The notes below the pieces were generated by a model, which saw nothing but the letters and a program-made list of their open reading frames with translations, was not told the origin of the DNA and searched no databases. A DNA stretch of 62,835 nucleotides from Candidatus Nealsonbacteria bacterium RIFCSPLOWO2_01_FULL_43_32 (GTDB lineage Bacteria; Patescibacteriota; Minisyncoccia; Minisyncoccales; MHMH01): assembly GCA_001819335.1 (NCBI GenBank), contig MHMH01000021.1, positions 1-62,835 of the forward strand. The letters are read 5' to 3'. Position 1 is the first letter of the stretch, and every line of letters begins with the position of its first letter. Shown piece by piece: positions 1-62,835 of this stretch. A program made the position numbers and the translations under genes.

Positions 1-111
1 CAAAACACTGCGGGCTTAACGGAAAAACGCCGAACGAAATGCTTAAATTGTCAACTTAAAAAAACCGCCAAATGTCTGTATCTAAAACAAAATGGCCCAG
101 AATTAAAATAA
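1..111 (+). CDS. 3' end of an unidentified CDS entering from the left edge (...KCLNCQLKKTAKCLYLKQNGPELK*)
   Basis: Frame 1 is open from the window edge to TAA at 109-111 and is followed directly by the 111-129 hairpin. It has a CxxC plus one more Cys. Too short to identify. Confidence 0.25.
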   Translation, partial: QNTAGLTEKRRTKCLNCQLKKTAKCLYLKQNGPELK

Positions 112-140
112 AAGAGGCCGAACCTCTTTCATTTTTTATA
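111..140. terminator. Bidirectional hairpin terminator candidate between convergent genes
   Basis: AAAGAGG-ccgaa-CCTCTTT (111-129), followed by CATTTTTT on + and TATTTTAATT on -. Confidence 0.5.
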
Positions 141-572
141 CAACTTCCTAATCCGATTAATATCGCCAACTGTGATCCATGCTGACATTGCGCCAAATCC
201 AGCTTTATTAATATTAAACGGTTTAATTTCCTGCGGATTTTTCAAGAATATAAGTATGCAATATTTTTTATTTTTAAATCTATTAAAAAATTCAGGTATT
301 TTCTCTTTTTCCAATCCGTCATCATCACCATATTCATTTAATATCTGCTCCACTCTCTTGGGAGTTAGGTCAGTAAATTGCATAACCTTACTGACTTCCG
401 CTTTTATTCTTACTGGCCCTCCCGAATCTTTAAAATAAACCGTTTCGCCTGCTTTAATGCTGTCCCAGGGCTTATATCTGACCGAATACCACCTGGACTC
501 AATCTTTTTCTGGCCGGTCAGAATTTTATCCGTCAGTCCCCACGATTTTTTCATGATCGCTAAGTGTTCCAT
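129..572 (-). CDS. ASCH (PUA-like) domain protein
   Basis: 147 aa. The N-terminal ILTGQKKIESRW...AGETVYF pattern is typical of ASCH domains. Confidence 0.65.
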   Translation of the reverse strand: MEHLAIMKKSWGLTDKILTGQKKIESRWYSVRYKPWDSIKAGETVYFKDSGGPVRIKAEVSKVMQFTDLTPKRVEQILNEYGDDDGLEKEKIPEFFNRFKNKKYCILIFLKNPQEIKPFNINKAGFGAMSAWITVGDINRIRKLYKK

Positions 573-577
573 AACAC

Positions 578-907
578 TTATATTGCTTCCAGCGGATAAA
601 TGTCTAATGCCACTTCTTCGTAGGGGTGTGCTTCTTTGATTGCTTTTACCACATCGGTCAGTTTATCCCGTTCGCATACGGCTTCTATTCTTTCTTCCGC
701 CACCGATTCGAGCTTTCCGACTTCTCCGATGTTGGGATGCGCGCCCTTCTGGGGCCTGAATCGCCCAATGCCTTTTGAGGAAAAACTGCAGCAAGCGTAA
801 TTGCCTAGTTTTCCCGCTCCAGCTTTTCCTATGGCTTCCCTGACTGCATTCGCATGAGTCTCGGGCACAAAGACAACTATTTTCACTATTTTTGATTTAT
901 TTTCCAT
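578..907 (-). CDS. Small NIF3/YqfO-associated PII-like domain protein (COG3323-type)
   Basis: 109 aa. KIVVFVPETHANAVREAIGKAGAGKLGNY...RFRP...GAHPNIGEVGKLE...EERIE is the standalone form of the NIF3 insert domain. Overlaps the secA stop by 11 nt. Confidence 0.55.
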   Translation of the reverse strand: MENKSKIVKIVVFVPETHANAVREAIGKAGAGKLGNYACCSFSSKGIGRFRPQKGAHPNIGEVGKLESVAEERIEAVCERDKLTDVVKAIKEAHPYEEVALDIYPLEAI

Positions 908-3374
908 GGCAATGTTTATATTTAATCGGGCGGCCGTCGGGATGAGTCGCTCCGCACGGGCAGGGGTCGTTGCGCCCCGCCTTCGCTCCGCTTTGCGGAG
1001 CTTCGACGGGCAAGCCCACTTTTTTCGGTTGTTCTTTTAAAGAAACTTTCAGAATGGTACTGGCGATGCTTGAGTCAAGCGTGCTTAACAGCTTCTGGAA
1101 CATTCTGTGGCCTTCGGTCTTGTACTCCACCAAAGGATCTCTCTGGCCGTAAGCCCTCAGCCCGACCGAGTCCCGAAGGGACTCCATCTCCTCCAGATGG
1201 TTCATCCAAAGCATGTCCAAAGTCCTCAAAGCGACCACCTTAGCAACCTTATCAAAATTATCACCCAATTCTTTTACTTTATTCTCTAGGGCATCTTTTT
1301 CTTCTGGGGACCTTAACCAATTTCTTAATTTTTCCGCCCAAACCGATGATTTCTGTCCCTGCGGGACATCTCCAGTAGGGAGACAGTCTTCGGTTTCTTG
1401 AAGAAATTCTTTCCTCTTTCTATAAATCACCTCCCGATGCTTGTTGAGCACGTCATCATACTCCAAAACGTAGCGCCGGGCGTCAAAATGCATACCTTCA
1501 ATCTTTGACTGGGCCGATTCAATGGCGCTGGAAATCATCTTGGCCTCAATCGCCTCGTCCTCGGGCACCTTCAACAGACCCATCAAAGACTTAATCCTGT
1601 CTCCTCCAAAAATCCTCATCAAGTCGTCTTCCAGGGCAACAAAAAACTGGGAGGAACCCGGGTCGCCCTGCCGGCCCGACCTACCCCTCAACTGATTGTC
1701 AACTCTTCTGGCTTCGTGACGTTCCGTGCCGATGACGTGCAGGCCTCCCAATTCCCTAACCCTTCGACTGCGCTCAGGGTCATCCTCGGGATTGCCACCG
1801 AGGATGATATCCACGCCTCGGCCAGCCATGTTAGTAGCAATGGTGACCGCACCCAATCTGCCGGCTTGAGCAATGATTTCTCCTTCTTTTTCGTGCTGTT
1901 TGGCGTTCAAAATCTGATGAGGCACGCCTTCTCTCTCCAGCAGCTTCCCAAGGTATTCGTTTTTTTCAATGGAGGTGGTGCCGACCAGAATCGGCTGACC
2001 CTTTTCGTGCCTTTGCTTAACCTCTTTGACCAGCGCCTGGAATTTACCGCTGACTGATTTATAAATCCTGTCGGGCAGAAGTTTCCTCCTCATCGGCTTG
2101 TTGGTCGGGACAACCACCACGTCCAGACGATAAACCTTGTCAAATTCTTCAGCCGAAGTCGCGGCCGTGCCGGTCATGCCGGCCAGTTTCTGATACATTC
2201 TGAAATAATTCTGGAAAGTAATGGAAGCCAGAGTCAGGGATTCGGGCTGGACTCTGACGCCTTCTTTGGCTTCAATGGCCTGATGCAGCCCGCCTGACCA
2301 GCGCCTGCCCGGCATCAATCGACCGGTAAACTCATCAACAATAATCACTTCATTGTTTTTCACCACATAGTCCCTGTCTCTTTTAAACAAGGCCTGGGCT
2401 CTCAAAGCCTGTTCCAGATGATGGACGTATTTGATGCCTTTTTCCTCATAGATATTACCCATGCCCAAAGTTTCCTCTATTTTGTTGACGCCAATTTCGG
2501 TCAAAGTGACCGCTTTGAGCTTTTCATCGATTTCGTAATCGGTGGCCTGGTCCAGTTTGGGAATGAGCCTGGAAAATTCCTGATACCAGTTTGAACTTTC
2601 CATATCGGGCGCGGAAATGATCAGCGGGGTCCTCGCTTCATCAATTAAAATCGAGTCCACTTCGTCAACAATGGCGAAGTGATGTCCTCGCTGCACCTGC
2701 TGGGACAATTCATAAACCATATTGTCTCTCAAATAATCAAAACCAAACTCATTATTGGTGCCGTAAGTGATATCGGCTGAATACGCCTCTTGCCTGGAAC
2801 AAGGCCTCAAGTAGTCCTCCACCACCTTGAAGCCGCCCAGCATATCTCTCTCTTTATCCTTATTGGCTAAGGGATCATATATGTAGGCGGCCTCGTGCAC
2901 GATACAGCCAACGGACAGCCCTAAGGCATAATAGATCTGCCCCATCCAGACCATGTCGCGCTTCGCCAAATAATCGTTGACCGTGACCACGTGCACGCCC
3001 TTGCCTTCCAAAGCGTTCAGATAAACGGGCAGAGTGGCGGCCAGAGTTTTGCCTTCGCCGGTTTTCATTTCAGCAATCTTGCCCTGGTGCAGAACCACGC
3101 CGCCGATTAACTGAACGTCAAAATGCCGCTGATTAAGCGTTCTTTTTGAGGCCTCCCTGACCAGCGCAAACGCCTCCGGCAACAAATCCTCGATATTTAA
3201 GTGACTTCGGGAGTCACTTAATTTTAACTTTAATTCATTTGTTTTTTCTTTTAATTTTTCATCAGAAAAACCCTCGAATTCCTTTTCAAAGTTGTTTATC
3301 TTTTCAACCACGGGCTGCAGTTTCTTGATATATTTCTCGTTCGCATCCCCAAAAACCTTAGTTAAGATTGACAT
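897..3374 (-). CDS. secA: Preprotein translocase ATPase SecA
   Basis: 825 aa. Has the MKTGEGKT Walker A, DEVDSILIDEARTPLIIS DEAD-like box, TNMAGRGVDI and the C-terminal zinc finger CPCG...HCHGK. Confidence 0.97.
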   Translation of the reverse strand: MSILTKVFGDANEKYIKKLQPVVEKINNFEKEFEGFSDEKLKEKTNELKLKLSDSRSHLNIEDLLPEAFALVREASKRTLNQRHFDVQLIGGVVLHQGKIAEMKTGEGKTLAATLPVYLNALEGKGVHVVTVNDYLAKRDMVWMGQIYYALGLSVGCIVHEAAYIYDPLANKDKERDMLGGFKVVEDYLRPCSRQEAYSADITYGTNNEFGFDYLRDNMVYELSQQVQRGHHFAIVDEVDSILIDEARTPLIISAPDMESSNWYQEFSRLIPKLDQATDYEIDEKLKAVTLTEIGVNKIEETLGMGNIYEEKGIKYVHHLEQALRAQALFKRDRDYVVKNNEVIIVDEFTGRLMPGRRWSGGLHQAIEAKEGVRVQPESLTLASITFQNYFRMYQKLAGMTGTAATSAEEFDKVYRLDVVVVPTNKPMRRKLLPDRIYKSVSGKFQALVKEVKQRHEKGQPILVGTTSIEKNEYLGKLLEREGVPHQILNAKQHEKEGEIIAQAGRLGAVTIATNMAGRGVDIILGGNPEDDPERSRRVRELGGLHVIGTERHEARRVDNQLRGRSGRQGDPGSSQFFVALEDDLMRIFGGDRIKSLMGLLKVPEDEAIEAKMISSAIESAQSKIEGMHFDARRYVLEYDDVLNKHREVIYRKRKEFLQETEDCLPTGDVPQGQKSSVWAEKLRNWLRSPEEKDALENKVKELGDNFDKVAKVVALRTLDMLWMNHLEEMESLRDSVGLRAYGQRDPLVEYKTEGHRMFQKLLSTLDSSIASTILKVSLKEQPKKVGLPVEAPQSGAKAGRNDPCPCGATHPDGRPIKYKHCHGK
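975..1015. repeat. GC-rich hairpin repeat, copy 1 (inside the secA linker before the zinc finger)
   Basis: ccccgccttcgCTCCGCtttGCGGAGcttcgacgggcaagc. 34 of 41 positions are identical to the copy at 4712-4752. Translated here as GLPVEAPQSGAKAG. Confidence 0.75.
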
Positions 3375-3410
3375 ATCTGGTAGATTAAATTATATTATAG
3401 AATCGTGTCT

Positions 3411-3439
3411 TTGACAACGAAATATGTGAAAGGTAGGAT
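3411..3439 (+). promoter_or_regulatory. Candidate sigma70-type promoter for the EamA gene
   Basis: TTGACA (3411-3416), 17-nt spacer, TAGGAT (3434-3439), ATG 6 nt further on. The AGGTAGGA could alternatively serve as an SD. Confidence 0.3.
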
Positions 3440-3445
3440 TGAGAA

Positions 3446-4339
3446 ATGGAATTATATTTAGCAATACTGGCAGGTTTGGGCGGAATGTTCGGTTGGGGTT
3501 TGGCTGATTTTTTTGCCAAAAAAACGTTAGACAAGGTAACCCCCATCAAAGCTTTCCTGTATTCACACGTCTTTGGACTTACCCTGCTTTTAATCTATCT
3601 TGTTTTTAATCGAGGACCTATTAATCTTAGCCCGAAAATCATTCTCTTTTTGATAGCGTTCGGCATCGGCGACCTCACCGCTTATACGCTTTTCTACCGG
3701 GGATTGCAGAAAGGAATGGTGAGCATTATCGGACCGATCGTGTCCATGAACAGCGGCGTCGCGGTGCTTGTTTCTTTTTTTTGGTTCGGCGAGCTTATCA
3801 CCGCGATGCGATGGATGGGACTTGGCATTGTTCTTCTGGGAACAATCCTGATTTCTTTCCAGCTGCAAAAAACCGAACTCGGCCTGAATATCAAGAATAT
3901 GACGAGCGGACTGCCGGAAGCGATAGCGGCGATGGTCATCTGGGGACTCTTTTTTCCTTTATGGGACTGGTTTCTGACCTACCAAGGAGAAGGCTGGATA
4001 TTTTCTCTCACATCAGTGACTGTGGCCGAAATCGCAGGGGCTTTCATCTTTATCTATTTCCTTTCTCGGCTAAGAAAAACTCCGGCCGATATACAGGTGA
4101 AAGAAAAACAAATCTGGTTTTGGCTGGCACTGATTGGCATTTTCACGACAGCCGGCTCTATCTTTGTCGCTTGGGGATACAGATTTACCAGCATCACCAG
4201 CGCCGTGGTCGTTCTAGGCGCGGCGTATTCCTTGCCGACCATTGTCCTAGCCCGAATCTTCCTTAAAGAAAAACTGGCTTTCAACCAGCTCATCGGAGTC
4301 GTGGCCATCATCGGAGGATTAATAATTTTAGTTCTATAA
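3446..4339 (+). CDS. EamA/DMT-family transporter
   Basis: 297 aa, about 10 predicted TM helices in two EamA-like halves. Confidence 0.8.
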   Translation: MELYLAILAGLGGMFGWGLADFFAKKTLDKVTPIKAFLYSHVFGLTLLLIYLVFNRGPINLSPKIILFLIAFGIGDLTAYTLFYRGLQKGMVSIIGPIVSMNSGVAVLVSFFWFGELITAMRWMGLGIVLLGTILISFQLQKTELGLNIKNMTSGLPEAIAAMVIWGLFFPLWDWFLTYQGEGWIFSLTSVTVAEIAGAFIFIYFLSRLRKTPADIQVKEKQIWFWLALIGIFTTAGSIFVAWGYRFTSITSAVVVLGAAYSLPTIVLARIFLKEKLAFNQLIGVVAIIGGLIILVL

Positions 4340-4342
4340 TAC

Positions 4343-4372
4343 AAAAGCCCAGCGGAAAACCGTTGGGCTTTT
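4343..4372. terminator. Bidirectional rho-independent terminator between convergent genes
   Basis: AAAAGCCCAGCGG-aaaa-CCGTTGGGCTTTT: 13-bp stem with one G-T pair and A/T runs on both sides. Confidence 0.7.
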
Positions 4373-4380
4373 CAATTAAC

Positions 4381-4824
4381 TTATTTAATTAAACATTTAT
4401 AGAATTTTTCCGGAGTTTTGCCCAAAGAAAGCTTTTCAAACGGACAAAGGCCGGTTTGGTCGCGGTTCAAGATATTGGGAACTGTTTTTTGGGAATAAAA
4501 CTTAATTTTGTATTTCCTTAAGGATTTAGCCGCAAGCTTACTGCCGGTTTTTCCGTAAATTTCTTTGGCTTTTAAATAAGCAGCCAACAAAGCCGCTCCC
4601 CGTCCGACTATCTTATCAAAGATAACTAAATTGCTATATTTCTTGTCATGTTTCTGAATAAAAGCCAGGAGTCCTGCGACTCCTGCTTTTTTTGACCGGA
4701 AGATCAAGTTCCCCCGCCTTCGTCCCGCTAAGCGGGACTTCGGCGGGCAAGCAAGCCAAATTTCTAATCCCCAGGAACTTTTCAAAAATTTCTCAAATTT
4801 TTGTTTCACTTTTCTTGAAAACAA
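4381..4824 (-). CDS. DUF1893 (TM1506-like) protein carrying an in-frame hairpin-repeat insertion
   Basis: C-terminal DKIVGRGAALLAAY...ILNRDQTGLCPFEKL matches DUF1893. The track start at 4824 is TTG and overlaps the upstream gene. GTG at 4809 or TTG at 4785 are alternatives. Confidence 0.6.
   Translation of the reverse strand: MFSRKVKQKFEKFLKSSWGLEIWLACPPKSRLAGRRRGNLIFRSKKAGVAGLLAFIQKHDKKYSNLVIFDKIVGRGAALLAAYLKAKEIYGKTGSKLAAKSLRKYKIKFYSQKTVPNILNRDQTGLCPFEKLSLGKTPEKFYKCLIK
4712..4752. repeat. GC-rich hairpin repeat, copy 2 (inside the DUF1893 gene)
   Basis: ccccgccttcgTCCCGCtaaGCGGGActtcggcgggcaagc. The stem differs from copy 1 by two compensatory base-pair swaps. Translated here as ACPPKSRLAGRRRG. 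Confidence 0.75.
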
Positions 4825-5329
4825 ACTTTTGCAAAAGATAAATAATCGTCGGGATTAAAGCCAGCTGCAGAGCTATACCTAGCCAGCTCATCTGGATAAA
4901 AGCCCAGGGGTTTGCCTGGTTCCCTGCAATAAAGATAAAAGCTAATCTCGCCACTCTGCCCAAAACCATAGCTGAAATCAAAGATACCCAGATGTTTAAG
5001 CCTTTTTCTCTTAAAAGACCGACGGCCAAGCCGTAAACGCTCAGCTCTAAAATGGTTTCGGGTAAAATAACCATAGGCGGCAGATGAGTGATGCCATAGC
5101 TCATTAAGGGGCTTAAAAGTCCGACCAGCAAACCTGTCCGCCAACCGAATAAAATTCCAGCCAGCAAAACAAAAATATGCATGGGCAGGAACTTTGGCCC
5201 AGTCAGATTAAACTGATGGAAAATAGCCGGAGTCGCAACTGACAGGCCCACGAAAACTAACGAGAAGATATAATATTTTGCTCCGCTGAAGGTTAAAATC
5301 TTAGGAAGCGCTTTGGTTTGTGTTGTCAT
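4793..5329 (-). CDS. ECF-transporter S-component-like membrane protein (substrate unknown)
   Basis: 178 aa, 5-6 TM helices, FLPMHIFVLLAGILFGWRTGLLVG pattern typical of ECF S components. No EcfA/T genes nearby. Confidence 0.55.
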   Translation of the reverse strand: MTTQTKALPKILTFSGAKYYIFSLVFVGLSVATPAIFHQFNLTGPKFLPMHIFVLLAGILFGWRTGLLVGLLSPLMSYGITHLPPMVILPETILELSVYGLAVGLLREKGLNIWVSLISAMVLGRVARLAFIFIAGNQANPWAFIQMSWLGIALQLALIPTIIYLLQKFVFKKSETKI

Positions 5330-5333
5330 ATAT

Positions 5334-6179
5334 TTATTTAATAATATAATTAATAATCTTGTAAACCAGTTTGGCAGCCAGAAAATCTGGCGCTGTCAAA
5401 CCGGGAATCGGGTCCAACTCAACCACGTCAGCCCCGATGATTTTTCTTTTTTCAGCCACTTCTTTAATTAAATTAAGAACTTCGTACCAGCCCAGCCCGC
5501 CGGGTTCCGGCGTGCCGGTGGAAGGCATAATGGAAGTGTCCAAGCCGTCCAAGTCAAAGGTCAGATAGACGTTTTCTTTTAAGGTAGCGATAATTCTATC
5601 AACAGGAATTTCCGGCGCCAAAAAGATATGCTCGGCTTCTTCACCTTCTGGCATGCTCCTGATGCCCACTTGGGTAATGGGCAATCCTAAATCCTTGATT
5701 CTTTTCATCACGCACGCGTGGTGAAACTTCGTTCCCTCAAACTCCTCTCGCAAATCAGAATGAGCGTCTATCTGCAAAACTGAGAAATCATCAAATTTTT
5801 CTTTGAAAGCCTGGACCGCTCCCAGAGTGATTGAATGCTCACCGCCCAGCATCATTGGAAATTTTCCATCCTGCAATAATTGATCAACAACGTTTTTGAT
5901 GCGAGCTATGGTTTCTTCGGGCGAATTTTTAGAAGGTTCCAGCAACTCTAAAGTAAAAATGCCCTGCTTTGAGGCGTCTTTTTTTGTTTCCATGTCATAA
6001 AGCTCAATATGACGCGAGGCCTCGATCATGGCCTGAGGACCGTCTTTGGTACCTGATTTCCAATAAGTCGTGGAGTTGTAAGGCACGGGGAAAATCGCCA
6101 CTTTAGCTTTTTCATAATCTTGCTCGTTAAGCCCCAGGAAATTGAAGGGCTCTAAGGTTGGATAGGAAAATTCTTTCAT
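5334..6179 (-). CDS. speB: Agmatinase (arginase/ureohydrolase family)
   Basis: 281 aa. Mn-binding blocks GGEHSIT, DAHSDL and FDLDGLD. Confidence 0.9.
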   Translation of the reverse strand: MKEFSYPTLEPFNFLGLNEQDYEKAKVAIFPVPYNSTTYWKSGTKDGPQAMIEASRHIELYDMETKKDASKQGIFTLELLEPSKNSPEETIARIKNVVDQLLQDGKFPMMLGGEHSITLGAVQAFKEKFDDFSVLQIDAHSDLREEFEGTKFHHACVMKRIKDLGLPITQVGIRSMPEGEEAEHIFLAPEIPVDRIIATLKENVYLTFDLDGLDTSIMPSTGTPEPGGLGWYEVLNLIKEVAEKRKIIGADVVELDPIPGLTAPDFLAAKLVYKIINYIIK

Positions 6180-6215
6180 TGATCAAGTTTTTATTTTAAT
6201 AAAAACGAAGATGAA

Positions 6216-6234
6216 GATGAAGCCTTGCTTCATC
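6216..6234 (-). terminator. Weak hairpin downstream of the DHS-like gene (possible attenuating terminator)
   Basis: GATGAAG-caagg-CTTCATC on the minus strand, followed by ttcatcttcgttttta. Confidence 0.3.
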
Positions 6235-6242
6235 GCCCTAAA

Positions 6243-7385
6243 TTACCGCTGGTGCTTTTTATAAAGCTCATCAGCCGTCCAGCTGACCGGCTTGTCCTTA
6301 ATTTCTTTTTCCAAATCATAAACCAGCTGATCAAGCTTAAGATAGAGATTCTTTTGTTTTCTCGGCTTAGCCTTGTCTATGGCGTAACTGAAAAGAATGG
6401 GCGTGGCCAAAGTCGTGTCAGCGTAGACTACGACTGTATCTTTTAATTCATCTGGATTGATTTTTCCCCAGGAAACCGCTTCTTGCGGAGTCGCTCCGCT
6501 CAAGCCCCCCCACTGCGGACTGTCCATGGTCACCTGGATGAAATAATCGTGTCCGCCTCTCTCTATCCCCAGGCACTCCCATAGAAACGGCTGGGTCTGC
6601 ATATAAAAATTCTTGGGGGAGCCTCCGCCAAGAAGTATAGCGCCGTTCTTTTTGGCCGCATTCACAATGGCCACCGTTTCAATCACGTCCCAGTTAGGAT
6701 TAATATGTAAATCAATCGAGCCCTTTCTTTCCAGGCCTTTGTGCCTGGCCTTGTTGAAATTAGCCAAGTCCATGCCGTAAGTGCTGTCGCCGGGCGAAGA
6801 GGTGTAAACCGGAATATTGTATTTGGCCGCTTGCGCCAAAATGGAACCTTCGGGATTGGGCGCGTCTTTCAAAAGGCACTTACCCAGATAGTTATGAAAC
6901 TCGGCAGAGGAAACCGCGCCTCTGGGCGCTTTCTTGTCCAATAAAACTTTCTGAGTCCACTTATCGGTGTTTAATAAAGTATCCGTGGTTAAGAAAATAT
7001 CGTAAATCCTCACCACTCCGTGCTTATACAAGGTCGTGTCGTCTATCTGCCAGGTTCCTTTATATAAAGGAAAGTTCAAGGCGAAATGAGTATCATGATA
7101 GAGGTTGGCGCCGGTTGAAATGATAAAATCAATAAAGCCCTTCTCCATCATGGAAACAAAAAGTCCGGACATACCGGCCGGGGTCAAAGCGCCTGCAATC
7201 GTCACTCCGATGGTGGCATCGTTTTTTTGAGCCAGCATTTTTTCAACTAACAGCCGGCTGGCTTCCCCAAGTCTGGCCGAATTATAAGCTTGGTAATAAT
7301 TTTCAACCAAATCAGAAACCAAAAGACCTTTCTTTAATTTCAAAGATGAGATTTTTTTACCGGAAAGAAAAGGATTTTTTTTCAT
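6243..7385 (-). CDS. Deoxyhypusine synthase-like protein
   Basis: 380 aa. DHS-family pattern ISTGANLYHD, TSSPGDS, ILLGGGSPKNF and YADTTLATPIL. Confidence 0.85.
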   Translation of the reverse strand: MKKNPFLSGKKISSLKLKKGLLVSDLVENYYQAYNSARLGEASRLLVEKMLAQKNDATIGVTIAGALTPAGMSGLFVSMMEKGFIDFIISTGANLYHDTHFALNFPLYKGTWQIDDTTLYKHGVVRIYDIFLTTDTLLNTDKWTQKVLLDKKAPRGAVSSAEFHNYLGKCLLKDAPNPEGSILAQAAKYNIPVYTSSPGDSTYGMDLANFNKARHKGLERKGSIDLHINPNWDVIETVAIVNAAKKNGAILLGGGSPKNFYMQTQPFLWECLGIERGGHDYFIQVTMDSPQWGGLSGATPQEAVSWGKINPDELKDTVVVYADTTLATPILFSYAIDKAKPRKQKNLYLKLDQLVYDLEKEIKDKPVSWTADELYKKHQR

Positions 7386-7415
7386 CGAGCTTTAATAAAT
7401 TAAAGCGAAGATTAA

Positions 7416-7436
7416 GAAGAGGACTAAGTCCTCTTC
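7416..7436 (-). terminator. Hairpin between the arginine decarboxylase and DHS-like genes
   Basis: GAAGAGGAC-tta-GTCCTCTTC on the minus strand, with a moderately T-rich tail. Confidence 0.35.
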
Positions 7437-7453
7437 GCATATTCATATTTTTC

Positions 7454-7996
7454 TTAAGGAATAAAAACAGCCATGGCCACCGTGGAAACCCAGCGGCCGT
7501 CTTTGTCGCCTCGGGCGCTTTGCGTCACGTTGGTGGTACGCACAATTTTCCCTGACAAACGAAAGGCCTGGCGCCGCGAGTCCCAAGCCTCATCGGGATT
7601 GAATTTCAAACCCAAAGTGGAAGCTAACATGGAAGCTGCCAAATCTTCGGCGTAGTCGCCGGCCCTGTCGCTCGTTTCGCCGAAAGGATGATGCTCTGAA
7701 AGATAGCCGTACTTTTGCTTATCTGCGGGAATAGCGCAACCGACCGAAGCGGAAAGAAGACGATTGGACTCATTGGTACAATTTCTGGCCAAAACCACAA
7801 AAACTACTTCGCCCGGGCTTAAAAATTCCAAGCCCTTAGCTCTGGTAACTTTTTTACAACCGGGCGGCAAAATACTGGAAACTGAAACCAAATTAAACGC
7901 GGCCATGCCCGCATCTCTCAACGCCAGCTCAAAAGAAGCCAGGTAATCCCGGTGAATGCCTACTCCTTTGGTGAGAAAAAATTTAGTCGGTACCAT
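7454..7996 (-). CDS. pdaD: Pyruvoyl-dependent arginine decarboxylase
   Basis: 180 aa. FFLTKGVG...SFELALRDAG..NLVSVSSILPPGC contains the Ser-Ser self-cleavage site region. Confidence 0.9.
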   Translation of the reverse strand: MVPTKFFLTKGVGIHRDYLASFELALRDAGMAAFNLVSVSSILPPGCKKVTRAKGLEFLSPGEVVFVVLARNCTNESNRLLSASVGCAIPADKQKYGYLSEHHPFGETSDRAGDYAEDLAASMLASTLGLKFNPDEAWDSRRQAFRLSGKIVRTTNVTQSARGDKDGRWVSTVAMAVFIP

Positions 7997-8026
7997 TAAA
8001 ATCCAGAAAATATTTTTCTTTTATCC

Positions 8027-8056
8027 ATTATTCCATTATGCCAAGAATCTTGTCAA
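8027..8056 (-). promoter_or_regulatory. Candidate promoter of the pdaD/DHS-like/speB operon
   Basis: Minus strand: CTCTTGACA (TTGACA = 8056-8051, overlapping the murB stop), 18-nt spacer, AATAAT (8032-8027). Confidence 0.4.
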
Positions 8057-8913
8057 GAGATTTTTTGAATTTCTTCTTCAAGTTTAATCCCAAATTTATT
8101 TTTAACTTCTTTTTTTGCCAAATTAATCAACTTTAAAACATCTTTGGCTTTAGCTCCGCCGCAATTAACGATGAAATTGGCGTGAAGTTGGGAAATTTGG
8201 GCCTCGCCGATTTGTTTTCCTTTCAATCCGGCTTTTTCAATCAAATCCCTGGCCCTAACATGCTTAAAATTTTTAAAAATGCTACCGGCCGAAGGGTTAA
8301 AAGGGTGATGAGACTTTCTATGATCTAAAATCTCCCGCGTTCTCTCTTTGATTTTTTCTTTGTTTTCTTTCTTCAATTTTAACTTGCATGACAAAACAAT
8401 GAAATTGGGATTTTTTTTAAAAATGCTTGACCGATATGAAAATTGACATTTTTTATTATTAAAATTTTTAATTTTGAGATTTCGGGCATCTAGGGCTTTC
8501 ACCATCATAACAATATCTTTCATTTCCGAATCAAAGGCTCCGGCGTTGCCTCTGACCGCTCCGCCCAATGTTGCCCCGGGAATGCCGCTAACCCACTCCA
8601 GACCGGATAACCCAGCGTTAGCAGCAGTATTCACAAGCTTTGCCAAGCTTACGCCCGCTTCAGCGATAATTTTTGTAGTTTGTAGTTTGTAGTTTGTAGT
8701 TTGTAGTTTGATGACTAATCCGTTAAATCCTTTATCGGAAATCAAAAGGTTGCTCCCGCCGCCTAAAATAAAAAAGGGCAACCTGGCTTTCTTTGAAAAA
8801 ATGATTGCCTCAATTAAATCTGTTTTGTTTTTGACGATACAAAAATATCTGGCCGGGCCGCCAATCTTAAAGGTTGTATAATTTTTCAATAAAATATTTT
8901 TCTGAAATCTCAT
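8053..8913 (-). CDS. murB: UDP-N-acetylenolpyruvoylglucosamine reductase
   Basis: 286 aa. FAD-binding N-terminus YTTFKIGGPARYF, ILGGGSNLL, and C-terminal SAGSIFKN...GEAQISQLHANFIVN. Confidence 0.9.
   Translation of the reverse strand: MRFQKNILLKNYTTFKIGGPARYFCIVKNKTDLIEAIIFSKKARLPFFILGGGSNLLISDKGFNGLVIKLQTTNYKLQTTKIIAEAGVSLAKLVNTAANAGLSGLEWVSGIPGATLGGAVRGNAGAFDSEMKDIVMMVKALDARNLKIKNFNNKKCQFSYRSSIFKKNPNFIVLSCKLKLKKENKEKIKERTREILDHRKSHHPFNPSAGSIFKNFKHVRARDLIEKAGLKGKQIGEAQISQLHANFIVNCGGAKAKDVLKLINLAKKEVKNKFGIKLEEEIQKIS
8672..8710. repeat. Heptanucleotide tandem repeat (TTTGTAG x5 plus TTTG) inside murB
   Basis: Direct reading of 8672-8710. Encodes KLQTTNYKLQTTK with a 21-nt (7-aa) period. Confidence 0.95.
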
Positions 8914-8920
8914 GATAGTC

Positions 8921-8940
8921 GATGAAGTTAGAACTTCATC
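8921..8940 (-). other. 8-bp hairpin ending 7 nt upstream of the murB ATG
   Basis: GATGAAGT-taga-ACTTCATC. Confidence 0.5.
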
Positions 8941-9048
8941 TTCACCTTCGTTCCGCTAAAGCAGAACTCGGTAAATAAAGGGCGGGGAAAAAACCCCAAT
9001 TCATTGAATTTAGTGAGTATCCCCGCCCAATTGCATCATAACAATTAT

Positions 9049-9086
9049 AAAAAAAACGACAAGCCTTGCTTAAGGAAGGCTCGTCG
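9049..9086 (-). terminator. Rho-independent terminator of the 9140-10846 gene
   Basis: Minus strand CGACGAGCCTT-ccttaagc-AAGGCTTGTCG (11 bp, one G-U pair) followed by T8. Confidence 0.85.
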
Positions 9087-9139
9087 TCGAATTGAAGCTT
9101 GCGCTCACTAAATTCTATTTACATCTTAGCAAGCCGACC

Positions 9140-10846
9140 TTACTTTGTCAAGAGCTGATTGATCTTTGCCCTTGTAATGGGACCCGCGAAACCGGTGCCT
9201 TGAATGCCGTATTTTTCTTGGAAACGAACGACGGCGGCTTTGGTCAAAGTAAAGAAATTACCATTAACAATGCCCTCTGGATAAATACCGCTTCCCTGGT
9301 TTTTCAAGAATTCCTGTAAGCATCTGACCTGGATATTGTCTCTCATGCCAAAATAAAGGTTTTGATTAATCGCTAGGCAGGAAGCAGTGCCTCGTAACTG
9401 GGCCAATATTCCTTGCAATTTAATAATGACCGCTTGAATTTCGGTGATACGGGCCAAAAGTTCGGCTCTGTTCATTTGAAAAATTGGCTTTGACAGCGGC
9501 GACAACGAAGGAAGGATTATTTCTTTCTCCTGCTGCGTGGTTGCTGTCCAGGAGAATGTCCGGGACGGCTCAAGACTCGAAAAATCGGCAGTTCTATTTT
9601 GAGCAATGGGGATAATAGTCAGAGCCACAGTTTCCGAACCAAAATCAGGTATGACCATCTCGCCGTTTTGCGTCGTATCCAATGATAAGATATTGATGGA
9701 TGTATCGCCTCCGGCGGTACTTGTGATATAAGGCACTTTGAAAATTATATTGTTGCTCCCTTGGAAATCAACACTAAGCGTTCCCTGCCCGCCGATGAAT
9801 TTATGCCAGTTCCCGGCCCAATCCTTGGTGGTGTTGGTAACCGACAAAACACTTTGGCCGACAAACGGCAGATAGTTGACTAAGGGAGTAACGCGCAGAT
9901 CCTTTAAATTTTCATTGTAATAACAGTATTTTTCTGAAATCTGGCAATTGTTAACTAAAACAGCCACCGTCCAATTAGTAAAAATCTGTGCGAAATCTTC
10001 TTTGAAGCCCTGCTTCGATAAAACAGCATTAATGCTTTGGATGCCGGTTTGCGACATTTTCAAAGAATCGGCCAGAACCTGGACTCCGTAATGGTCAACT
10101 AAATATTGAAGGAATAAGTTGGCCACGCCGTAATCGGCCGGGGCATCGCGCCATTCGGTCAAAGGATCCGATGGTTTGTCTAAGAAATCTTTAACTCTCC
10201 TTTGGAGATTACTGCCTTCGTAGGGCGTGTCATACCCCAATAAAGTAGGGGCGTAATCGGCTCTGGCCTCATTTAACCAAACGTCTTCTGCCACATGGTT
10301 GATTCTGTCTTTCTGGTTAAAAGTAATCAGATGGATAAACTCATGGGCCAAAAAACCTTTAGCATAAGCAGTATTAAGATATTGAGCGTTCAAATAAATC
10401 ATCTCTCGCTCATTGGACTCCGGAAGCTGGACTTTGGGATATTCGTCCGAACTGTCAAAATAACCGCCACTTTCCTTTTTCATCGGGTGCATTAAAACAG
10501 TGACCCTGGTGTCTTTATCAATGCCCGGCGACCACTCCGAACCGAAAGTCCTGGTCAGTTTGGGGTAAATAGCGGTTTCAAACTCTTCGCTCAAGGAAGT
10601 TAATGATTGGTTAAGCTCTGACTGTCGCTCGGCATTTAATTCTCCCCAAAACTTTGTATCAATATACCAATACAGCGTAGGAGAAAGTCGTATTAAGGTA
10701 GCGGTAAGTTCAGTTCTTTGGGAAAGATCATAAGAAGACTCGACATTAAAATTTGTTTGCTGACCCAAAATATCCTGCGCTTTAATAAAAAGGGGCGAAG
10801 AAAGAAAAATAACAGTGATCGCCAGGAATAAATTTTTTTTAGGCAT
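9140..10846 (-). CDS. Secreted putative zinc metallopeptidase with C-terminal peptidoglycan-binding domain
   Basis: 568 aa. Signal peptide MPKKNLFLAITVIFLSSPLFIKA, HExxH motif (LAHEFIHL), and a C-terminal PG_binding_1-like LQEFLKNQG...VVRFQEKYGIQGTGFAGPITRAKIN. Confidence 0.6.
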   Translation of the reverse strand: MPKKNLFLAITVIFLSSPLFIKAQDILGQQTNFNVESSYDLSQRTELTATLIRLSPTLYWYIDTKFWGELNAERQSELNQSLTSLSEEFETAIYPKLTRTFGSEWSPGIDKDTRVTVLMHPMKKESGGYFDSSDEYPKVQLPESNEREMIYLNAQYLNTAYAKGFLAHEFIHLITFNQKDRINHVAEDVWLNEARADYAPTLLGYDTPYEGSNLQRRVKDFLDKPSDPLTEWRDAPADYGVANLFLQYLVDHYGVQVLADSLKMSQTGIQSINAVLSKQGFKEDFAQIFTNWTVAVLVNNCQISEKYCYYNENLKDLRVTPLVNYLPFVGQSVLSVTNTTKDWAGNWHKFIGGQGTLSVDFQGSNNIIFKVPYITSTAGGDTSINILSLDTTQNGEMVIPDFGSETVALTIIPIAQNRTADFSSLEPSRTFSWTATTQQEKEIILPSLSPLSKPIFQMNRAELLARITEIQAVIIKLQGILAQLRGTASCLAINQNLYFGMRDNIQVRCLQEFLKNQGSGIYPEGIVNGNFFTLTKAAVVRFQEKYGIQGTGFAGPITRAKINQLLTK

Positions 10847-10847
10847 T

Positions 10848-13130
10848 TTATTGGGGCAAAGACTTTAAAAATTCTTCAATTTTAGGAGTAAGGTCCGGAC
10901 TAAGCTCTATTACTTTCGCTGCTGCCTCTCTTGCCCTTTCAAATTGACCCAAATTGGCGTAGCTGACCGCTAACGCAGCCCAGACGAGAACTTTATCGGG
11001 GTTTATCTTTATCATCCCCAAATAAAGATCAATTAAATCTTGGTCATTCTTATTAATTAAATTAGGATCTTCGCCTGCTAGTTGATAAATTTCAATCACT
11101 TTTTTGAGATCTTCTTCGTTATCTTTCCAATTATAACCGTTATGTTGAGCGTCGTATGCTTCTTTCAAGGCGAGTTGATAATTACCGGCGATCTTATAAG
11201 CCATAGCTAGATACCAATGCGAATAGCCCAGTTTAGGCTCCAAATCAACGGCTTTTTGCAAAAGCGAAAGGGTTTGGGCGATTTCCCCTCGAGCCAATTT
11301 GGCTTCGGCCAGATTCCAGTAACCCTGCTGGTTAGTCGGACTTAACTGGATAGCTTTTTCTAAAATTTGTTCGGCTTTAACAATTTTTTCTTCTTGGCCG
11401 CTAAAACGATACGAACTGATGTAAAGCTCTCCTAAGAAGAGGCGCGGCCGAAAATCCAAATAATTCTGTTTAACGCTTTTTTCCATCTCCGCCTCGGCCA
11501 GATTAAAAGCTTTTTGAAAAGACTCTTTATTTTCTTCGGATATTGATTGATAACCCGCTTTATACATCTTTTGGGTAAATTGTTCTCTCGGTTCATATTT
11601 TTCCATCCAACTCTTTAAAGATTCTTGAAAAAAAGAAGAAGATCCATCTACCTCTTGAGAGCTGACCATTTTAATAACGTAGGCGTTCGCCCGCAACGGC
11701 TGGATGTTGACCGTCCAAAAAACAAATACCGTCGCCCCAATAATAACGAAGGCTAAAACGGGGTTGACCCTTCTTATGGCTGCTGGCCCTGCTGTCTGCT
11801 CTTGGGTCAGAAAGCTCACCAGAGCCAGAACTAAAAAGAAAACCAGATAAGTGTTAATCATATCAAAAACGAATAAATTTTGGAAGAAATAAACCAGCAG
11901 CAGGACGCTCAATCCTAATGGGAAAAAGATATTTCTTTTTTCAACTATTTTCGGCGTAAGGCGTAAAAGTTCATAAATGGCAATGATAAAAATAGCGAGA
12001 TAGCTTAAAAGGCCGACCAAACCAGTCGTCACCAATGTATCTAAAATAATATTATGAACCCGGTCAAACCAAATTTCACTGCCGCATTGGGGCAAAAACA
12101 TACAGGGGTTGAAATATTTACTGAAAACAACAATAAAATTTTCCGGCCCCCAACCCAAAACCGGTTTTTCGAGAAACCCCTTCCAACCGTTTTCCCAGAC
12201 AATGAACCTTGATTTCATCTCGGTTAAGGTACTCGTTATTTCACTCTTGGCGAGGGAAGGTTGGAAAACGGCTAAAACTATACCAGAAATTATCAAAACT
12301 AAAACAATCGCCCACGCTAATCTTTTCAGTATTTTTTTCCGAGAAAAGAACAGAAAACCTAAGCCCAATAAAAATAGTCCTCCGAAAAAAGCAGCAATGG
12401 CTCCCCGGCCTGTCGAATTCAATAAAACCGGCGTCATAATTAATAAAGAGGTTCCGGCGAAAATCTGCCAGAATCCGCCCCAGGCGGATTTCTTGAGAAA
12501 ATTAGAGAGCAATAAAATTATAGCGAAAAATACATCAAAAAGCAGATAAGCGGCCATGAAAGAAGTATTGCCGATGGTGCCCCCGCCCCGCGTTGAAATT
12601 TCTTTGCCCAATAAAATATAAAGACTAAGGATCACCCCGACTATCACCGACACCCCCAGAGCTCTTTCCCATTCTTTTCTTTCTTTAAAGACGCTGCTTA
12701 AAATAATAAAAAGGGCGAAAAGGTGCAACATCGTCAGAATGCCGGTCATTCTTTCATTGGTTGACCAAAAAGACCGCTCCAAGTTGACGCCGGTAAAGGA
12801 AGCTAAAATAAATATTGCCAAATATAAAGCAACGGCAATAGTGAGAGCGTTAATGCGCGGTCGCCAACACCTATTGATTATCACTAAAAAGATATAAGAC
12901 GCTAGAATAATTTCTACAATAATCCGGAAAAAAATAGTCTTGGGAGCGACGAACGGAAAAAAGAATTTCGTGTTGATAATCAGGGGGGTAAATAAAACCA
13001 AATAAGTTCCCCAAGTTATAACGAAAAGACAAACCCTTTCCAACCCGGGTTGATATTGAAATTTTGGCTTTTCTTTTCCGTCCTCGCCGAGACTGCGGCG
13101 GGCAAGTTTTTCTCTTGATTGCTTACCCAT
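10848..13130 (-). CDS. O-antigen ligase/polymerase-like (Wzy_C) membrane protein with C-terminal TPR repeats
   Basis: 760 aa. About 12 TM helices with an NSTGRGAIAAFFGG Wzy_C-like loop, then several TPR units. Confidence 0.75.
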   Translation of the reverse strand: MGKQSREKLARRSLGEDGKEKPKFQYQPGLERVCLFVITWGTYLVLFTPLIINTKFFFPFVAPKTIFFRIIVEIILASYIFLVIINRCWRPRINALTIAVALYLAIFILASFTGVNLERSFWSTNERMTGILTMLHLFALFIILSSVFKERKEWERALGVSVIVGVILSLYILLGKEISTRGGGTIGNTSFMAAYLLFDVFFAIILLLSNFLKKSAWGGFWQIFAGTSLLIMTPVLLNSTGRGAIAAFFGGLFLLGLGFLFFSRKKILKRLAWAIVLVLIISGIVLAVFQPSLAKSEITSTLTEMKSRFIVWENGWKGFLEKPVLGWGPENFIVVFSKYFNPCMFLPQCGSEIWFDRVHNIILDTLVTTGLVGLLSYLAIFIIAIYELLRLTPKIVEKRNIFFPLGLSVLLLVYFFQNLFVFDMINTYLVFFLVLALVSFLTQEQTAGPAAIRRVNPVLAFVIIGATVFVFWTVNIQPLRANAYVIKMVSSQEVDGSSSFFQESLKSWMEKYEPREQFTQKMYKAGYQSISEENKESFQKAFNLAEAEMEKSVKQNYLDFRPRLFLGELYISSYRFSGQEEKIVKAEQILEKAIQLSPTNQQGYWNLAEAKLARGEIAQTLSLLQKAVDLEPKLGYSHWYLAMAYKIAGNYQLALKEAYDAQHNGYNWKDNEEDLKKVIEIYQLAGEDPNLINKNDQDLIDLYLGMIKINPDKVLVWAALAVSYANLGQFERAREAAAKVIELSPDLTPKIEEFLKSLPQ
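13085..13107. repeat. Partial, degenerate copy of the GC-rich repeat (in the N-terminal tail of the ligase-like gene)
   Basis: ctgcggcgggcaag matches the 3' arm cttcggcgggcaag with one mismatch. Translated as LARRSLGEDG, a third reading frame. Confidence 0.5.
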
Positions 13131-13196
13131 ATTTTTTTATTTTACCTTAATTAGAATCGGACGACAAGGGCTCAAAGAAGCTTCGCTTCTTTTCGA

Positions 13197-13228
13197 CTTT
13201 CGCCCCGCTTTGCGGGGCTTGGTGCTTG
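13197..13228. repeat. GC-rich hairpin repeat, intergenic copy
   Basis: ctttcgCCCCGCtttGCGGGGcttggtgcttg: same loop and flanks, with a third compensated stem variant. Confidence 0.6.
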
Positions 13229-13254
13229 ATTTTTTCTGTTCCTTAAACTAAAGT
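13226..13254 (+). promoter_or_regulatory. Weak promoter candidate for the sugar transferase gene
   Basis: TTGATT, 17-nt spacer, TAAAGT, ATG 7 nt downstream. Confidence 0.25.
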
Positions 13255-13261
13255 AAAGAAG

Positions 13262-14560
13262 ATGAGTAATGTCCTAAATTTAAGGAAAATTCTTCTTCTT
13301 TTTGGCGATATTGTTCTTCTTTATTTGGCATTGTTTCTAACAGTCTTTTTTGATTTTCCTCAGCATGTGCTTCCCTTTTCAATTTTATATTTCTTTTGGC
13401 TGATTATTTTTTATATTTTCGGCCTCTACGATCTCGGCGCCATTAGAATCAGGGTGGTTCTGTATCCTAAAATTTTAGGCGCAATTCTTTGCGGGCTTGG
13501 ATTAGGGATGGTCTTTTTCTATTTGGTACCACTTTTTGGAATTACTCCCAAAACCAACCTGCTCTTGAACGTTTTAATCTTCGGGGTTTTATTTCTAATC
13601 TGGCGCAAGCTTTTTGGCTTTTTATTTTCTTCCCGTTTCTTCAACAATGTGGCGATCTTGAGTAGAGACCCGCAAAAAATCGAAACTTTAGCAAAAGAGA
13701 TAGCCCTCCGTCCTTACCTGGGGTATAAATTAACGGCCACTTTTAACGATGGCAAAGACTTGCTTGCCAAAATCCAAGAGAAGAAAATTAACGCGCTGAT
13801 CGTCGCCGAAGATTTTGAAACAGATTTCGATCTATTAGAAAATCTCTATCAATGTTTGGAAGCGAGGATAATCTTTTTAGATTGGAACCAGGCCTACGAA
13901 TTATTTTGCGAAAAAATACCCACCGCCTTTCTGCAGAAAAAATGGTTTTTAGAAAATCTGAAAGAGGGAGAAAGAAAATTTTATGACAAAATAAAAAGAG
14001 GGCAAGATTTGATTTTAGCGACAATTTTACTGATTGCTACGAGCATCTTTTGGCCGTTAATTGTACTTTTGATAAAATTAGGCGATAGGGGTCCTGTAAT
14101 TTATCGCCAAGAAAGAATCGGCAAAGACAGAAAACCGTTTCTCCTCTTTAAGTTCAGGTCGATGAACGTTGATGCGGAAAGCGAAACCGGCCCGGTTTGG
14201 GCTAAAAAAGAAGACCATAGGGTCACGAAAGTCGGAAAACTTTTAAGAAAGATACACCTTGATGAATTACCCCAAATGATTAATGTTTTGAAGGGAGATA
14301 TCAGTTTGGTGGGGCCCAGACCGGAACGCCCCGAGTTTGTCGAAAAATTGGAAAAAGAAATTCCCTACTATCACGTGCGTCACCTCATCAAGCCAGGCTT
14401 CACCGGCTGGGCCCAATTGAAGTTCAGATACGGCCGGTCGGTCGTCGACAGCAAAGAAAAGTTTCAATATGACTTATATTATATGAAAAACAGGAGTCTT
14501 TTTTTGGACTTAGGAATTTTGTTAAAAACCTTTCAATTATTTTTTAAAAAAGAGAAATGA
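13262..14560 (+). CDS. Polyprenyl-phosphate glycosylphosphotransferase (bacterial sugar transferase, WbaP/EpsL type)
   Basis: 432 aa. N-terminal TM helices and a C-terminal GPVIYRQERIGKDRKPF.L.KFRSM...LVGPRPERPEF domain. Confidence 0.9.
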   Translation: MSNVLNLRKILLLFGDIVLLYLALFLTVFFDFPQHVLPFSILYFFWLIIFYIFGLYDLGAIRIRVVLYPKILGAILCGLGLGMVFFYLVPLFGITPKTNLLLNVLIFGVLFLIWRKLFGFLFSSRFFNNVAILSRDPQKIETLAKEIALRPYLGYKLTATFNDGKDLLAKIQEKKINALIVAEDFETDFDLLENLYQCLEARIIFLDWNQAYELFCEKIPTAFLQKKWFLENLKEGERKFYDKIKRGQDLILATILLIATSIFWPLIVLLIKLGDRGPVIYRQERIGKDRKPFLLFKFRSMNVDAESETGPVWAKKEDHRVTKVGKLLRKIHLDELPQMINVLKGDISLVGPRPERPEFVEKLEKEIPYYHVRHLIKPGFTGWAQLKFRYGRSVVDSKEKFQYDLYYMKNRSLFLDLGILLKTFQLFFKKEK

Positions 14561-15804
14561 TAAATAAAATTAGAAATCAGATTTACCGACTTCTAAGAAG
14601 TACTCAAAAATACACCAGCACCGATAATGTTTATTTGGCCCGAGGCGGGTTCTGGCTGATCTTGGGGCAGGTTACTGCGGCCGCTACCTCTTTTTTATTA
14701 GCTCTGGCTTTCGCCAATTTACTTCCGAAAGATACCTACGGCAATTACCAATATATAATTTCTTTAGTGGGAACTCTGGGCATCTTTAACCTGACCGGAA
14801 TGAGAATAGCGGTCAGCCAGGCAACTGCCCGGGGGTTGGAAGGCTCTTTTTACACTGGTTTTAAAACCCAATTAAAATGGGGATTTTTGGCGAGTATTGT
14901 GGCTATCGGAGGCGCTCTTTATTATTGGCTTCGAGGCAATATACTTTTGCCCATTCCCCTGCTGCTCATTGCCGTCTTTCTGCCCCTGATGTTAGCTTCT
15001 CGGGTTTATATCGGCCTTTTAGCGGGAAGAAAACTGTTTAACGTCCAGACAAAATACGGCATCATCAATCAGGTTGTCGCGGTCTCTATAATGATTGCCG
15101 TTCTTCTTCTCACTAAAAATCTCCTTTGGCTGGTGACCGCCTATCTTCTGTCCCACACTTTTCTAAATTATTTCCTTTACCTTTTAATTAAGCACCGATT
15201 TCAGCCGAACAAAAAAGAGGATCCTCAAACCATCTCTTACGGGTTTCATATCAGTCTCATGGCGGTTATGAGCAAAGCCGCCTCTTACGCGGATAAAATA
15301 ATACTCTTCACCGTAATCGGTTCTAGCCAGTTGGCTGTTTATTCTTTCGCCATTATTATTCCCGGAGAAATTCAAAAAATCCTGGGGCACATTTTAACCC
15401 TTGCCGCTCCAAAATTAGCCCCGAAATCCCGGGTTGAAATCAAAAAAACCATCATGAAAAAAGTCGGGAAATTGTTTCTCTTAACAGCGGCCTTAGCCAT
15501 ACTCTATATTATCATTGCTCCCTATTTCTATAAAATATTTTTCCCTCAATATTTAGAGTCCGTCCCTTATTCCCAACTGTTTATACTTTCTTTTATCTCT
15601 GTTCCCATGGGCTTGTTGGGCGTCTCCTTCCAAGCTAAAATGATGAAAAAAGAGCTTTATCTGATAAAAATCGCGCCTTTCATTAAAATAGCTCTTTTAG
15701 CTGTGCTCATTCCTTTTTACGGAATCTGGGGAGCGATTATGGCGATCATCGGCGCCGAAGCCATCCAATCGGGTTTGGTTTTATTTTTGTTCAGAAAATT
15801 TTAA
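14557..15804 (+). CDS. Oligosaccharide/polysaccharide flippase (Wzx/PST family)
   Basis: 415 aa, about 12 TM helices. ATGA overlap with the sugar transferase gene. Confidence 0.7.
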   Translation: MINKIRNQIYRLLRSTQKYTSTDNVYLARGGFWLILGQVTAAATSFLLALAFANLLPKDTYGNYQYIISLVGTLGIFNLTGMRIAVSQATARGLEGSFYTGFKTQLKWGFLASIVAIGGALYYWLRGNILLPIPLLLIAVFLPLMLASRVYIGLLAGRKLFNVQTKYGIINQVVAVSIMIAVLLLTKNLLWLVTAYLLSHTFLNYFLYLLIKHRFQPNKKEDPQTISYGFHISLMAVMSKAASYADKIILFTVIGSSQLAVYSFAIIIPGEIQKILGHILTLAAPKLAPKSRVEIKKTIMKKVGKLFLLTAALAILYIIIAPYFYKIFFPQYLESVPYSQLFILSFISVPMGLLGVSFQAKMMKKELYLIKIAPFIKIALLAVLIPFYGIWGAIMAIIGAEAIQSGLVLFLFRKF

Positions 15805-16485
15805 TTTTTGGGCTCTTGCCAAGTCCTCGGGGAAATCGATATCAATAAATTGAGCATCTTTAATATCGTAAGCTTTGACTGTTTCCCCTTTTTGAATAAG
15901 ATGATCAATCACCGTAATAAAAGACGTTTCTAAATTGTCTTTTAATTCGTTCTCCAGTTCTTTGATCAGTTTTTCGGCGCCGTACTCCGAGAACTTGGCA
16001 ATGCCGATAAATTCGCTGTTTTCTTTGGCCAATTTCGCCTTGCTTATTCTTTTAATCAGCCCCGCCTCTTCGATAATCTTTTCCGCCTCTGCCCTTAAAT
16101 CATTTTTCTTGGCAGCCAAACAAATATCTCCCTCTTGCCCCAATAACGCCCCGATGGTCTCGGACTCGAATAAAACATCGGAGTATAAAAACAAAAAACC
16201 GTTTTTTATTTCATTTTTAGCCATCCAGAGACTGGCGGCTATGCCTGAAACATCGTAAAACGGATTGAATAATGTTTTGATACTCTTCTCCCGGCAAAAT
16301 TCTTCCATTTTCTTTGATAAGTAGCCGGTGATAACAACCACGTCCTCAAGCCCGGCTTCTTTTAAAAGCCTAATCTGTTTCTCTAAAATAGTCTCTTCCC
16401 CGATTTTCAGCATTGATTGGGGAGTTTCTTTGGTTAGGGGCAATAATCGGGTTGATTTGCCCGCCGCTAAAATAATTGTTTTCAT
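15781..16485 (-). CDS. LicC-like nucleotidyltransferase (phosphocholine/phosphonate cytidylyltransferase family)
   Basis: 234 aa. IILAAGKSTRLLPLTKETPQSMLKIG...YSDVLFE...FIDIDFPEDL. Confidence 0.7.
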   Translation of the reverse strand: MKTIILAAGKSTRLLPLTKETPQSMLKIGEETILEKQIRLLKEAGLEDVVVITGYLSKKMEEFCREKSIKTLFNPFYDVSGIAASLWMAKNEIKNGFLFLYSDVLFESETIGALLGQEGDICLAAKKNDLRAEAEKIIEEAGLIKRISKAKLAKENSEFIGIAKFSEYGAEKLIKELENELKDNLETSFITVIDHLIQKGETVKAYDIKDAQFIDIDFPEDLARAQKLKFSEQK

Positions 16486-16496
16486 AAATTTTTTAT

Positions 16497-17288
16497 TTAT
16501 TCTAATCTTTCAATCCTGATTATTTTCTTGCGGACATAGGCGCTGAACCGATCGATGGCCGCCACTCCCAAAACCATAATAATTAAAATAGTCAAAACTT
16601 CCTGATTGCGGAAAAGCCGCATACTGGTGATTAACTCCATACCGATACCGCCCGCTCCCACCAAACCCAAAACCGTGGCGGCTCGGAAATTGTTCTCCAG
16701 ATAATAAAAAGCGTAATTAATGAAAAGCGGCTTAACCTGGGGGAAAATTCCCCTGACAATAACCTGAAATTTATTCGCTCCGGTTGAAACAATCGCTTTG
16801 ATTATTTCGGGATCCACAGTTTCAATCGCTTCGGAAAAGTACCTGCCCAGGGCTCCCGTCACATGAGCGGCCAAAGCTAAAACCCCGGGAAAAGGTCCTA
16901 AACCAACCATTGAGACAAAAATCAATCCCCAAACAATTTCGTTGATTCCCCGGCAAGTGTCAAAAACGCCCCTGACCACATGATAGATGAATCTATTGGA
17001 CGTCACATTTCTCGCCGCGAGAAACGACAAAGGCAGGGCGATTAACGCTCCCAGGGTCGAACCGATAATCGCCATTTGCAGGGTCTCTAAAGCTTTAAGT
17101 AAAAATTTACCCAAGTTGCTGACATCGGGCGGGAACATCCTCGACACGAAATCAATCATAAAAGGAATTCCTTCGATGAAATTAATCGGATTTGTATCCG
17201 TGCCGCTGATCGACCAATAATAAATAACGATTATTGCAAGGCCGATAAGAAGTTTTCGGTATCTGCTTTTAAAAACCAGTTTTGCCAT
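16497..17288 (-). CDS. phnE: Phosphonate ABC transporter permease
   Basis: 263 aa. PhnE-type pattern ETLQMAIIGSTLG...EAIETVD...GANKFQV...P. Confidence 0.88.
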   Translation of the reverse strand: MAKLVFKSRYRKLLIGLAIIVIYYWSISGTDTNPINFIEGIPFMIDFVSRMFPPDVSNLGKFLLKALETLQMAIIGSTLGALIALPLSFLAARNVTSNRFIYHVVRGVFDTCRGINEIVWGLIFVSMVGLGPFPGVLALAAHVTGALGRYFSEAIETVDPEIIKAIVSTGANKFQVIVRGIFPQVKPLFINYAFYYLENNFRAATVLGLVGAGGIGMELITSMRLFRNQEVLTILIIMVLGVAAIDRFSAYVRKKIIRIERLE

Positions 17289-18042
17289 AAAGATGCCAAT
17301 CTTCGGTTTCGCCGTAGATGTTAATAAGGTCTTTTTCCGTTAAGTCGGCGGAGCATCCGTTAAAAACTATTTCGCCGTTTCTCATGCCGATGATGCTCGT
17401 GCCGTATCTTTTGGCGAAATCGAGAAAATGAAGGCTCGTGACCAAAGTGATGCCCTTTTTGCGGCAAATATTCGTCAACAAATCCATAATCTCTTTCATG
17501 AGCTTCGGGTCTAAACTGGAAACGGGTTCGTCGGCTAAAATGATTTCCGGGTTTTGAGATAAAGCTCGGGCGATGGCCACTCTTTGCTTTTGGCCGCCGC
17601 TTAAATCCGTCACCCGCTCCTTCTTAAAATCCGCCAAATTAACCATGGAGAGGCTTTCTCTGGCAACGGAGTAATCTTCCGGCGAGAATCTGCTAAAAAT
17701 GGTATTGAAGTTGGTATTGTATCTCAAACGGCCGTTAAGCACGTTTTGGGCTACGCTCTCTCTTTCGATCAGATTGAAATTTTGGAAGATCATGCCAATC
17801 TTGCCCCTAATCTGATATACCTTTTCCAAAGGACTGTGCAGAATATCTTCGCCGTTGATGAATATTCTGCCGGACGAAGGCTCAACCAGCCGGTTGATCG
17901 CTTTAAGCAAAGTCGATTTCCCCGAACCGGAAGAGCCGACGATAACCAAACTTTCGCCCTTTTGGATTTCAAGATTAATATTTTTCAGGGCTTCGATCCC
18001 TCGATTTTGATAAGTATGGCTAAGATTCTCTATTTTGATCAT
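17269..18042 (-). CDS. phnC: Phosphonate ABC transporter ATP-binding protein
   Basis: 257 aa. Walker A GSSGSGKST, signature LSGGQKQR, Walker B ILADEP. PhnC-like IGMIFQNFNLIERESV. Confidence 0.88.
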   Translation of the reverse strand: MIKIENLSHTYQNRGIEALKNINLEIQKGESLVIVGSSGSGKSTLLKAINRLVEPSSGRIFINGEDILHSPLEKVYQIRGKIGMIFQNFNLIERESVAQNVLNGRLRYNTNFNTIFSRFSPEDYSVARESLSMVNLADFKKERVTDLSGGQKQRVAIARALSQNPEIILADEPVSSLDPKLMKEIMDLLTNICRKKGITLVTSLHFLDFAKRYGTSIIGMRNGEIVFNGCSADLTEKDLINIYGETEDWHLYGKTGF

Positions 18043-18953
18043 TTTATTTGGCGGCGCCTGGGGCTGGCCACGTCCATGCCTAAAATTGCCGCAGTTTGCC
18101 TAATGATGTCGTAATCGCTGTCAGATACTTCCTGGTACTTGGCGATATCGCCCCAGCCCGAGACCTCGTGAATCGTCTGCTCCTGCATATTAATCAAAGC
18201 GTCTTTAATTTTCTGCTTCAATGCTTGAGGCAAATCTCCCCTGATGGCAATGGGCGAGCCGGGAATCGACGGCGAGGTAAAGATGATTTTATTAACCGCC
18301 GGGTCAATTTCGCCGGCTTTAACCATTCTATCATAAGAGTTGTCGCTGTCCGCTCCCGCAGCCACTTTTTTATTGGCAATGGCGTATTCCACCGCATTGT
18401 GAGTGCCGGCGTAAAAAACCGTACTGAAATCTTTATCGGGATCTATCCCGTTTTCCAGCAGCATTTTTCTCGGAATCAAATTGCCCGAGGTTGAAGCCGG
18501 GTCGACAAAAGCGAAGCTTTTGCCTTTTAAATCTTCAAGTTTCGTGATGCCGCTGTCGGCTCTCGCCACAATAACCGAATGATAATCCGATTTGCCGTCG
18601 CTTCTCCTTACGCCATTGACGATGGCCTCGGCTCCGGCCATATTTTTAGCAATAATATAAGAGAATGGTCCGAACCAGGCCATTTCAATGTGTTTGGACC
18701 TCATCGCCTCAATAGCCGCCGTGTAATCGGAAGTCACCTGGATTTCCACGGGCATGCCTAATTTTTCCGAAAGATAAGCCCTCACGGGCTCGTAATCTCT
18801 AATCATTTCTTCGGCGTCATCGGCCGGAATAAGTCCCATCCTTAAAACTTTAATTTCATTTCCTCCACTGGGTTGATTTTTAACTGCTTGCCAAACCCCT
18901 ACTCCTAAAATAATAACGACGACTGCAACTAATAATTTGGCCATTTTTGACAT
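18039..18953 (-). CDS. phnD: Phosphate/phosphite/phosphonate ABC transporter substrate-binding protein
   Basis: 304 aa. N-terminal anchor, then a PhnD-family pattern: LRMGLIP, AAIEAMRSKHIEMAWFGPFSY, FVDPASTSGNLIP. Confidence 0.88.
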   Translation of the reverse strand: MSKMAKLLVAVVVIILGVGVWQAVKNQPSGGNEIKVLRMGLIPADDAEEMIRDYEPVRAYLSEKLGMPVEIQVTSDYTAAIEAMRSKHIEMAWFGPFSYIIAKNMAGAEAIVNGVRRSDGKSDYHSVIVARADSGITKLEDLKGKSFAFVDPASTSGNLIPRKMLLENGIDPDKDFSTVFYAGTHNAVEYAIANKKVAAGADSDNSYDRMVKAGEIDPAVNKIIFTSPSIPGSPIAIRGDLPQALKQKIKDALINMQEQTIHEVSGWGDIAKYQEVSDSDYDIIRQTAAILGMDVASPRRRQIK

Positions 18954-18995
18954 ATTTTTAGTTAAATTAAATTTTAATAATAAATAATGATGTGA

Positions 18996-19763
18996 TTACG
19001 TTTCCCGACCTTTAAAAATTTGCCTTACTTTTTCTAAATCCTGCTCCGTATCTATCTCCCACCAGTTTTTCTTAATCAGGACGGGATAAACCTCAAACCC
19101 CCTGTCAATCAACTCTTGAAGCATATCGGTCAAATAAGCTTTCTCGAAGGTCGCTGCTTGCTGAAAGGGCTTTCCCCAATATTGGCTTTTCACTCTTTGA
19201 AATTCTTTTTTAAAGATTGCGGCGCCCTGCTCACTGAATTTAACCAGACCGATAAACTCGCCTTGCGAGTCTTGAACGGTTAAATGTTTCCCGATTTTTA
19301 ACACTTGGCCGCCTTGAATCATGACTTTTTCTGCTTCTTCTAACGGGTGTTCTGTCCTGTCTTGATAATATTCCTGCCAATCAATATCAACCACCACGGC
19401 AATGTCATTTTTATTCTCCAGCAATCTCTCCACCACGCTTTTGTCGTAGAGAATATCACTGTAAGCAGCGATGAAGCTCCCATTCATTGCCGACTCGGCA
19501 CAAAATAGAGAGTTTAAAATATTGTTATTTTGATAATTGGCGTTTTCGTAGTATTTTATGCCGGGGAAATTTATTTTATTGCCCTGATATCCCCTGACTA
19601 TTGCCGCATCTGTTATCCCGCAGAGCTTTAACGTTTGCAGTTGTCGCTCCATAATTGTTTTATCGCCTATTCTTAAGAGACACTTGGGGATATCATTGGT
19701 CAGGGGATTTAAGCGTTTCCCCATGCCAGCGGCAATGATGATGGCCTTGGAAATCTTATTCAT
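18996..19763 (-). CDS. LicC-like nucleotidyltransferase, paralogue of 15781-16485
   Basis: 255 aa. IIIAAGMGKRLNPLTNDIPKCLLRIG...YSDILYD...WWEIDTEQDL. Confidence 0.7.
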   Translation of the reverse strand: MNKISKAIIIAAGMGKRLNPLTNDIPKCLLRIGDKTIMERQLQTLKLCGITDAAIVRGYQGNKINFPGIKYYENANYQNNNILNSLFCAESAMNGSFIAAYSDILYDKSVVERLLENKNDIAVVVDIDWQEYYQDRTEHPLEEAEKVMIQGGQVLKIGKHLTVQDSQGEFIGLVKFSEQGAAIFKKEFQRVKSQYWGKPFQQAATFEKAYLTDMLQELIDRGFEVYPVLIKKNWWEIDTEQDLEKVRQIFKGRET

Positions 19764-20497
19764 GTTTTAATATTTTTAATTCCCTGATATTGCTTAAATA
19801 ACAATACGAAATACATCAGCGGGGAAAGAATTCCGTAAAAAATAACGATTAAAGACACTTTATCTATAATAACGGCCAAAGGAATCCAAAAAATAATGCC
19901 GGTGGTTATACCCCCAAAGGACGACAAGATTCTCTTTAATCTCTTATCTGAATAAAAAGCTCTCTCGCCGGCTTTCCGATAGGCCCCTTCCGACTGCCGG
20001 CCCGACTGTAAAATAGCGCTGATGTATCTAAGCTTGGCCAAGCGAAGCAACACCTTAAACATTGAGGCGGAAAATCCTAAAAGAATCAGCAAGATCGGGT
20101 AAACAAACGCAGCATATGCTCCCAAAGCCAAAGGAATAAACAGCGCGGCGCACTTAATGTCATGAGTCATCGGTTCCATAAAAGAGCCCCCGAGGCCGCT
20201 GCCCGAACCCCGGTACCTGGCCACCTCGCCGTCGCTTAAATCTATAATGTGGGCCAGCCAAAGAAGAGCAATGCCCGTTAAACTCCACCAATACTCTCCT
20301 TTAATAAAACAAAGACTGCCTAAAACAAAGAGAACCGTGCCCCAAATTGTAACTTGGTTCGCGGTAAGCCTCTTAAAATGTAAAAAGAACCAAGTAAAAT
20401 AGATGGAAAAATTCCGAAAGAATCGGTTGATGAAAGATTCTTTCCCTGCTTCTCCCTGTTTCTGACAGATTTTTCTTAATTCTTTGATTGATTCCAT
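19760..20497 (-). CDS. CDP-alcohol phosphatidyltransferase-family membrane protein
   Basis: 245 aa, polytopic. DLSDGEVARYRGSGSGLGGSFMEPMTHD resembles the DG(x2)AR...G(x3)D(x3)D signature. ATGA-coupled to the nucleotidyltransferase. Confidence 0.75.
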   Translation of the reverse strand: MESIKELRKICQKQGEAGKESFINRFFRNFSIYFTWFFLHFKRLTANQVTIWGTVLFVLGSLCFIKGEYWWSLTGIALLWLAHIIDLSDGEVARYRGSGSGLGGSFMEPMTHDIKCAALFIPLALGAYAAFVYPILLILLGFSASMFKVLLRLAKLRYISAILQSGRQSEGAYRKAGERAFYSDKRLKRILSSFGGITTGIIFWIPLAVIIDKVSLIVIFYGILSPLMYFVLLFKQYQGIKNIKT

Positions 20498-20508
20498 ACA
20501 ATATCTAT

Positions 20509-20557
20509 ATTATTACGGAAGCCGTTGAACATGTCAAGAGGTGTCAAAAAGGGTCAT
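20509..20557 (-). promoter_or_regulatory. Internal promoter with three phased 10-bp repeats (second copy of the 18-nt element)
   Basis: Minus strand: TGACCCTTTT TGACACCTCT TGACATGTTC, with TTGACA at 20537-20532, a 17-nt spacer and AATAAT at 20514-20509. The ATG at 20497 lies 11 nt downstream. Confidence 0.6.
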
Positions 20558-22233
20558 TCATCTAAAAATTCTACCGCTTGGTCAACGACCCACTTCGAAC
20601 CGTTCTGATAGGGATTGCCAAAGAATTGCTCCTGTAATTTGATCAAATCTTCTTTGGGCACGTCAATGCTTTTTCTAATTTTATCAATCAGGTCCTGGGG
20701 ATCTTTGGCGAAAAAACGGCCCTGAAAATCAAAAGTCCTGATATCAAAGTAATCCCCCCACCTGTCTGTCCAGAAAAACACCAGGGGTTTGAGCTGAGCC
20801 AACCCCTCCAGGACCGAAGTGCTATGAGAGCCCACCACCACCCGGGATTGCGAAATTGCCTGATGAATATCCCCCTTTAAAACCTTTATCCTTTCCAATA
20901 TGCCCGGTTCATTCTTTTTCAACCAATCCTCAAAGCCGTCTCTTTGAGGCCGAATCTTTAAAGACAAAGCAAAATCTTTTACTAACAGCAGAGCCAAAAG
21001 ATAGGGCATTACTTCTTTAGGGTCGGCTAACTGCTCAGAGATAAAAAGAACCTTTACGGGACCCGTGGAAGGGGCCGCCTCCTCGACATTCTTTCTTTCT
21101 AAAGGACGCATATGGCCGGACACACCGAGTTGTTCTGGTTTAAAAGCACGGCTGTATTTAAGATAATAGTCTCGCCACCAATTTGACCAAAGACCATACT
21201 TGTCGAGGGAAAGTGGCTTTTTGCCATCAAACTCGGGCATAAAATCAGAAACAAAGTAATAACGGGGTATCGCGCCATGCTGAATGCCTACCGTTTTTAT
21301 TCCGGCTAATTTACAGCCCAAAACTTCATAGAAAGTGCGATTGCATCCCGCAGTGGTTATAGCAGCCTTAACTCCTATCCACTGCAAAATAAACTTCATT
21401 ACCCGGATAGACCAAATAGTTCCCCTAATATTGCGAAGATAATGAGTAGAAACTTGAAACCAAAAACGCTCCTCGGGGTCGATATTCGAAAAAGGAGGCG
21501 AATAACGACCGAAGCAATTGGCAAAAGAATTTATAAATCCAATGATGGCCGTAGAATAAACCACCGGCCTTTTTCTCCGCCAAGCATGCCCTAAGACCGT
21601 CATTGAGGACTCCAAGCTCCGGATAAATTCAACAAAAGGAATTTTTCTTTTTCTTAACTCCTCATAGATAAATTTTTGCCGGTAATCAAAATCATACGGG
21701 GGATCAAATTTGTCGCTTGTCCGAACCATCAATGCGGGCCTCGTAATCTTTAGCCAGAGTAAAAAACCAAGAGAAAGCAGACACTGGATAAAAACACCCG
21801 AGGGGACGGGCAATAAGTTTCTGAACCGAAACTGGCTGATGATGGTGCACCGGCGATCGTGGGCTCTTAAGAAATATTGGAAAAGATGAGGCCAAGGTGC
21901 TTGGAAAAGAGATACTCTCTCAAAATTCTTTAAATAGAACAATAACTTACGGTATTGGGTGTAAGGCAAACAAAATTTATAGTGGATACTCTCATAGTGC
22001 ATCCACCAAAGCTCATAACCCTGCAAATTTACCAGTTTTGACAAACGGGAGCCGTCAGGCAGAATGAAACGGGAAAGTTTATTGCTAAGCGCGTAAGCCT
22101 GCTGGATGCTGCCGGGACTGATGAAATTTTGCAGTTCTTTTGGGCCGATAATCTCATCAAACTGCCGGTACCATTTTTTGGGTTTTGAGGGAAAATCTTT
22201 GCCAAAGATTACTAAGAGAGATTTTTTATTCAT
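20554..22233 (-). CDS. Uncharacterized 559-aa protein, possibly a GT-B-like (TagF/capsule-type) transferase
   Basis: Long ORF in operon context. The C-terminal half (VGIQHGAI..., VKVLFISEQ..., VVVGSHSTSVLEG) looks like a two-Rossmann transferase, but I recognise no specific family. Confidence 0.4.
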   Translation of the reverse strand: MNKKSLLVIFGKDFPSKPKKWYRQFDEIIGPKELQNFISPGSIQQAYALSNKLSRFILPDGSRLSKLVNLQGYELWWMHYESIHYKFCLPYTQYRKLLFYLKNFERVSLFQAPWPHLFQYFLRAHDRRCTIISQFRFRNLLPVPSGVFIQCLLSLGFLLWLKITRPALMVRTSDKFDPPYDFDYRQKFIYEELRKRKIPFVEFIRSLESSMTVLGHAWRRKRPVVYSTAIIGFINSFANCFGRYSPPFSNIDPEERFWFQVSTHYLRNIRGTIWSIRVMKFILQWIGVKAAITTAGCNRTFYEVLGCKLAGIKTVGIQHGAIPRYYFVSDFMPEFDGKKPLSLDKYGLWSNWWRDYYLKYSRAFKPEQLGVSGHMRPLERKNVEEAAPSTGPVKVLFISEQLADPKEVMPYLLALLLVKDFALSLKIRPQRDGFEDWLKKNEPGILERIKVLKGDIHQAISQSRVVVGSHSTSVLEGLAQLKPLVFFWTDRWGDYFDIRTFDFQGRFFAKDPQDLIDKIRKSIDVPKEDLIKLQEQFFGNPYQNGSKWVVDQAVEFLDE

Positions 22234-22236
22234 GTC

Positions 22237-23715
22237 TTAAAAATATTTTTCCTGGTAAATCCTTTTCAATTCTTCAAACATCTTATTCCCCTCTTCGTCA
22301 AACTTTTCCGCTATTTTAATCTTAGGCCATTCCGTTTTGGAAAATCTCGCGTATAAGGGGAAAGTCCTCTGCAAGCCCTTCAATTCTTCGTAGGTGATGG
22401 AATCCATGTTAAGCCTGACGCTGTCCGTCAAATTGTGCACTTTGGCGTTTTTATCAAGGTAATCCTTTTTAATACAATATTGATACAAAGTTGTACCTTT
22501 ATAAGGAACGAAAAGATAGCAATTGATGGTGCGGGGATTTAATTGGCGATTTAATTCAATGGTATCGAAAATAAGCTCTCTTGTTTCGTCGGGGAAACCA
22601 ATAATATTGTTAACAGTATAGAGTATCCCGTATTTCTCAACCATCTTCAAACCCTTCAGCATCTGCTGATTTGAGCCGGAACGGTTAAGTATTCTTTTCC
22701 GAAATTCTTCATTCCCGTGTTCAATGCCAAATTGCAGGGTCTCGCAATTCATTTCTTTTAGAATCTTTATTTTTTCTTCGGTGACGGTTTCCGGCCTAGT
22801 CTGACACCAAAAAGGCAGGCCGATTTCTTTATATTTTTCAGCAAACTCCTGAAGTTCTTCCAAGGGTTTTGCTAAAAATGTTTCTGAATTAAAATTAACA
22901 TAGTCAGGATTGTATTTTTTGACCAAGTGCCTCATTTCCGCTATTAATCTGTCTATGTTCTTTCTTCTGTAATATAAACCGCAACCTTTCTCTTGAAATA
23001 TTTTTTTGAGCTGAGGAGCCCCGCAGTAAGTACAATTATTAGGACAGCCCCGATCCATCTCTACATGCATCATAGTGTAAATCTTGCCGAACATCGGCCG
23101 GGCCAGCCTTTCTTTGCCGAAAATATCGTAATCAATATAAGGAAGTTTATTAATGTCAGTGAGCGACCTTAGGGGATTTTTCACAATCTTCCCCTCTTTT
23201 TTAACCCAAAGGTTTTTGACTTGAGAATAATCCTCGCCTTTTGACAATTTCTGACAAAGTTCTGCCAAAGTCTCTTCGCCTTCGCCGAGACAAATCATGT
23301 CAACCGCCTTATTTTGAATCACTTCTTCTGGTGAAAAAGTCACATAAACACCTCCGGCAATAACCGGAATATCAAAATCTTTTATCTTCTCTAATAGGGC
23401 TTGAGCTAAATCCCAGGTATCTTCAACAATAGTTAAAGCAATTAAATCAGGCCTAAATTTACTAACCTTTTTGATCAAATCGCCGTAAATATCGGTTTCT
23501 GTAAACTGCACTCCCTTGTCAGCCAGATTAAAGGGCTTCAACTGCAACAATTCCACCCTTTTTTGCTCAAAACTAATATCTTCTGTTTTATAGAAAGTCG
23601 TATCAAACAAATCAACCTCAAAGCCCCTCTCCTTCAAACAAGCTGAAAGCAAAGACAAATTGATTGGCACTAAAGTCGCCATCATTGTGTTGGGATAAAT
23701 GAACAATATTTTCAT
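22237..23715 (-). CDS. B12-binding-domain radical SAM protein (subfamily A)
   Basis: 492 aa. N-terminal Rossmann-like domain with GEGEETL, then NLWVKKEGKIVKNPLR and Fe-S motif DRGCPNNCTYCGAP. Confidence 0.9.
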   Translation of the reverse strand: MKILFIYPNTMMATLVPINLSLLSACLKERGFEVDLFDTTFYKTEDISFEQKRVELLQLKPFNLADKGVQFTETDIYGDLIKKVSKFRPDLIALTIVEDTWDLAQALLEKIKDFDIPVIAGGVYVTFSPEEVIQNKAVDMICLGEGEETLAELCQKLSKGEDYSQVKNLWVKKEGKIVKNPLRSLTDINKLPYIDYDIFGKERLARPMFGKIYTMMHVEMDRGCPNNCTYCGAPQLKKIFQEKGCGLYYRRKNIDRLIAEMRHLVKKYNPDYVNFNSETFLAKPLEELQEFAEKYKEIGLPFWCQTRPETVTEEKIKILKEMNCETLQFGIEHGNEEFRKRILNRSGSNQQMLKGLKMVEKYGILYTVNNIIGFPDETRELIFDTIELNRQLNPRTINCYLFVPYKGTTLYQYCIKKDYLDKNAKVHNLTDSVRLNMDSITYEELKGLQRTFPLYARFSKTEWPKIKIAEKFDEEGNKMFEELKRIYQEKYF

Positions 23716-24479
23716 TAATTGTTTTTGTAAGGAGTTTTGTCTCCGGTGAAGCCATTATATTTCAGCCACCATTCAACTTGACCCCATTGCCACTCGTAAT
23801 CAATGTCCAAGCCCGCCTCATTTTCAATGGGATAAATTTTCTGGCCCATCCACTGCTGGGGCTTCACACCTTCTTCGATATTGTCCAAGCATCTGGGTCT
23901 CACCAAAGAAAGCGCCACGTCAGCCAGCCAAGCATCACCGGCTGAATCCCGGTCGCAGCTCATGGTCTTGGGGTCGCCAAAGGCCTCAAGAGGCACAAAG
24001 GGTTCTATCAAGCCGTCTTTGTTGATTTTTCTCATTCTGTTGGGGTGGTACATGTTGTATTTGCCCACTGTAATGACCGAGTCGTAATCAGGGTGCTCCC
24101 TTAAGATTTCAACTCCCTTGTCAATCTGGCTCGCCAAAACTGTCGGAGCGTTGCAGTGCAATAACGCAATGAATTCCACCTCCTTGCCTTCTTTTTTCAA
24201 TTCATCGCGGATGACGTTGAACCCGTGAACGAATGCGTCCTGGCCCAGGGCCTTATGGCCGGCCAGTTCCGCGGGCCGGTCGATGACCCTAGCTCCTTGC
24301 TGCTTGCTGATTTCTTTTATTTTGTCTGAATCCGTAGAAACATAAACTCTTTCTACATATTTAGAATTTTGGGCAGCTAATATGGGGTAAACCATGAGAG
24401 GCCTACCCAAAGCTGGCTTAATATTTTTCCCGGGGAACCCTTGGCTCCCCTCCCGGCCGATAAGTAAAGCGACAATCAT
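23715..24479 (-). CDS. Acylneuraminate (CMP-sugar) cytidylyltransferase-family protein
   Basis: 254 aa. ALLIGREGSQGFPGKNIKPALGRPLMVY...VYVSTDSD...RPAELA is a NeuA/CTP_transf_3-type N-terminus. Confidence 0.8.
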   Translation of the reverse strand: MIVALLIGREGSQGFPGKNIKPALGRPLMVYPILAAQNSKYVERVYVSTDSDKIKEISKQQGARVIDRPAELAGHKALGQDAFVHGFNVIRDELKKEGKEVEFIALLHCNAPTVLASQIDKGVEILREHPDYDSVITVGKYNMYHPNRMRKINKDGLIEPFVPLEAFGDPKTMSCDRDSAGDAWLADVALSLVRPRCLDNIEEGVKPQQWMGQKIYPIENEAGLDIDYEWQWGQVEWWLKYNGFTGDKTPYKNN

Positions 24480-24508
24480 ATTGTTTATTGTGTTTATTAA
24501 TTATTAAT

Positions 24509-25267
24509 TTAATCACCCCCAGCTACAGTAAAAGTTTCTCCGGTAATGTAATCACCTCCCCTGGAAGCTAAAAAAAGAACCATTTGAGCGATATCAGAGG
24601 GTCTGCCCATTCTTCCCAGAGGAGTTAACTTTACTCTTTTTTGAAGATCTGCCTTTGTCCGATGAATTTTCTGATGGAAAAGAGTATCAATAATTCCTCC
24701 TCTCACGGTATTAACCAAAACATTGTAGGGAGCGCCTGCCCGAGCCAACCCCTTAGTTATCGCCTCCAGGGCAGCTTTGGCTGCTCCATAATGCAGGGTA
24801 GTTGCTGAACCGCCATATTTTGCTGCGACAGAGCTGATATTAATTATCCTGCCTCCTCGCTGTTTTTCCATACATCTGAAAGCTTCCTGAGCTAAGAAAA
24901 AAGGAGCGGCGGCATTAAGGGCAAAGGTTTTCTCCCAAGACCTTTCATCAAGCGACAAAAAATCTTTGACTCCGTAGACTCCGCCGGCATTATTAACCAA
25001 AACATCTATTCGGCCGAATTTTTGGATAAACTCACGAATTAAGTTATGACGACTGGCACTTTTGGTCAAATCGGCCTCCTTTAAAATTTCAGCTCGTCCT
25101 CCAAAAGAAGTTATTTTCCTTCTCAATTCTAATGCTCTTTTTTGGGATTGGTAATAATGGATGCCCACTAAAGCTCCATGCTTAGCAAAAAGCTCAGCTG
25201 TGGCAACGCCAATGCCGCCGTTAGCTCCGGTAATGAGAACTTTTTTGTTTTTTATTTCTTTAAACAT
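24509..25267 (-). CDS. Short-chain dehydrogenase/reductase
   Basis: 252 aa. TGANGGIG, NNAG and S...YGAAK catalytic pattern. Confidence 0.9.
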   Translation of the reverse strand: MFKEIKNKKVLITGANGGIGVATAELFAKHGALVGIHYYQSQKRALELRRKITSFGGRAEILKEADLTKSASRHNLIREFIQKFGRIDVLVNNAGGVYGVKDFLSLDERSWEKTFALNAAAPFFLAQEAFRCMEKQRGGRIINISSVAAKYGGSATTLHYGAAKAALEAITKGLARAGAPYNVLVNTVRGGIIDTLFHQKIHRTKADLQKRVKLTPLGRMGRPSDIAQMVLFLASRGGDYITGETFTVAGGD

Positions 25268-26246
25268 TTTCTTTGAGTTTTAATATCTCGGTTGTTCTAA
25301 AAGCACAACCATTGCAAATTTTGACTTCATAAGATCGACCTTTTTCGTTAAGTTCTCGGATTTTCTCCATAATTTCTCCCCGCCAAGCAACCTGAATACT
25401 GTCTCCCCGATTAACATTACCGAGATTATAAGAATTGGAATAATCAAACTGGCAAATGGTAATAGTGCCGTCCCATCTCACCATCATCCTCTGCCAAAGA
25501 TAGGGGCAAGCCCAATCACCGATTAAATTCTGGCTTAAATAAGAATAATCCTTAAAATCGATAAAAGCTATCTCGTCAACTATATTTTCCCAAAAATGTT
25601 TATACTCATCCAGGACAGGAACTAATTCCGGCAAAGCCACAGTTTGAATTCTGACCAACGGTCGCTCTTTTTTCATTTCCCTTTTCAGTTGAATAAAATC
25701 TCTAATATTTTTTAAAACCTTATCAAAGTTAGCTCCCACTCGGTATTTTTCATAAACCTCAGCCGTGGTTCCCTCAAAAGAAATGGAGAGCCTGTCTAGT
25801 CCAGTCTCGATAATTTTTTTACTGACATCTTGAGTCAATAGGACGGCATTAGTGTTGAAATAAATATCTATTATTCCCTTTTTCTTGGCATAAGCTATCA
25901 TCTCTGGCAGGGCCTTATTTAATAAAGGTTCTCCCCGTCCTCCGGAGTTAAGCTTGACGGCGCAAAGACCATTTACTGCTCCTTCGTCAATAATTTTCTT
26001 GAAAGTGTCAAAGGACATAAATCCTTGGCCGCCGATTGGCTCATAATTGGTGGCGCAAAAGGAACACTTTAAATTGCACAAGCAAGTAGTCTCAATGTCT
26101 AGGTGGAGCGGGAATTCGCCTGCGGTAAAGGTTTTGGGTCGAGTCTCCCAGTTCTTGCGGTATTCCAAAAAACGAGGCTCTTGGCTCCGCAAGACGCTTT
26201 TCCCGCCAATGGTATGAAAATTAGCATTTACTTTAATTTCTGTCAT
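25260..26246 (-). CDS. Radical SAM protein with SPASM/twitch-like C-terminal Cys cluster
   Basis: 328 aa. ETTCLCNLKCSFCAT, and C-terminal CPYLW...ICQFD...ICNGCAF. Confidence 0.85.
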   Translation of the reverse strand: MTEIKVNANFHTIGGKSVLRSQEPRFLEYRKNWETRPKTFTAGEFPLHLDIETTCLCNLKCSFCATNYEPIGGQGFMSFDTFKKIIDEGAVNGLCAVKLNSGGRGEPLLNKALPEMIAYAKKKGIIDIYFNTNAVLLTQDVSKKIIETGLDRLSISFEGTTAEVYEKYRVGANFDKVLKNIRDFIQLKREMKKERPLVRIQTVALPELVPVLDEYKHFWENIVDEIAFIDFKDYSYLSQNLIGDWACPYLWQRMMVRWDGTITICQFDYSNSYNLGNVNRGDSIQVAWRGEIMEKIRELNEKGRSYEVKICNGCAFRTTEILKLKENV

Positions 26247-26956
26247 ATATTTGAAGCCGCCGCTTCGTCTGCCAAAACAATGGTTGGCACATCATTGAAG
26301 GTTAGGGCCGGCAGCTCTCGTTTATTATATTTCTCTTTATCAAGGATGAGCTTTCTTAACAAATCCGCTTTATCTTTGCCGGCCAGCATTAAAACATTAG
26401 TCTTGGATTTATTGAGAAACCAAGGGGTAAGAGTAATTCTTCCAGCATAACCCCAAACCTTGGTAGACGCTGATAAATCCCAAATATCATTCTTCCAGCC
26501 AATCCGGGGATTTTCTATCATAACACCGTTCCGGTGGCCATCTGCGCCTGCGCCATTAAAAGTTAAATCAAAACCATCAGGGGCTAAACTATCTATCTGT
26601 CGAGTGTATTCTTGCGCTCCCTCAACTAAGCCTAATTCTATTTTTATGGGGTGGAGATTGGCTGGAATGTGGCTCAGCCAGGGCTGGAAAGCTCTTTGGA
26701 AGTTGCTTTCTGGATGATGGCTTGCTTTTCCTTCATCTCCCCAGAAAACATGCACCTTCGGCCAAAAAATACTTTCTTTATAATCAGTCGCCAAAAGTTC
26801 AAACATGCGTTTGGGCGTTGAGCCGCCGCTGATAGCCACCGTAAAAATATCCGGGTTCTTACTGGCCGAAATAAAAAGTTGGCAGGCGTGACGAGAAAGC
26901 TCTTCTAAATCAGCCAATATTCTAATTTCTAAATTGTCTGCCTTCTTTATTTTCAT
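26243..26956 (-). CDS. 6-phosphogluconolactonase / glucosamine-6-P deaminase-family protein
   Basis: 237 aa. AISGGSTPKRMFELL...VHVFWGDE pattern. Confidence 0.7.
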   Translation of the reverse strand: MKIKKADNLEIRILADLEELSRHACQLFISASKNPDIFTVAISGGSTPKRMFELLATDYKESIFWPKVHVFWGDEGKASHHPESNFQRAFQPWLSHIPANLHPIKIELGLVEGAQEYTRQIDSLAPDGFDLTFNGAGADGHRNGVMIENPRIGWKNDIWDLSASTKVWGYAGRITLTPWFLNKSKTNVLMLAGKDKADLLRKLILDKEKYNKRELPALTFNDVPTIVLADEAAASNI

Positions 26957-26957
26957 T

Positions 26958-27842
26958 TTAAAGTAAATTTAATCCGGCAAGTAAATTATCAACGGCTTCC
27001 CTTTCCATTTGGACTCGGCACTCTTTGGTGTTAGAGCCAATGTGGGGAGTCAGGATCACTTGCTTAAATTCGGTTAAAGGCCCCGCATACGGCTCCTTTG
27101 AAAAAACATCAATGTAGGCGCCGGCCGCTTTGCCGCTTCGCAACGCCTCGATCAAGGCATTTTCATCCCAAAGTTCGCCCCTGGCGCTGTTAATTAAAAA
27201 AACTCCGTCTTTCATCAGGGCAAATTCGCTTGCCCCTAAAATTTGCTTCAAACCCGAAGCATGAAGGCAAATAATATCAGCTTGGGGCAAGGCTGTTTCC
27301 AAAGAAATTCCGGGAAGAGACGAATCAATGGTTATTAATTTGATGCTGAACGGCGCGAGCATCTTAGCCAAATATCGGCCGATTCGGCCAAAGCCGATGA
27401 TTAAAACCGTTTTGCCGGAAAGTTGCACCCCCGTCTTTTTATCCCAAATTTTTTGGCGGACTGCTTGATCCATTTGGGGAATTTGTCTTAACAGAGCCAA
27501 AATTCCTCCCAGGGTAAGTTCAGCTACCGCAACCGTGGGGGCTTCGGGCGTATTTTTGACAACAATGCCCAATTCTTTGGCCGCCTCAAGGTCAATACTA
27601 TCTATGCCCACGCCAACACGGGAAATAACTTTCAAACTGGAGTTTTTCAGAGTTTCCCTGTCAATCGTTTCCGTGCCGGCAATCAGTCCGACGACCCCGG
27701 GCAAAAGATCTCTCAACTCTTCAGAAGTCACCTTCCGGCCGTAAGGATTTTGGATTATTTCAAAACCGCCCTTTTCTAATTTTTCCAGGGGCCCCTGGTC
27801 TGCTTTGCCGAAAGACGAGGTAGTAATCAAAATTTTAGACAT
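26958..27842 (-). CDS. D-isomer-specific 2-hydroxyacid dehydrogenase (PGDH-like)
   Basis: 294 aa. GFGRIGRYLAK NAD motif, NSARGELWDE and LTPHIGSNT. Confidence 0.85.
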   Translation of the reverse strand: MSKILITTSSFGKADQGPLEKLEKGGFEIIQNPYGRKVTSEELRDLLPGVVGLIAGTETIDRETLKNSSLKVISRVGVGIDSIDLEAAKELGIVVKNTPEAPTVAVAELTLGGILALLRQIPQMDQAVRQKIWDKKTGVQLSGKTVLIIGFGRIGRYLAKMLAPFSIKLITIDSSLPGISLETALPQADIICLHASGLKQILGASEFALMKDGVFLINSARGELWDENALIEALRSGKAAGAYIDVFSKEPYAGPLTEFKQVILTPHIGSNTKECRVQMEREAVDNLLAGLNLL

Positions 27843-29331
27843 ATTTTTCTAACTCTTTAAACGGATTGTTTTTTTTGGTGCGCCAAACAAATTTCACTCC
27901 TGCCTCCTTAGCTCCCTCGCAGTCATCAATAGCATCGCCCACAAAAATTACTTCTTGATTCTTTAAGTTAAAATCTTTCAGTATCTTTAAGATAAGCTCG
28001 CTTTTTTTAGCCGGACTGCCCAAAACGTCTTTGAAATACCGACCCAGGCCCCGCTCTTTAACGAGCGATTTAATTTCTCCGTCGGGAGTCCCCGAAGCGA
28101 TAAAGAATGGTATTTTTTGATGATATTTTTCCAAAAACTCTTGAGCTCCTTCAACAAAAGGTGAAGCTAACACCCCCTGATAAACATATTCTGAAAACTG
28201 CCTGCTTAACTTCTGCTTCCTTTCTTCAGAAAGCGGTTCGTGTAAAATATCGCGGTGGATTCTTTCGAGTTTTTCAAAACGGGACATTCCGCCATGAGTA
28301 GTATGCAACGCCACAATTTCGTTAATCTTTTCCGGATAATTATTGAACAGAACAGTAAAAGCTTTTGTTTTTACGTCCATGGATTCAAGAATGGTGCCGT
28401 CGAAATCAAAAATGATGGCCCTAACACGATTGGCACATTCTTGGTAAACCTCACTGATTAAGCTTAAAATCCCCTGCCCGAAATCAACGTAGTTGGGACT
28501 CTGAATCCGCTTGGCCAGTTTAGGGATAAAACTATAAGGAGTAATAGAGTAGTGCTCTGAGGAAGTGGCCGGTAAAAATTCCAAGTCAATTTTATTATCC
28601 AACATCTCTTTAATCATCAACAGCGAATCCTTTATCTTCATGGGCTGGTTGCCGGCAATAATCACGTGCTCGTTTTCATACTCTTCGGCCAAAATATCCA
28701 CGCTTAATCTGGCAGCATCATAAATATGGATGTATTCCCTGATTTCTTCGCCATCGCCGTTTCTGGTGATTTTGCCCCGGGTAATGGCTTGCTCTAATAT
28801 CTGACGAACCCAGTTGTTTCTATCGGCCCTGGGACCGTAAAGAGAACCGTAGCGCAAAATAGTGTAATTTAAGCCATAAATTTCTTGATAGTTATTAATT
28901 AATAACTCGCAGGCCTGTTTTGAGCTGCGGTAAAAAGAACCGGCTTTGCTGTAGACATAAAGAGTGCTGGCAAAAATAAATCTCTCGATGCGATGGGTTC
29001 TCGCTACTTCCAGTAAAACGGCATTGCCCAAAATATTTGTTTTAACCGTATCAAGGGGATCGTTTTTGGCCTCTTCAATGTCAGCCACCGCCGCAAAATT
29101 ATAAACAATCTGGCACCCTTCCATCGCCTCTCCAACGGATTTCGGGTCGTTAATGTCTCCTACAATCGAAATCTGCCCCTCTTTTAAATAAGGAGATTTT
29201 TCAATATCAAAGATAACAACCTGGTAACCGCGGTCGGTTAAAACATCGGCCACATGAGAACCCAAAAACCCGGCTCCACCGAAGACAACTACTTTTTTAT
29301 TTTTATTTTCTCCTGATATATTATCTGGCAT
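27835..29331 (-). CDS. Fusion: NAD-dependent epimerase/dehydratase (N) plus HAD phosphatase (C)
   Basis: 498 aa. N-terminal half: VVFGGAGFLGSHV and YRSSK. C-terminal half: IIFDFDGTILES...GDAIDDCEGAKEAGVKFVW. Confidence 0.8.
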   Translation of the reverse strand: MPDNISGENKNKKVVVFGGAGFLGSHVADVLTDRGYQVVIFDIEKSPYLKEGQISIVGDINDPKSVGEAMEGCQIVYNFAAVADIEEAKNDPLDTVKTNILGNAVLLEVARTHRIERFIFASTLYVYSKAGSFYRSSKQACELLINNYQEIYGLNYTILRYGSLYGPRADRNNWVRQILEQAITRGKITRNGDGEEIREYIHIYDAARLSVDILAEEYENEHVIIAGNQPMKIKDSLLMIKEMLDNKIDLEFLPATSSEHYSITPYSFIPKLAKRIQSPNYVDFGQGILSLISEVYQECANRVRAIIFDFDGTILESMDVKTKAFTVLFNNYPEKINEIVALHTTHGGMSRFEKLERIHRDILHEPLSEERKQKLSRQFSEYVYQGVLASPFVEGAQEFLEKYHQKIPFFIASGTPDGEIKSLVKERGLGRYFKDVLGSPAKKSELILKILKDFNLKNQEVIFVGDAIDDCEGAKEAGVKFVWRTKKNNPFKELEKYV

Positions 29332-29346
29332 ATTAATGGTGTAATT

Positions 29347-30822
29347 TTAGTTGTTTTGCATTTTCAGCCAACCCAAGAAATATTCAATAACAATTTTTAT
29401 TCTTTTAAATAATTTTTTAAAGCCATCCGCCCCAGTTAAAGAGCGAAACCCGAACTTAATAAAGTACCACCAGTTATGTTCAAATCTAAAAATGAGGAGT
29501 CGATAATATTTGTTAATTTCTTCAGCCGTCATCTCGAAGGTGTGATGATTGACGTGAACATTGGTGTCGTATCTATAGTAATCGGCCGGGGTTTCTAATT
29601 TGTTCTCGAGCAAGTTATGGATTTGGAAGTATTTGAATAGTTCTGAACCGGGATAGGGACTAAGAATATGAAAAGCAGGAACGTCGGGCTTAATATCCTT
29701 GATCAACCTGACTGTCATTTTAATATCATCCGGCGTTTCTCCCGGGAAACCAATTATAATAAACATCTGGGATTTAATGCCGGCCTCCTTAGCCAGAGCA
29801 AAAGCCCGATAAACATTTTCCAGCTTAATGTCTTTATGGATAACATCGTCTAAAATCCTTTGAGAACCAGACTCAACTCCCCACCAAATCCAGCAGCAGC
29901 CCGCTTCTTTCATTTTCTTTAAAGTTTCTAATTCAATATACGGACTGCACCTTCCTTGGACCAGCCAGGGTAAATTTAATTTTCTCCTGATCATTTCGTC
30001 GCAAATCTCTTGGACCCACTCATTTTGTTTGGGGGTCATACCAACAAAATCATCGTCATAAATCTGGACCGACCTCACTCCGAATTTATTTTTATAATAC
30101 GCTATTTCAGCGACGACATCTTTAGGGCTACGTTGACGGTACAACTTGGATCCCAAACTGCAAAAAGTGCAGCGATGAGGACAACCTCGGGCAGCCAGCA
30201 CGGTGGCGCGGGGTTTTTTCATTTCTTTGATTTTAGAAGAAAGGTGGGCGCCGGGATATTTTGAAAAATCAGAAGTAAGCAAATGAAAAGCTGGCCAGGG
30301 TATGGAATCCAAATCCATAATGTACCCCCGGGGCCCGGTCATCACTAAATTACCGTCTTTGCCCAAAAAAGCCAGACCGGCAATATCGCTAAAATCTTTC
30401 CCGCGACTCTCTCTGCGTTTAACCACCTCCAAAAGCGTTATCTCCCCCTCTCCCACCGCAACAAGGTCAATTGCCCCTTGGGCCATTCTCAAAACTTTTT
30501 CCGGCTCTTTGGTCGGACCAAAACCGCCAGCCACAATCAGGCAATCAGACAAATGGTTTCTGGCCACTTGGGCTGTTTTGATTAAAGCCGGCAGAACAAA
30601 AGAAGAGCCGCCGACACCAACAATATCTGGATTTTCTTTAACCAATAAATTAGCTAAGGCCTGCCAAGTCAGTCTCTCTATATCGGCATCAAGAACCTTA
30701 ACATCGGCAAATCCCCATTTCTCGAGATACCCCGCTAAATAAAGCATGGCTAAGGGCGGTGAAGCAGCTTTGGGTCTGCCGACATCATTACAAACTGGTG
30801 GATTAATTAATAAGATTTTCAT
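29347..30822 (-). CDS. B12-binding-domain radical SAM protein (subfamily B)
   Basis: 491 aa. GEGEITL, GLAFLGKDGNLVMTGPR and ARGCPHRCTFCSLG. Confidence 0.9.
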   Translation of the reverse strand: MKILLINPPVCNDVGRPKAASPPLAMLYLAGYLEKWGFADVKVLDADIERLTWQALANLLVKENPDIVGVGGSSFVLPALIKTAQVARNHLSDCLIVAGGFGPTKEPEKVLRMAQGAIDLVAVGEGEITLLEVVKRRESRGKDFSDIAGLAFLGKDGNLVMTGPRGYIMDLDSIPWPAFHLLTSDFSKYPGAHLSSKIKEMKKPRATVLAARGCPHRCTFCSLGSKLYRQRSPKDVVAEIAYYKNKFGVRSVQIYDDDFVGMTPKQNEWVQEICDEMIRRKLNLPWLVQGRCSPYIELETLKKMKEAGCCWIWWGVESGSQRILDDVIHKDIKLENVYRAFALAKEAGIKSQMFIIIGFPGETPDDIKMTVRLIKDIKPDVPAFHILSPYPGSELFKYFQIHNLLENKLETPADYYRYDTNVHVNHHTFEMTAEEINKYYRLLIFRFEHNWWYFIKFGFRSLTGADGFKKLFKRIKIVIEYFLGWLKMQNN

Positions 30823-30834
30823 GGTGATTAAAAA

Positions 30835-32460
30835 TTAAAAGTCGGTTGGTTCATCAATCAGCAATCTCACTCCGCAGGTTTCGTCAAAAATGGCTTTTAT
30901 TTGAGATATCATCTCCCGACACTTATCTACTCCAATCAATTTCTTATTTGAAGCAATTGTGTATAATATCAAAAATTTCATTAAAGTGCTTATTTCGGCG
31001 GTAATGTGGGTAATCTTTAATTTTTCCGCATATTCTTTTTCTTTTATCGGATAAGCCGCTTCAAACTCCTCAATAAGCTCCCTGGCATCCTTATCCCTCG
31101 GCAATATCATCTTGGCAATCCTAACATTTTTATCGCTCAAAGGAATCTTCTCATCCTTATAAACTATCAAATCTTTGATATTCTGGTCTTCCCCTAATTT
31201 AGAGCCCCTGATGGGAATGATGTAGGGACAAAGCTTGACCACATCACCGTTGGAAATAAATTCCAGGCAGGCCTCAACCGTTTGAAAGATATCCGCCACT
31301 TTGGTTACGGGCGTACTCAAAATGATATAAATAATGGACTTGATGCCCGCTTTGTTGAACGCCCTCAAAACTTTTTTACTGTCTTCGGGACTTATGTGCT
31401 TGTTCATGTAATTTAGCTCTTTCTCGGAAAATGATTCCACGCCGTAACTTAGAAAAAAGAAATTTGCCTCGCTTAACAGGTTGATTAACTCCGGCTTTTT
31501 AATAAAAGTGTCGGTCCTTGCTTTAGCTGCAAAACAAAGGAGAGGATAATCTTTCCTTAAATTAATCAAGGTTTTAATTATCTCAACCGTATCAATATTT
31601 CCCCTGTCAAAGAAATTATCATCTTTAAAAAGTATCGTCCTTGTTTCGGGCTGGTTCTTGAGCATTTCTCTAAGATAAATATTCATATCCGCAGCTGTCA
31701 GAGATGCTATTTTAGCCGCACATTGACCGGCAAAGTTCTGAAAATTGGTTGAAGAGCAAAAGGCGCATTTGTAGGGACAGTAACTTGATGTAAAAGGCTT
31801 TAAAACAAATATTTTTTTCTTTAATTGCTCGCTTTGCAGCTCTTCATCGGTATAATAGCGGCAAATCAAGTCCCAGTACTTCTTCTGGGGAATTCTATCA
31901 AAATTGGCCAACATGGTTACCTCTCTGAATTCCTCATAATTTAACGCAGAGTTTGGTCCCGTTATGTCTCGAGCCCCCTTTAAATACAAGCCGGGAACCG
32001 ACTCTAATAGTGAATAATCTTTCTTAAGATCTTCTATGGAGTTTTCTCTGATAACTCCGATAAGTTTTACCAGAGGTTTTTCCCCCTCTCCGACGATAAT
32101 TAAATCAAGCTTGGGGAAATTTTCAAAAAGGAACCCATGATTGAATGTCGCTTCCTGACCGCCGGCTATGAACAAAGATGCCGATGATTTTTCCTCGCAT
32201 AAAAACATCAACGAAAGGTCGTTTTCTAAAGTCAGATGCAAAGGGCTGAAACCGATGATGTCATATTTTTTATCTTGCAGCAGCTCGGCTAATTTAGAAT
32301 GGGGTTCGGAATAAAGATTTGGGTCAAAAACATCCACCGCCACATCCTTTAATTTGCTTCTGAGATAAGCCTCTATTCTCCATAAACCCATGGGCGGAGA
32401 TAAAAAGTTTTTTTTGCCGCAATCTCTTTCCCAGCTATTTATCAAGAATATCTTTGTCAT
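30835..32460 (-). CDS. Divergent B12-binding-like radical SAM protein
   Basis: GEGEKPL and TSSYCPYKCAFCSST. I prefer the ATG at 32460 (MTKIFLINS, ATGA overlap with the GT4 stop) over the track start at 32475. Confidence 0.8.
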   Translation of the reverse strand: MTKIFLINSWERDCGKKNFLSPPMGLWRIEAYLRSKLKDVAVDVFDPNLYSEPHSKLAELLQDKKYDIIGFSPLHLTLENDLSLMFLCEEKSSASLFIAGGQEATFNHGFLFENFPKLDLIIVGEGEKPLVKLIGVIRENSIEDLKKDYSLLESVPGLYLKGARDITGPNSALNYEEFREVTMLANFDRIPQKKYWDLICRYYTDEELQSEQLKKKIFVLKPFTSSYCPYKCAFCSSTNFQNFAGQCAAKIASLTAADMNIYLREMLKNQPETRTILFKDDNFFDRGNIDTVEIIKTLINLRKDYPLLCFAAKARTDTFIKKPELINLLSEANFFFLSYGVESFSEKELNYMNKHISPEDSKKVLRAFNKAGIKSIIYIILSTPVTKVADIFQTVEACLEFISNGDVVKLCPYIIPIRGSKLGEDQNIKDLIVYKDEKIPLSDKNVRIAKMILPRDKDARELIEEFEAAYPIKEKEYAEKLKITHITAEISTLMKFLILYTIASNKKLIGVDKCREMISQIKAIFDETCGVRLLIDEPTDF

Positions 32461-33620
32461 ATTTTTTGGTACCAACCAACAGTTTGGCTGACATGGACGG
32501 CTTGGCTGAAGTGTTTTTTTACTCTTTCAAAACCCGCTTCGCCAAATTGTTTTGCTTTTTGGTCGTTTTTTAATAAGTCAATAAGTTTTTGGGCCATTAA
32601 TTCTATCTTGAAAGGATTAACGATGACTCCGGTTACTCCGTCCCGAACAACTTCTGGCGTGCCGCCGTAGCAAGTGCCAACTATTGGCTTTTTGCAAGCC
32701 ATGCCCTCTAAGTTCGTTCTGTTAAGCGGATCAAAATAAATTGAGGGCGTAACGATAATATCTGCTGAATGATAAGCGGCTTTTAAGTCCTCGCCAGTCA
32801 ACCAACCGATCCCTCCCTTACCGGCTATTAACAAAACCGCCGCTGGAACTTCTTGTTTAACTTTGACCATGGCTTGCTTAATCTGTGCTAAGCCCTTCAA
32901 ACCGCTTATCCGGCCGGCAAAAAAAATGATTTTTTTCCCCTGGAGGCTATGTTTTTCTCTAAACTCCTTTATTTTGTCAGGGGCAACGGACCAGTCATCA
33001 ACAGCTATCCCGGTATAACTTACTTCAGCATCTTTGATGCCATTTTGCGCCAAAGCGTCCTTTAAAACATGGGTTACGGCAAAAATTTTGTCAACATATT
33101 TTAAATAATGCCGAATAATAATATTGCGCAAGGGATTGTATCTTTTTTTGGCCTGTTTGAGATGATCCCGCCAGGAAGTACGGGTGTCAAATTGCTCTAA
33201 ATATTTCTTAGTAGCCAACTTGCCGAAAGTGAATGACATGGTGTCTCGGGCAGTCCAAAAAACAGCTCGACTATGCTTTTTAGCTATTTTCAAACAAGCA
33301 TAAGAAAGATAAGAATGAATATTGTGAGCATGCGTGATATCGGGACTAATCTGTTTTATTAATTCTCTAACCTTACTGACTGTCTGGGGATTGTACAGGC
33401 TTAAGTACGCTCGATATCTTGGATGATAGTCGGCAAAAATTCTAAAAACTTTTAATCCCCGATAATTGCAAACTCCTTCATCTTTTTTCTCTCTAACGGT
33501 CGTCAGCACGAAAATTTGGTGTCCGGCTTTCTGCAGGCCTTGAGCTAAATAAAAAGTGGAAATGCCGGCTCCCCCAAAACTTTGAGGCGGGAAATCATCT
33601 TGTAGCATCAAAATTTTCAT
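32457..33620 (-). CDS. Family 4 glycosyltransferase (GT-B)
   Basis: 387 aa. N-terminal FPPQSFGGAGIS..., C-terminal EGMACKKPIVGTCYGGTPEVV (EX7E region). Confidence 0.9.
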   Translation of the reverse strand: MKILMLQDDFPPQSFGGAGISTFYLAQGLQKAGHQIFVLTTVREKKDEGVCNYRGLKVFRIFADYHPRYRAYLSLYNPQTVSKVRELIKQISPDITHAHNIHSYLSYACLKIAKKHSRAVFWTARDTMSFTFGKLATKKYLEQFDTRTSWRDHLKQAKKRYNPLRNIIIRHYLKYVDKIFAVTHVLKDALAQNGIKDAEVSYTGIAVDDWSVAPDKIKEFREKHSLQGKKIIFFAGRISGLKGLAQIKQAMVKVKQEVPAAVLLIAGKGGIGWLTGEDLKAAYHSADIIVTPSIYFDPLNRTNLEGMACKKPIVGTCYGGTPEVVRDGVTGVIVNPFKIELMAQKLIDLLKNDQKAKQFGEAGFERVKKHFSQAVHVSQTVGWYQKI

Positions 33621-34228
33621 TTTTGGGCAACGATATAAACGTTGCTATAAATTATTTTATTCTTAGTAAATCTATCCAAAAATCTAGCTATTTTGGCCAT
33701 AAAATGAGCGAGTTTAAAACTGCCTCTCTTTCTTTTTTTAAATGGATTGAACCAGGAAAATCTGATAAATTCAGCAAGAACCGAGAAGACTTGACCGCTA
33801 TAATCACATTCGATAATTTGAAAACCCTCGTTTTTAAATAATAACCTGATCCCCTCAACGGTATACCGAAAATAATCGCCCGGGTCGGGGTGGTACGGAC
33901 CCAAAAAAGGAGCGGTCAGAATACACCTGCCCCCGGGCTTTAATACCCGGTGAATTTCCTCAACCATAACCCAGGGCTTTGCTACGTGCTCTAAAACCTG
34001 AGTGGAAATAACTGTTTCAAAGCTCTCTTCTGGAAAAGGCAAATTTAACGCATCGCCAACCACATCAATATTTTTCCCCGGCACCATATCAAAGGTCGTA
34101 TAACCTGAAGTGTTTGGTTCAATAATATCACGATATTTACCAAAACCAGCTCCCAAATCTAGGGTGCTACCGGAAATATATTTCTTGGCATAATTAATAA
34201 CCTCTCGAGTTTGTTGGAATTTTTTCAT
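33617..34228 (-). CDS. Class I SAM-dependent methyltransferase
   Basis: TLDLGAGFG motif I and VLKPGGRCIL. The ATG at 34228 gives an ATGA overlap with the upstream stop. The track start at 34276 is TTG. Confidence 0.85.
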   Translation of the reverse strand: MKKFQQTREVINYAKKYISGSTLDLGAGFGKYRDIIEPNTSGYTTFDMVPGKNIDVVGDALNLPFPEESFETVISTQVLEHVAKPWVMVEEIHRVLKPGGRCILTAPFLGPYHPDPGDYFRYTVEGIRLLFKNEGFQIIECDYSGQVFSVLAEFIRFSWFNPFKKRKRGSFKLAHFMAKIARFLDRFTKNKIIYSNVYIVAQK

Positions 34229-35589
34229 ATCGTTTTTTGAATATGATAAATTTTTCTGTTCAATTTTTCCTTCCAATAAGCGTAGGTTTTCTTAAAGAGA
34301 CCGTTAGGCGGCAGGTTAATCAAAACTTTGACCAAGGGAAAAAGAATCGGGAAAGAAACGGTCAGACAAAACAGCTTCTGCAAATTATTAATCTTGGCTT
34401 TGTCTTTAATATCCAAAACGCTATCTTCAAAAAAGGTTTCTGATATTTTGTCGATATCGCCGTCATAGATGCCCTTTTGAACACACAAATCACCTAATTT
34501 GGTCCGGGGATAAGGCTGATAGATGGAAGCCCAGCCTAAATCGGGCTTACATAAAATATTAAGTTTCAGAGTTTCAAGGTCATCCTTAAGAGAGCCCTCG
34601 GGCAAGCCCAGCATATTGAAAATTCTTAATTTTAATCCGGCCTTTTTAACGAGTCCAGATGCTCTGATAATTTGGTCTTTAGTCATATTTCTTTCAAGAA
34701 TTTGATTGCGCAGGCGGTCGTCGGCGGTTTCGATGGCAAAGGTCACCCCAGAGCACTCCGCTTTTTTGAGAAACCCCACCAATCTTTCATTGATTAAATT
34801 AATCCGCGCATGGCAATGGAACGGTAGCCCGATAACCTTGGGGTATTGCTCGCTGAATTCCCCCAGCCATTCGTCTTCCGTGCCGAAAGTGTCGTCCTGG
34901 AAATAAGCCATTGCCATGGGATAGTGATTTTTCACTTCCAGCATTTCCTGAAGCAGATTATCAACCGACCGAAATCTGACATATTGGCCCTTGCCCTGAT
35001 AAATCGTTTTTAAAGAATGGTTGAAGCAGTACGGACAGTTAAAGGGACAGCCCCGACCGCCCAGGAAATTTTTAATGGGGTTATCGCGGGATTTGGGATA
35101 TTTTCGGTAAATCAGCTCTCGGTCGGGAAAGGCCAAAGAGTCAATGTCGTTTAATGGCCTAACGTCATTTTTAATGATGGCGCCGTTCTTTTTAACCCAT
35201 AAATTGGGGATCGTGGAGAAATCTTCTCCTTTGGCCAGCTTATCGGCCAATTCGGCAAAAGCTTCTTCGCCCTCTCCGATACAAATAATATCAACGCCTT
35301 CATTTTTAATAATTTCCGTGAAGAAGGTCGGATGCGACCCGCCAAAAACAGCTAAAAATTTAAACTGGCTTTTAAGTTTCTTGTTGAGATCGAGAAAATA
35401 TCCGTGCTGACCGGTAGTTAAACTGTAGGCAACGATATCGGGCGCAAAATTTTTAACTTTTTCCTCAATGTTTTCTACGCCAGCTTTCACGATATCGGTT
35501 TTGTGACCGGCTTTTTTCAAAGCTCCCGCAATATACATAATACCTAAAGGCTCAATGATAAAATCTCTGGTGATAAATAAGATTTTCAT
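34225..35589 (-). CDS. B12-binding-domain radical SAM protein (subfamily A)
   Basis: 454 aa. GEGEEAF, NLWVKKNGAIIKNDVR and GRGCPFNCPYCFNH. Confidence 0.9.
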   Translation of the reverse strand: MKILFITRDFIIEPLGIMYIAGALKKAGHKTDIVKAGVENIEEKVKNFAPDIVAYSLTTGQHGYFLDLNKKLKSQFKFLAVFGGSHPTFFTEIIKNEGVDIICIGEGEEAFAELADKLAKGEDFSTIPNLWVKKNGAIIKNDVRPLNDIDSLAFPDRELIYRKYPKSRDNPIKNFLGGRGCPFNCPYCFNHSLKTIYQGKGQYVRFRSVDNLLQEMLEVKNHYPMAMAYFQDDTFGTEDEWLGEFSEQYPKVIGLPFHCHARINLINERLVGFLKKAECSGVTFAIETADDRLRNQILERNMTKDQIIRASGLVKKAGLKLRIFNMLGLPEGSLKDDLETLKLNILCKPDLGWASIYQPYPRTKLGDLCVQKGIYDGDIDKISETFFEDSVLDIKDKAKINNLQKLFCLTVSFPILFPLVKVLINLPPNGLFKKTYAYWKEKLNRKIYHIQKTI

Positions 35590-36596
35590 TTTTTAAGAAT
35601 GACTTTTACGGCTTCAGCAAGATTTTTAACCGAATAATGCGGCCTGAATTTTAAATCATCGGGGAAGCGCTTGCCCACGAAAATCGTTTTAAGGTTGGCT
35701 TCCCGGCCCATCTGGATATCCTTAGGACTGTCGCCTACTATCCAGCTCTTGCTTAAATTCAAGCCGAAATCTTTGGCCGCAGACTCCGTCATGCCGGTTT
35801 TCGGTTTGCGGCAGGAGCAATTGTCTCTCTCGGTATGAATGCAATAATAAATTCTATCAATCCTGATGCCTGATTTTTTAAACTGCGAAAGCATGTAGCG
35901 ATGGATTTCCTGCAAGTCTTTTTCTGTGAAGTAACCCCTCCCCACGCCCAATTGGTTGGTGACGATAATGATCTTATAATCGGTTTTGGAAAGTTTTCTT
36001 AAGGCGGGCAGTACTCCCGGAATAAATTTAAAATCTTCTTTTTTGTGCGGGTACTCGGGCTCATTGATATTAATCGTCCCATCTCTGTCTAAAAAAACCG
36101 CTCGGACTTCGGGTTTGGCATAAATACTGATGATTTTCTTGACGAGAGCGCTGGTCGAAAGGCCGGGTACGGTTTTCAGAATATGAATTTGACCGCCGTT
36201 TTGTTCCACTACCTCCCTTTCCACACAGTCTTTGCCCCAGTCGGCGCCATGGCAATGAATGTCGGGTTTAATTTTATTTAAAATTTCCTTAGGATTGATT
36301 TCATCAAAAAGCACCACGTAATCTACGCAATTTAAAACCGCCAAGGTTTGAGCGCGCTCACCTTCCGAAATGATCGGATGATTGGGTCCTTTATAAATCC
36401 TAACGGATTTGTCGCTGTTTAAGGGCACAATTAAAACATCGCCCTGGACCTTGGCCTCTTCTAAAGATTTAATGTGGCCTAAATGCAAAATGTCAAAACT
36501 GCCGTTGTAGGTGACAACTGTTTTTTTGCGTTTCTTGAAACGCCGGCAGATCTGGATAATCTCTTTTTGAGTTTTAATTTTGGTTTGGGTTGACAT
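35586..36596 (-). CDS. Fusion: heptose-1-P adenylyltransferase (RfaE domain II-like) plus D,D-heptose-1,7-bisphosphate phosphatase (GmhB-like)
   Basis: 336 aa. N-terminal half: TYNGSFDILHLGHIKSL cytidylyltransferase fold. C-terminal half: VFLDRDGTIN...VTNQ...CSCRKPKTGM...GDSPKDIQMG. Confidence 0.8.
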   Translation of the reverse strand: MSTQTKIKTQKEIIQICRRFKKRKKTVVTYNGSFDILHLGHIKSLEEAKVQGDVLIVPLNSDKSVRIYKGPNHPIISEGERAQTLAVLNCVDYVVLFDEINPKEILNKIKPDIHCHGADWGKDCVEREVVEQNGGQIHILKTVPGLSTSALVKKIISIYAKPEVRAVFLDRDGTININEPEYPHKKEDFKFIPGVLPALRKLSKTDYKIIIVTNQLGVGRGYFTEKDLQEIHRYMLSQFKKSGIRIDRIYYCIHTERDNCSCRKPKTGMTESAAKDFGLNLSKSWIVGDSPKDIQMGREANLKTIFVGKRFPDDLKFRPHYSVKNLAEAVKVILKK

Positions 36597-37578
36597 AATC
36601 TGCCAAACTTGCTTTCAATTCTTCGGGCAAAACGACGGTCGTGCCCGGCTTGCCCACGCTCACGCCGCAGGCGTGGCTGCTCAAAATGATCGCTTTTTTA
36701 AAATCAGCCCCACTCGATAGCGCCAGAGCGAAAACAGCGATAGCGGTATCGCCAGCACCCGAAACATCCACCGGCATTTTATTGACGGCCGGATAGCGGA
36801 AGGGGTTGCCGTTTTTCTCAAAGACAACCAATCCCTCGCCGCTACATTTAACTACCACATTATCAGACATCATATTAGCTAAAAGCATTTTGCCGGCCTG
36901 ACAAAATCTGCCTTCCTGCGCCAACCGTTCTACAGGAATGTTCAAGAGCGCACCCAATTCTTGCTTATTGGGGGCGATAATATTGCAACCATGGTATTTC
37001 GAAGGTTCGGTTCCTTTGGGGTCAACGAACGATAAAACGTTATTATCTTTGGCTAAAGCAATCAGCCGCCGAGCCAAATTGGGCGTAACCACTCCTTTGG
37101 CGTAATCTGAAATAATGACAGCGTTTAAATTTTTGATCTGGCTGCCGATAAAACTTAAAAGCTTTTCTTCTATTTCCGACCTAATTGGTTTTTTGTCCTC
37201 AATATCAATCCTGACAATATGTTGATTTTTGGCCACGGCCCTGGTTTTGAGAGTGGTTTTTCTTTGGGAATCAACGGCAATACCCGTAGTGTCAATGCCT
37301 TTTTCGTCTAATAAGGTCTTTAACAAAACTCCGTTTTCGTCTGCCCCCACTACGCCGGCCAAAAATACCTTTCCTCCCAAACTCTGAAGGTTGTAGGCTG
37401 TATTGGCGGCTCCGCCGGGCCGCTGATTGATTTCTTTGACGTCTAAAATCGGGATAGGTGCTTCGTGAGAAATCCGCTCAACGCTGCCGATCAAATACTG
37501 GTCCAGCATCAGATCGCCTACCACCAAAATTTTCTGGTTTTTGAAATTTTCGATGATGTTTAAAAATTGTTCTTCCAT
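36574..37578 (-). CDS. D-beta-D-heptose-7-phosphate kinase (RfaE domain I / PfkB family)
   Basis: VGDLMLDQY...PGGAANTA...VDVSGAGDT. I prefer the ATG at 37578. The track start at 37611 is TTG. Confidence 0.8.
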   Translation of the reverse strand: MEEQFLNIIENFKNQKILVVGDLMLDQYLIGSVERISHEAPIPILDVKEINQRPGGAANTAYNLQSLGGKVFLAGVVGADENGVLLKTLLDEKGIDTTGIAVDSQRKTTLKTRAVAKNQHIVRIDIEDKKPIRSEIEEKLLSFIGSQIKNLNAVIISDYAKGVVTPNLARRLIALAKDNNVLSFVDPKGTEPSKYHGCNIIAPNKQELGALLNIPVERLAQEGRFCQAGKMLLANMMSDNVVVKCSGEGLVVFEKNGNPFRYPAVNKMPVDVSGAGDTAIAVFALALSSGADFKKAIILSSHACGVSVGKPGTTVVLPEELKASLADYVNPNQN

Positions 37579-37591
37579 ATGATGGTTATGA

Positions 37592-38158
37592 TTAAGAAAC
37601 TCGGGAATCAATTAAACGACAAATAATATGGCCGATCAAAATATGAATTTCTTGAGTCCGGTCGCTTTCTTGAGACGGCACCACCAACGGAATATCAACT
37701 AAATTTTTCAGCAGGCCGCCGTCATTGCCTAGAAATCCGATAGTTTTCAATCCTTTAAATTTAGCGACTTCAACGGCTCTAATAATATTCTGTGAATTAC
37801 CGCTGGTGGAAATGGCGATTAAAATGTCGTCTTTGCCGCCCAGGGCCTCGATCTGTCTGGAGAACAATACATCATATCCATAATCATTGGCAACCGCTGT
37901 CATAATTGAGGTATCGGTGGTGAGAGCTATGGCCGGCAAGCCCCGGCGTTCTTTTTTAAAGCGTCCCACGAGTTCCGCGGCAATATGCTGGGCATCGGCG
38001 GCCGAGCCTCCATTCCCGCAAAGTAAAAGTTTTCTGCCTTGAGCATAAGCATTAATAATCAAATCGGCGACTTGAGCGATTTTAGGAACCAACTCATCTT
38101 TAACTGCTTGATGAAGCTCGATATTCTTATCGAATAGTAATTTAATAATATTTTCCAT
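37592..38158 (-). CDS. gmhA: Phosphoheptose (sedoheptulose-7-P) isomerase
   Basis: SIS domain: LLCGNGGSAADAQHIAAELVGRF...ISTSGNS. The ATG at 38158 lies 2 nt after the HTH stop. The track start at 38167 is GTG. Confidence 0.88.
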   Translation of the reverse strand: MENIIKLLFDKNIELHQAVKDELVPKIAQVADLIINAYAQGRKLLLCGNGGSAADAQHIAAELVGRFKKERRGLPAIALTTDTSIMTAVANDYGYDVLFSRQIEALGGKDDILIAISTSGNSQNIIRAVEVAKFKGLKTIGFLGNDGGLLKNLVDIPLVVPSQESDRTQEIHILIGHIICRLIDSRVS

Positions 38159-38160
38159 GT

Positions 38161-38406
38161 TTACCACTTAGCAATGGCTCTTTTGGCTTTAGTTTTGATT
38201 TTCTTATAAACACTGTAAACCTTGTCTTCAACTTCCGGTGAAACCAATCTTAAAATTTCCGCGCCCCAGATGCGGTATTGGCCTCCTACTTTATAGGCGC
38301 GGAGAGTCCCTTTTTTCAAAAGCCGCTTGATCGTGCTTTCGGAGATCTTTAAAAAATCGCGGGCTTCTTCGGTCGTATAAATTTGCTTTGGTTCAATCTC
38401 CTCCAT
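38161..38406 (-). CDS. Small excisionase/MerR-like HTH (HTH_17) DNA-binding protein, probably leaderless
   Basis: YTTEEARDFLKISESTIKRLLKKGTLRAYKVGGQYRI. The ATG at 38406 sits 7 nt after a TATGAT -10 box. The track start at 38451 is the TTG of the -35 hexamer. Confidence 0.7.
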   Translation of the reverse strand: MEEIEPKQIYTTEEARDFLKISESTIKRLLKKGTLRAYKVGGQYRIWGAEILRLVSPEVEDKVYSVYKKIKTKAKRAIAKW

Positions 38407-38412
38407 GTTCCC

Positions 38413-38460
38413 ATCATAAATCGACCAAGAACAGGTGTCAAGAGGTGTCAAAAGGTGTTA
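38413..38460 (-). promoter_or_regulatory. Strong sigma70-like promoter with three phased 10-bp direct repeats over the -35 region
   Basis: Minus strand: TAACACCTTT TGACACCTCT TGACACCTGT, with TTGACA at 38441-38436, a 17-nt spacer and TATGAT at 38418-38413. Confidence 0.7.
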
Positions 38461-38471
38461 TTGCGCAAATC

Positions 38472-38497
38472 AAAAAGGACAAGCACAAAGCTTGTCC
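38472..38497 (-). terminator. Rho-independent terminator after the hldD-like gene
   Basis: Minus strand GGACAAGC-tttgt-GCTTGTCC followed by TTTTTGATTTG. Confidence 0.85.
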
Positions 38498-38510
38498 CTT
38501 TCTTATAAGT

Positions 38511-39305
38511 CTAGCGAAGGCAATGATGGGTTAAATAATCCTTAATCCCCTCTTCTAAGGAATAATCCGGCTTAAAGCCCCAGCCCAATTTGGCTTTGGT
38601 AAATCTTTGATATCTGCCCTTATAGGGATTGGAAATATAAACAGGCTCTTTTTTAGTTCCGAGATTCTTTTGAACGTTATTCAAAACGTCGTCAAAGGTC
38701 CGGGGCTTGCCCGTACCCGCGTCATAAATGCCGTTTTTGGCCTTTATGGCGGTCTGCAGTGCTTTAATGATGTCTTTAACGTAGACGAAGTCTCTTTTGC
38801 TCTGGCGCTCTTCTTTAAAGACCACCGGCCTTTTGCCGGCTTTAATCTGCAAAGCCCAATTGGTCACCATGCTGGCCATGCGGCCTTTTTGTTTTTCTCT
38901 GGGACCATAAACGTTAAAGAATCTCAAACCGACAATCGGGAGCCTGTTGAAGAAAAACTTAGCAATCTCGTCAACTAACTCTTTGGAGTTGGCATAAGCG
39001 GTTTTCTGATAATCACCATAAATGGCGGCGCTGGAAGCATAAATGAGTTTGGACTTGCCTTTGAGGGCGAAATCCAAAACATTAAGAAACCCCGCGATAT
39101 TGTTTCGATACATATCAACATCATCAGGATAACGGGTGTTGGTATTAGCCGCTAAATGATAAATGACGTCAAAATCGTTTTTCAGCTTAATTTTTTGGCA
39201 AACATCCTTATCGTAAACCAACACCTTGTTTTTAGAATTTTTCCTTAATTCTTCGACTAAATTCAAGCCGACGAACCCCTTGCCTCCGGTAACAAAAAAT
39301 TTCAT
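38511..39305 (-). CDS. hldD: ADP-L-glycero-D-manno-heptose-6-epimerase-like SDR
   Basis: 264 aa. TGGKGFVG, YANSK, and FFNVYGPREKQKGRMASMV, which closely resembles the HldD signature. Shorter than classical HldD. Confidence 0.7.
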   Translation of the reverse strand: MKFFVTGGKGFVGLNLVEELRKNSKNKVLVYDKDVCQKIKLKNDFDVIYHLAANTNTRYPDDVDMYRNNIAGFLNVLDFALKGKSKLIYASSAAIYGDYQKTAYANSKELVDEIAKFFFNRLPIVGLRFFNVYGPREKQKGRMASMVTNWALQIKAGKRPVVFKEERQSKRDFVYVKDIIKALQTAIKAKNGIYDAGTGKPRTFDDVLNNVQKNLGTKKEPVYISNPYKGRYQRFTKAKLGWGFKPDYSLEEGIKDYLTHHCLR

Positions 39306-39326
39306 AACAAATATTTTAAACTAATA

Positions 39327-40493
39327 TTAAATATTTTTTAATTTTTCCTCGCTGATTAATTTTATGACCGAGTCAAAAACTTCTTCGGGGGTAATTTCTT
39401 TCAAGCACTTGAGGTGCCCCTCCTTGCAGGTTCGCGCAGGAAAAGGCGTAAATGAGCACGGGAAGCAATAAATATTTTTCTGAATTACCTTGTAGGGACT
39501 ATTAAGGGGGTGCTGTTCTCGCATATCAACGGAACCGGCAATCACCACCGAAGGCACTCCTGCGGCATCGGCCACATACAAAGAGCCGCAATCCACGCTG
39601 ATAAATAATTTCAAATTTCTCATGAAAGCTGCGAGCTCATACAGCTTGAAAGCCCCAGCAGCGTTGACACTGTTATTTTTCATCATTTTTTGAATTTTTT
39701 CAATAATAGGCTGGTCGTCTGAAGAACCCACGAAAATCACCCTGGCTTTTATTTTCTCTATTAATTGGTCAGCTAAAGCAGCGAATTTATCGGATGCCCA
39801 CTCTTTGAACTTAATGCCAGCGGTGGCACCGATGCCGATTAAAAAATCCTCGGCGGTTATATTATTCTTTTTCAAAAAATTTGAAGCCTTTTTTTCTTCT
39901 TCTGGCCGAATAAAAATTTCCGTTTTTGGCGAAAATTCTGCTATCCCGATTAATTCCAATAAATTGGCGTAATGCTTTTCAAGGGAAGTATGCCTTTTGT
40001 ACTCCAATCTATGGTTATTAAAAAAAGAAAGCAGCCAGATAATTTCTCCCGAATATTTATAAAGAGTCGCTACTCTGTCGGGAATCAGGGCCCAAAAAGA
40101 AATTATATTATGAAAGGAACCGGGTATAAAATTAAAAGCCCAGTCGTATTTCTCTTTTCTCAACTTACTAAACAATCTAAATTTACTCCCTATTGTTTTA
40201 TAATCATTGATTGATATTATCTCGTCCAAATGCGGGTTATTTATTAGAATATCCCTGCTCTTGGAAATAACGATCGCGGCAACCCAAGACGAGGGAAATT
40301 TCTTTTTAATTTCTCTGAAAACAGGCGTGGCGCAAACCAGGTCCCCGATCTTGCCGCCATGGATAATCAGAATCTTTGTTTTATGATTTTTTCCCTTCCT
40401 TAAAAAAATCCGGAAATACAAATAAGGAGCTGATAAATAAGTGGCGAAAATCCAAAAGAAATTATTAAAATAGGCTGAAATTTTCATCGACAT
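39327..40493 (-). CDS. Family 9 glycosyltransferase (heptosyltransferase-like)
   Basis: ILIIHGGKIGDLVCATPVFREIKKKFP and C-terminal FISVDCGSLYVADAAGVPSVVI. The ATG at 40493 overlaps the upstream TGA (TGATG). Confidence 0.8.
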   Translation of the reverse strand: MSMKISAYFNNFFWIFATYLSAPYLYFRIFLRKGKNHKTKILIIHGGKIGDLVCATPVFREIKKKFPSSWVAAIVISKSRDILINNPHLDEIISINDYKTIGSKFRLFSKLRKEKYDWAFNFIPGSFHNIISFWALIPDRVATLYKYSGEIIWLLSFFNNHRLEYKRHTSLEKHYANLLELIGIAEFSPKTEIFIRPEEEKKASNFLKKNNITAEDFLIGIGATAGIKFKEWASDKFAALADQLIEKIKARVIFVGSSDDQPIIEKIQKMMKNNSVNAAGAFKLYELAAFMRNLKLFISVDCGSLYVADAAGVPSVVIAGSVDMREQHPLNSPYKVIQKNIYCFPCSFTPFPARTCKEGHLKCLKEITPEEVFDSVIKLISEEKLKNI

Positions 40494-41836
40494 CAAATTA
40501 AGCGGCTGATGATTTTTTGGTAAAATCTCGGGTTAAAAAAATAAAATCTGCCGAACTGACTTCTAAATTTAAAATGCCTTAAATAAAATCTGGCCCAAAA
40601 AGGAGAAAGCTCGGTTTCCACCCTGCCGGCATAATCTTCAATATTTCCCCAGGTAAATTTTTGGTTTTTTTGCAATTTTTCAAACAATTCGGTGCCGAAA
40701 TATGGAATGGCTAAATTAAAATTTATAGCCTGAATTTTATTCTTCTCGAAGAGCCCTACGGTTTCTTTAATTGTGGCCCTGTTCTCTCCGGGAAGATTCA
40801 AAAGGCCGTAAGCACCGAGATGAACCTGATTCTCCCGGAGAATTTTTGCCACCCTCTCCAAGTCTTGAACGTTAATTCCTTTTTTGGCTTGATTTAATAT
40901 CTTTTGAGAACCCGATTCAAGACCGATATTGATTCGGCGACAACCGGCTTTCTTCATAATCCCGACCAGCTCTTCTTCAATGTCGTTAAGCCGGGCATTG
41001 CATCCCCATTTAAACTTTAAGTTATTCTCTAAAATTAACTCGCAAATTTTTCTAACCCTTTCCTTATCAATCAAAAATTCCCAATCCTGGAAAAAAATGG
41101 ATTCAATCCCAAATTTATCAATTAAGTATTTTATTTCTTGAATAACGTTTTCCGGACTCCTTGCGATATATTTACCCGGCATCATTATTTTCAGACAAAA
41201 AATGCAGCTGAAAGGACACCCCCGGGAAGTAAGCATAATACTGAAGGGTTGGGGTAAGTCTGGTTGGGTATACGAATATTTTTCCATGGGCAATAAATCA
41301 TACGCCGGGAAGGGCAAAGAATCTAAATTCTCAATTCTAGGAGCTGGAGCATTATGAAAAATCTCATTATTTTCACGAAAAGATATGCCTGAAATTTTTC
41401 TTAAATCTCTGTTATTTTGAATGGCCTCAATTAAATTCGTCGTAGTCAATTCCGACTCTCCCCTGACAATGAATTTAACTTGGCATTTTTCAAACACCCA
41501 ATCTGGCGTAGCGCTCCCGTGAGAGCCGATTAAAATAGTATTTTCGACTTGGGCCCTATCAATGATTTTAAAGACGGAGTCGATGTGAGAATTTGGGCAT
41601 TCCCATCTATCTACCGGACTGGAGGTTAAAATTAAAATATCGGGACCGGCTTCCTTTATTTTCTTCACCGTCTCATCCGCATCGTAATCTAAAACGTTGG
41701 CATCTAAAAAAATAATCTCGTGTTTATCTCTCAAGAGGCTGGCGATGTAAGCCAAGCTTAAGGGCTGTCTTTTTCTAACTCTCATAAGAGACTTCTTTTT
41801 TCCGTAAATAGGAGGATTTAAAATAAAAATTTTCAT
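40493..41836 (-). CDS. B12-binding-domain radical SAM protein (subfamily B)
   Basis: 447 aa. GESELTT, GISFRENNEIFHNAPAPR and SRGCPFSCIFCLKI. Confidence 0.9.
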   Translation of the reverse strand: MKIFILNPPIYGKKKSLMRVRKRQPLSLAYIASLLRDKHEIIFLDANVLDYDADETVKKIKEAGPDILILTSSPVDRWECPNSHIDSVFKIIDRAQVENTILIGSHGSATPDWVFEKCQVKFIVRGESELTTTNLIEAIQNNRDLRKISGISFRENNEIFHNAPAPRIENLDSLPFPAYDLLPMEKYSYTQPDLPQPFSIMLTSRGCPFSCIFCLKIMMPGKYIARSPENVIQEIKYLIDKFGIESIFFQDWEFLIDKERVRKICELILENNLKFKWGCNARLNDIEEELVGIMKKAGCRRINIGLESGSQKILNQAKKGINVQDLERVAKILRENQVHLGAYGLLNLPGENRATIKETVGLFEKNKIQAINFNLAIPYFGTELFEKLQKNQKFTWGNIEDYAGRVETELSPFWARFYLRHFKFRSQFGRFYFFNPRFYQKIISRLI

Positions 41837-41840
41837 ATAT

Positions 41841-43865
41841 TTAGCGGGGTTCGGCCTCCTGACTCACCTCATAAATTCTGGCAAACTGATTCCCCTCGCC
41901 CGCTGCCAATTTAAGTGTCAGGTCATTATTAGCCAAACATTTTTCTTCCAAGCCTTTGGGCCAATACTCGTTAGTATATAAATAACGGTAGTTTAAAGCT
42001 TTTAAGCCATCAGCCGAGCATTCTTTCAAAACCTTTTCATACCAAACTGTTTCAGGGATACGTTCTTCTATGCCGCGATGAAGCTTAGGGAACTGCTCGC
42101 CTATGTCATAAAAAAAGCCGGGAGCAAACCTGCCGGTATAAATGGTAAATCTTGAATTGTGCCAAAGGACTAATTCCCCTCCAAAAGTTAAAAAATGATC
42201 TTTGATGGCAGTATTCCTTTTAATCCAAGCAAACGCTTCGAATTCTACCGGATTTAGCTCAACTGGCTCCTCTAAAAGAGGATGGCCTGTTTCCAATTGA
42301 GGAAAAACCGGGGAAGCGACCAAATAGAATAATCCCTGGAAGATGACGCCTGAAATCAAAATAATTATCAATAATCTTTGCCATTTTTTCTGAAAAAACA
42401 AAAGTAACCATCCCAAAAATAAGCCGAAAATCAAATTCCAAAAAAGTGAAGTCAAAAAGTGAAGGCGCATAAAATCGCCCTGTGAAGAAGCGCCAGCCGT
42501 CACCACCAGCGGAAGGAAAAAAGAAACCAAGACAAGCAATATCAAAAATAAACCCAGTTGAAAGTATTTTTTAAGAACATAAAAAGCCGCCGGGATAATA
42601 AAAATTATCAACCATCCCCATCCCAAAAAAACGGTTGAGCTGAAAATCGGAATAAAAACATTTTCTTCAACAAATATTAATCCCCCAAAAAGATATTGCG
42701 GGGTAATTGAAAGGGAACGTTCCATGGGTAGAACGTCGCCCAAAAAAGCTTGTTTGATACTTTGGGTTAAAACTCCGCCCTGAAAAACGGCTACGGTAAT
42801 CCCCAAAAATAATATTAAAAAAGAAATCTTTAAGCAGAATTTACCTTTTTCCCAATCTTTTTTTAAAATTGTGAAAATCAACGGGTAAATCAAAAAAACT
42901 GCACATAAAACTCCGAAAAATATTTCCGCGCTTAAGGCTAAAAAAGAAAATAGGATAGCGGCCAGGCAAGAGATTTTAAACCAATTCTTTTCATCATTGA
43001 TCGCCCTAAAATATAAATAGCTAACCGCGATGGTTAAGGCAAAGCCGAGCATTACCCAAGCAAGTTGAAAAAGAGGGATAACGAGAACGCCGCGCATAAC
43101 CCCGCCAAATATCATATCGTTCAAAAATTTAAATGGCGCTTCAACCGGCAGCTGAAGAATATATTTTTGGTATAAAGAAGATATCCCTCCTGCCCCGTAA
43201 AGGAAATTTAAATTACCCCCGAAAATCATTATCAAAGAAGCAAGATAGGCTTTAAAATCATTTTTACAAAAATCCCTTATCAGCAGAAAACCCAGCAAAA
43301 ATACGAGTCCGATAAAAATGGCGTTCTGAAAATCGTAGCTGAACCAAACCGGCAAATCGGTAATTTTAGAGACAGCCGCTAAAAATAGCACGTAACCGTA
43401 GTGATATTGGGAGAGAAAATTAGGCGCAGATACTTCTTTCACCGGGAAATTTCCTTCAGCAACTGTAGCGGCCAGAGGAAGAGGAGAACCCATTTCGTCT
43501 GATGAGATATATCGCATTCCGGCTATTCCGACAAAAACCATAATCAAAAGGGCGGTGCCGAACAAAATTATTCTCCATTTTTTCTCAATCCCCCATGCTG
43601 TTTTTCCCTTCCCACCGTTTACGCGGAAAAGAAACCAGCTCAAAAATATAAAAATAACGCACAGCAAATAAAAATTAATCCTGATGTCAATGAAATAGGA
43701 AAAGGCGTTGAGAAAGAAAAGATAAATACTGTAGCCCAAGATGGCTGCCAGGGGGATCAGGGCTTCAATTCTTTTTTCATTAAGGATGAATCTCGCTGAT
43801 TGCCAACCGAAAGCGAATAATATTGAACAAAATACGAATAATTTTAAGAGAATGAAAGCTATCAT
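41841..43865 (-). CDS. Large polytopic membrane protein with C-terminal soluble domain (possible GT-C-type glycosyltransferase or polymerase)
   Basis: 674 aa, more than 12 hydrophobic segments, then a soluble tail of about 150 aa. I recognise no family signature. Confidence 0.4.
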   Translation of the reverse strand: MIAFILLKLFVFCSILFAFGWQSARFILNEKRIEALIPLAAILGYSIYLFFLNAFSYFIDIRINFYLLCVIFIFLSWFLFRVNGGKGKTAWGIEKKWRIILFGTALLIMVFVGIAGMRYISSDEMGSPLPLAATVAEGNFPVKEVSAPNFLSQYHYGYVLFLAAVSKITDLPVWFSYDFQNAIFIGLVFLLGFLLIRDFCKNDFKAYLASLIMIFGGNLNFLYGAGGISSLYQKYILQLPVEAPFKFLNDMIFGGVMRGVLVIPLFQLAWVMLGFALTIAVSYLYFRAINDEKNWFKISCLAAILFSFLALSAEIFFGVLCAVFLIYPLIFTILKKDWEKGKFCLKISFLILFLGITVAVFQGGVLTQSIKQAFLGDVLPMERSLSITPQYLFGGLIFVEENVFIPIFSSTVFLGWGWLIIFIIPAAFYVLKKYFQLGLFLILLVLVSFFLPLVVTAGASSQGDFMRLHFLTSLFWNLIFGLFLGWLLLFFQKKWQRLLIIILISGVIFQGLFYLVASPVFPQLETGHPLLEEPVELNPVEFEAFAWIKRNTAIKDHFLTFGGELVLWHNSRFTIYTGRFAPGFFYDIGEQFPKLHRGIEERIPETVWYEKVLKECSADGLKALNYRYLYTNEYWPKGLEEKCLANNDLTLKLAAGEGNQFARIYEVSQEAEPR

Positions 43866-45169
43866 TTAATGGCTATGGCTTTCTTAAAACTGGTCACAAA
43901 ATTAACTGCCTGAGAGAGATTATCAAAAAGATAATCCGGCTTAGCGTCACCATCCTGGCAACCTCGGCCGGTCTTTACTCCGATCGTCGTCATGCCGGCA
44001 TTCCGGCCGCACAAAATATCCCTGAAAGAATCGCCGATGAAATAAGAATGTTTTAGATCAATATTGAAGTCTCTTTTCGCTTTTTTCACCAGGCCGATTT
44101 TCGGTTTACGGCACGAACACTTAATTTTATATTTCTGATTCTCTCCTTTATAACCCTTGTCGGGGTGATGCGGACAGAAATAAATGCCGTCAAGTTTCGC
44201 CCCTTTTTCGCCCAAGATGGTTTCCATCTTGCACTGGATTGCGGCAATATCATCTATCGAACGAAATCCCTTGGCCACGGCCGGCTGATTGGTAATAACA
44301 ATGGCTAAAAATTCAGACTCATTTATTTTTTTAATGGCAGCGGCGCTCCAGGGAAAAAGCTTAAAGCTACCCGGACGAAAAATTTCATAAGAAGCTTGAC
44401 TGATCGTGCCATCACGGTCAAAAAAAATAGCTCTTCTTTTATTTTCCCTGTTAAGCCGACTGATTTTGCCTTTTTGATAATCTTTCTGGACTTGAATTAA
44501 TCTGGCCGAAGTGCCGATATCCTTAATATATTCGGCGGTCAGATAACCGTACATTTTTTCTTTTCGGACAATTTTGGGGAAAATGTCTTTACCGAAATCT
44601 GCTTTTACCCCTCGCTTAATATGCCGTAAAATCTTGGGCGACATAATATAGATGGCGGCGTTGACCAAATTCCTGAAATATTGATTAGAGGGATGGGGTT
44701 TGGGATGGAAAGCAATAATTTTCTGGTCTTTATCAATTTCCACCAAATCACTGTCTTCTAAATGCGAAGTCGGGTGTGATACTAGCGTGCAAGCGCTTTT
44801 TTTGTTTTTATGAAAAGCAATAACTCTTGTAAGATCTATGTCTAACATCTTATCTCCGTAGATAACCAGAAAATCGTCTTTTAGTTTATTGGCTATTTCT
44901 TTGATGCCGCCGGTGGTTCCCAAAGGCTCTTTTTCTTTGAAATAACTAATTTTCATTCCCCAATCTCGTCCGTCTTTGAAATATTTTTCAATAACCTCCG
45001 AAAGATAGTGGGTTAAAATAATAACCTCCTTGAGGCCGTATCTTTTTAATAGATTAATCTGATGTTCCAAAACGGGCAAACCGCCAATTTTTAACATTGG
45101 CTTGGGGGTGTTTAGGGTTTTTTTTCCCATTCTTTCCCCGCGGCCGCCGGCCAAAATAATCGCTTTCAT
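43862..45169 (-). CDS. Fusion: heptose-1-P nucleotidyl(guanylyl)transferase (HddC-like) plus GmhB-like HAD phosphatase
   Basis: 435 aa. N-terminal half: IILAGGRGERMGKKTLNTPKPMLKIGG. C-terminal half: IFFDRDGTI...ITNQPAVAKG...CSCRKPKIGL...GDSFRDILCG. Confidence 0.8.
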   Translation of the reverse strand: MKAIILAGGRGERMGKKTLNTPKPMLKIGGLPVLEHQINLLKRYGLKEVIILTHYLSEVIEKYFKDGRDWGMKISYFKEKEPLGTTGGIKEIANKLKDDFLVIYGDKMLDIDLTRVIAFHKNKKSACTLVSHPTSHLEDSDLVEIDKDQKIIAFHPKPHPSNQYFRNLVNAAIYIMSPKILRHIKRGVKADFGKDIFPKIVRKEKMYGYLTAEYIKDIGTSARLIQVQKDYQKGKISRLNRENKRRAIFFDRDGTISQASYEIFRPGSFKLFPWSAAAIKKINESEFLAIVITNQPAVAKGFRSIDDIAAIQCKMETILGEKGAKLDGIYFCPHHPDKGYKGENQKYKIKCSCRKPKIGLVKKAKRDFNIDLKHSYFIGDSFRDILCGRNAGMTTIGVKTGRGCQDGDAKPDYLFDNLSQAVNFVTSFKKAIAIK

Positions 45170-45170
45170 A

Positions 45171-46496
45171 CTAAAGTTTATATTCTTGGTTTCGGGCGTC
45201 GTCGTAAAACATTTTAACAGTTTCCAGCGAATAATCCTTTAAGTCTTTTCCGATTCTGTCCAGTTTTTTTAAGAAACCGGGCAGAACGGTAATAATGTCG
45301 CAATTCGCTTCTTCGGCCTGAAAAATATCAAAGACTTGGCGGGGACTCGCCCATAAAAGTTCTAAATTCTTAAAACCGCGGAGAAATTCTTTAGCCTCTT
45401 TCATAATAGGCACCGGATCTCTGCCGGTATCAGCGATCCTGCCAGCAAAAACCGAAACAATACCCGGGGCGGCTGAAGAAAAAGCGGGGGCAATATGTTT
45501 TACCTGATCCAGATCTAGGATAGCTGTAACGTTTATTTTTATTCCTTGGCTGGAAAGTTCCTTGATCAACTCGAAAGACGATTCGGCTTTAGTGTTTGTG
45601 ATGGGGATTTTGACATAAATATTTTCTCCCAGCCTGTTGATTATTTTAGCTTGCCTCGCCATTTCCGGGAAATCGTCGGAAAAAACTTCAAGAGAAACCG
45701 GTTTATCTTTGATAGCCGCCAGTATTTCTTTGGCGAAGGCTTGATAGTCAATCACTCCAGCCTCTTTCATTAATGAGGGGTTGGTCGTAAAGCCCTTAAC
45801 TAAGGGATTCTGATTAAATTCCAACATAGTTTGCTTATCGGCTCCGTCAGCAAAAATTTTAACCTTTAATTCTCCTATTTTTTTTACCATATTTATTTCT
45901 GATATTTTTTTTCTTAACGCCAAACAAACTAAATGACTTAAGGTAGGGTGAAGGGATTCCACCAGGGGCGTTCCGAAGGGCTCGGAATTAATCGGGACAG
46001 TAATACAAACGTCGCTCATCTCTTTCATTTTACCTCCCTCAAAACCGCTAAAACCGATCACCTTGGCTCCTTTTTCTTTGGCGAAGGCCATCGCTTGGAC
46101 CAGGTTTTGCGACCATGGACCCGCTTCACCTGCTCCCGAGCCTCCATGAACCGAAAAACCGATCAAAACATCTCCTTGACCCAGCCAGTTTTGCAACTGA
46201 CCCTTAAACACGCTGCCCCAGCCGCTGTCATTAGTCCAAGCAGAAACCAAGGGGATGTTGTCAACCAACGAGATGGTTTTTAACCCCTTTTTACCGGGCA
46301 CAATCGTGGATTTGGCCAAATCGCAAGCAAGGTGGGTGGCGGTTGAAGCAGAACCACCACAACCCATAATATAAACAATTCGTTCGTTTTTCCACGCCGT
46401 AAAAAGAAGCTCAACAATTTCGTTGATTTTCTCTTTATCAATCTCTTTGATAATTCTCTCTAGTTCGGAGAAGTAATTTTTTATAACCTCATCCAT
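45171..46496 (-). CDS. Fusion: SIS (GmhA-like isomerase) domain plus transaldolase/Fsa-family domain
   Basis: 441 aa. N-terminal half: IMGCGGSASTATHLACDL. C-terminal half: IFADGAD...GFTTNPSL...VKIPIT...NVTAI...SVFAGRIADTGRD. Confidence 0.8.
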   Translation of the reverse strand: MDEVIKNYFSELERIIKEIDKEKINEIVELLFTAWKNERIVYIMGCGGSASTATHLACDLAKSTIVPGKKGLKTISLVDNIPLVSAWTNDSGWGSVFKGQLQNWLGQGDVLIGFSVHGGSGAGEAGPWSQNLVQAMAFAKEKGAKVIGFSGFEGGKMKEMSDVCITVPINSEPFGTPLVESLHPTLSHLVCLALRKKISEINMVKKIGELKVKIFADGADKQTMLEFNQNPLVKGFTTNPSLMKEAGVIDYQAFAKEILAAIKDKPVSLEVFSDDFPEMARQAKIINRLGENIYVKIPITNTKAESSFELIKELSSQGIKINVTAILDLDQVKHIAPAFSSAAPGIVSVFAGRIADTGRDPVPIMKEAKEFLRGFKNLELLWASPRQVFDIFQAEEANCDIITVLPGFLKKLDRIGKDLKDYSLETVKMFYDDARNQEYKL

Positions 46497-46516
46497 AATA
46501 TATTACAATACAACAT

Positions 46517-47488
46517 TTAAATAAAATTGGCAATAACCTTTATGCCGTCAAAATCGAAACGAAAATACTCTCCTCTTAGCCCTTCGGCCGCCATCGCCTT
46601 TTTTAAATCCTCCTTTTTATCTTCACAATAAAAAACAAAGAAGCCTCCGCCGCCAGCCCCCATCAATTTGCCACCCATGGCCCCAGCCTTTTTGGCTATT
46701 TCATACCAGCGATTAATTTGGGAATTTGAGGTGCCGTCCCTTTCCATTTTTTTCTGCCAATGAAGGTCTAATAATTTCCCGAATTCCGAAAAATTATTTT
46801 GGGCTAAAGCTATTTTGATATCCTGGCCTATTTTCCTGACCTGATGGAGATTATCAATGGCTTGAGCTTGAGTTTTTAATACTGGACCGGACTCCCTTCT
46901 GATGCCGGTATAAAACATTAAAAGATTGTTCTCTAATTTTCTGACGATTTCCGGAGAAAAGATTTGGGGATAGAGCGGTGTTACCGCCACCTCACCGTTT
47001 TTATTTGCCGAAAAAGAGGTAATACCGCCAAAAGCCGCGATATATTCGTCTTGTTTGCCCGACGGTTCTTTAAGTAAATTCATGGCGATGTGGCAGGCCT
47101 GTTCAGCGATTTGTTTTCGGGGTGGAATATCGTTGCTCAAAAAAGCGTGCAGGGCTGTAAGCAGGGCGACCGTAAAGCTTCCCGACGTGCCCAAACCGGT
47201 ATTTGAAGGAACATCGGCAATGGAAACAATCTCGATGCCTCCTTTTATCCCCAATAATTTAAGAGCTTCTCTAACGATAGGGTGTTGGACCTGCTCGGGG
47301 CTTGCTACCTCTTCGGTTTTGGAATAACTTATTCTTAAAGAATCATCGAACCTTTTATTGACGATGATGTAAATATATTTATTAATTGCGGCCGAAATCC
47401 ATTCTCCGCCGAACTGAGAGTAATAAGAGGGCAGGTCGGTACCCCCTCCGCCGATCGGTATTCTTAGTGGCGCTCGAACAATAATCAT
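46517..47488 (-). CDS. hddA: GHMP kinase, D-glycero-alpha-D-manno-heptose-7-phosphate kinase-like
   Basis: 323 aa. RAPLRIPIGGGGTDLPSYY, PSNTGLGTSGS and GAGGGGFF. Confidence 0.8.
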   Translation of the reverse strand: MIIVRAPLRIPIGGGGTDLPSYYSQFGGEWISAAINKYIYIIVNKRFDDSLRISYSKTEEVASPEQVQHPIVREALKLLGIKGGIEIVSIADVPSNTGLGTSGSFTVALLTALHAFLSNDIPPRKQIAEQACHIAMNLLKEPSGKQDEYIAAFGGITSFSANKNGEVAVTPLYPQIFSPEIVRKLENNLLMFYTGIRRESGPVLKTQAQAIDNLHQVRKIGQDIKIALAQNNFSEFGKLLDLHWQKKMERDGTSNSQINRWYEIAKKAGAMGGKLMGAGGGGFFVFYCEDKKEDLKKAMAAEGLRGEYFRFDFDGIKVIANFI

Positions 47489-48396
47489 ATTTTGTTTTTA
47501 ATATAACCCATCTCTTTTAGCAAGTCTCTGATTGATCTTCTGACGGCTTCTTTTGAGATTAATTTTGGCTCCCAGCCTAATTGATTTATCTTTTCAGTAT
47601 TTATCCTGACTTTCGGCACATCGCCTTTCCAACCCCTGGGGCTAGTGCCAAAATGCATTTTCACGTTTTTTAAGCCCATCTCGTTAATTGTTATCTTAGC
47701 GATTGTTTTAACATCAACAAAAGTATCTGACGCTAAATTAAATAAATTAACTTTATCGTTTGATTTTTCAATCGCTAAAATTATGGCATTGATTAAATCG
47801 TCGACGTAAAGATAGGATTTGCTTTGGCTGCCGTCACCGAGAATTTGTAAGTTTTTGGGGTCGTTTTTTAATTTTCTTATAAAATCATAACCTACGCCAT
47901 GGGTCTGGCGGCGGCCCACAATATTGGCTGGCCGGAAAATCCACGACTGCATGCCATACATATTGCAGTAAGCTGAAATCAGGGCTTCAGCCGCTAATTT
48001 ACTGGCGCCATACATTGAAACTGGCAGTAGGGGGCCAAAATTCTCTTTGGTGTATTTTGTTCCTTGGTCCCCGTAAACTCCGCTCCCTGAAGTATAGACA
48101 ATCTTTTTGATATTATTCTGCCTCATTGCTTCTAAAACATTAAAGGTGGTAATAATTCCCTGGTCTAAATCCAACTTCGGGTATTTCTCGCTCTTAGCGA
48201 TGTCGGGATTAGAAGCTAAATGGAAAACAAAATTATGGTTTTTTATCGCTTTTTTAAGTTTTTCGAAATCAAGCAGATCTTCCCCGTTTCTTATATCGTA
48301 TACGGCGATCTGGTTTTGTTTGCCCAACCTTTCGACCAAATTGCTCCCTATAAAACCGGCTCCTCCGGTAATGAAAATTTTCTTTTTATTTAACAT
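47485..48396 (-). CDS. NAD-dependent epimerase/dehydratase
   Basis: 303 aa. ITGGAGFIGSNLV and YGASK. Confidence 0.85.
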   Translation of the reverse strand: MLNKKKIFITGGAGFIGSNLVERLGKQNQIAVYDIRNGEDLLDFEKLKKAIKNHNFVFHLASNPDIAKSEKYPKLDLDQGIITTFNVLEAMRQNNIKKIVYTSGSGVYGDQGTKYTKENFGPLLPVSMYGASKLAAEALISAYCNMYGMQSWIFRPANIVGRRQTHGVGYDFIRKLKNDPKNLQILGDGSQSKSYLYVDDLINAIILAIEKSNDKVNLFNLASDTFVDVKTIAKITINEMGLKNVKMHFGTSPRGWKGDVPKVRINTEKINQLGWEPKLISKEAVRRSIRDLLKEMGYIKNKI

Positions 48397-49102
48397 ATTT
48401 TTCCACCGATATTAAAACTGATGAACACTGCCATTTTAATATGGGCAAACGTTCCATAACCTCGCTTATCCAGACAGCCGGTTTTGTGAAAATAAGCGGG
48501 GTAAATGAGAAAACGGCCAAAAATGGCTTAAGGTGAATCTTTCTTATTTCGGGGTGAGTAAAAAAAGAAATATATTGCCTTGGCGTATAAGATAACTCGT
48601 GAACCATTTTGTATCTGGGAGTTTTTTCAAGTAGTTTCCTGATTAAGCATGAGCCGTTAGCTTCAATTAAAAAAACTTCTTTCTTGGCTACTCTGATCAT
48701 TTCCAAAGCCATTTTGCGGGGATTATAGACATGATGCATGGCGTCAAAACAACAAACAACATCAAAAAAATTATCTTCAAATTCTAATTTCTCAGCATCC
48801 ATCTTAAGCGCCTCAATACCTTTTTCTTTCAACCTTTTAACCCCCTCATCCGATATTTCAGTGGCAACATATTTTCTACAGTTTAATTTTTCCATAATCA
48901 ATTTGGTCAAATAACCATCGCCAGCTCCCACCTCTAAAATGGTGGGGTTTTTATCTCTAAAATATTCGGTAAATAAAGATGCATATTTGGGCACTTTATA
49001 CCTCAAACTGATCTCGCCTTCCCAGATTTGGTGGAAATTATTTCCTCGATAGAATTGATCGTAAGAATCGACCATTCTTTTTTGCCGTTCTGTTTCTACC
49101 AT
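48386..49102 (-). CDS. Class I SAM-dependent methyltransferase
   Basis: 238 aa. ILEVGAGDGYLT motif I and DVVCCFDAMHHV. Confidence 0.8.
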   Translation of the reverse strand: MVETERQKRMVDSYDQFYRGNNFHQIWEGEISLRYKVPKYASLFTEYFRDKNPTILEVGAGDGYLTKLIMEKLNCRKYVATEISDEGVKRLKEKGIEALKMDAEKLEFEDNFFDVVCCFDAMHHVYNPRKMALEMIRVAKKEVFLIEANGSCLIRKLLEKTPRYKMVHELSYTPRQYISFFTHPEIRKIHLKPFLAVFSFTPLIFTKPAVWISEVMERLPILKWQCSSVLISVEKYVK

Positions 49103-49106
49103 ATAT

Positions 49107-50540
49107 TTACCTTAAATTCTGAAAGGCTTTAAAACCTTGTCTTACTTTCAGAAAATATTTGAATCCCTGCAACGGAGGAACGCCCATAAATCTCATCTCT
49201 AAGTAGCTATCGTACATTCGGCTCCTGCCGAACCTCCCGATGGGGAAAAAAGATAAAAATCTGAATAGCGGTTCCAAAAAGGGAAACTTTAGCATGATAT
49301 TAAAAAATGCCGATAATCTGATCATTCTTTCCATATCGGGAGAATGAATCGCCACATCTTCTAATCTGGTGGGATTAAAATTATCTATTTCGGGAGCATG
49401 ATCGATATAATTATTTTCCATCAACCAATCTATGATGGGTTGTTTTTTAGCCATATTATAAAGGGCGGCTCTGACGACATCGCTATTTAATTTTCTGGCA
49501 AAATGCAATGTTGCAAAAGCGTCTTTAATGGTTTCTCCGGGCAGATTTAACATTATGGCAGCAATGTGTTTTATCTTGTATTTTTTAAACAATTTTGAAG
49601 CTTTTTCAAAGTCTTCATTTTTTAAATGCTTGTTTAAAATTTTATTGCGAACGTTTTCGTTATGCGTCTCCAAGCCGTAAGTTACTCCGACGCAACCGGC
49701 TTCATGCATCATTTTTACCACTTCTTCATTAAGCATATTATCCACCCTCACAGTACAAGACCACGGGAGTCCTATTTCTTTGGCGTAACGTTCACAAAAT
49801 TCTTTAAACCACTCTTGGTAAAAATTAAAATTGTCATCGTGGAAATGAATTCTTTTAACCGTAGAAATCTTCTGCACCTCTTTTATTTCCAGAAAAACCC
49901 TATCGACGCTTTTCTTTCTCAAATAATTACCCTTTCCTTTATATACCTCTTTTAAGAACATGGCATTATAGCAAAAACTGCATTGGAATGGGCAGCCATA
50001 TCCGGTAATGAATCTTTTCAGCGGCAAATCTCTGACAATGGGATATTTTAAATACTGAGACCTATCGGGCAAGGGAAGAGAATCCAAATTCTCTATAAGC
50101 GGCCTGATTTCATTCCTGAAAATCTGGCCATCTTTTTTTACCCAGAGGTTCTTAATCTGAGAATAATCCCCTCTATTTTTAAGGGCGTCCAAGAGCTCAA
50201 TCAAAGCCTCCTCCCCGTCTCCTCGGCAGATGATATCAACGCAATCTTCTTTAATGCTTTCCTCCGGGAATAAGGTGACATGCGGCCCGCCAAATACGGT
50301 GAGCGCTCTCATATGCTTTCGAAGATATCTGGCCAGCCCAAAGCTGATATGATGTATGCCCGTACAGACTGAAAAACTAAGCAAGTCGGGGTTGAATTGT
50401 TTAACGCTCTCGATGATATCTTTCTCTTCGGAAATAATAAATAATTTATAATCGTGGTTCTTGGCTTTTAAAGCGCCCATTAAATTAGCCAAACCCAAGG
50501 ATTCATAAAATAAACTGTAATCAAATAAAGCGACTCTCAT
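49107..50540 (-). CDS. B12-binding-domain radical SAM protein (subfamily A)
   Basis: 477 aa. GDGEEAL, NLWVKKDGQIFRNEIR and GYGCPFQCSFCYNA. Confidence 0.9.
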   Translation of the reverse strand: MRVALFDYSLFYESLGLANLMGALKAKNHDYKLFIISEEKDIIESVKQFNPDLLSFSVCTGIHHISFGLARYLRKHMRALTVFGGPHVTLFPEESIKEDCVDIICRGDGEEALIELLDALKNRGDYSQIKNLWVKKDGQIFRNEIRPLIENLDSLPLPDRSQYLKYPIVRDLPLKRFITGYGCPFQCSFCYNAMFLKEVYKGKGNYLRKKSVDRVFLEIKEVQKISTVKRIHFHDDNFNFYQEWFKEFCERYAKEIGLPWSCTVRVDNMLNEEVVKMMHEAGCVGVTYGLETHNENVRNKILNKHLKNEDFEKASKLFKKYKIKHIAAIMLNLPGETIKDAFATLHFARKLNSDVVRAALYNMAKKQPIIDWLMENNYIDHAPEIDNFNPTRLEDVAIHSPDMERMIRLSAFFNIMLKFPFLEPLFRFLSFFPIGRFGRSRMYDSYLEMRFMGVPPLQGFKYFLKVRQGFKAFQNLR

Positions 50541-51592
50541 AAAAATGTCTTCCTATTTTTGAATTTCTTTTCCCTAAAGCTGTTTCCAATGTAATTCAGT
50601 ACTGTTTTAAAATCTCCACTCAAGATCATATTGTAATCATTGAATGATGTAAAAGAATAACAGCTTTGGCATTGATGGCTTAGGGTATTTTCAAACGCTT
50701 TCTTAAATCCCACTTCCATAAAATTTAATGGCGCAAACATGGGATTGCTTACCAAAGAAGAACAAGGATAAACCAACCCGTCGTAATCTACGATACACAT
50801 AAATTTTCCAGCATAGCAGGGAATATGGGCGGGGCTCAACTTTTTAATTGCGGTGGTATAAAGCTCTTGATAATCTGGCCACTGGAGTACGTAACGAAGT
50901 GCGTTATAAGACATTGATATGGGATAACCTTGTTTTTTATATTTAATCAGATTATTAAACAAATGTCTGATATCTTGAGAATCCGGCAAAAGGGGAAAAG
51001 CGCCTTGAAGAAAGGGCAGTAAAAACTCTGCCATGCAGCCATATTTCTTTGCCACCTCCAAAACAGATGGAATTGTCTGTATATTATCTTTAGATATCAG
51101 GGTGCTGGTGTGTACCGCCACTCCATTTTCTTTAGCGGCTTTGATGGCTTCAATGACTTTCCTATACGAACCCGCTCCCTTTCTCTTATCATGAATCTCT
51201 TCATTGCCATCTATGCTGATACAGACGGTGGTCAGTTTTTTTACAACATCCATCATATCTTTGACAAGGTGGCCGTTGGTATTCATGTTGGTCAGAATAC
51301 GATTCTTTCTCATGTGGCCCACAATCTTTCCGATGTCTTTTCTAACCAACGGCTCGCCGCCGCCAATATTAATTCTTTTCGTACCCAAACTTTTTAATTC
51401 ATTGACCAGGTCAATCCATTTTTCGGTAGGTATGTCTTGAGCTATTTGTTTTTTCGGATAAGAGCCGTAGCAATACTCACATTTAAGATTGCACCTATTG
51501 GTTATATTTATGTGGGCAACCAGCGGCTTAGGCTTTGAGTATCGGGATAATAATAAACTTTCCATGAATAGCGCTTTGTCTATGAATTCCAT
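50537..51592 (-). CDS. Radical SAM protein with SPASM/twitch-like C-terminus
   Basis: 351 aa. TNRCNLKCEYCYGS, GGEPLVRKD, ISIDGNEEIHDK, and C-terminal CYAGKFMC...PCSS...CQSC. Confidence 0.85.
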   Translation of the reverse strand: MEFIDKALFMESLLLSRYSKPKPLVAHINITNRCNLKCEYCYGSYPKKQIAQDIPTEKWIDLVNELKSLGTKRINIGGGEPLVRKDIGKIVGHMRKNRILTNMNTNGHLVKDMMDVVKKLTTVCISIDGNEEIHDKRKGAGSYRKVIEAIKAAKENGVAVHTSTLISKDNIQTIPSVLEVAKKYGCMAEFLLPFLQGAFPLLPDSQDIRHLFNNLIKYKKQGYPISMSYNALRYVLQWPDYQELYTTAIKKLSPAHIPCYAGKFMCIVDYDGLVYPCSSLVSNPMFAPLNFMEVGFKKAFENTLSHQCQSCYSFTSFNDYNMILSGDFKTVLNYIGNSFREKKFKNRKTFL

Positions 51593-53100
51593 ATTTTTTG
51601 TTTAAAAACTTTAAACTTTATTATTTTTTTAATCTGGAAAAAATAGTATTTAAGATAGTTGATTGCGGAATAGTCGTGCCTCGCCAAAGATACGTAGTGG
51701 TCGGCCAAAAATATCACAAATTTTCTCGGCAGATACTTAAAATATCTTTGCAGGCTATGATCCAGAATAAAATTAATGACAAACTTCGGAAGAACCGGCA
51801 TTATTCTGAAAAGAATTTGGTAATTTTTAAAAGTATTTTTTAATTTTTCATCTCTCAACGATCCCTGCTCCGTCTGATAAGTAGGCTCGTTGCCCTTTTC
51901 TATGCTTGCTATGTCTTTTTCTCCTATTAAGCCCGCTTTTTGGGCTATTTGCACCATGTCTGTTTTTGGAAAATAAGTCAACCAAAAAACCGTAATTCTA
52001 GAACACGACTTAAGCGTGGCATATATCCTTGCGGCTTCTATTTGCTCTTTCTCGGTTTCGTAAGGAAGCCCGAAAATATGGTCTATAGAATAATTAACCT
52101 TATATTTATCTAGCGCCGCAAAGCAAGCCATAATCTGCTTGTTCGTTTCAAAACGCTTTAAAATTTCGTTTCTTGTTTTTTGATTCATCGATTGTATGCC
52201 CAGCTGCACTCGATGAACTTTGGCTTCTTTTAAAGCCTTGGCGATATCATTATCCATGCATAAAGGATGGCTCAGAATCCTGAAAGGCAGGCCTATTTCT
52301 TGCTTATATCTTTTCAAAAAATCCAAAGTCCATTGCTTACCGACCGTGAATATATTATCCTTAAAATCCACCTCTTTAAACCCATACCTTTCTTTCATGA
52401 TTTTTAATTCTTTGATGATATTGTCGATACTCTTTCTTCTTAAATGCTGGCCCTGGCCTTCGTCAAATTTTCTTAAAAAATTATGCTCACAGTAAGTGCA
52501 ACTATAAGGACATCCCTTTTGCGTGACGGTCAAATAATGATTTTTCATTACCAATTCTTTTTCAAAAAGCTCTTTGTCGTATAGAGGCAGCTTATCTAAA
52601 TCCTGAAGAGGCCTCAATTCATTTTTTATTATTTGCCCGTCTTTTTTAAACCAGATGTTTTTTATGCCATAATCTACTTTTCCTTTCTCAATTGAATTAA
52701 CGAGTTCCAGCAGGGGCTGCTCTCCCTCTCCCAGGCAAACCACATCAACGCAGTCTTCTTTCAAAACCGTTTCCGGGCAGGCGGTTGGGAAAACGCCCCC
52801 AAAAATTACCGGCACATTTATGCTTTTTTTGATTTCCCGAGCCATATAAAGAGCCCACTTAAAATTATCCACAAAAACATTAACTCCGACCAAATCTGGC
52901 TTTGAGTTAATGATTTTTTTTATTAATTCTTTTTTGACATCAAATAATCTGGCTAAAAAGTCGATCTTATAATAAGTTTTATCGTCAAATAATGACGGGT
53001 CATAAGCTAAAGATACATCATGACCCGCTTCCTTTAACACGGCCGAGAGCGCCTCTATGCCCAAATTTTCAGCTCCCATAGCTAAAAAGGTTATTTTCAT
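51580..53100 (-). CDS. B12-binding-domain radical SAM protein (subfamily A)
   Basis: 506 aa. GEGEQPL, NIWFKKDGQIIKNELR and QKGCPYSCTYCEHN. Confidence 0.9.
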   Translation of the reverse strand: MKITFLAMGAENLGIEALSAVLKEAGHDVSLAYDPSLFDDKTYYKIDFLARLFDVKKELIKKIINSKPDLVGVNVFVDNFKWALYMAREIKKSINVPVIFGGVFPTACPETVLKEDCVDVVCLGEGEQPLLELVNSIEKGKVDYGIKNIWFKKDGQIIKNELRPLQDLDKLPLYDKELFEKELVMKNHYLTVTQKGCPYSCTYCEHNFLRKFDEGQGQHLRRKSIDNIIKELKIMKERYGFKEVDFKDNIFTVGKQWTLDFLKRYKQEIGLPFRILSHPLCMDNDIAKALKEAKVHRVQLGIQSMNQKTRNEILKRFETNKQIMACFAALDKYKVNYSIDHIFGLPYETEKEQIEAARIYATLKSCSRITVFWLTYFPKTDMVQIAQKAGLIGEKDIASIEKGNEPTYQTEQGSLRDEKLKNTFKNYQILFRIMPVLPKFVINFILDHSLQRYFKYLPRKFVIFLADHYVSLARHDYSAINYLKYYFFQIKKIIKFKVFKQKIWNS

Positions 53101-53108
53101 ATGGCTTA

Positions 53109-53137
53109 ATATTATGATATTTTGCCGGTTTTGGCAA
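53109..53137 (-). promoter_or_regulatory. Candidate promoter of the 53100-to-38511 transcription unit
   Basis: Minus strand TTGCCA (53137-53132), 17-nt spacer, TAATAT (53114-53109), ATG 8 nt downstream. Overlaps the palindrome TTGCCggttttGGCAA. Confidence 0.35.
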
Positions 53138-53164
53138 ACTTATTATTTATGGACCGGCGCAGGC

Positions 53165-53193
53165 TCGACAAGCTCACGAAAGCGGACTATACT
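53165..53193 (+). promoter_or_regulatory. Candidate promoter of the carbamoyltransferase operon
   Basis: TCGACA (53165-53170), 17-nt spacer, TATACT (53188-53193), ATG at 53207. Confidence 0.5.
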
Positions 53194-53206
53194 TAAAATT
53201 AGTCCT

Positions 53207-53389
53207 ATGTTTTCTGCCGAAGAAAATAAAATATCCAAATTCTCGGTTATTAAAGAGCTCTGCGGTTTTTTAATGATCCGTAAAAAATGGTGGCTGATCC
53301 CGCTGGCGGTTCTTTTGATAATATTTGGCGCGTTGATCGTTTTTGTTGAAGGTTCGGCCTTAGCTCCGTTTATTTACACCATATTCTGA
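53207..53389 (+). CDS. DUF5989 / SxtK-like small membrane protein
   Basis: 60 aa. IKELCGFLMIRKKWWLIPLAVLLIIFGALIVFVEGSALAPFIYTIF is the family pattern. The track ORF from 53057 runs through the divergent promoter region. Confidence 0.75.
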   Translation: MFSAEENKISKFSVIKELCGFLMIRKKWWLIPLAVLLIIFGALIVFVEGSALAPFIYTIF

Positions 53390-53402
53390 AATAACGACCT
53401 CC

Positions 53403-55223
53403 ATGAATATTCTCGGCATTTCGGCATTTTATCATGACAGTGCCGCCGCTTTAATTAGAGACGGCGAAATTATTGCTGCTTGCCAAGAGGAAAGATTTAC
53501 CAGAAAAAAGCATGATTTTGGCTTTCCCTGGAATGCCATCGAGTATTGCTTAAAAGAAGGCAAAATTAAATCCCGGGATTTAGATTGCGTTGCTTTTTAC
53601 GAAAAACCTTTTTTGAAGTTTGAAAGGATTTTGGAAACCTATTTAACTTCGGCCCCTTTCGGCGTCAGATCTTTTCTTAAGGCGATGCCTTTGTGGACAA
53701 AACAGAAAATCTGGACGAAAATCTTGATTCAAAATAAACTCAGTGGGTTCGCGGGCAAAATTTTATTCTCCGAACACCATCTCTCCCACGCTGCCTCTGC
53801 CTTTTATCCCTCACCCTTTGCCCGGTCGGCAATTATCACCGCCGATGCGGTCGGAGAATGGGCCACCGCCAGCATCGGCCGGGGCGAAAAAAACAAGATT
53901 GAGATATTGGAAGAAATAAACTTTCCCCATTCTTTGGGGATGCTTTATTCTGCTTTCACCTATTTCACCGGCTTTAAGGTCAATTCTGCCGAATACAAGG
54001 TTATGGGCTTGGCTCCCTATGGCCAACCCAAATATGTCCGGGTTATTTTAGATAATTTAATTGACCTGAAGGAAGACGGCTCTTTTAAACTGAATATGAA
54101 ATACTTCGATTTTGCCGCAGGAGCAACCATGACCAATGAAAAATTTAATAAACTATTTGGCGGACCTCCCCGAAGCCAAGAAGGTCCTCTGACTCAACGA
54201 GAAATGGATTTAGCCCGCTCTCTTCAGGAAGTAATCGAAATGGCAATGCTAAGGATGGCTGGGCACGCGAAGAAAATTACCGGCTCCGAATACCTTTGTC
54301 TGGCCGGAGGGGTAGCTTTAAACTGCGCAGCCAACGGAAAAATTCTTAGAGAAAACATTTTTAAAGACATCTGGATTCAACCCGCTTCCGGCGATGCCGG
54401 CGGAGCCCTGGGAGCGGCCCTGGCCGTCTGGTATCAATATTTGGGAAAGGAAAGAATGGCGGGCGGAAAAGATGATTTCCAAAAAGGCTCTTATTTGGGG
54501 CCGGAATTCGGCGACGGAGAAGTTTTAGAGTTTTTGGAGAAACACAACATCCCTCATGCTAAATTATCAGAAGAAGAAATCATTAAAAAAACAGCGGAAT
54601 TGATGCAAGAAGGCAATGTCATCGGCTGGTTCCAGGGAAGAATGGAGTTCGGACCTCGAGCCCTGGGATCCAGAAGCATTCTGGGCGACGCTCGTTCTCC
54701 CGAAATGCAAAAGAAAATGAATTTAAAGATTAAATTCCGGGAATCATTCAGGCCCTTTGCCCCTTCGGTCATGGCCGAAGAAGCCCCGAACTTCTTTGAG
54801 ATTGACGGGCCGAGTCCCTACATGCTTTTGACGGCTTATGTCAGGCAAGGAATAAGAAAAGAAATAACTGCGGAGGAGGAAAAACGGTCCGGCCTCGATA
54901 AATTAAACACGGTTCGTTCCGAAATTCCGGCAGTCACTCACCTTGATTATTCGGCGCGGCTCCAAACCGTTGATAAAAACACCAATCCGAAATACTGGAA
55001 ATTAATAAAAGCTTTCCGGGATTTAACCGGCTGCCCGGTCATTGTTAACACCTCTTTTAATGTAAGGGGGGAACCGATCGTCTGCACCCCCATGGATGCC
55101 TATAAATGTTTTATGAGAACCGAAATGGATTATTTGGCGATAGGCAATTTTTTATTAAGCAAAAAGAACCAATCGGCGTTGCACGACGATATGAATTGGC
55201 AGGATATATTTGAACTGGATTAA
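53403..55223 (+). CDS. Carbamoyltransferase (NodU/CmcH/SxtI family)
   Basis: 606 aa. MNILGISAFYHDSAAAL...CQEERFTRKKHD, GGVALNC, QPASGDAGGALGAA and NTSFNVRGEPIVCTP. Confidence 0.92.
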   Translation: MNILGISAFYHDSAAALIRDGEIIAACQEERFTRKKHDFGFPWNAIEYCLKEGKIKSRDLDCVAFYEKPFLKFERILETYLTSAPFGVRSFLKAMPLWTKQKIWTKILIQNKLSGFAGKILFSEHHLSHAASAFYPSPFARSAIITADAVGEWATASIGRGEKNKIEILEEINFPHSLGMLYSAFTYFTGFKVNSAEYKVMGLAPYGQPKYVRVILDNLIDLKEDGSFKLNMKYFDFAAGATMTNEKFNKLFGGPPRSQEGPLTQREMDLARSLQEVIEMAMLRMAGHAKKITGSEYLCLAGGVALNCAANGKILRENIFKDIWIQPASGDAGGALGAALAVWYQYLGKERMAGGKDDFQKGSYLGPEFGDGEVLEFLEKHNIPHAKLSEEEIIKKTAELMQEGNVIGWFQGRMEFGPRALGSRSILGDARSPEMQKKMNLKIKFRESFRPFAPSVMAEEAPNFFEIDGPSPYMLLTAYVRQGIRKEITAEEEKRSGLDKLNTVRSEIPAVTHLDYSARLQTVDKNTNPKYWKLIKAFRDLTGCPVIVNTSFNVRGEPIVCTPMDAYKCFMRTEMDYLAIGNFLLSKKNQSALHDDMNWQDIFELD

Positions 55224-56283
55224 AAACGTGAGCGGTTTAAACCAAGCTGAAAATTTAACGCACATGATTGACCACGCCGATATTTTTATTTGTCCTGCCT
55301 GCGGAGGAGAGGGAGAGTTAAAAATAATCGATGATAATATAGAATGTCCGGGGTGCCGCAACCGTTATCGGGTTGAAGACGGTATTCCGCTTCTTTTTTG
55401 GCCAAACGAATGGAATCCCACGAGGGAAGATGTTACCGATAAAATAAAGTCATTTTACGAAAAAACGCCTTTCCCGAATTATGAAGATTTTGAGGATGTA
55501 GGAAGCCTTATCCAAAAAGCCAAGACGGGGATTTTTGCCCGATTGCTAAACGAACAGATTCCCTTTAATATAAGGGTATTGGAAGCAGGATGCGGCACGG
55601 GCCAGCTCAGCAATTTTTTGGGGACCTCCCACAGGCATGTTTTCGGTACCGACATCTGTCTCAATGCGCTGAAATTAGGCCAGAATTTTAAGATAAAAAA
55701 TGGCTTGGAAAGAGTGGGCTTCTATCAAATGAATTTATTCAGGCCGATTTTTAGAAGAGAAAGCTTCCACCTGGTAATTTGCAACGGAGTTTTACATCAT
55801 ACCAGCGATCCCTATTTGGGATTCGAATCATTGGCTAAGCTGGTAAAGAAAGACGGATATATTATTATCGGTCTTTACAATCGATACGGCAGGTTTATTG
55901 CCGACGTCCGCCATTTTATGTTTAATGTATTCGGAGACCGCTTTAAATTTTTAGACCCTCGTTTGAGAAATAAAGGCATTAATGATATCAGAAAATCTAC
56001 CTGGTTTATGGACCAATATAAGAATCCCCACGAATCTAAACATAGCGTGGGAGAGGTTTTAAAATGGTTTGACCAGACCGGGTTCGAATTTATCAACAGC
56101 ATACCAAAAACGAAAGTTTTTACGGATTTATCTGAACAAGAAAAATTGTTCAGGCCCAATCCCCGCGGGAATCGTCTTGACCATTTCCTGATTCAGTTTC
56201 GGTTGATGCTTACGGGAGGCCGGGAAGGAGGATTTTTTTTAATGATCGGCCGAAAGCAATCAAACAATAATAAAAATGGATAA
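55210..56283 (+). CDS. Trm112-like zinc ribbon fused to a class I SAM methyltransferase
   Basis: 357 aa. CPACGG...CPGCRNRYRVEDGIPLL, then VLEAGCGTGQLS and NGVLHH. Confidence 0.8.
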   Translation: MNWIKNVSGLNQAENLTHMIDHADIFICPACGGEGELKIIDDNIECPGCRNRYRVEDGIPLLFWPNEWNPTREDVTDKIKSFYEKTPFPNYEDFEDVGSLIQKAKTGIFARLLNEQIPFNIRVLEAGCGTGQLSNFLGTSHRHVFGTDICLNALKLGQNFKIKNGLERVGFYQMNLFRPIFRRESFHLVICNGVLHHTSDPYLGFESLAKLVKKDGYIIIGLYNRYGRFIADVRHFMFNVFGDRFKFLDPRLRNKGINDIRKSTWFMDQYKNPHESKHSVGEVLKWFDQTGFEFINSIPKTKVFTDLSEQEKLFRPNPRGNRLDHFLIQFRLMLTGGREGGFFLMIGRKQSNNNKNG

Positions 56284-56680
56284 ATCAAAATTTGGAAATA
56301 AAAAAGAGTGGCGGAAGTTTGGAATCGGCTTGGCGGTTATGCTTTGCTCAATCGGGACCCTGCAATTCATTTTTGACAAGGATTTGTATCCGTATTTTTA
56401 TTTTGCGGCCGCAATGATTTTTTCGGCCAGTCTGATATTTCCGGCGTTGCTTTACCCCGTTTTCGTTGTATTTTGCCGCGTTGGGGTTGGCTTGGGTCTA
56501 TTTACCACCAAACTGGTGTTAATTCTGCTTTTCTATTTTTTATTCGCGCCCCTTGGATTTTTGTTAAAGATGACCGGAAAAGATTTTCTGGATTTAAAAT
56601 TAAATAAGGCGGCCGACACCTATTGGAAAAAAAGAAAAACCGCTGAATTCGATAAAAAGAGTTATGAAAATCAATTTTAG
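56276..56680 (+). CDS. SxtJ-like membrane protein
   Basis: 134 aa, 3-4 TM helices. ...FAPLGFLLKMTGKDFLDLK...YW tail typical of SxtJ-family proteins next to carbamoyltransferases. Confidence 0.6.
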   Translation: MDKSKFGNKKEWRKFGIGLAVMLCSIGTLQFIFDKDLYPYFYFAAAMIFSASLIFPALLYPVFVVFCRVGVGLGLFTTKLVLILLFYFLFAPLGFLLKMTGKDFLDLKLNKAADTYWKKRKTAEFDKKSYENQF

Positions 56681-57827
56681 AAAGTTCAGAGATTATTACA
56701 AATTGACCGCCATCATGCTGTTGAATATTTGCCTGCTGTTTATATTGGTTAATATTCTCGGCTTCGTCGGTATCAATATCAGAGAAAATTACTTCAAACA
56801 AAAGACCGTTATCGCTGAAAAATACGGAGAGGCGGCTCTGGAACGGGTTTATCCCGGGTTGACCGCCCGAGAGATAGCCGAAATCCAAAGAGAAAGCTGG
56901 AGTAATGTGTATCTCTATGAACCTTTTACTCAATTTAAAGAAAGACCCACTTCCGGCAACTACGTTAACGTGGCTGAAGCGGGCTTCAGAATTACAAAAA
57001 ATCAAGGGCCGTGGCCTCCCGATCCGGAAAACTTCAACGTCTTCCTTTTCGGCGGATCTACGACATTTGGCTACGGATTGCCCGATAATCAAACTATCGC
57101 TTCCTATTTGCAGGATTATCTTTCGCAGGTGAAGGAAGAGAGGGTGGCAGTGTATAATTTCGGCCGGGGCGCTTACTTTTCTACCCAGGAAAGGATTTTT
57201 TTTGAACAATTGCTAACTTCCGGCCACATTCCCGATCTGGCTATATTTATTGACGGATTGAATGAATTTTATTTTAACCAACCGCTGTTTACTAAACATT
57301 TGGAACAATTCCAACGATTCAACGGAGAACCCCTTGGGGCTCTGAAATTTTACGGTTCAATGGAAATAAAAAAACTTCCGATTACCAGGCTTGCCCGATT
57401 TTTTGGAGATTTGATTATCAAGAAAGAAGAATTAAGCGAGAAAGTAGCATACAACGACCCTTCTGTAATCAACCAATTAATTAATCGTTATCTTGAAAAT
57501 AAGAAGATCATTGAGGCCGCAGCGGCAGTTTATGAGGTAGCGCCCATTTTTGTCTGGCAGCCCGCTCCGAATTATAAATACGACCTGCAATATCATCTCT
57601 TTGCGGGCAATGGGGATTTTGACGCTAACAATTATATAGAGTACGGATATCCTCAGATAGCAGAGATGTATGAAAAGGGATTGCTGGGAGATAATTTTTT
57701 CTGGCGCGCGGACATCCAAGAAGGAATCAAAGAGCCCCTTTATGTCGACAAGGTTCATTATACTGCCGGGATGTCCCAAAAATTAGCAAAAATAATCGTT
57801 GATTTATTATATAACGGAGCCGACTAA
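56664..57827 (+). CDS. Membrane-anchored SGNH/GDSL-like hydrolase or acyltransferase
   Basis: 387 aa. N-terminal TM helix; FLFGGSTTFGYG (block I-like), FIDGLNEF (block III-like) and DKVHYT (DxxH-like). Confidence 0.5.
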   Translation: MKINFRKFRDYYKLTAIMLLNICLLFILVNILGFVGINIRENYFKQKTVIAEKYGEAALERVYPGLTAREIAEIQRESWSNVYLYEPFTQFKERPTSGNYVNVAEAGFRITKNQGPWPPDPENFNVFLFGGSTTFGYGLPDNQTIASYLQDYLSQVKEERVAVYNFGRGAYFSTQERIFFEQLLTSGHIPDLAIFIDGLNEFYFNQPLFTKHLEQFQRFNGEPLGALKFYGSMEIKKLPITRLARFFGDLIIKKEELSEKVAYNDPSVINQLINRYLENKKIIEAAAAVYEVAPIFVWQPAPNYKYDLQYHLFAGNGDFDANNYIEYGYPQIAEMYEKGLLGDNFFWRADIQEGIKEPLYVDKVHYTAGMSQKLAKIIVDLLYNGAD

Positions 57828-57828
57828 A

Positions 57829-59232
57829 ATGTTAGATATTTTGTTATTGGCGCCTTCGGACGTAGCGGCCTTTGGTAAAATAGATGTAAAAAAAATTGAC
57901 GCCGACCTCTTTCCGCTGGGGATAGCTTATATCGCCGGATTTTGCAGGAAAAAAGGATATTCCGTCGACGTGGTGGACCTTAGATTATTTGGCGATGAGT
58001 GGGAGCAAAAGCTTAAAAATAAAATTATTTCAGAAAAACCGCGTTACGTCGGCCTAAGCTGCGTGACTCCCCTAATCCGGGAATGTCAAACTATCGCCTC
58101 TTACGTCAAAACCATCGATAAAAATATCAAAATCATTGTGGGCGGTCCGCACCCCACCGTCCTTCCCGAAGAAACGGCCAAATTGGCTGAATTTGACATC
58201 ATCGTCATAGGAGAAGGCGAATTTACGGTTGCTGAAATATTAAAGAACGGCGACTTGGGCAAGATTAAGGGAATAATTTATAAAGAAAGCGGTAAATTAA
58301 TCAAAACGGAACCAAGGGAAATCAACATGGACTTAGATCAGCTTCCCTGGCCGACCTACGACCTGATTCCTATTAATAATTATATCAATCCTTTCTTCGG
58401 AAAATCAGTAATTATAGCTACGGGCAGGGGCTGTCCGTTTAAGTGTATTTTCTGCCCCTCTAATTTGATTGGCGGGGGGAAATACAGATTAAGAAACGTG
58501 AAGAATGTGGTGGATGAAATGGAGTTTTTATATAAAAAATATGGCATTAAAGGATTTATGATAATGGATGAGACGTTTACATTATATCCCGATCGCGTAG
58601 TTGAAATTTGCGATGAAATAATCAAAAGAAAAATAAAAATAAAATGGGCCTGCGACACCCGGGTCAATACCGTTTCGGAGGGACTTTTAAGAAAAATGAA
58701 GGAAGCGGGATTTCGATTGATCAAATTCGGGATAGAATCCGGAGACGATGAAATTTTAAAAATAATAAAAAAGGGCATCACCGTAGCTCTGGTTAAAAAA
58801 GCCGTGAAACTCGCCAAAAAGGCAGGTCTAGAAGTCCACGGTTTTTTCATTATCGGCCACCCCTACGATACCGAAGAAACAATTTTAAAAACCATCGGCC
58901 TTGCAAAAGAGTTGCCCTTGGATTTCGCGCAGTTCTCCATTATGGTCCCCTTCCCCGGCACGGAAATTTACAATATGGCAAAACAAGGCAGGGGCATCAC
59001 TCTTTTATCGGATGATTGGAATAATTTTAAAAAATACGGAAAACCGATTATTGAGCTTCCTACGGTTTCAAGGGAAGAACTTGAGAAATTTCATGCCATA
59101 GCTTATAAACAATTTTATTTCAGACCTTCTTATATCATCAAAAGGTTCTTCAAAACAAAGCCGACCGAATATCTAAATTTATTCAATAAGGCCTTGGCAT
59201 TGTTTAATTTCATGAAACAATCTAAAATCTGA
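57829..59232 (+). CDS. B12-binding-domain radical SAM protein (subfamily B)
   Basis: GEGEFTV, GIIYKESGKLIKTEPR and GRGCPFKCIFCPSN. The ATG at 57829 has a GGAG 9 nt upstream. The track start at 57799 is TTG inside the previous gene. Confidence 0.9.
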   Translation: MLDILLLAPSDVAAFGKIDVKKIDADLFPLGIAYIAGFCRKKGYSVDVVDLRLFGDEWEQKLKNKIISEKPRYVGLSCVTPLIRECQTIASYVKTIDKNIKIIVGGPHPTVLPEETAKLAEFDIIVIGEGEFTVAEILKNGDLGKIKGIIYKESGKLIKTEPREINMDLDQLPWPTYDLIPINNYINPFFGKSVIIATGRGCPFKCIFCPSNLIGGGKYRLRNVKNVVDEMEFLYKKYGIKGFMIMDETFTLYPDRVVEICDEIIKRKIKIKWACDTRVNTVSEGLLRKMKEAGFRLIKFGIESGDDEILKIIKKGITVALVKKAVKLAKKAGLEVHGFFIIGHPYDTEETILKTIGLAKELPLDFAQFSIMVPFPGTEIYNMAKQGRGITLLSDDWNNFKKYGKPIIELPTVSREELEKFHAIAYKQFYFRPSYIIKRFFKTKPTEYLNLFNKALALFNFMKQSKI

Positions 59233-59240
59233 TAACTGAA

Positions 59241-60290
59241 ATGTTATTATTATCAAAATTGAATACGGGACTGCGCATGATTCCTGCCATTTTAAAGGCT
59301 AAATACATTAAACCGGTGCCTATTTTTTGCCAATGGGAAATTACCTACAATTGCAATATGGATTGCCAATTTTGCATGCCGAAAAGAAACATCGCGTTAA
59401 AAAAGAGATCCCCCGAATTAACCACAAAAGAAGCGATTGATATCATACGACAACTTGCAGACCTGGGAACCAAGATACTAAATTTCTCCGGCGGAGAACC
59501 AACCTTAAGAAAAGATTTGCCCATCCTTATTAACGAGGCTAAAAAAAGAAAGATGGCCGTGTTTTTCAGTACCAACGGTTCAACGCTTAAAGACACGGCA
59601 AAAAATCTTTGGGAAGCCGATATGATCAGGGTCAGCATAGACGGTCCCAAAGAAATTCACGATAAAATCAGAAGACACCCGGGGGCTTTCGATAAGGCCG
59701 TAGCCGGGATAAAAATATTAAAAAAATACGGGAAAAAACCGATGATTGTAACAGCCGTAAGCAACTTAATGGAATTCAAAGATTTGATATGTATGGCGGA
59801 ACTGGCAAAATCACTGGAAGTCCAAATTGATTTTTCAATGGTGGGAATTTCTCTTCCGGCTACTATCATAAACCCTCAAAAATCAGATTTAATGAAAGAA
59901 CAGACACAACTTGTTTCAAATGTAAACTGGTTTATTGAAAGTATCGCCAAGTTAAAAAAAATGTACGGAAAAACGATCGCGAATCCCAGTATTTATCTTG
60001 AAATGCTTAAAAAGGGAAGTTTGGCTAATTTTGGTTGTAAGGCCCTGACCGCCAATATCTCAATCAAACCCAATGGGGCTGTAGGGTTTCCTTGCGATAA
60101 TTATACAATGGGATTAGCCCAAGGAAATTTAAGAGATATCTATTTCGGTAAAAAAGTCAGCGAGGCAAGGAAGTTAACTGGAAAATTTTGGTTTTGTCAT
60201 CTCTGCTACAGCAGGTGCAATGGTTTTTCAACTATGCTTCTTAAAACAAAACACCTATTGAGCATATTAAAATCTTATAAAAGTTTTTAG
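59241..60290 (+). CDS. Radical SAM protein with SPASM/twitch-like C-terminus (paralogue of 50537-51592)
   Basis: 349 aa. TYNCNMDCQFCMPK, GGEPTLRKD, VSIDGPKEIHDK, and C-terminal GCKAL...PCDN...CHLCYSRC. Confidence 0.85.
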   Translation: MLLLSKLNTGLRMIPAILKAKYIKPVPIFCQWEITYNCNMDCQFCMPKRNIALKKRSPELTTKEAIDIIRQLADLGTKILNFSGGEPTLRKDLPILINEAKKRKMAVFFSTNGSTLKDTAKNLWEADMIRVSIDGPKEIHDKIRRHPGAFDKAVAGIKILKKYGKKPMIVTAVSNLMEFKDLICMAELAKSLEVQIDFSMVGISLPATIINPQKSDLMKEQTQLVSNVNWFIESIAKLKKMYGKTIANPSIYLEMLKKGSLANFGCKALTANISIKPNGAVGFPCDNYTMGLAQGNLRDIYFGKKVSEARKLTGKFWFCHLCYSRCNGFSTMLLKTKHLLSILKSYKSF

Positions 60291-61102
60291 TTTCTTAATA
60301 TTAATATGGTAGCTTCGGGAGGACAAAATAATCTTATGGGCATTGTTTTATTTGCGCCCAATCCCCCGCTGACATGTAAATAATAACCGTGATAATTATA
60401 CAAACCCTTATTGTATGCTCGCTGAAAAGAAGACAAGGCAACAAGAGGCCCGATCGATGGGAAGCGTATTTGACCGCCGTGCGTATGCCCGGAAAGCGCT
60501 AAATTTATTTTAATATTGCCTAATTCTTTTAGTAAATCCGGTATATGACTCAATAAGACAACGTACTCCTCTGGCGAAATATTTGAAAATAGCCCTTTCA
60601 GGGGTATTATTTTTTTTGAAAATCTGTTTGTATTTTTATATCTATCAAGGCCGAAAGGCGCGTCTACGCCAATAATCGTTAAGGGCACCGAGTTAATATT
60701 TATCGTTTTCTTCTCATTGATCAAAATTTGAATGCCGTTTTCTTTTAATCTGCGCCGAAGGAGTTCCAAATTATTTTTCTTAGGCTCGCTCATGAGGCGG
60801 AAAAAAAACGAGTGCAATATATTAAAATCAAATCTATCATGATTGCCGAGACAGGCCCAAATGCCGAATTGGGGGGAAAGTTTTTTCAGATATTTAACGC
60901 ACCACTCGATTCCGTCATTATTATCTATTAAATCGCCGGTTATCAGGACGAGATCGCTTCTAATCTTTTTTAATTTTTCAAAATAACGTTCTATTTTCCT
61001 ATTTCTCCCGGCGAGATGTAAATCAGATATATGAAGAATGCGAAGTCCGTCTAATTTTGAAAAAACATCGCTTAATTTTATATTTATTTCGTTAAGTCTC
61101 AT
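60287..61102 (-). CDS. Calcineurin-like metallophosphoesterase
   Basis: 271 aa. HISDLHL, TGDLID, GNHD and SGHTHGGQ. Confidence 0.85.
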   Translation of the reverse strand: MRLNEINIKLSDVFSKLDGLRILHISDLHLAGRNRKIERYFEKLKKIRSDLVLITGDLIDNNDGIEWCVKYLKKLSPQFGIWACLGNHDRFDFNILHSFFFRLMSEPKKNNLELLRRRLKENGIQILINEKKTININSVPLTIIGVDAPFGLDRYKNTNRFSKKIIPLKGLFSNISPEEYVVLLSHIPDLLKELGNIKINLALSGHTHGGQIRFPSIGPLVALSSFQRAYNKGLYNYHGYYLHVSGGLGANKTMPIRLFCPPEATILILRN

Positions 61103-61121
61103 ATTTTAGGAGATATTCTTG

Positions 61122-62579
61122 CTAAAACCTCCCCTTTATCCTAAATTCGCGCAAGGCGTTAATAAGTTCTTCGCTTTTTCCTTGACCAAGCAAAATAAGC
61201 AATTTGAATGAATCTAAGGGATGTAAAATTGAGAATTTTATTACATCGAATAAAAAAGAAGGCTGCTTAATATATCCCGCTACTGTTTTTTTTAAATTAT
61301 CTTCTAGCAGATTATTGTATATCTTGTGCAATTCTCCAGGAGTAAAATTCATAGTAAACTTGGGAGTTGCGTTACTCTCCCAGCTCAAATCATCGCTCCT
61401 TAAATCCAGCCATTTGTTTTCAAGAGTCTGTTGATAAAGCCCGGTCCCCGGATAGGGAGTCGTAAAGAAAAGACCGATATAGTCCGGTTTTATTTCTTTA
61501 AGCAGTTCTTTTGTTTTTTGAATGTCTTCCATGGTTTCATACGGCGTTCCTATCATAAAAGTCGCCAGCGATCTCAATTTATATTTTTTACAAATTTTAA
61601 AAGCTTTTTTACTTTGCTCCACAGTAATCCCCTTTTTAAGATAATTCAGAATGTTTTGTGAGCCTGATTCTACGCCAAAATCAACCTGCAGACAGCCCGC
61701 CCCTTTTAATGCCGCCGCTTGAGTTTCATTAAAGAAATTTACCCGGGCCTGACAGCCCCATTTTAAGTTCAGGCCTGATTCTCTTAACTTCCTGCAAAAT
61801 TCCACAACTCTCTCCGTTTTTACCGTAAAAGTATCGTCTAAAATATCAAATCCTTCGATCTTATATTTTTCGCTCAAAAACTTTAATTCTTCGATCACAT
61901 CATCAATGTTCCTTTCTCTCACCCCGTAACCATGGGTAAGGGAACTCGCACAAAACGTACACCTCCCCGGGCAGCCTCTTGAGGTAAATACCCAGCCATT
62001 TCTCAGCCAATAGCCCCTGATAGAATAATTTCGGGCCAAATAACGGTCCATGTTAATCAGATTGTAGGCCGGGAACGGTATCTTGTTTACATCCTCATAA
62101 TTGGTTTTGGCGTTTATCCTGATCTTATTATCCGAATCCCTGTAAGCTATCCCGTCTATGCTCTCTTTTTTGATTTTGCCCTGATAATAATCAATAACCC
62201 TCAAAATAGTGCCCTCGCCTTCTCCTAAAATGACGATGCCTGCTCCGGCATTCAACATATCTTCCGGCAAGGCGGTGGCATGCGGTCCTCCGATTACGAG
62301 CGGTATCTCTTTTCTTATTTTCTTAAATGATGAAATTAATTTCCTGACAATCTTCACATGGGCCGTCATGCAGGCGATGCAAATCAGATCCGGTTTTTTG
62401 CCGATAATTTTTTCAACCAGCCCCTCCCTCTCGGGATCAAAATTTTCATTATTATAGGAATCGAATTCGATGATTTCAACCTTATGATTTGCCCTTTCTA
62501 AAACCGCCGCCAAATAAAGCAGACCGAGCGGAGGCGAGAATCCAATCTGGGGATTTATTAAAATTATATTGGCTCTCAT
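61122..62579 (-). CDS. B12-binding-domain radical SAM protein (subfamily B)
   Basis: 485 aa. GEGEGTI, GIAYRDSDNKIRINAKT and SRGCPGRCTFCASS. Confidence 0.9.
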   Translation of the reverse strand: MRANIILINPQIGFSPPLGLLYLAAVLERANHKVEIIEFDSYNNENFDPEREGLVEKIIGKKPDLICIACMTAHVKIVRKLISSFKKIRKEIPLVIGGPHATALPEDMLNAGAGIVILGEGEGTILRVIDYYQGKIKKESIDGIAYRDSDNKIRINAKTNYEDVNKIPFPAYNLINMDRYLARNYSIRGYWLRNGWVFTSRGCPGRCTFCASSLTHGYGVRERNIDDVIEELKFLSEKYKIEGFDILDDTFTVKTERVVEFCRKLRESGLNLKWGCQARVNFFNETQAAALKGAGCLQVDFGVESGSQNILNYLKKGITVEQSKKAFKICKKYKLRSLATFMIGTPYETMEDIQKTKELLKEIKPDYIGLFFTTPYPGTGLYQQTLENKWLDLRSDDLSWESNATPKFTMNFTPGELHKIYNNLLEDNLKKTVAGYIKQPSFLFDVIKFSILHPLDSFKLLILLGQGKSEELINALREFRIKGRF

Positions 62580-62833
62580 TTTTTAGTAATCCTGTTTAGG
62601 TAATTGAACATGTAGCTTAAAACCATATCCGGGTGGCGGACAATGAAATATCCGTATCTCTGTAAAAATATTTTGGGGTTTCTAAGAACAAAGTTAAGAT
62701 TCAGCAGAAGCGTCTCTTTGATATATATCTTTTCCAAATCTCTCTGGGAAAATTCTTCTGTTTCGATATTGGCGCTGGTAAACTCAAACTCCTTAAAGCT
62801 GAAATCCTTTACCAGGTATCCTTTCTCCCGGCA
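62576..62833 (-). CDS. 3' end of a further minus-strand CDS truncated by the window edge
   Basis: Open frame ...FSQRDLEKIYIKETLLLNLNFVLRNPKIFLQRYGYFIVRHPDMVLSYMFNYLNRITKK* ends in a TGA that overlaps the next ATG (ATGA). The tail style resembles the radical SAM C-termini, but this is not diagnostic. Confidence 0.4.
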   Translation of the reverse strand, partial: CREKGYLVKDFSFKEFEFTSANIETEEFSQRDLEKIYIKETLLLNLNFVLRNPKIFLQRYGYFIVRHPDMVLSYMFNYLNRITKK

Positions 62834-62835
62834 TT

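What the first reader, a model, noticed from the sequence alone, without database searches (positions are those of the whole stretch)
35586..48396. Two complete nucleotide-heptose pathways side by side, each with GmhB fused to its own nucleotidyltransferase
Seen in sequence: the ADP-type set is GmhA (37592), RfaE-I kinase (36574), an RfaE-II adenylyltransferase fused to GmhB (35586), HldD-like epimerase (38511) and a GT9 heptosyltransferase (39327). The GDP-type set is SIS/GmhA (45171), the GHMP kinase HddA (46517), an HddC-like nucleotidyltransferase fused to GmhB (43862) and an extra epimerase/dehydratase (47485). Established: the two routes use beta- and alpha-anomeric heptose-1,7-bisphosphates. 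ADP-L,D-heptose normally feeds Gram-negative LPS core, and GDP-D,D-heptose feeds capsules and S-layer glycans. Inference: the classical HldE kinase/adenylyltransferase fusion is split here and re-fused in a different order (transferase plus phosphatase), in parallel in both pathways. This suggests selection for channelling of the 1-phosphate intermediate. I saw no LPS-core, lipid A or Kdo genes in the window, so the ADP-heptose acceptor is unclear.
Basis: partly seen in the sequence, partly recalled or inferred. Interest (0 to 1): 0.65.

Follow-up and report, generated by a model that had tools for sequence, protein, structure and literature searches.

The report
Two heptose-sugar pathways with fused enzymes
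A tiny groundwater bacterium of the candidate phyla radiation, a group reported to have no outer membrane, carries two different seven-carbon-sugar (heptose) activation pathways side by side in one huge surface-sugar operon, each with the phosphatase joined to the next enzyme; the pathways are known, while these joined forms are common in databases, absent from the papers I could search, and partly hidden by the public annotation.

Summary
All nine genes sit at the stated coordinates on the minus strand.

- **Set A:** GmhA, a PfkB kinase (HldA/RfaE-I), an HldC(RfaE-II)-GmhB fusion, a short HldD and a GT9 transferase.
- **Set B:** a GHMP kinase of HddA/WcbL type, a sugar-1-P nucleotidyltransferase-GmhB fusion and a GalE-like SDR.

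The fused reading frames are real. Contigs from four independent metagenome runs cover them without indels, and all 120 listed relatives of each family share the architecture.

The host is a Parcubacteria/Nealsonbacteria-like CPR bacterium. CPR are reported to be monoderm, which explains why there are no lipid A or Kdo genes. Both sets lie in a roughly 37-kb operon with Wzx-like, Wzy_C-type and priming-transferase genes, nine B12-radical-SAM genes, methyltransferases and a carbamoyltransferase.

Neither fusion is unique to this locus. HldC-GmhB is widespread in CPR. NTase-GmhB occurs in CPR, DPANN archaea, Firmicutes, Bacteroidota and Planctomycetota. The side-by-side pairing was seen only in close relatives.

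"Channelling" is untested, and GmhB also fuses to transaldolase, which is not an adjacent step. "GDP" for set B is unproven. Overall this is a new architectural variant of known pathways, of moderate interest.

The parts
35586..36596 (-). Bifunctional HldC(RfaE-II)-GmhB, 336 aa. It should carry out heptose-1,7-bisphosphate 7-phosphatase and heptose-1-P adenylyltransferase activities. Linker about aa 156-163.
   Evidence: Domains. Motifs HxGH, DxDGT, VTNQ, CxH-5-CxC-RKP and GDSxxD read. AF2 pLDDT 93.5, pTM 0.78. Foldseek: C-terminal domain matches E. coli GmhB (TMt 0.87) and N-terminal domain matches B. pseudomallei HldC (TMt 0.88).
36574..37611 (-). HldA/RfaE-I type PfkB kinase (D,D-heptose-7-P 1-kinase, beta route), stand-alone.
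   Evidence: TIGR02198 343.6 bits, cutoff 345; PF00294. Adjacent to the fusion in 7 CPR loci.
37592..38167 (-). GmhA, sedoheptulose-7-P isomerase (set A).
   Evidence: TIGR00441 225 bits, above the 209 cutoff. GNGGS, H/E, STSGNS and Q/H motifs visible in the alignment.
38161..38451 (-). Small HTH_17/excisionase-type DNA-binding protein inside the operon.
   Evidence: PF12728 46.8 bits. Conserved at the same place in L011 (84% identity) and present in L012.
38511..39305 (-). Short (264 aa) HldD-like ADP-heptose 6-epimerase.
   Evidence: TIGR02197 214 bits, below the 275 cutoff, in 2 stretches. From memory of E. coli HldD, the GxxGxxG, SSAAxYG, YxxSK, FFNVYGPRE..KG.MAS and KGRYQ.FT motifs appear. 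Tblastn alignments to other CPR loci span about 296-309 columns. The 264-aa form is 89% identical in L011.
39327..40496 (-). GT9 heptosyltransferase (RfaF-like).
   Evidence: PF01075 81.7 bits; TIGR02195 134.1 bits, cutoff 134.6. PDB 3tov and 1psw. A GT9 gene lies upstream of HldA and HldC-GmhB in L001, L003 and L005.
40493..41836 (-). B12-binding radical SAM enzyme between the two sets.
   Evidence: PF02310 plus PF04055. No NCBIfam family reaches its cutoff. Syntenic in L011 at 85% identity.
41841..43865 (-). 674-aa polytopic membrane protein of unknown family, directly downstream of the set-B fusion.
   Evidence: No Pfam hit. Only 190 representative clusters in 1.84 billion. 13 of 63 relatives weakly hit DUF2298. 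No PDB hit. 84% identical and syntenic in L011.
43862..45169 (-). Bifunctional sugar-1-P nucleotidyltransferase-GmhB, 435 aa (set B).
   Evidence: PF00483 at aa 1-233; HAD-IIIA at aa 245-426. GGxGxR, DxDGT, ITNQ, CxH-16-CxC-RKP and GDSxxD read. All 120 listed relatives fused.
45171..46496 (-). SIS (GmhA-like)-transaldolase fusion, 441 aa. It would supply sedoheptulose-7-P and isomerise it.
   Evidence: TIGR02134 316.5 bits, above the 282 cutoff; SIS_2 48 bits; gmhA model 83 bits. Best PDB hits for the SIS part are phosphoheptose isomerases. The fusion recurs in dozens of the 120 listed clusters.
46517..47488 (-). GHMP kinase of HddA/WcbL type (D,D-heptose-7-P 1-kinase, alpha route).
   Evidence: PF00288 and PF08544. 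NF049969 139 bits, cutoff 600. Top PDB hits 3k85, 4usk/4usm and 4n3o, all heptose kinases.
47485..48396 (-). GalE-like extended SDR, probably an NDP-heptose epimerase or oxidoreductase.
   Evidence: PDB 3ehe 265.6 bits, 8rdg 245.8 bits. An SDR gene sits directly upstream of the NTase-GmhB gene in L013 and L014, and tblastn gives 43-44% identity there.
34225..35589 (-). B12-binding radical SAM enzyme overlapping the stop of HldC-GmhB by 4 nt.
   Evidence: The same adjacency occurs in L004, L008 and L011 at 66-86% identity.
10848..15804 (.). Glycan assembly genes of the same cluster: Wzy_C/O-antigen-ligase-like protein with TPR (10848-13130, -), Bac_transf priming transferase (13262-14560, +) and a Wzx-like flippase (14557-15804, +).

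Best explanation
**Setting.** The region is part of one very long minus-strand operon, from about 53100 down to about 15800. It builds a heavily decorated surface glycan in a Nealsonbacteria-like CPR bacterium; CPR are reported to be monoderm. The operon carries two separate nucleotide-heptose supply lines.

**Line A (beta route)**
1. GmhA converts sedoheptulose-7-P to D,D-heptose-7-P.
2. The stand-alone PfkB kinase HldA makes the beta-1,7-bisphosphate.
3. The C-terminal GmhB domain of the 336-aa fusion removes the 7-phosphate.
4. The N-terminal HldC domain of the same protein makes ADP-D,D-heptose.
5. The short HldD epimerises it to ADP-L,D-heptose.
6. The GT9 enzyme transfers it to a non-LPS acceptor. 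Most likely this is a polyprenyl-linked repeat unit that is later flipped and polymerised or ligated by the Wzx-like and Wzy_C proteins.

**Line B (alpha route)**
1. The transaldolase domain makes sedoheptulose-7-P from fructose-6-P and erythrose-4-P.
2. The fused SIS domain isomerises it.
3. The GHMP kinase makes the alpha-1,7-bisphosphate.
4. The GmhB domain of the 435-aa fusion dephosphorylates it.
5. The fused RmlA-fold nucleotidyltransferase makes an NDP-D,D-heptose. The nucleotide is not established; GDP is assumed by analogy.
6. The GalE-like SDR modifies that product.

**What is shown and what is inferred.** Shown here: domain identities, catalytic motifs, genuineness of the fusions, their distribution and the synteny. 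Inferred: substrates, anomers, the nucleotide of line B, the acceptors, and why the fusions exist. I think the fusions mainly fix stoichiometry and co-inheritance of pathway steps in small genomes. Some kinetic benefit from proximity is possible.
For: - **Domains.** HMM domain assignments are near or above curated cutoffs for set A and for the transaldolase.
- **Solved structures.** The best PDB matches are heptose enzymes: GmhB 2gmw/3l8e, HldC 5x9q/5xf2, HddA 3k85, WcbL 4usk, and GmhA 5ltz/2xbl.
- **Catalytic motifs.** HAD motifs I-IV and CxH...CxC zinc ligands are intact in both GmhB domains. HxGH is present in HldC and GGxGxR in the NTase.
- **Set B starts from sedoheptulose-7-P.** The transaldolase fused to SIS ties set B to that substrate rather than to a hexose.
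- **Conserved modules.** HldA and HldC-GmhB are adjacent in 7 CPR loci, with HldD after them in 4 and GT9 upstream in 3. The genes SDR, NTase-GmhB, GHMP kinase and SIS sit together in an archaeon; a Bacteroidota locus has the last three and a Firmicute the first two. The whole dual arrangement is syntenic in a Nealsonbacteria contig at 65-93% identity.
- **Beta versus alpha.** The A-domain GmhB is consistently closer than the B-domain to the solved GmhBs, three of which are reported beta-preferring, and to HisB-N (102.8/100/93.6 bits against 84.6/68/45.1).
- **Host and context.** Named relatives are Patescibacteria, a clade reported to be monoderm. Wzx-like, Wzy_C and Bac_transf genes are in the cluster. 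The ADP-L,D-heptose pathway was already noted in Paceibacteria (PMC9166423).
Against: - No enzyme has been assayed.
- Most equivalog scores fall below curated cutoffs. For set B they fall far below: HddA 139 bits against 600, HddC 108 against 300, and the gmhA model 83 against 209.
- Both GmhB domains score higher on the 'beta' model than on the 'alpha' model, so sequence gives no positive support for alpha preference in domain B.
- HldD lacks about 30-45 residues in the Rossmann region.
- No glycosyltransferase can be assigned to the line-B sugar.
- The 674-aa membrane protein has no assigned function.
- No transcript evidence was found.
- Only one contig of the genome was examined, so the absence of LPS genes rests on what is reported for CPR in general.
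Confidence: 0.75

Rival explanations
1. The fusions evolved specifically to channel heptose-1-phosphate from the phosphatase to the nucleotidyltransferase. It could matter most when both anomeric pathways coexist and cross-talk must be avoided.
For: - The fused domains catalyse consecutive steps.
- The linkers are short, about 8 and 12 residues.
- The AF2 model of the A fusion has pTM 0.78, which suggests a defined inter-domain arrangement.
- Two independent fusions of the same pair of activities exist.
Against: - Both fusions are common in loci where the other pathway was not found within 7-10 kb, so coexistence is not the driver.
- GmhB-type domains are also fused to transaldolase and to SIS-transaldolase, and the NTase-GmhB pair is fused to a P-loop kinase-like domain. 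These are not product-to-substrate neighbours.
- No kinetic or structural test of channelling is possible with these tools.
Confidence: 0.25
2. Set B is not a heptose pathway. It would be a generic hexose-1-P activation route, for example GDP-mannose, and its HAD domain would be a general sugar-phosphate phosphatase.
For: The NTase domain scores best on a mannose-1-P guanylyltransferase model (161.5 bits) and only 108 bits on HddC. All set-B equivalog scores are far below their cutoffs.
Against: - The HAD domain is the zinc-loop HAD-IIIA type, with GmhB as the best equivalog (140 bits).
- The kinase's four best PDB hits are all heptose-7-P kinases.
- The SIS domain's best PDB hits are phosphoheptose isomerases, and it is fused to a sedoheptulose-7-P-forming transaldolase.
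- A hexose-1-P route needs a mutase, not a kinase plus a 7-phosphatase.
Confidence: 0.05
3. The HAD domain of the set-A fusion is a histidinol-phosphate phosphatase relative, because it has a HisB-N-like 5-residue zinc loop, rather than GmhB.
For: The CxH and CxC motifs are separated by 5 residues, as in E. coli HisB-N. E. coli GmhB has 12. The phmmer score to HisB-N 2fpr is 93.6 bits.
Against: - The GmhB models score higher than the hisB_Nterm model: 174.5 and 140.4 bits against 111.1.
- The domain is fused to HldC and sits in an operon with HldA, GmhA, HldD and GT9 in several CPR genomes.
- HisB-N is reported to derive from within the beta-GmhBs (PMC9798254), so the resemblance is expected.
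Confidence: 0.03
4. The apparent fusions are assembly, frameshift or gene-calling artefacts. The public NCBI record lists only a 179-aa GmhB and a 239-aa transaldolase for a 62,835-bp contig, the same length as the window.
For: The shorter proteins P0249 and P0258 are the NCBI versions for that contig.
Against: - The reading frames are continuous.
- P0249 begins at an internal Ile codon of the same frame.
- JGI, ENA and Logan gene calls give 336 and 441 aa on contigs up to 103 kb.
- Four independent runs show no indels.
- Dozens to more than a hundred relatives have the full architecture.
Confidence: 0.02

Closest known systems
[quoted passage not shown]
   Same: Set A has the same five activities and a GT9 transferase. 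The kinase and adenylyltransferase are separate, as in organisms with HldA and HldC. Catalytic motifs are conserved.
   Different: - GmhB is fused to the C-terminus of HldC.
- HldD is 264 aa and has lost about 30-45 residues.
- The host belongs to a clade reported as monoderm, and no lipid A or Kdo genes are in the window, so the acceptor cannot be LPS core.
- The zinc loop of GmhB has 5 residues, not 12.
GDP-D-glycero-alpha-D-manno-heptose pathway (GmhA, HddA, GmhB, HddC) of Aneurinibacillus thermoaerophilus S-layer glycan, and the related capsule pathways of Bacteroides thetaiotaomicron, Campylobacter jejuni and Burkholderia pseudomallei (WcbL)
   Same: Set B has a SIS isomerase, a GHMP kinase whose best structural relatives are HddA and WcbL, a GmhB-type phosphatase and an RmlA-fold nucleotidyltransferase. 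An SDR follows for further sugar modification.
   Different: - The phosphatase is fused to the nucleotidyltransferase.
- The isomerase is fused to a transaldolase.
- The NTase is not a clear HddC orthologue, so the nucleotide is unknown.
The three architectures listed for heptose nucleotidyltransferases (monodomain; kinase/NTase didomain, which is HldE; isomerase/kinase/NTase tridomain) in a 2024 commentary (PMC11573728) on Tang et al., Science 2024
   Same: The N-terminal domain of the 336-aa protein is an HldC-type heptose nucleotidyltransferase.
   Different: An NTase/phosphatase didomain is not among the three listed types. The STTR5 arginine linked to CTP/UTP promiscuity is absent: the window has GLSTS, and none of the motif variants listed for the 120 relatives has Arg at that position.
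HisB (HisB-N phosphatase fused to imidazoleglycerol-phosphate dehydratase)
   Same: It is another case where a GmhB-derived zinc-loop HAD-IIIA phosphatase, with a 5-residue loop, became fused to another enzyme of its pathway.
   Different: The pathway and the fusion partner differ. HisB-N is the N-terminal domain, whereas here the GmhB domain is C-terminal.

Membership tests
GmhB (D,D-heptose-1,7-bisphosphate 7-phosphatase, HAD-IIIA) | HAD motifs I-IV (DxDGT, T/S in VTNQ, K in CRKP, GDxxxD) | tested here: met
   Both domains have them. A: FLDRDGT, VTNQ, CRKPK, GDSPKD. B: FFDRDGT, ITNQ, CRKPK, GDSFRD. DxDG[TV] is found in 115/120 and 117/120 relatives.
GmhB (D,D-heptose-1,7-bisphosphate 7-phosphatase, HAD-IIIA) | Zinc-binding cap with CxH...CxC | tested here: met
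   The spacer is 5 residues in A and 16 in B. The motif is described in PMC9798254.
GmhB (D,D-heptose-1,7-bisphosphate 7-phosphatase, HAD-IIIA) | Score above the curated equivalog cutoff | tested here: inconclusive
   NF006506 gives 174.5 bits for A and 140.1 for B against a cutoff of 178. The subfamily domain TIGR01656 passes for both (144.9 and 109.7 against 84).
GmhB (D,D-heptose-1,7-bisphosphate 7-phosphatase, HAD-IIIA) | Anomer preference (alpha or beta) read from sequence | not testable with these tools
   The papers on structural determinants (PMC2844805, PMC2844806) were not held. Both domains score higher on the beta model than on the alpha model. The only indirect evidence is that domain A is closer to solved GmhBs, three of them reported beta-preferring, and to HisB-N.
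HldE (bifunctional heptose-7-P kinase / heptose-1-P adenylyltransferase) | Kinase and adenylyltransferase in one polypeptide, kinase at the N-terminus | tested here: not met
   The kinase (36574-37611) and the adenylyltransferase (N-terminal half of 35586-36596) are separate ORFs. The NF008454 model matches each only partially.
HldC / RfaE domain II heptose-1-P adenylyltransferase | Cytidylyltransferase-like fold with HxGH and a C-terminal STT motif | tested here: met
   ILHLGH and GLSTS are present. TIGR02199 gives 157 bits, below the 181.5 cutoff. Foldseek TMt is 0.88 to B. pseudomallei HldC.
NTP-promiscuous heptose nucleotidyltransferases (STTR5 class) | (F/L)xxGRSTT motif with Arg at position 5 | tested here: not met
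   The window has PGLSTS. None of the motif variants listed has Arg at that position. The motif definition comes from PMC11573728.
HldA / RfaE domain I kinase | PfkB fold with a full-length match to the rfaE_dom_I equivalog domain | tested here: met
   TIGR02198 gives 343.6 bits over profile positions 2-314 of 315, 1.4 bits under the cutoff. The next best family, ribokinase, scores 86 bits.
HldD (ADP-glyceromanno-heptose 6-epimerase) | Extended SDR with the S/Y/K triad, a second catalytic Lys, and a full-length match to TIGR02197 | tested here: inconclusive
   By comparison with E. coli HldD recalled from memory, the motifs are present. The score is 214 bits against a cutoff of 275, and the protein has a roughly 30-45-residue deletion. 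The short form is conserved at 89% identity in L011.
HddA (GHMP heptose-7-P kinase, alpha-specific) | GHMP N- and C-terminal domains, with heptose kinases as closest relatives | tested here: met
   PF00288 and PF08544. The top four PDB hits are heptose kinases. The equivalog score is 139 bits against 600, so orthology is not established.
HddC (heptose-1-P guanylyltransferase) | Orthology to characterised HddC; GTP specificity | tested here: inconclusive
   NF049965 gives 108 bits against a cutoff of 300. Mannose-1-P guanylyltransferase (161 bits) and MurU (131 bits) models score higher. Yersinia HddC structures score 61-63 bits. The nucleotide cannot be determined here.
GmhA (sedoheptulose-7-P isomerase), set B SIS domain | Match to the GmhA equivalog and metal/catalytic residues | tested here: inconclusive
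   TIGR00441 gives 83 bits against a cutoff of 209. The best PDB hits are GmhAs. Compared with E. coli GmhA from memory, the two His are kept and the Glu and Gln positions read Asp and Glu.
GT9 LPS heptosyltransferase | GT9 domain | tested here: met
   PF01075 gives 81.7 bits. TIGR02195 gives 134.1 bits against a cutoff of 134.6.
GT9 LPS heptosyltransferase | Kdo2-lipid A or LPS inner-core acceptor | tested here: not met
   No lipid A or Kdo synthesis genes were found in the 62.8-kb window. The host belongs to CPR, reported to be monoderm. The rest of the genome could not be examined.

The most novel reading that the evidence does not exclude
CPR bacteria, reported to be monoderm, would use ADP-L,D-heptose and a GT9 transferase to build a non-LPS surface glycan. 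That glycan would contain both beta-route and alpha-route heptoses, further modified by the co-operonic B12-radical-SAM enzymes, methyltransferases and carbamoyltransferase. C-methylation or other carbon-centred sugar chemistry would be possible. The NTase-phosphatase didomains would form a functionally distinct fourth class of heptose-activating enzyme that really does hand over heptose-1-P between its active sites.
Probability: 0.2. Interest if true: 0.65.

Novelty: new variant of a known kind. Interest (0 to 1): 0.4.

Why it matters
**Heptose biology.** Nucleotide-heptoses are LPS and capsule precursors, and they are innate-immune agonists. A 2024 commentary (PMC11573728) says their roles outside LPS are still poorly understood. 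This locus gives a compact, self-contained example of three things:
- two anomeric routes in one operon;
- a sedoheptulose-7-P supply enzyme fused to the isomerase;
- a nucleotidyltransferase-phosphatase architecture that is absent from the three architectures listed in that commentary, yet is widespread in CPR and, for the alpha-type, across bacteria and archaea.

**CPR cell surfaces.** It points to heptose-containing surface glycans in CPR bacteria, which are reported to be monoderm and many of which are thought to live attached to host cells. Such glycans could matter for that lifestyle.

**Annotation.** The NCBI versions on record for what appears to be this contig are a 179-aa GmhB-only protein and a 239-aa transaldolase-only protein, and the transaldolase truncation recurs in a relative's NCBI record. 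Domain-architecture censuses built on such records would undercount these fusions.

Tried and rejected
**Searches that gave no usable result**
1. Anomer-specificity residues. The two Biochemistry 2010 papers were not held, and no accessible paper lists discriminating residues. The NCBIfam alpha and beta models do not discriminate.
2. Function of the 674-aa membrane protein.
   - It has no Pfam hit, and a profile of its relatives found nothing in the PDB.
   - Only 13 of 63 relatives gave weak DUF2298 hits.
   - hhalign found no link to the PMT_2 or EpsG-like neighbours of set-B modules in other loci (probability 2-9%).
3. Transcript evidence. Metatranscriptomes of the same study hold none of the sampled words.
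4. Literature on these fusions. Searches for GmhB+HddC+fusion, HldC+GmhB+bifunctional and GmhA+transaldolase+fusion found nothing relevant.
5. Genome-collection scan. With the single protein as query it returned only 10 loci, so the census of architectures rests mainly on the protein-cluster searches.

**Ideas considered and rejected**
- A recent duplication of one pathway into two. The GmhB domains are 34% identical and the isomerases 30%.
- An assembly artefact.
- Kdo genes in the window. The PF02348 gene at 23715-24479 scores best on PseF, at 84 bits, and no synthase is present.

Full report

Yes. The window has a continuous series of co-directional, mostly overlapping minus-strand ORFs across 35586-48396, exactly at the coordinates given.

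Set A, from Pfam and NCBIfam:
- 35586-36596 (336 aa) has an RfaE-domain-II/HldC cytidylyltransferase-like domain at aa 17-155 and a HAD-IIIA GmhB domain at aa 164-331.
- 36574-37611 is an RfaE-domain-I PfkB kinase (343.6 bits, cutoff 345).
- 37592-38167 is GmhA (225 bits, above the 209 cutoff).
- 38511-39305 is an HldD-like SDR.
- 39327-40496 is a GT9 glycosyltransferase (134.1 bits, cutoff 134.6, for heptosyltransferase II).

Set B:
- 43862-45169 (435 aa) has an NTP_transferase domain at aa 1-233 and a GmhB-type HAD-IIIA domain at aa 245-426.
- 46517-47488 is a GHMP kinase.
- 47485-48396 is an extended SDR.

One correction is needed. 45171-46496 is not just a SIS protein. It is SIS (aa 8-194) fused to a transaldolase (aa 209-440; TIGR02134 316.5 bits, above the 282 cutoff).

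Catalytic signatures can be read directly in the translations:
- HxGH and GLSTS in HldC.
- GGxGxR in the NTase.
- DxDGT, (V/I)TNQ, CRKPK and GDSxxD in both GmhB domains, plus the CxH...CxC zinc ligands.
- By comparison with E. coli HldD recalled from memory, the SSAAxYG, YxxSK, FFNVYGPRE..KG.MAS and KGRYQ.FT motifs.

**2. Are the fusions genuine?**

The reading frames have no stops. Logan contigs from four metagenome runs, from at least three studies, cover 35500-48500 with no insertions or deletions, and three of the four show no mismatches.

All 120 listed clusters for the 336-aa protein carry PF01467 plus HAD domains at 313-355 aa. All 120 listed clusters for the 435-aa protein carry PF00483 plus HAD domains.

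The NCBI versions on record for a 62,835-bp contig, the same length as the window, are a 179-aa GmhB-only protein that starts at an internal Ile codon of the same frame and a 239-aa transaldolase-only protein. JGI, ENA and Logan calls give the full 336 and 441 aa. The same transaldolase truncation occurs in a relative's NCBI record (L011). So the public annotation hides two of the three fusions.

**3. Who is the host, and what surrounds the genes?**

Named relatives of both fusions are Candidatus Nealsonbacteria, Parcubacteria and other Patescibacteria. A Nealsonbacteria contig (L011) is syntenic over the whole region at 65-93% protein identity. The sequence occurs in groundwater and soil metagenomes. 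CPR are placed in a monoderm clade (bioRxiv 10.1101/2021.05.31.446380).

The two sets are embedded in one long minus-strand operon, from about 53100 to about 15800. The surrounding cluster contains:
- a Wzy_C/O-antigen-ligase-like protein with TPR repeats, a Bac_transf priming transferase and a Wzx-like flippase;
- a GT4 transferase, several nucleotidyltransferases and a CDP-alcohol phosphatidyltransferase;
- nine B12-binding and three other radical SAM enzymes, plus class I methyltransferases;
- a carbamoyltransferase with an SxtJ-like neighbour.

This is a surface-glycan cluster, so the likely acceptor of the GT9 is a lipid-linked repeat unit. That is an inference.

**4. How general is it?**

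HldC-GmhB:
- It is widespread in CPR. In seven CPR loci HldA sits immediately upstream of HldC-GmhB. HldD follows in four of them and GT9 lies upstream in three.
- The only two non-CPR loci found matched a single domain each (Chlamydiia and Fusobacteriaceae).
- The zinc loop is 5 residues in 114 of 120 relatives.

NTase-GmhB:
- It is found in CPR, DPANN archaea (Woesearchaeota, Nanoarchaeota, Diapherotrites), Planctomycetota, Geosporobacter and Cryomorphaceae.
- The zinc loop is 16 residues in 105 of 120 relatives.
- About 25 of the 120 clusters carry a third, P-loop PRK/uridine-kinase-like domain.
- In a Woesearchaeota locus it sits between an SDR and a GHMP kinase plus SIS. A Bacteroidota locus has the kinase and SIS, and a Firmicute locus has the SDR.

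SIS-transaldolase recurs in dozens of the 120 listed clusters, including one from Bdellovibrionota. GmhB-type HAD domains are also fused directly to transaldolase (P0336, P0341, P0377) and to SIS-transaldolase (P0298).

The side-by-side occurrence of both sets was seen only in the window's close relatives: L011, and the same 539-kb contig as L012.

**5. Mechanism**

Line A runs as follows:
1. GmhA converts sedoheptulose-7-P to D,D-heptose-7-P.
2. HldA makes the beta-1,7-bisphosphate.
3. The GmhB domain makes beta-heptose-1-P.
4. The HldC domain makes ADP-D,D-heptose.
5. HldD makes ADP-L,D-heptose.
6. GT9 transfers the heptose to its acceptor.

Line B runs as follows:
1. The transaldolase domain makes sedoheptulose-7-P.
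2. The SIS domain isomerises it.
3. The GHMP kinase makes the alpha-1,7-bisphosphate.
4. The GmhB domain removes the 7-phosphate.
5. The NTase domain makes an NDP-D,D-heptose.
6. The GalE-like SDR modifies the product.

Support for the heptose assignment of line B:
- The kinase's four best PDB matches are all heptose kinases: 3k85, 4usk/4usm and 4n3o.
- The SIS domain's best PDB matches are phosphoheptose isomerases.
- The zinc-loop GmhB domain is present, and the transaldolase fusion ties the line to sedoheptulose-7-P.

Evidence on the beta and alpha assignment:
- The anomer is set by the kinase and the nucleotidyltransferase. GmhB only has a preference, reported as 6:1 to 1:150 alpha:beta (PMC9798254, PMC8204981).
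- Domain A is consistently closer than domain B to the solved GmhBs, three of which are reported beta-preferring, and to HisB-N.
- The NCBIfam alpha and beta models do not separate the two domains.

The nucleotide of line B is not established. The NTase scores 108 bits on HddC (cutoff 300), 161 bits on a mannose-1-P guanylyltransferase model and 131 bits on MurU.

For line A, the Arg of the STTR5 motif is linked to CTP/UTP promiscuity (PMC11573728). It is absent here: the window has GLSTS, and no listed relative motif has Arg at that position. This suggests ATP use.

The AF2 model of the A fusion is confident (pLDDT 93.5, pTM 0.78). Its halves superpose on E. coli GmhB (TMt 0.87) and B. pseudomallei HldC (TMt 0.88). 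No PDB chain covers both halves.

**6. Why fused?**

Three facts argue for a more general explanation:
- Both fusions are common in loci where the other route was not found nearby.
- GmhB also fuses to transaldolase and to SIS-transaldolase, which are not its metabolic neighbours.
- An extra kinase-like domain is often appended.

This is the usual pattern of pathway-module fusions. In small genomes such fusions fix stoichiometry and co-inheritance. Channelling remains a minority hypothesis that only kinetics or a structure can settle.

The phrase 'HldE split and re-fused' also overstates what the data show. The kinase and the adenylyltransferase are simply separate genes here, and nothing indicates an HldE ancestor at this locus.

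**7. Comparison with what is known, and novelty**

The chemistry is that of the two textbook heptose routes. The ADP-L,D-heptose pathway has already been noted in Paceibacteria (PMC9166423).

What the accessible literature does not describe is the NTase-phosphatase didomain and the GmhA-transaldolase fusion. A 2024 commentary on heptose nucleotidyltransferase architectures lists only mono-, di- (kinase/NTase) and tri-domain (isomerase/kinase/NTase) forms. Targeted literature searches found nothing on these fusions.

Both architectures are abundant in sequence databases, where they carry generic names such as 'HAD-IIIA family hydrolase' or 'D,D-heptose 1,7-bisphosphate phosphatase'.

I therefore rate this a new variant of a known kind, of moderate interest. 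The most interesting open points are:
- what the two heptoses are attached to in a clade reported to lack an outer membrane;
- what the many B12-radical-SAM enzymes in the same operon do to the glycan.

Noticed in passing
window 22237-62579 (22237-23715, 29347-30822, 30835-32475, 34225-35589, 40493-41836, 49107-50540, 51580-53100, 57799-59232, 61122-62579; plus 25260-26246, 50537-51592, 59241-60290): There are nine B12-binding radical SAM genes and three other radical SAM genes (one SPASM type) within about 40 kb of a glycan cluster. None reaches any NCBIfam family cutoff. The one at 34225-35589 overlaps the stop of HldC-GmhB, and this adjacency is conserved in L004, L008 and L011. Their substrates are unknown; carbon-centred modification of sugars is one possibility.
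   Followed up: partly
window 35586-36596 and 45171-46496; L011 8674-9996: The NCBI versions for a 62,835-bp contig are a 179-aa GmhB-only protein (P0249, starting at an internal Ile codon) and a 239-aa transaldolase-only protein (P0258). L011's NCBI record likewise calls only the 239-aa transaldolase part, although the full 441-aa frame is intact. Two of the three fusions are therefore hidden in the public annotation.
   Followed up: yes
window 41841-43865: A 674-aa polytopic membrane protein with a C-terminal soluble part sits directly downstream of the set-B fusion. Its family is rare, with 190 representative clusters in 1.84 billion proteins. It has no Pfam or PDB match, and 13 of 63 relatives weakly hit DUF2298. 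The alignment consensus contains a conserved PLAAT..EGNFPV..P..P.....YHYG stretch. It is syntenic in L011, and a 688-aa protein without Pfam hits lies in L012.
   Followed up: partly
window 38161-38451: A small HTH_17/excisionase-type (MamR-like) gene is wedged between HldD and GmhA inside the operon. It is conserved in L011 (84% identity) and a copy lies in L012. It may be a cluster-specific regulator.
   Followed up: partly
window 27835-29331: This is another fusion in the same operon: an extended SDR (epimerase/dehydratase, aa 14-251) joined to a HAD-IA phosphatase (aa 303-483).
   Followed up: no
window 15781-20497: A phosphonate-type ABC transporter (binding protein 18039-18953, ATPase 17269-18042, permease 16497-17288) sits between two MobA-like/sugar-phosphate nucleotidyltransferases and a CDP-alcohol phosphatidyltransferase. 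This suggests import and CDP-activation of a phosphonate or phospho-alcohol head group for glycan decoration.
   Followed up: no
window 53403-57827: A divergent plus-strand unit carries a carbamoyltransferase (606 aa), a methyltransferase, an SxtJ-like small membrane protein and a GDSL-like protein. This points to O-carbamoylation, and possibly acylation, of the glycan. L011 has a DUF5989 gene near the same position.
   Followed up: no
P0161, P0175, P0238 and about 20 other clusters; L015 7001-8869: Many NTase-GmhB relatives in DPANN archaea and Bacteroidota carry a third C-terminal P-loop PRK/uridine-kinase-like domain (about 625 aa in total). They still have a separate GHMP kinase next door. 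L012 has a phosphoribosyltransferase gene between SIS-TAL and NTase-GmhB. This may link the module to nucleotide supply, and it leaves the nucleotide of the set-B heptose open.
   Followed up: partly
window 5334-7996: Three adjacent genes encode a pyruvoyl-dependent arginine decarboxylase, a deoxyhypusine-synthase-like protein and an agmatinase/arginase-family protein. Together they look like a compact polyamine module next to MurB and SecA.
   Followed up: no
window 20554-22233: A 559-aa protein within the glycan operon has no Pfam or NCBIfam match.
   Followed up: no
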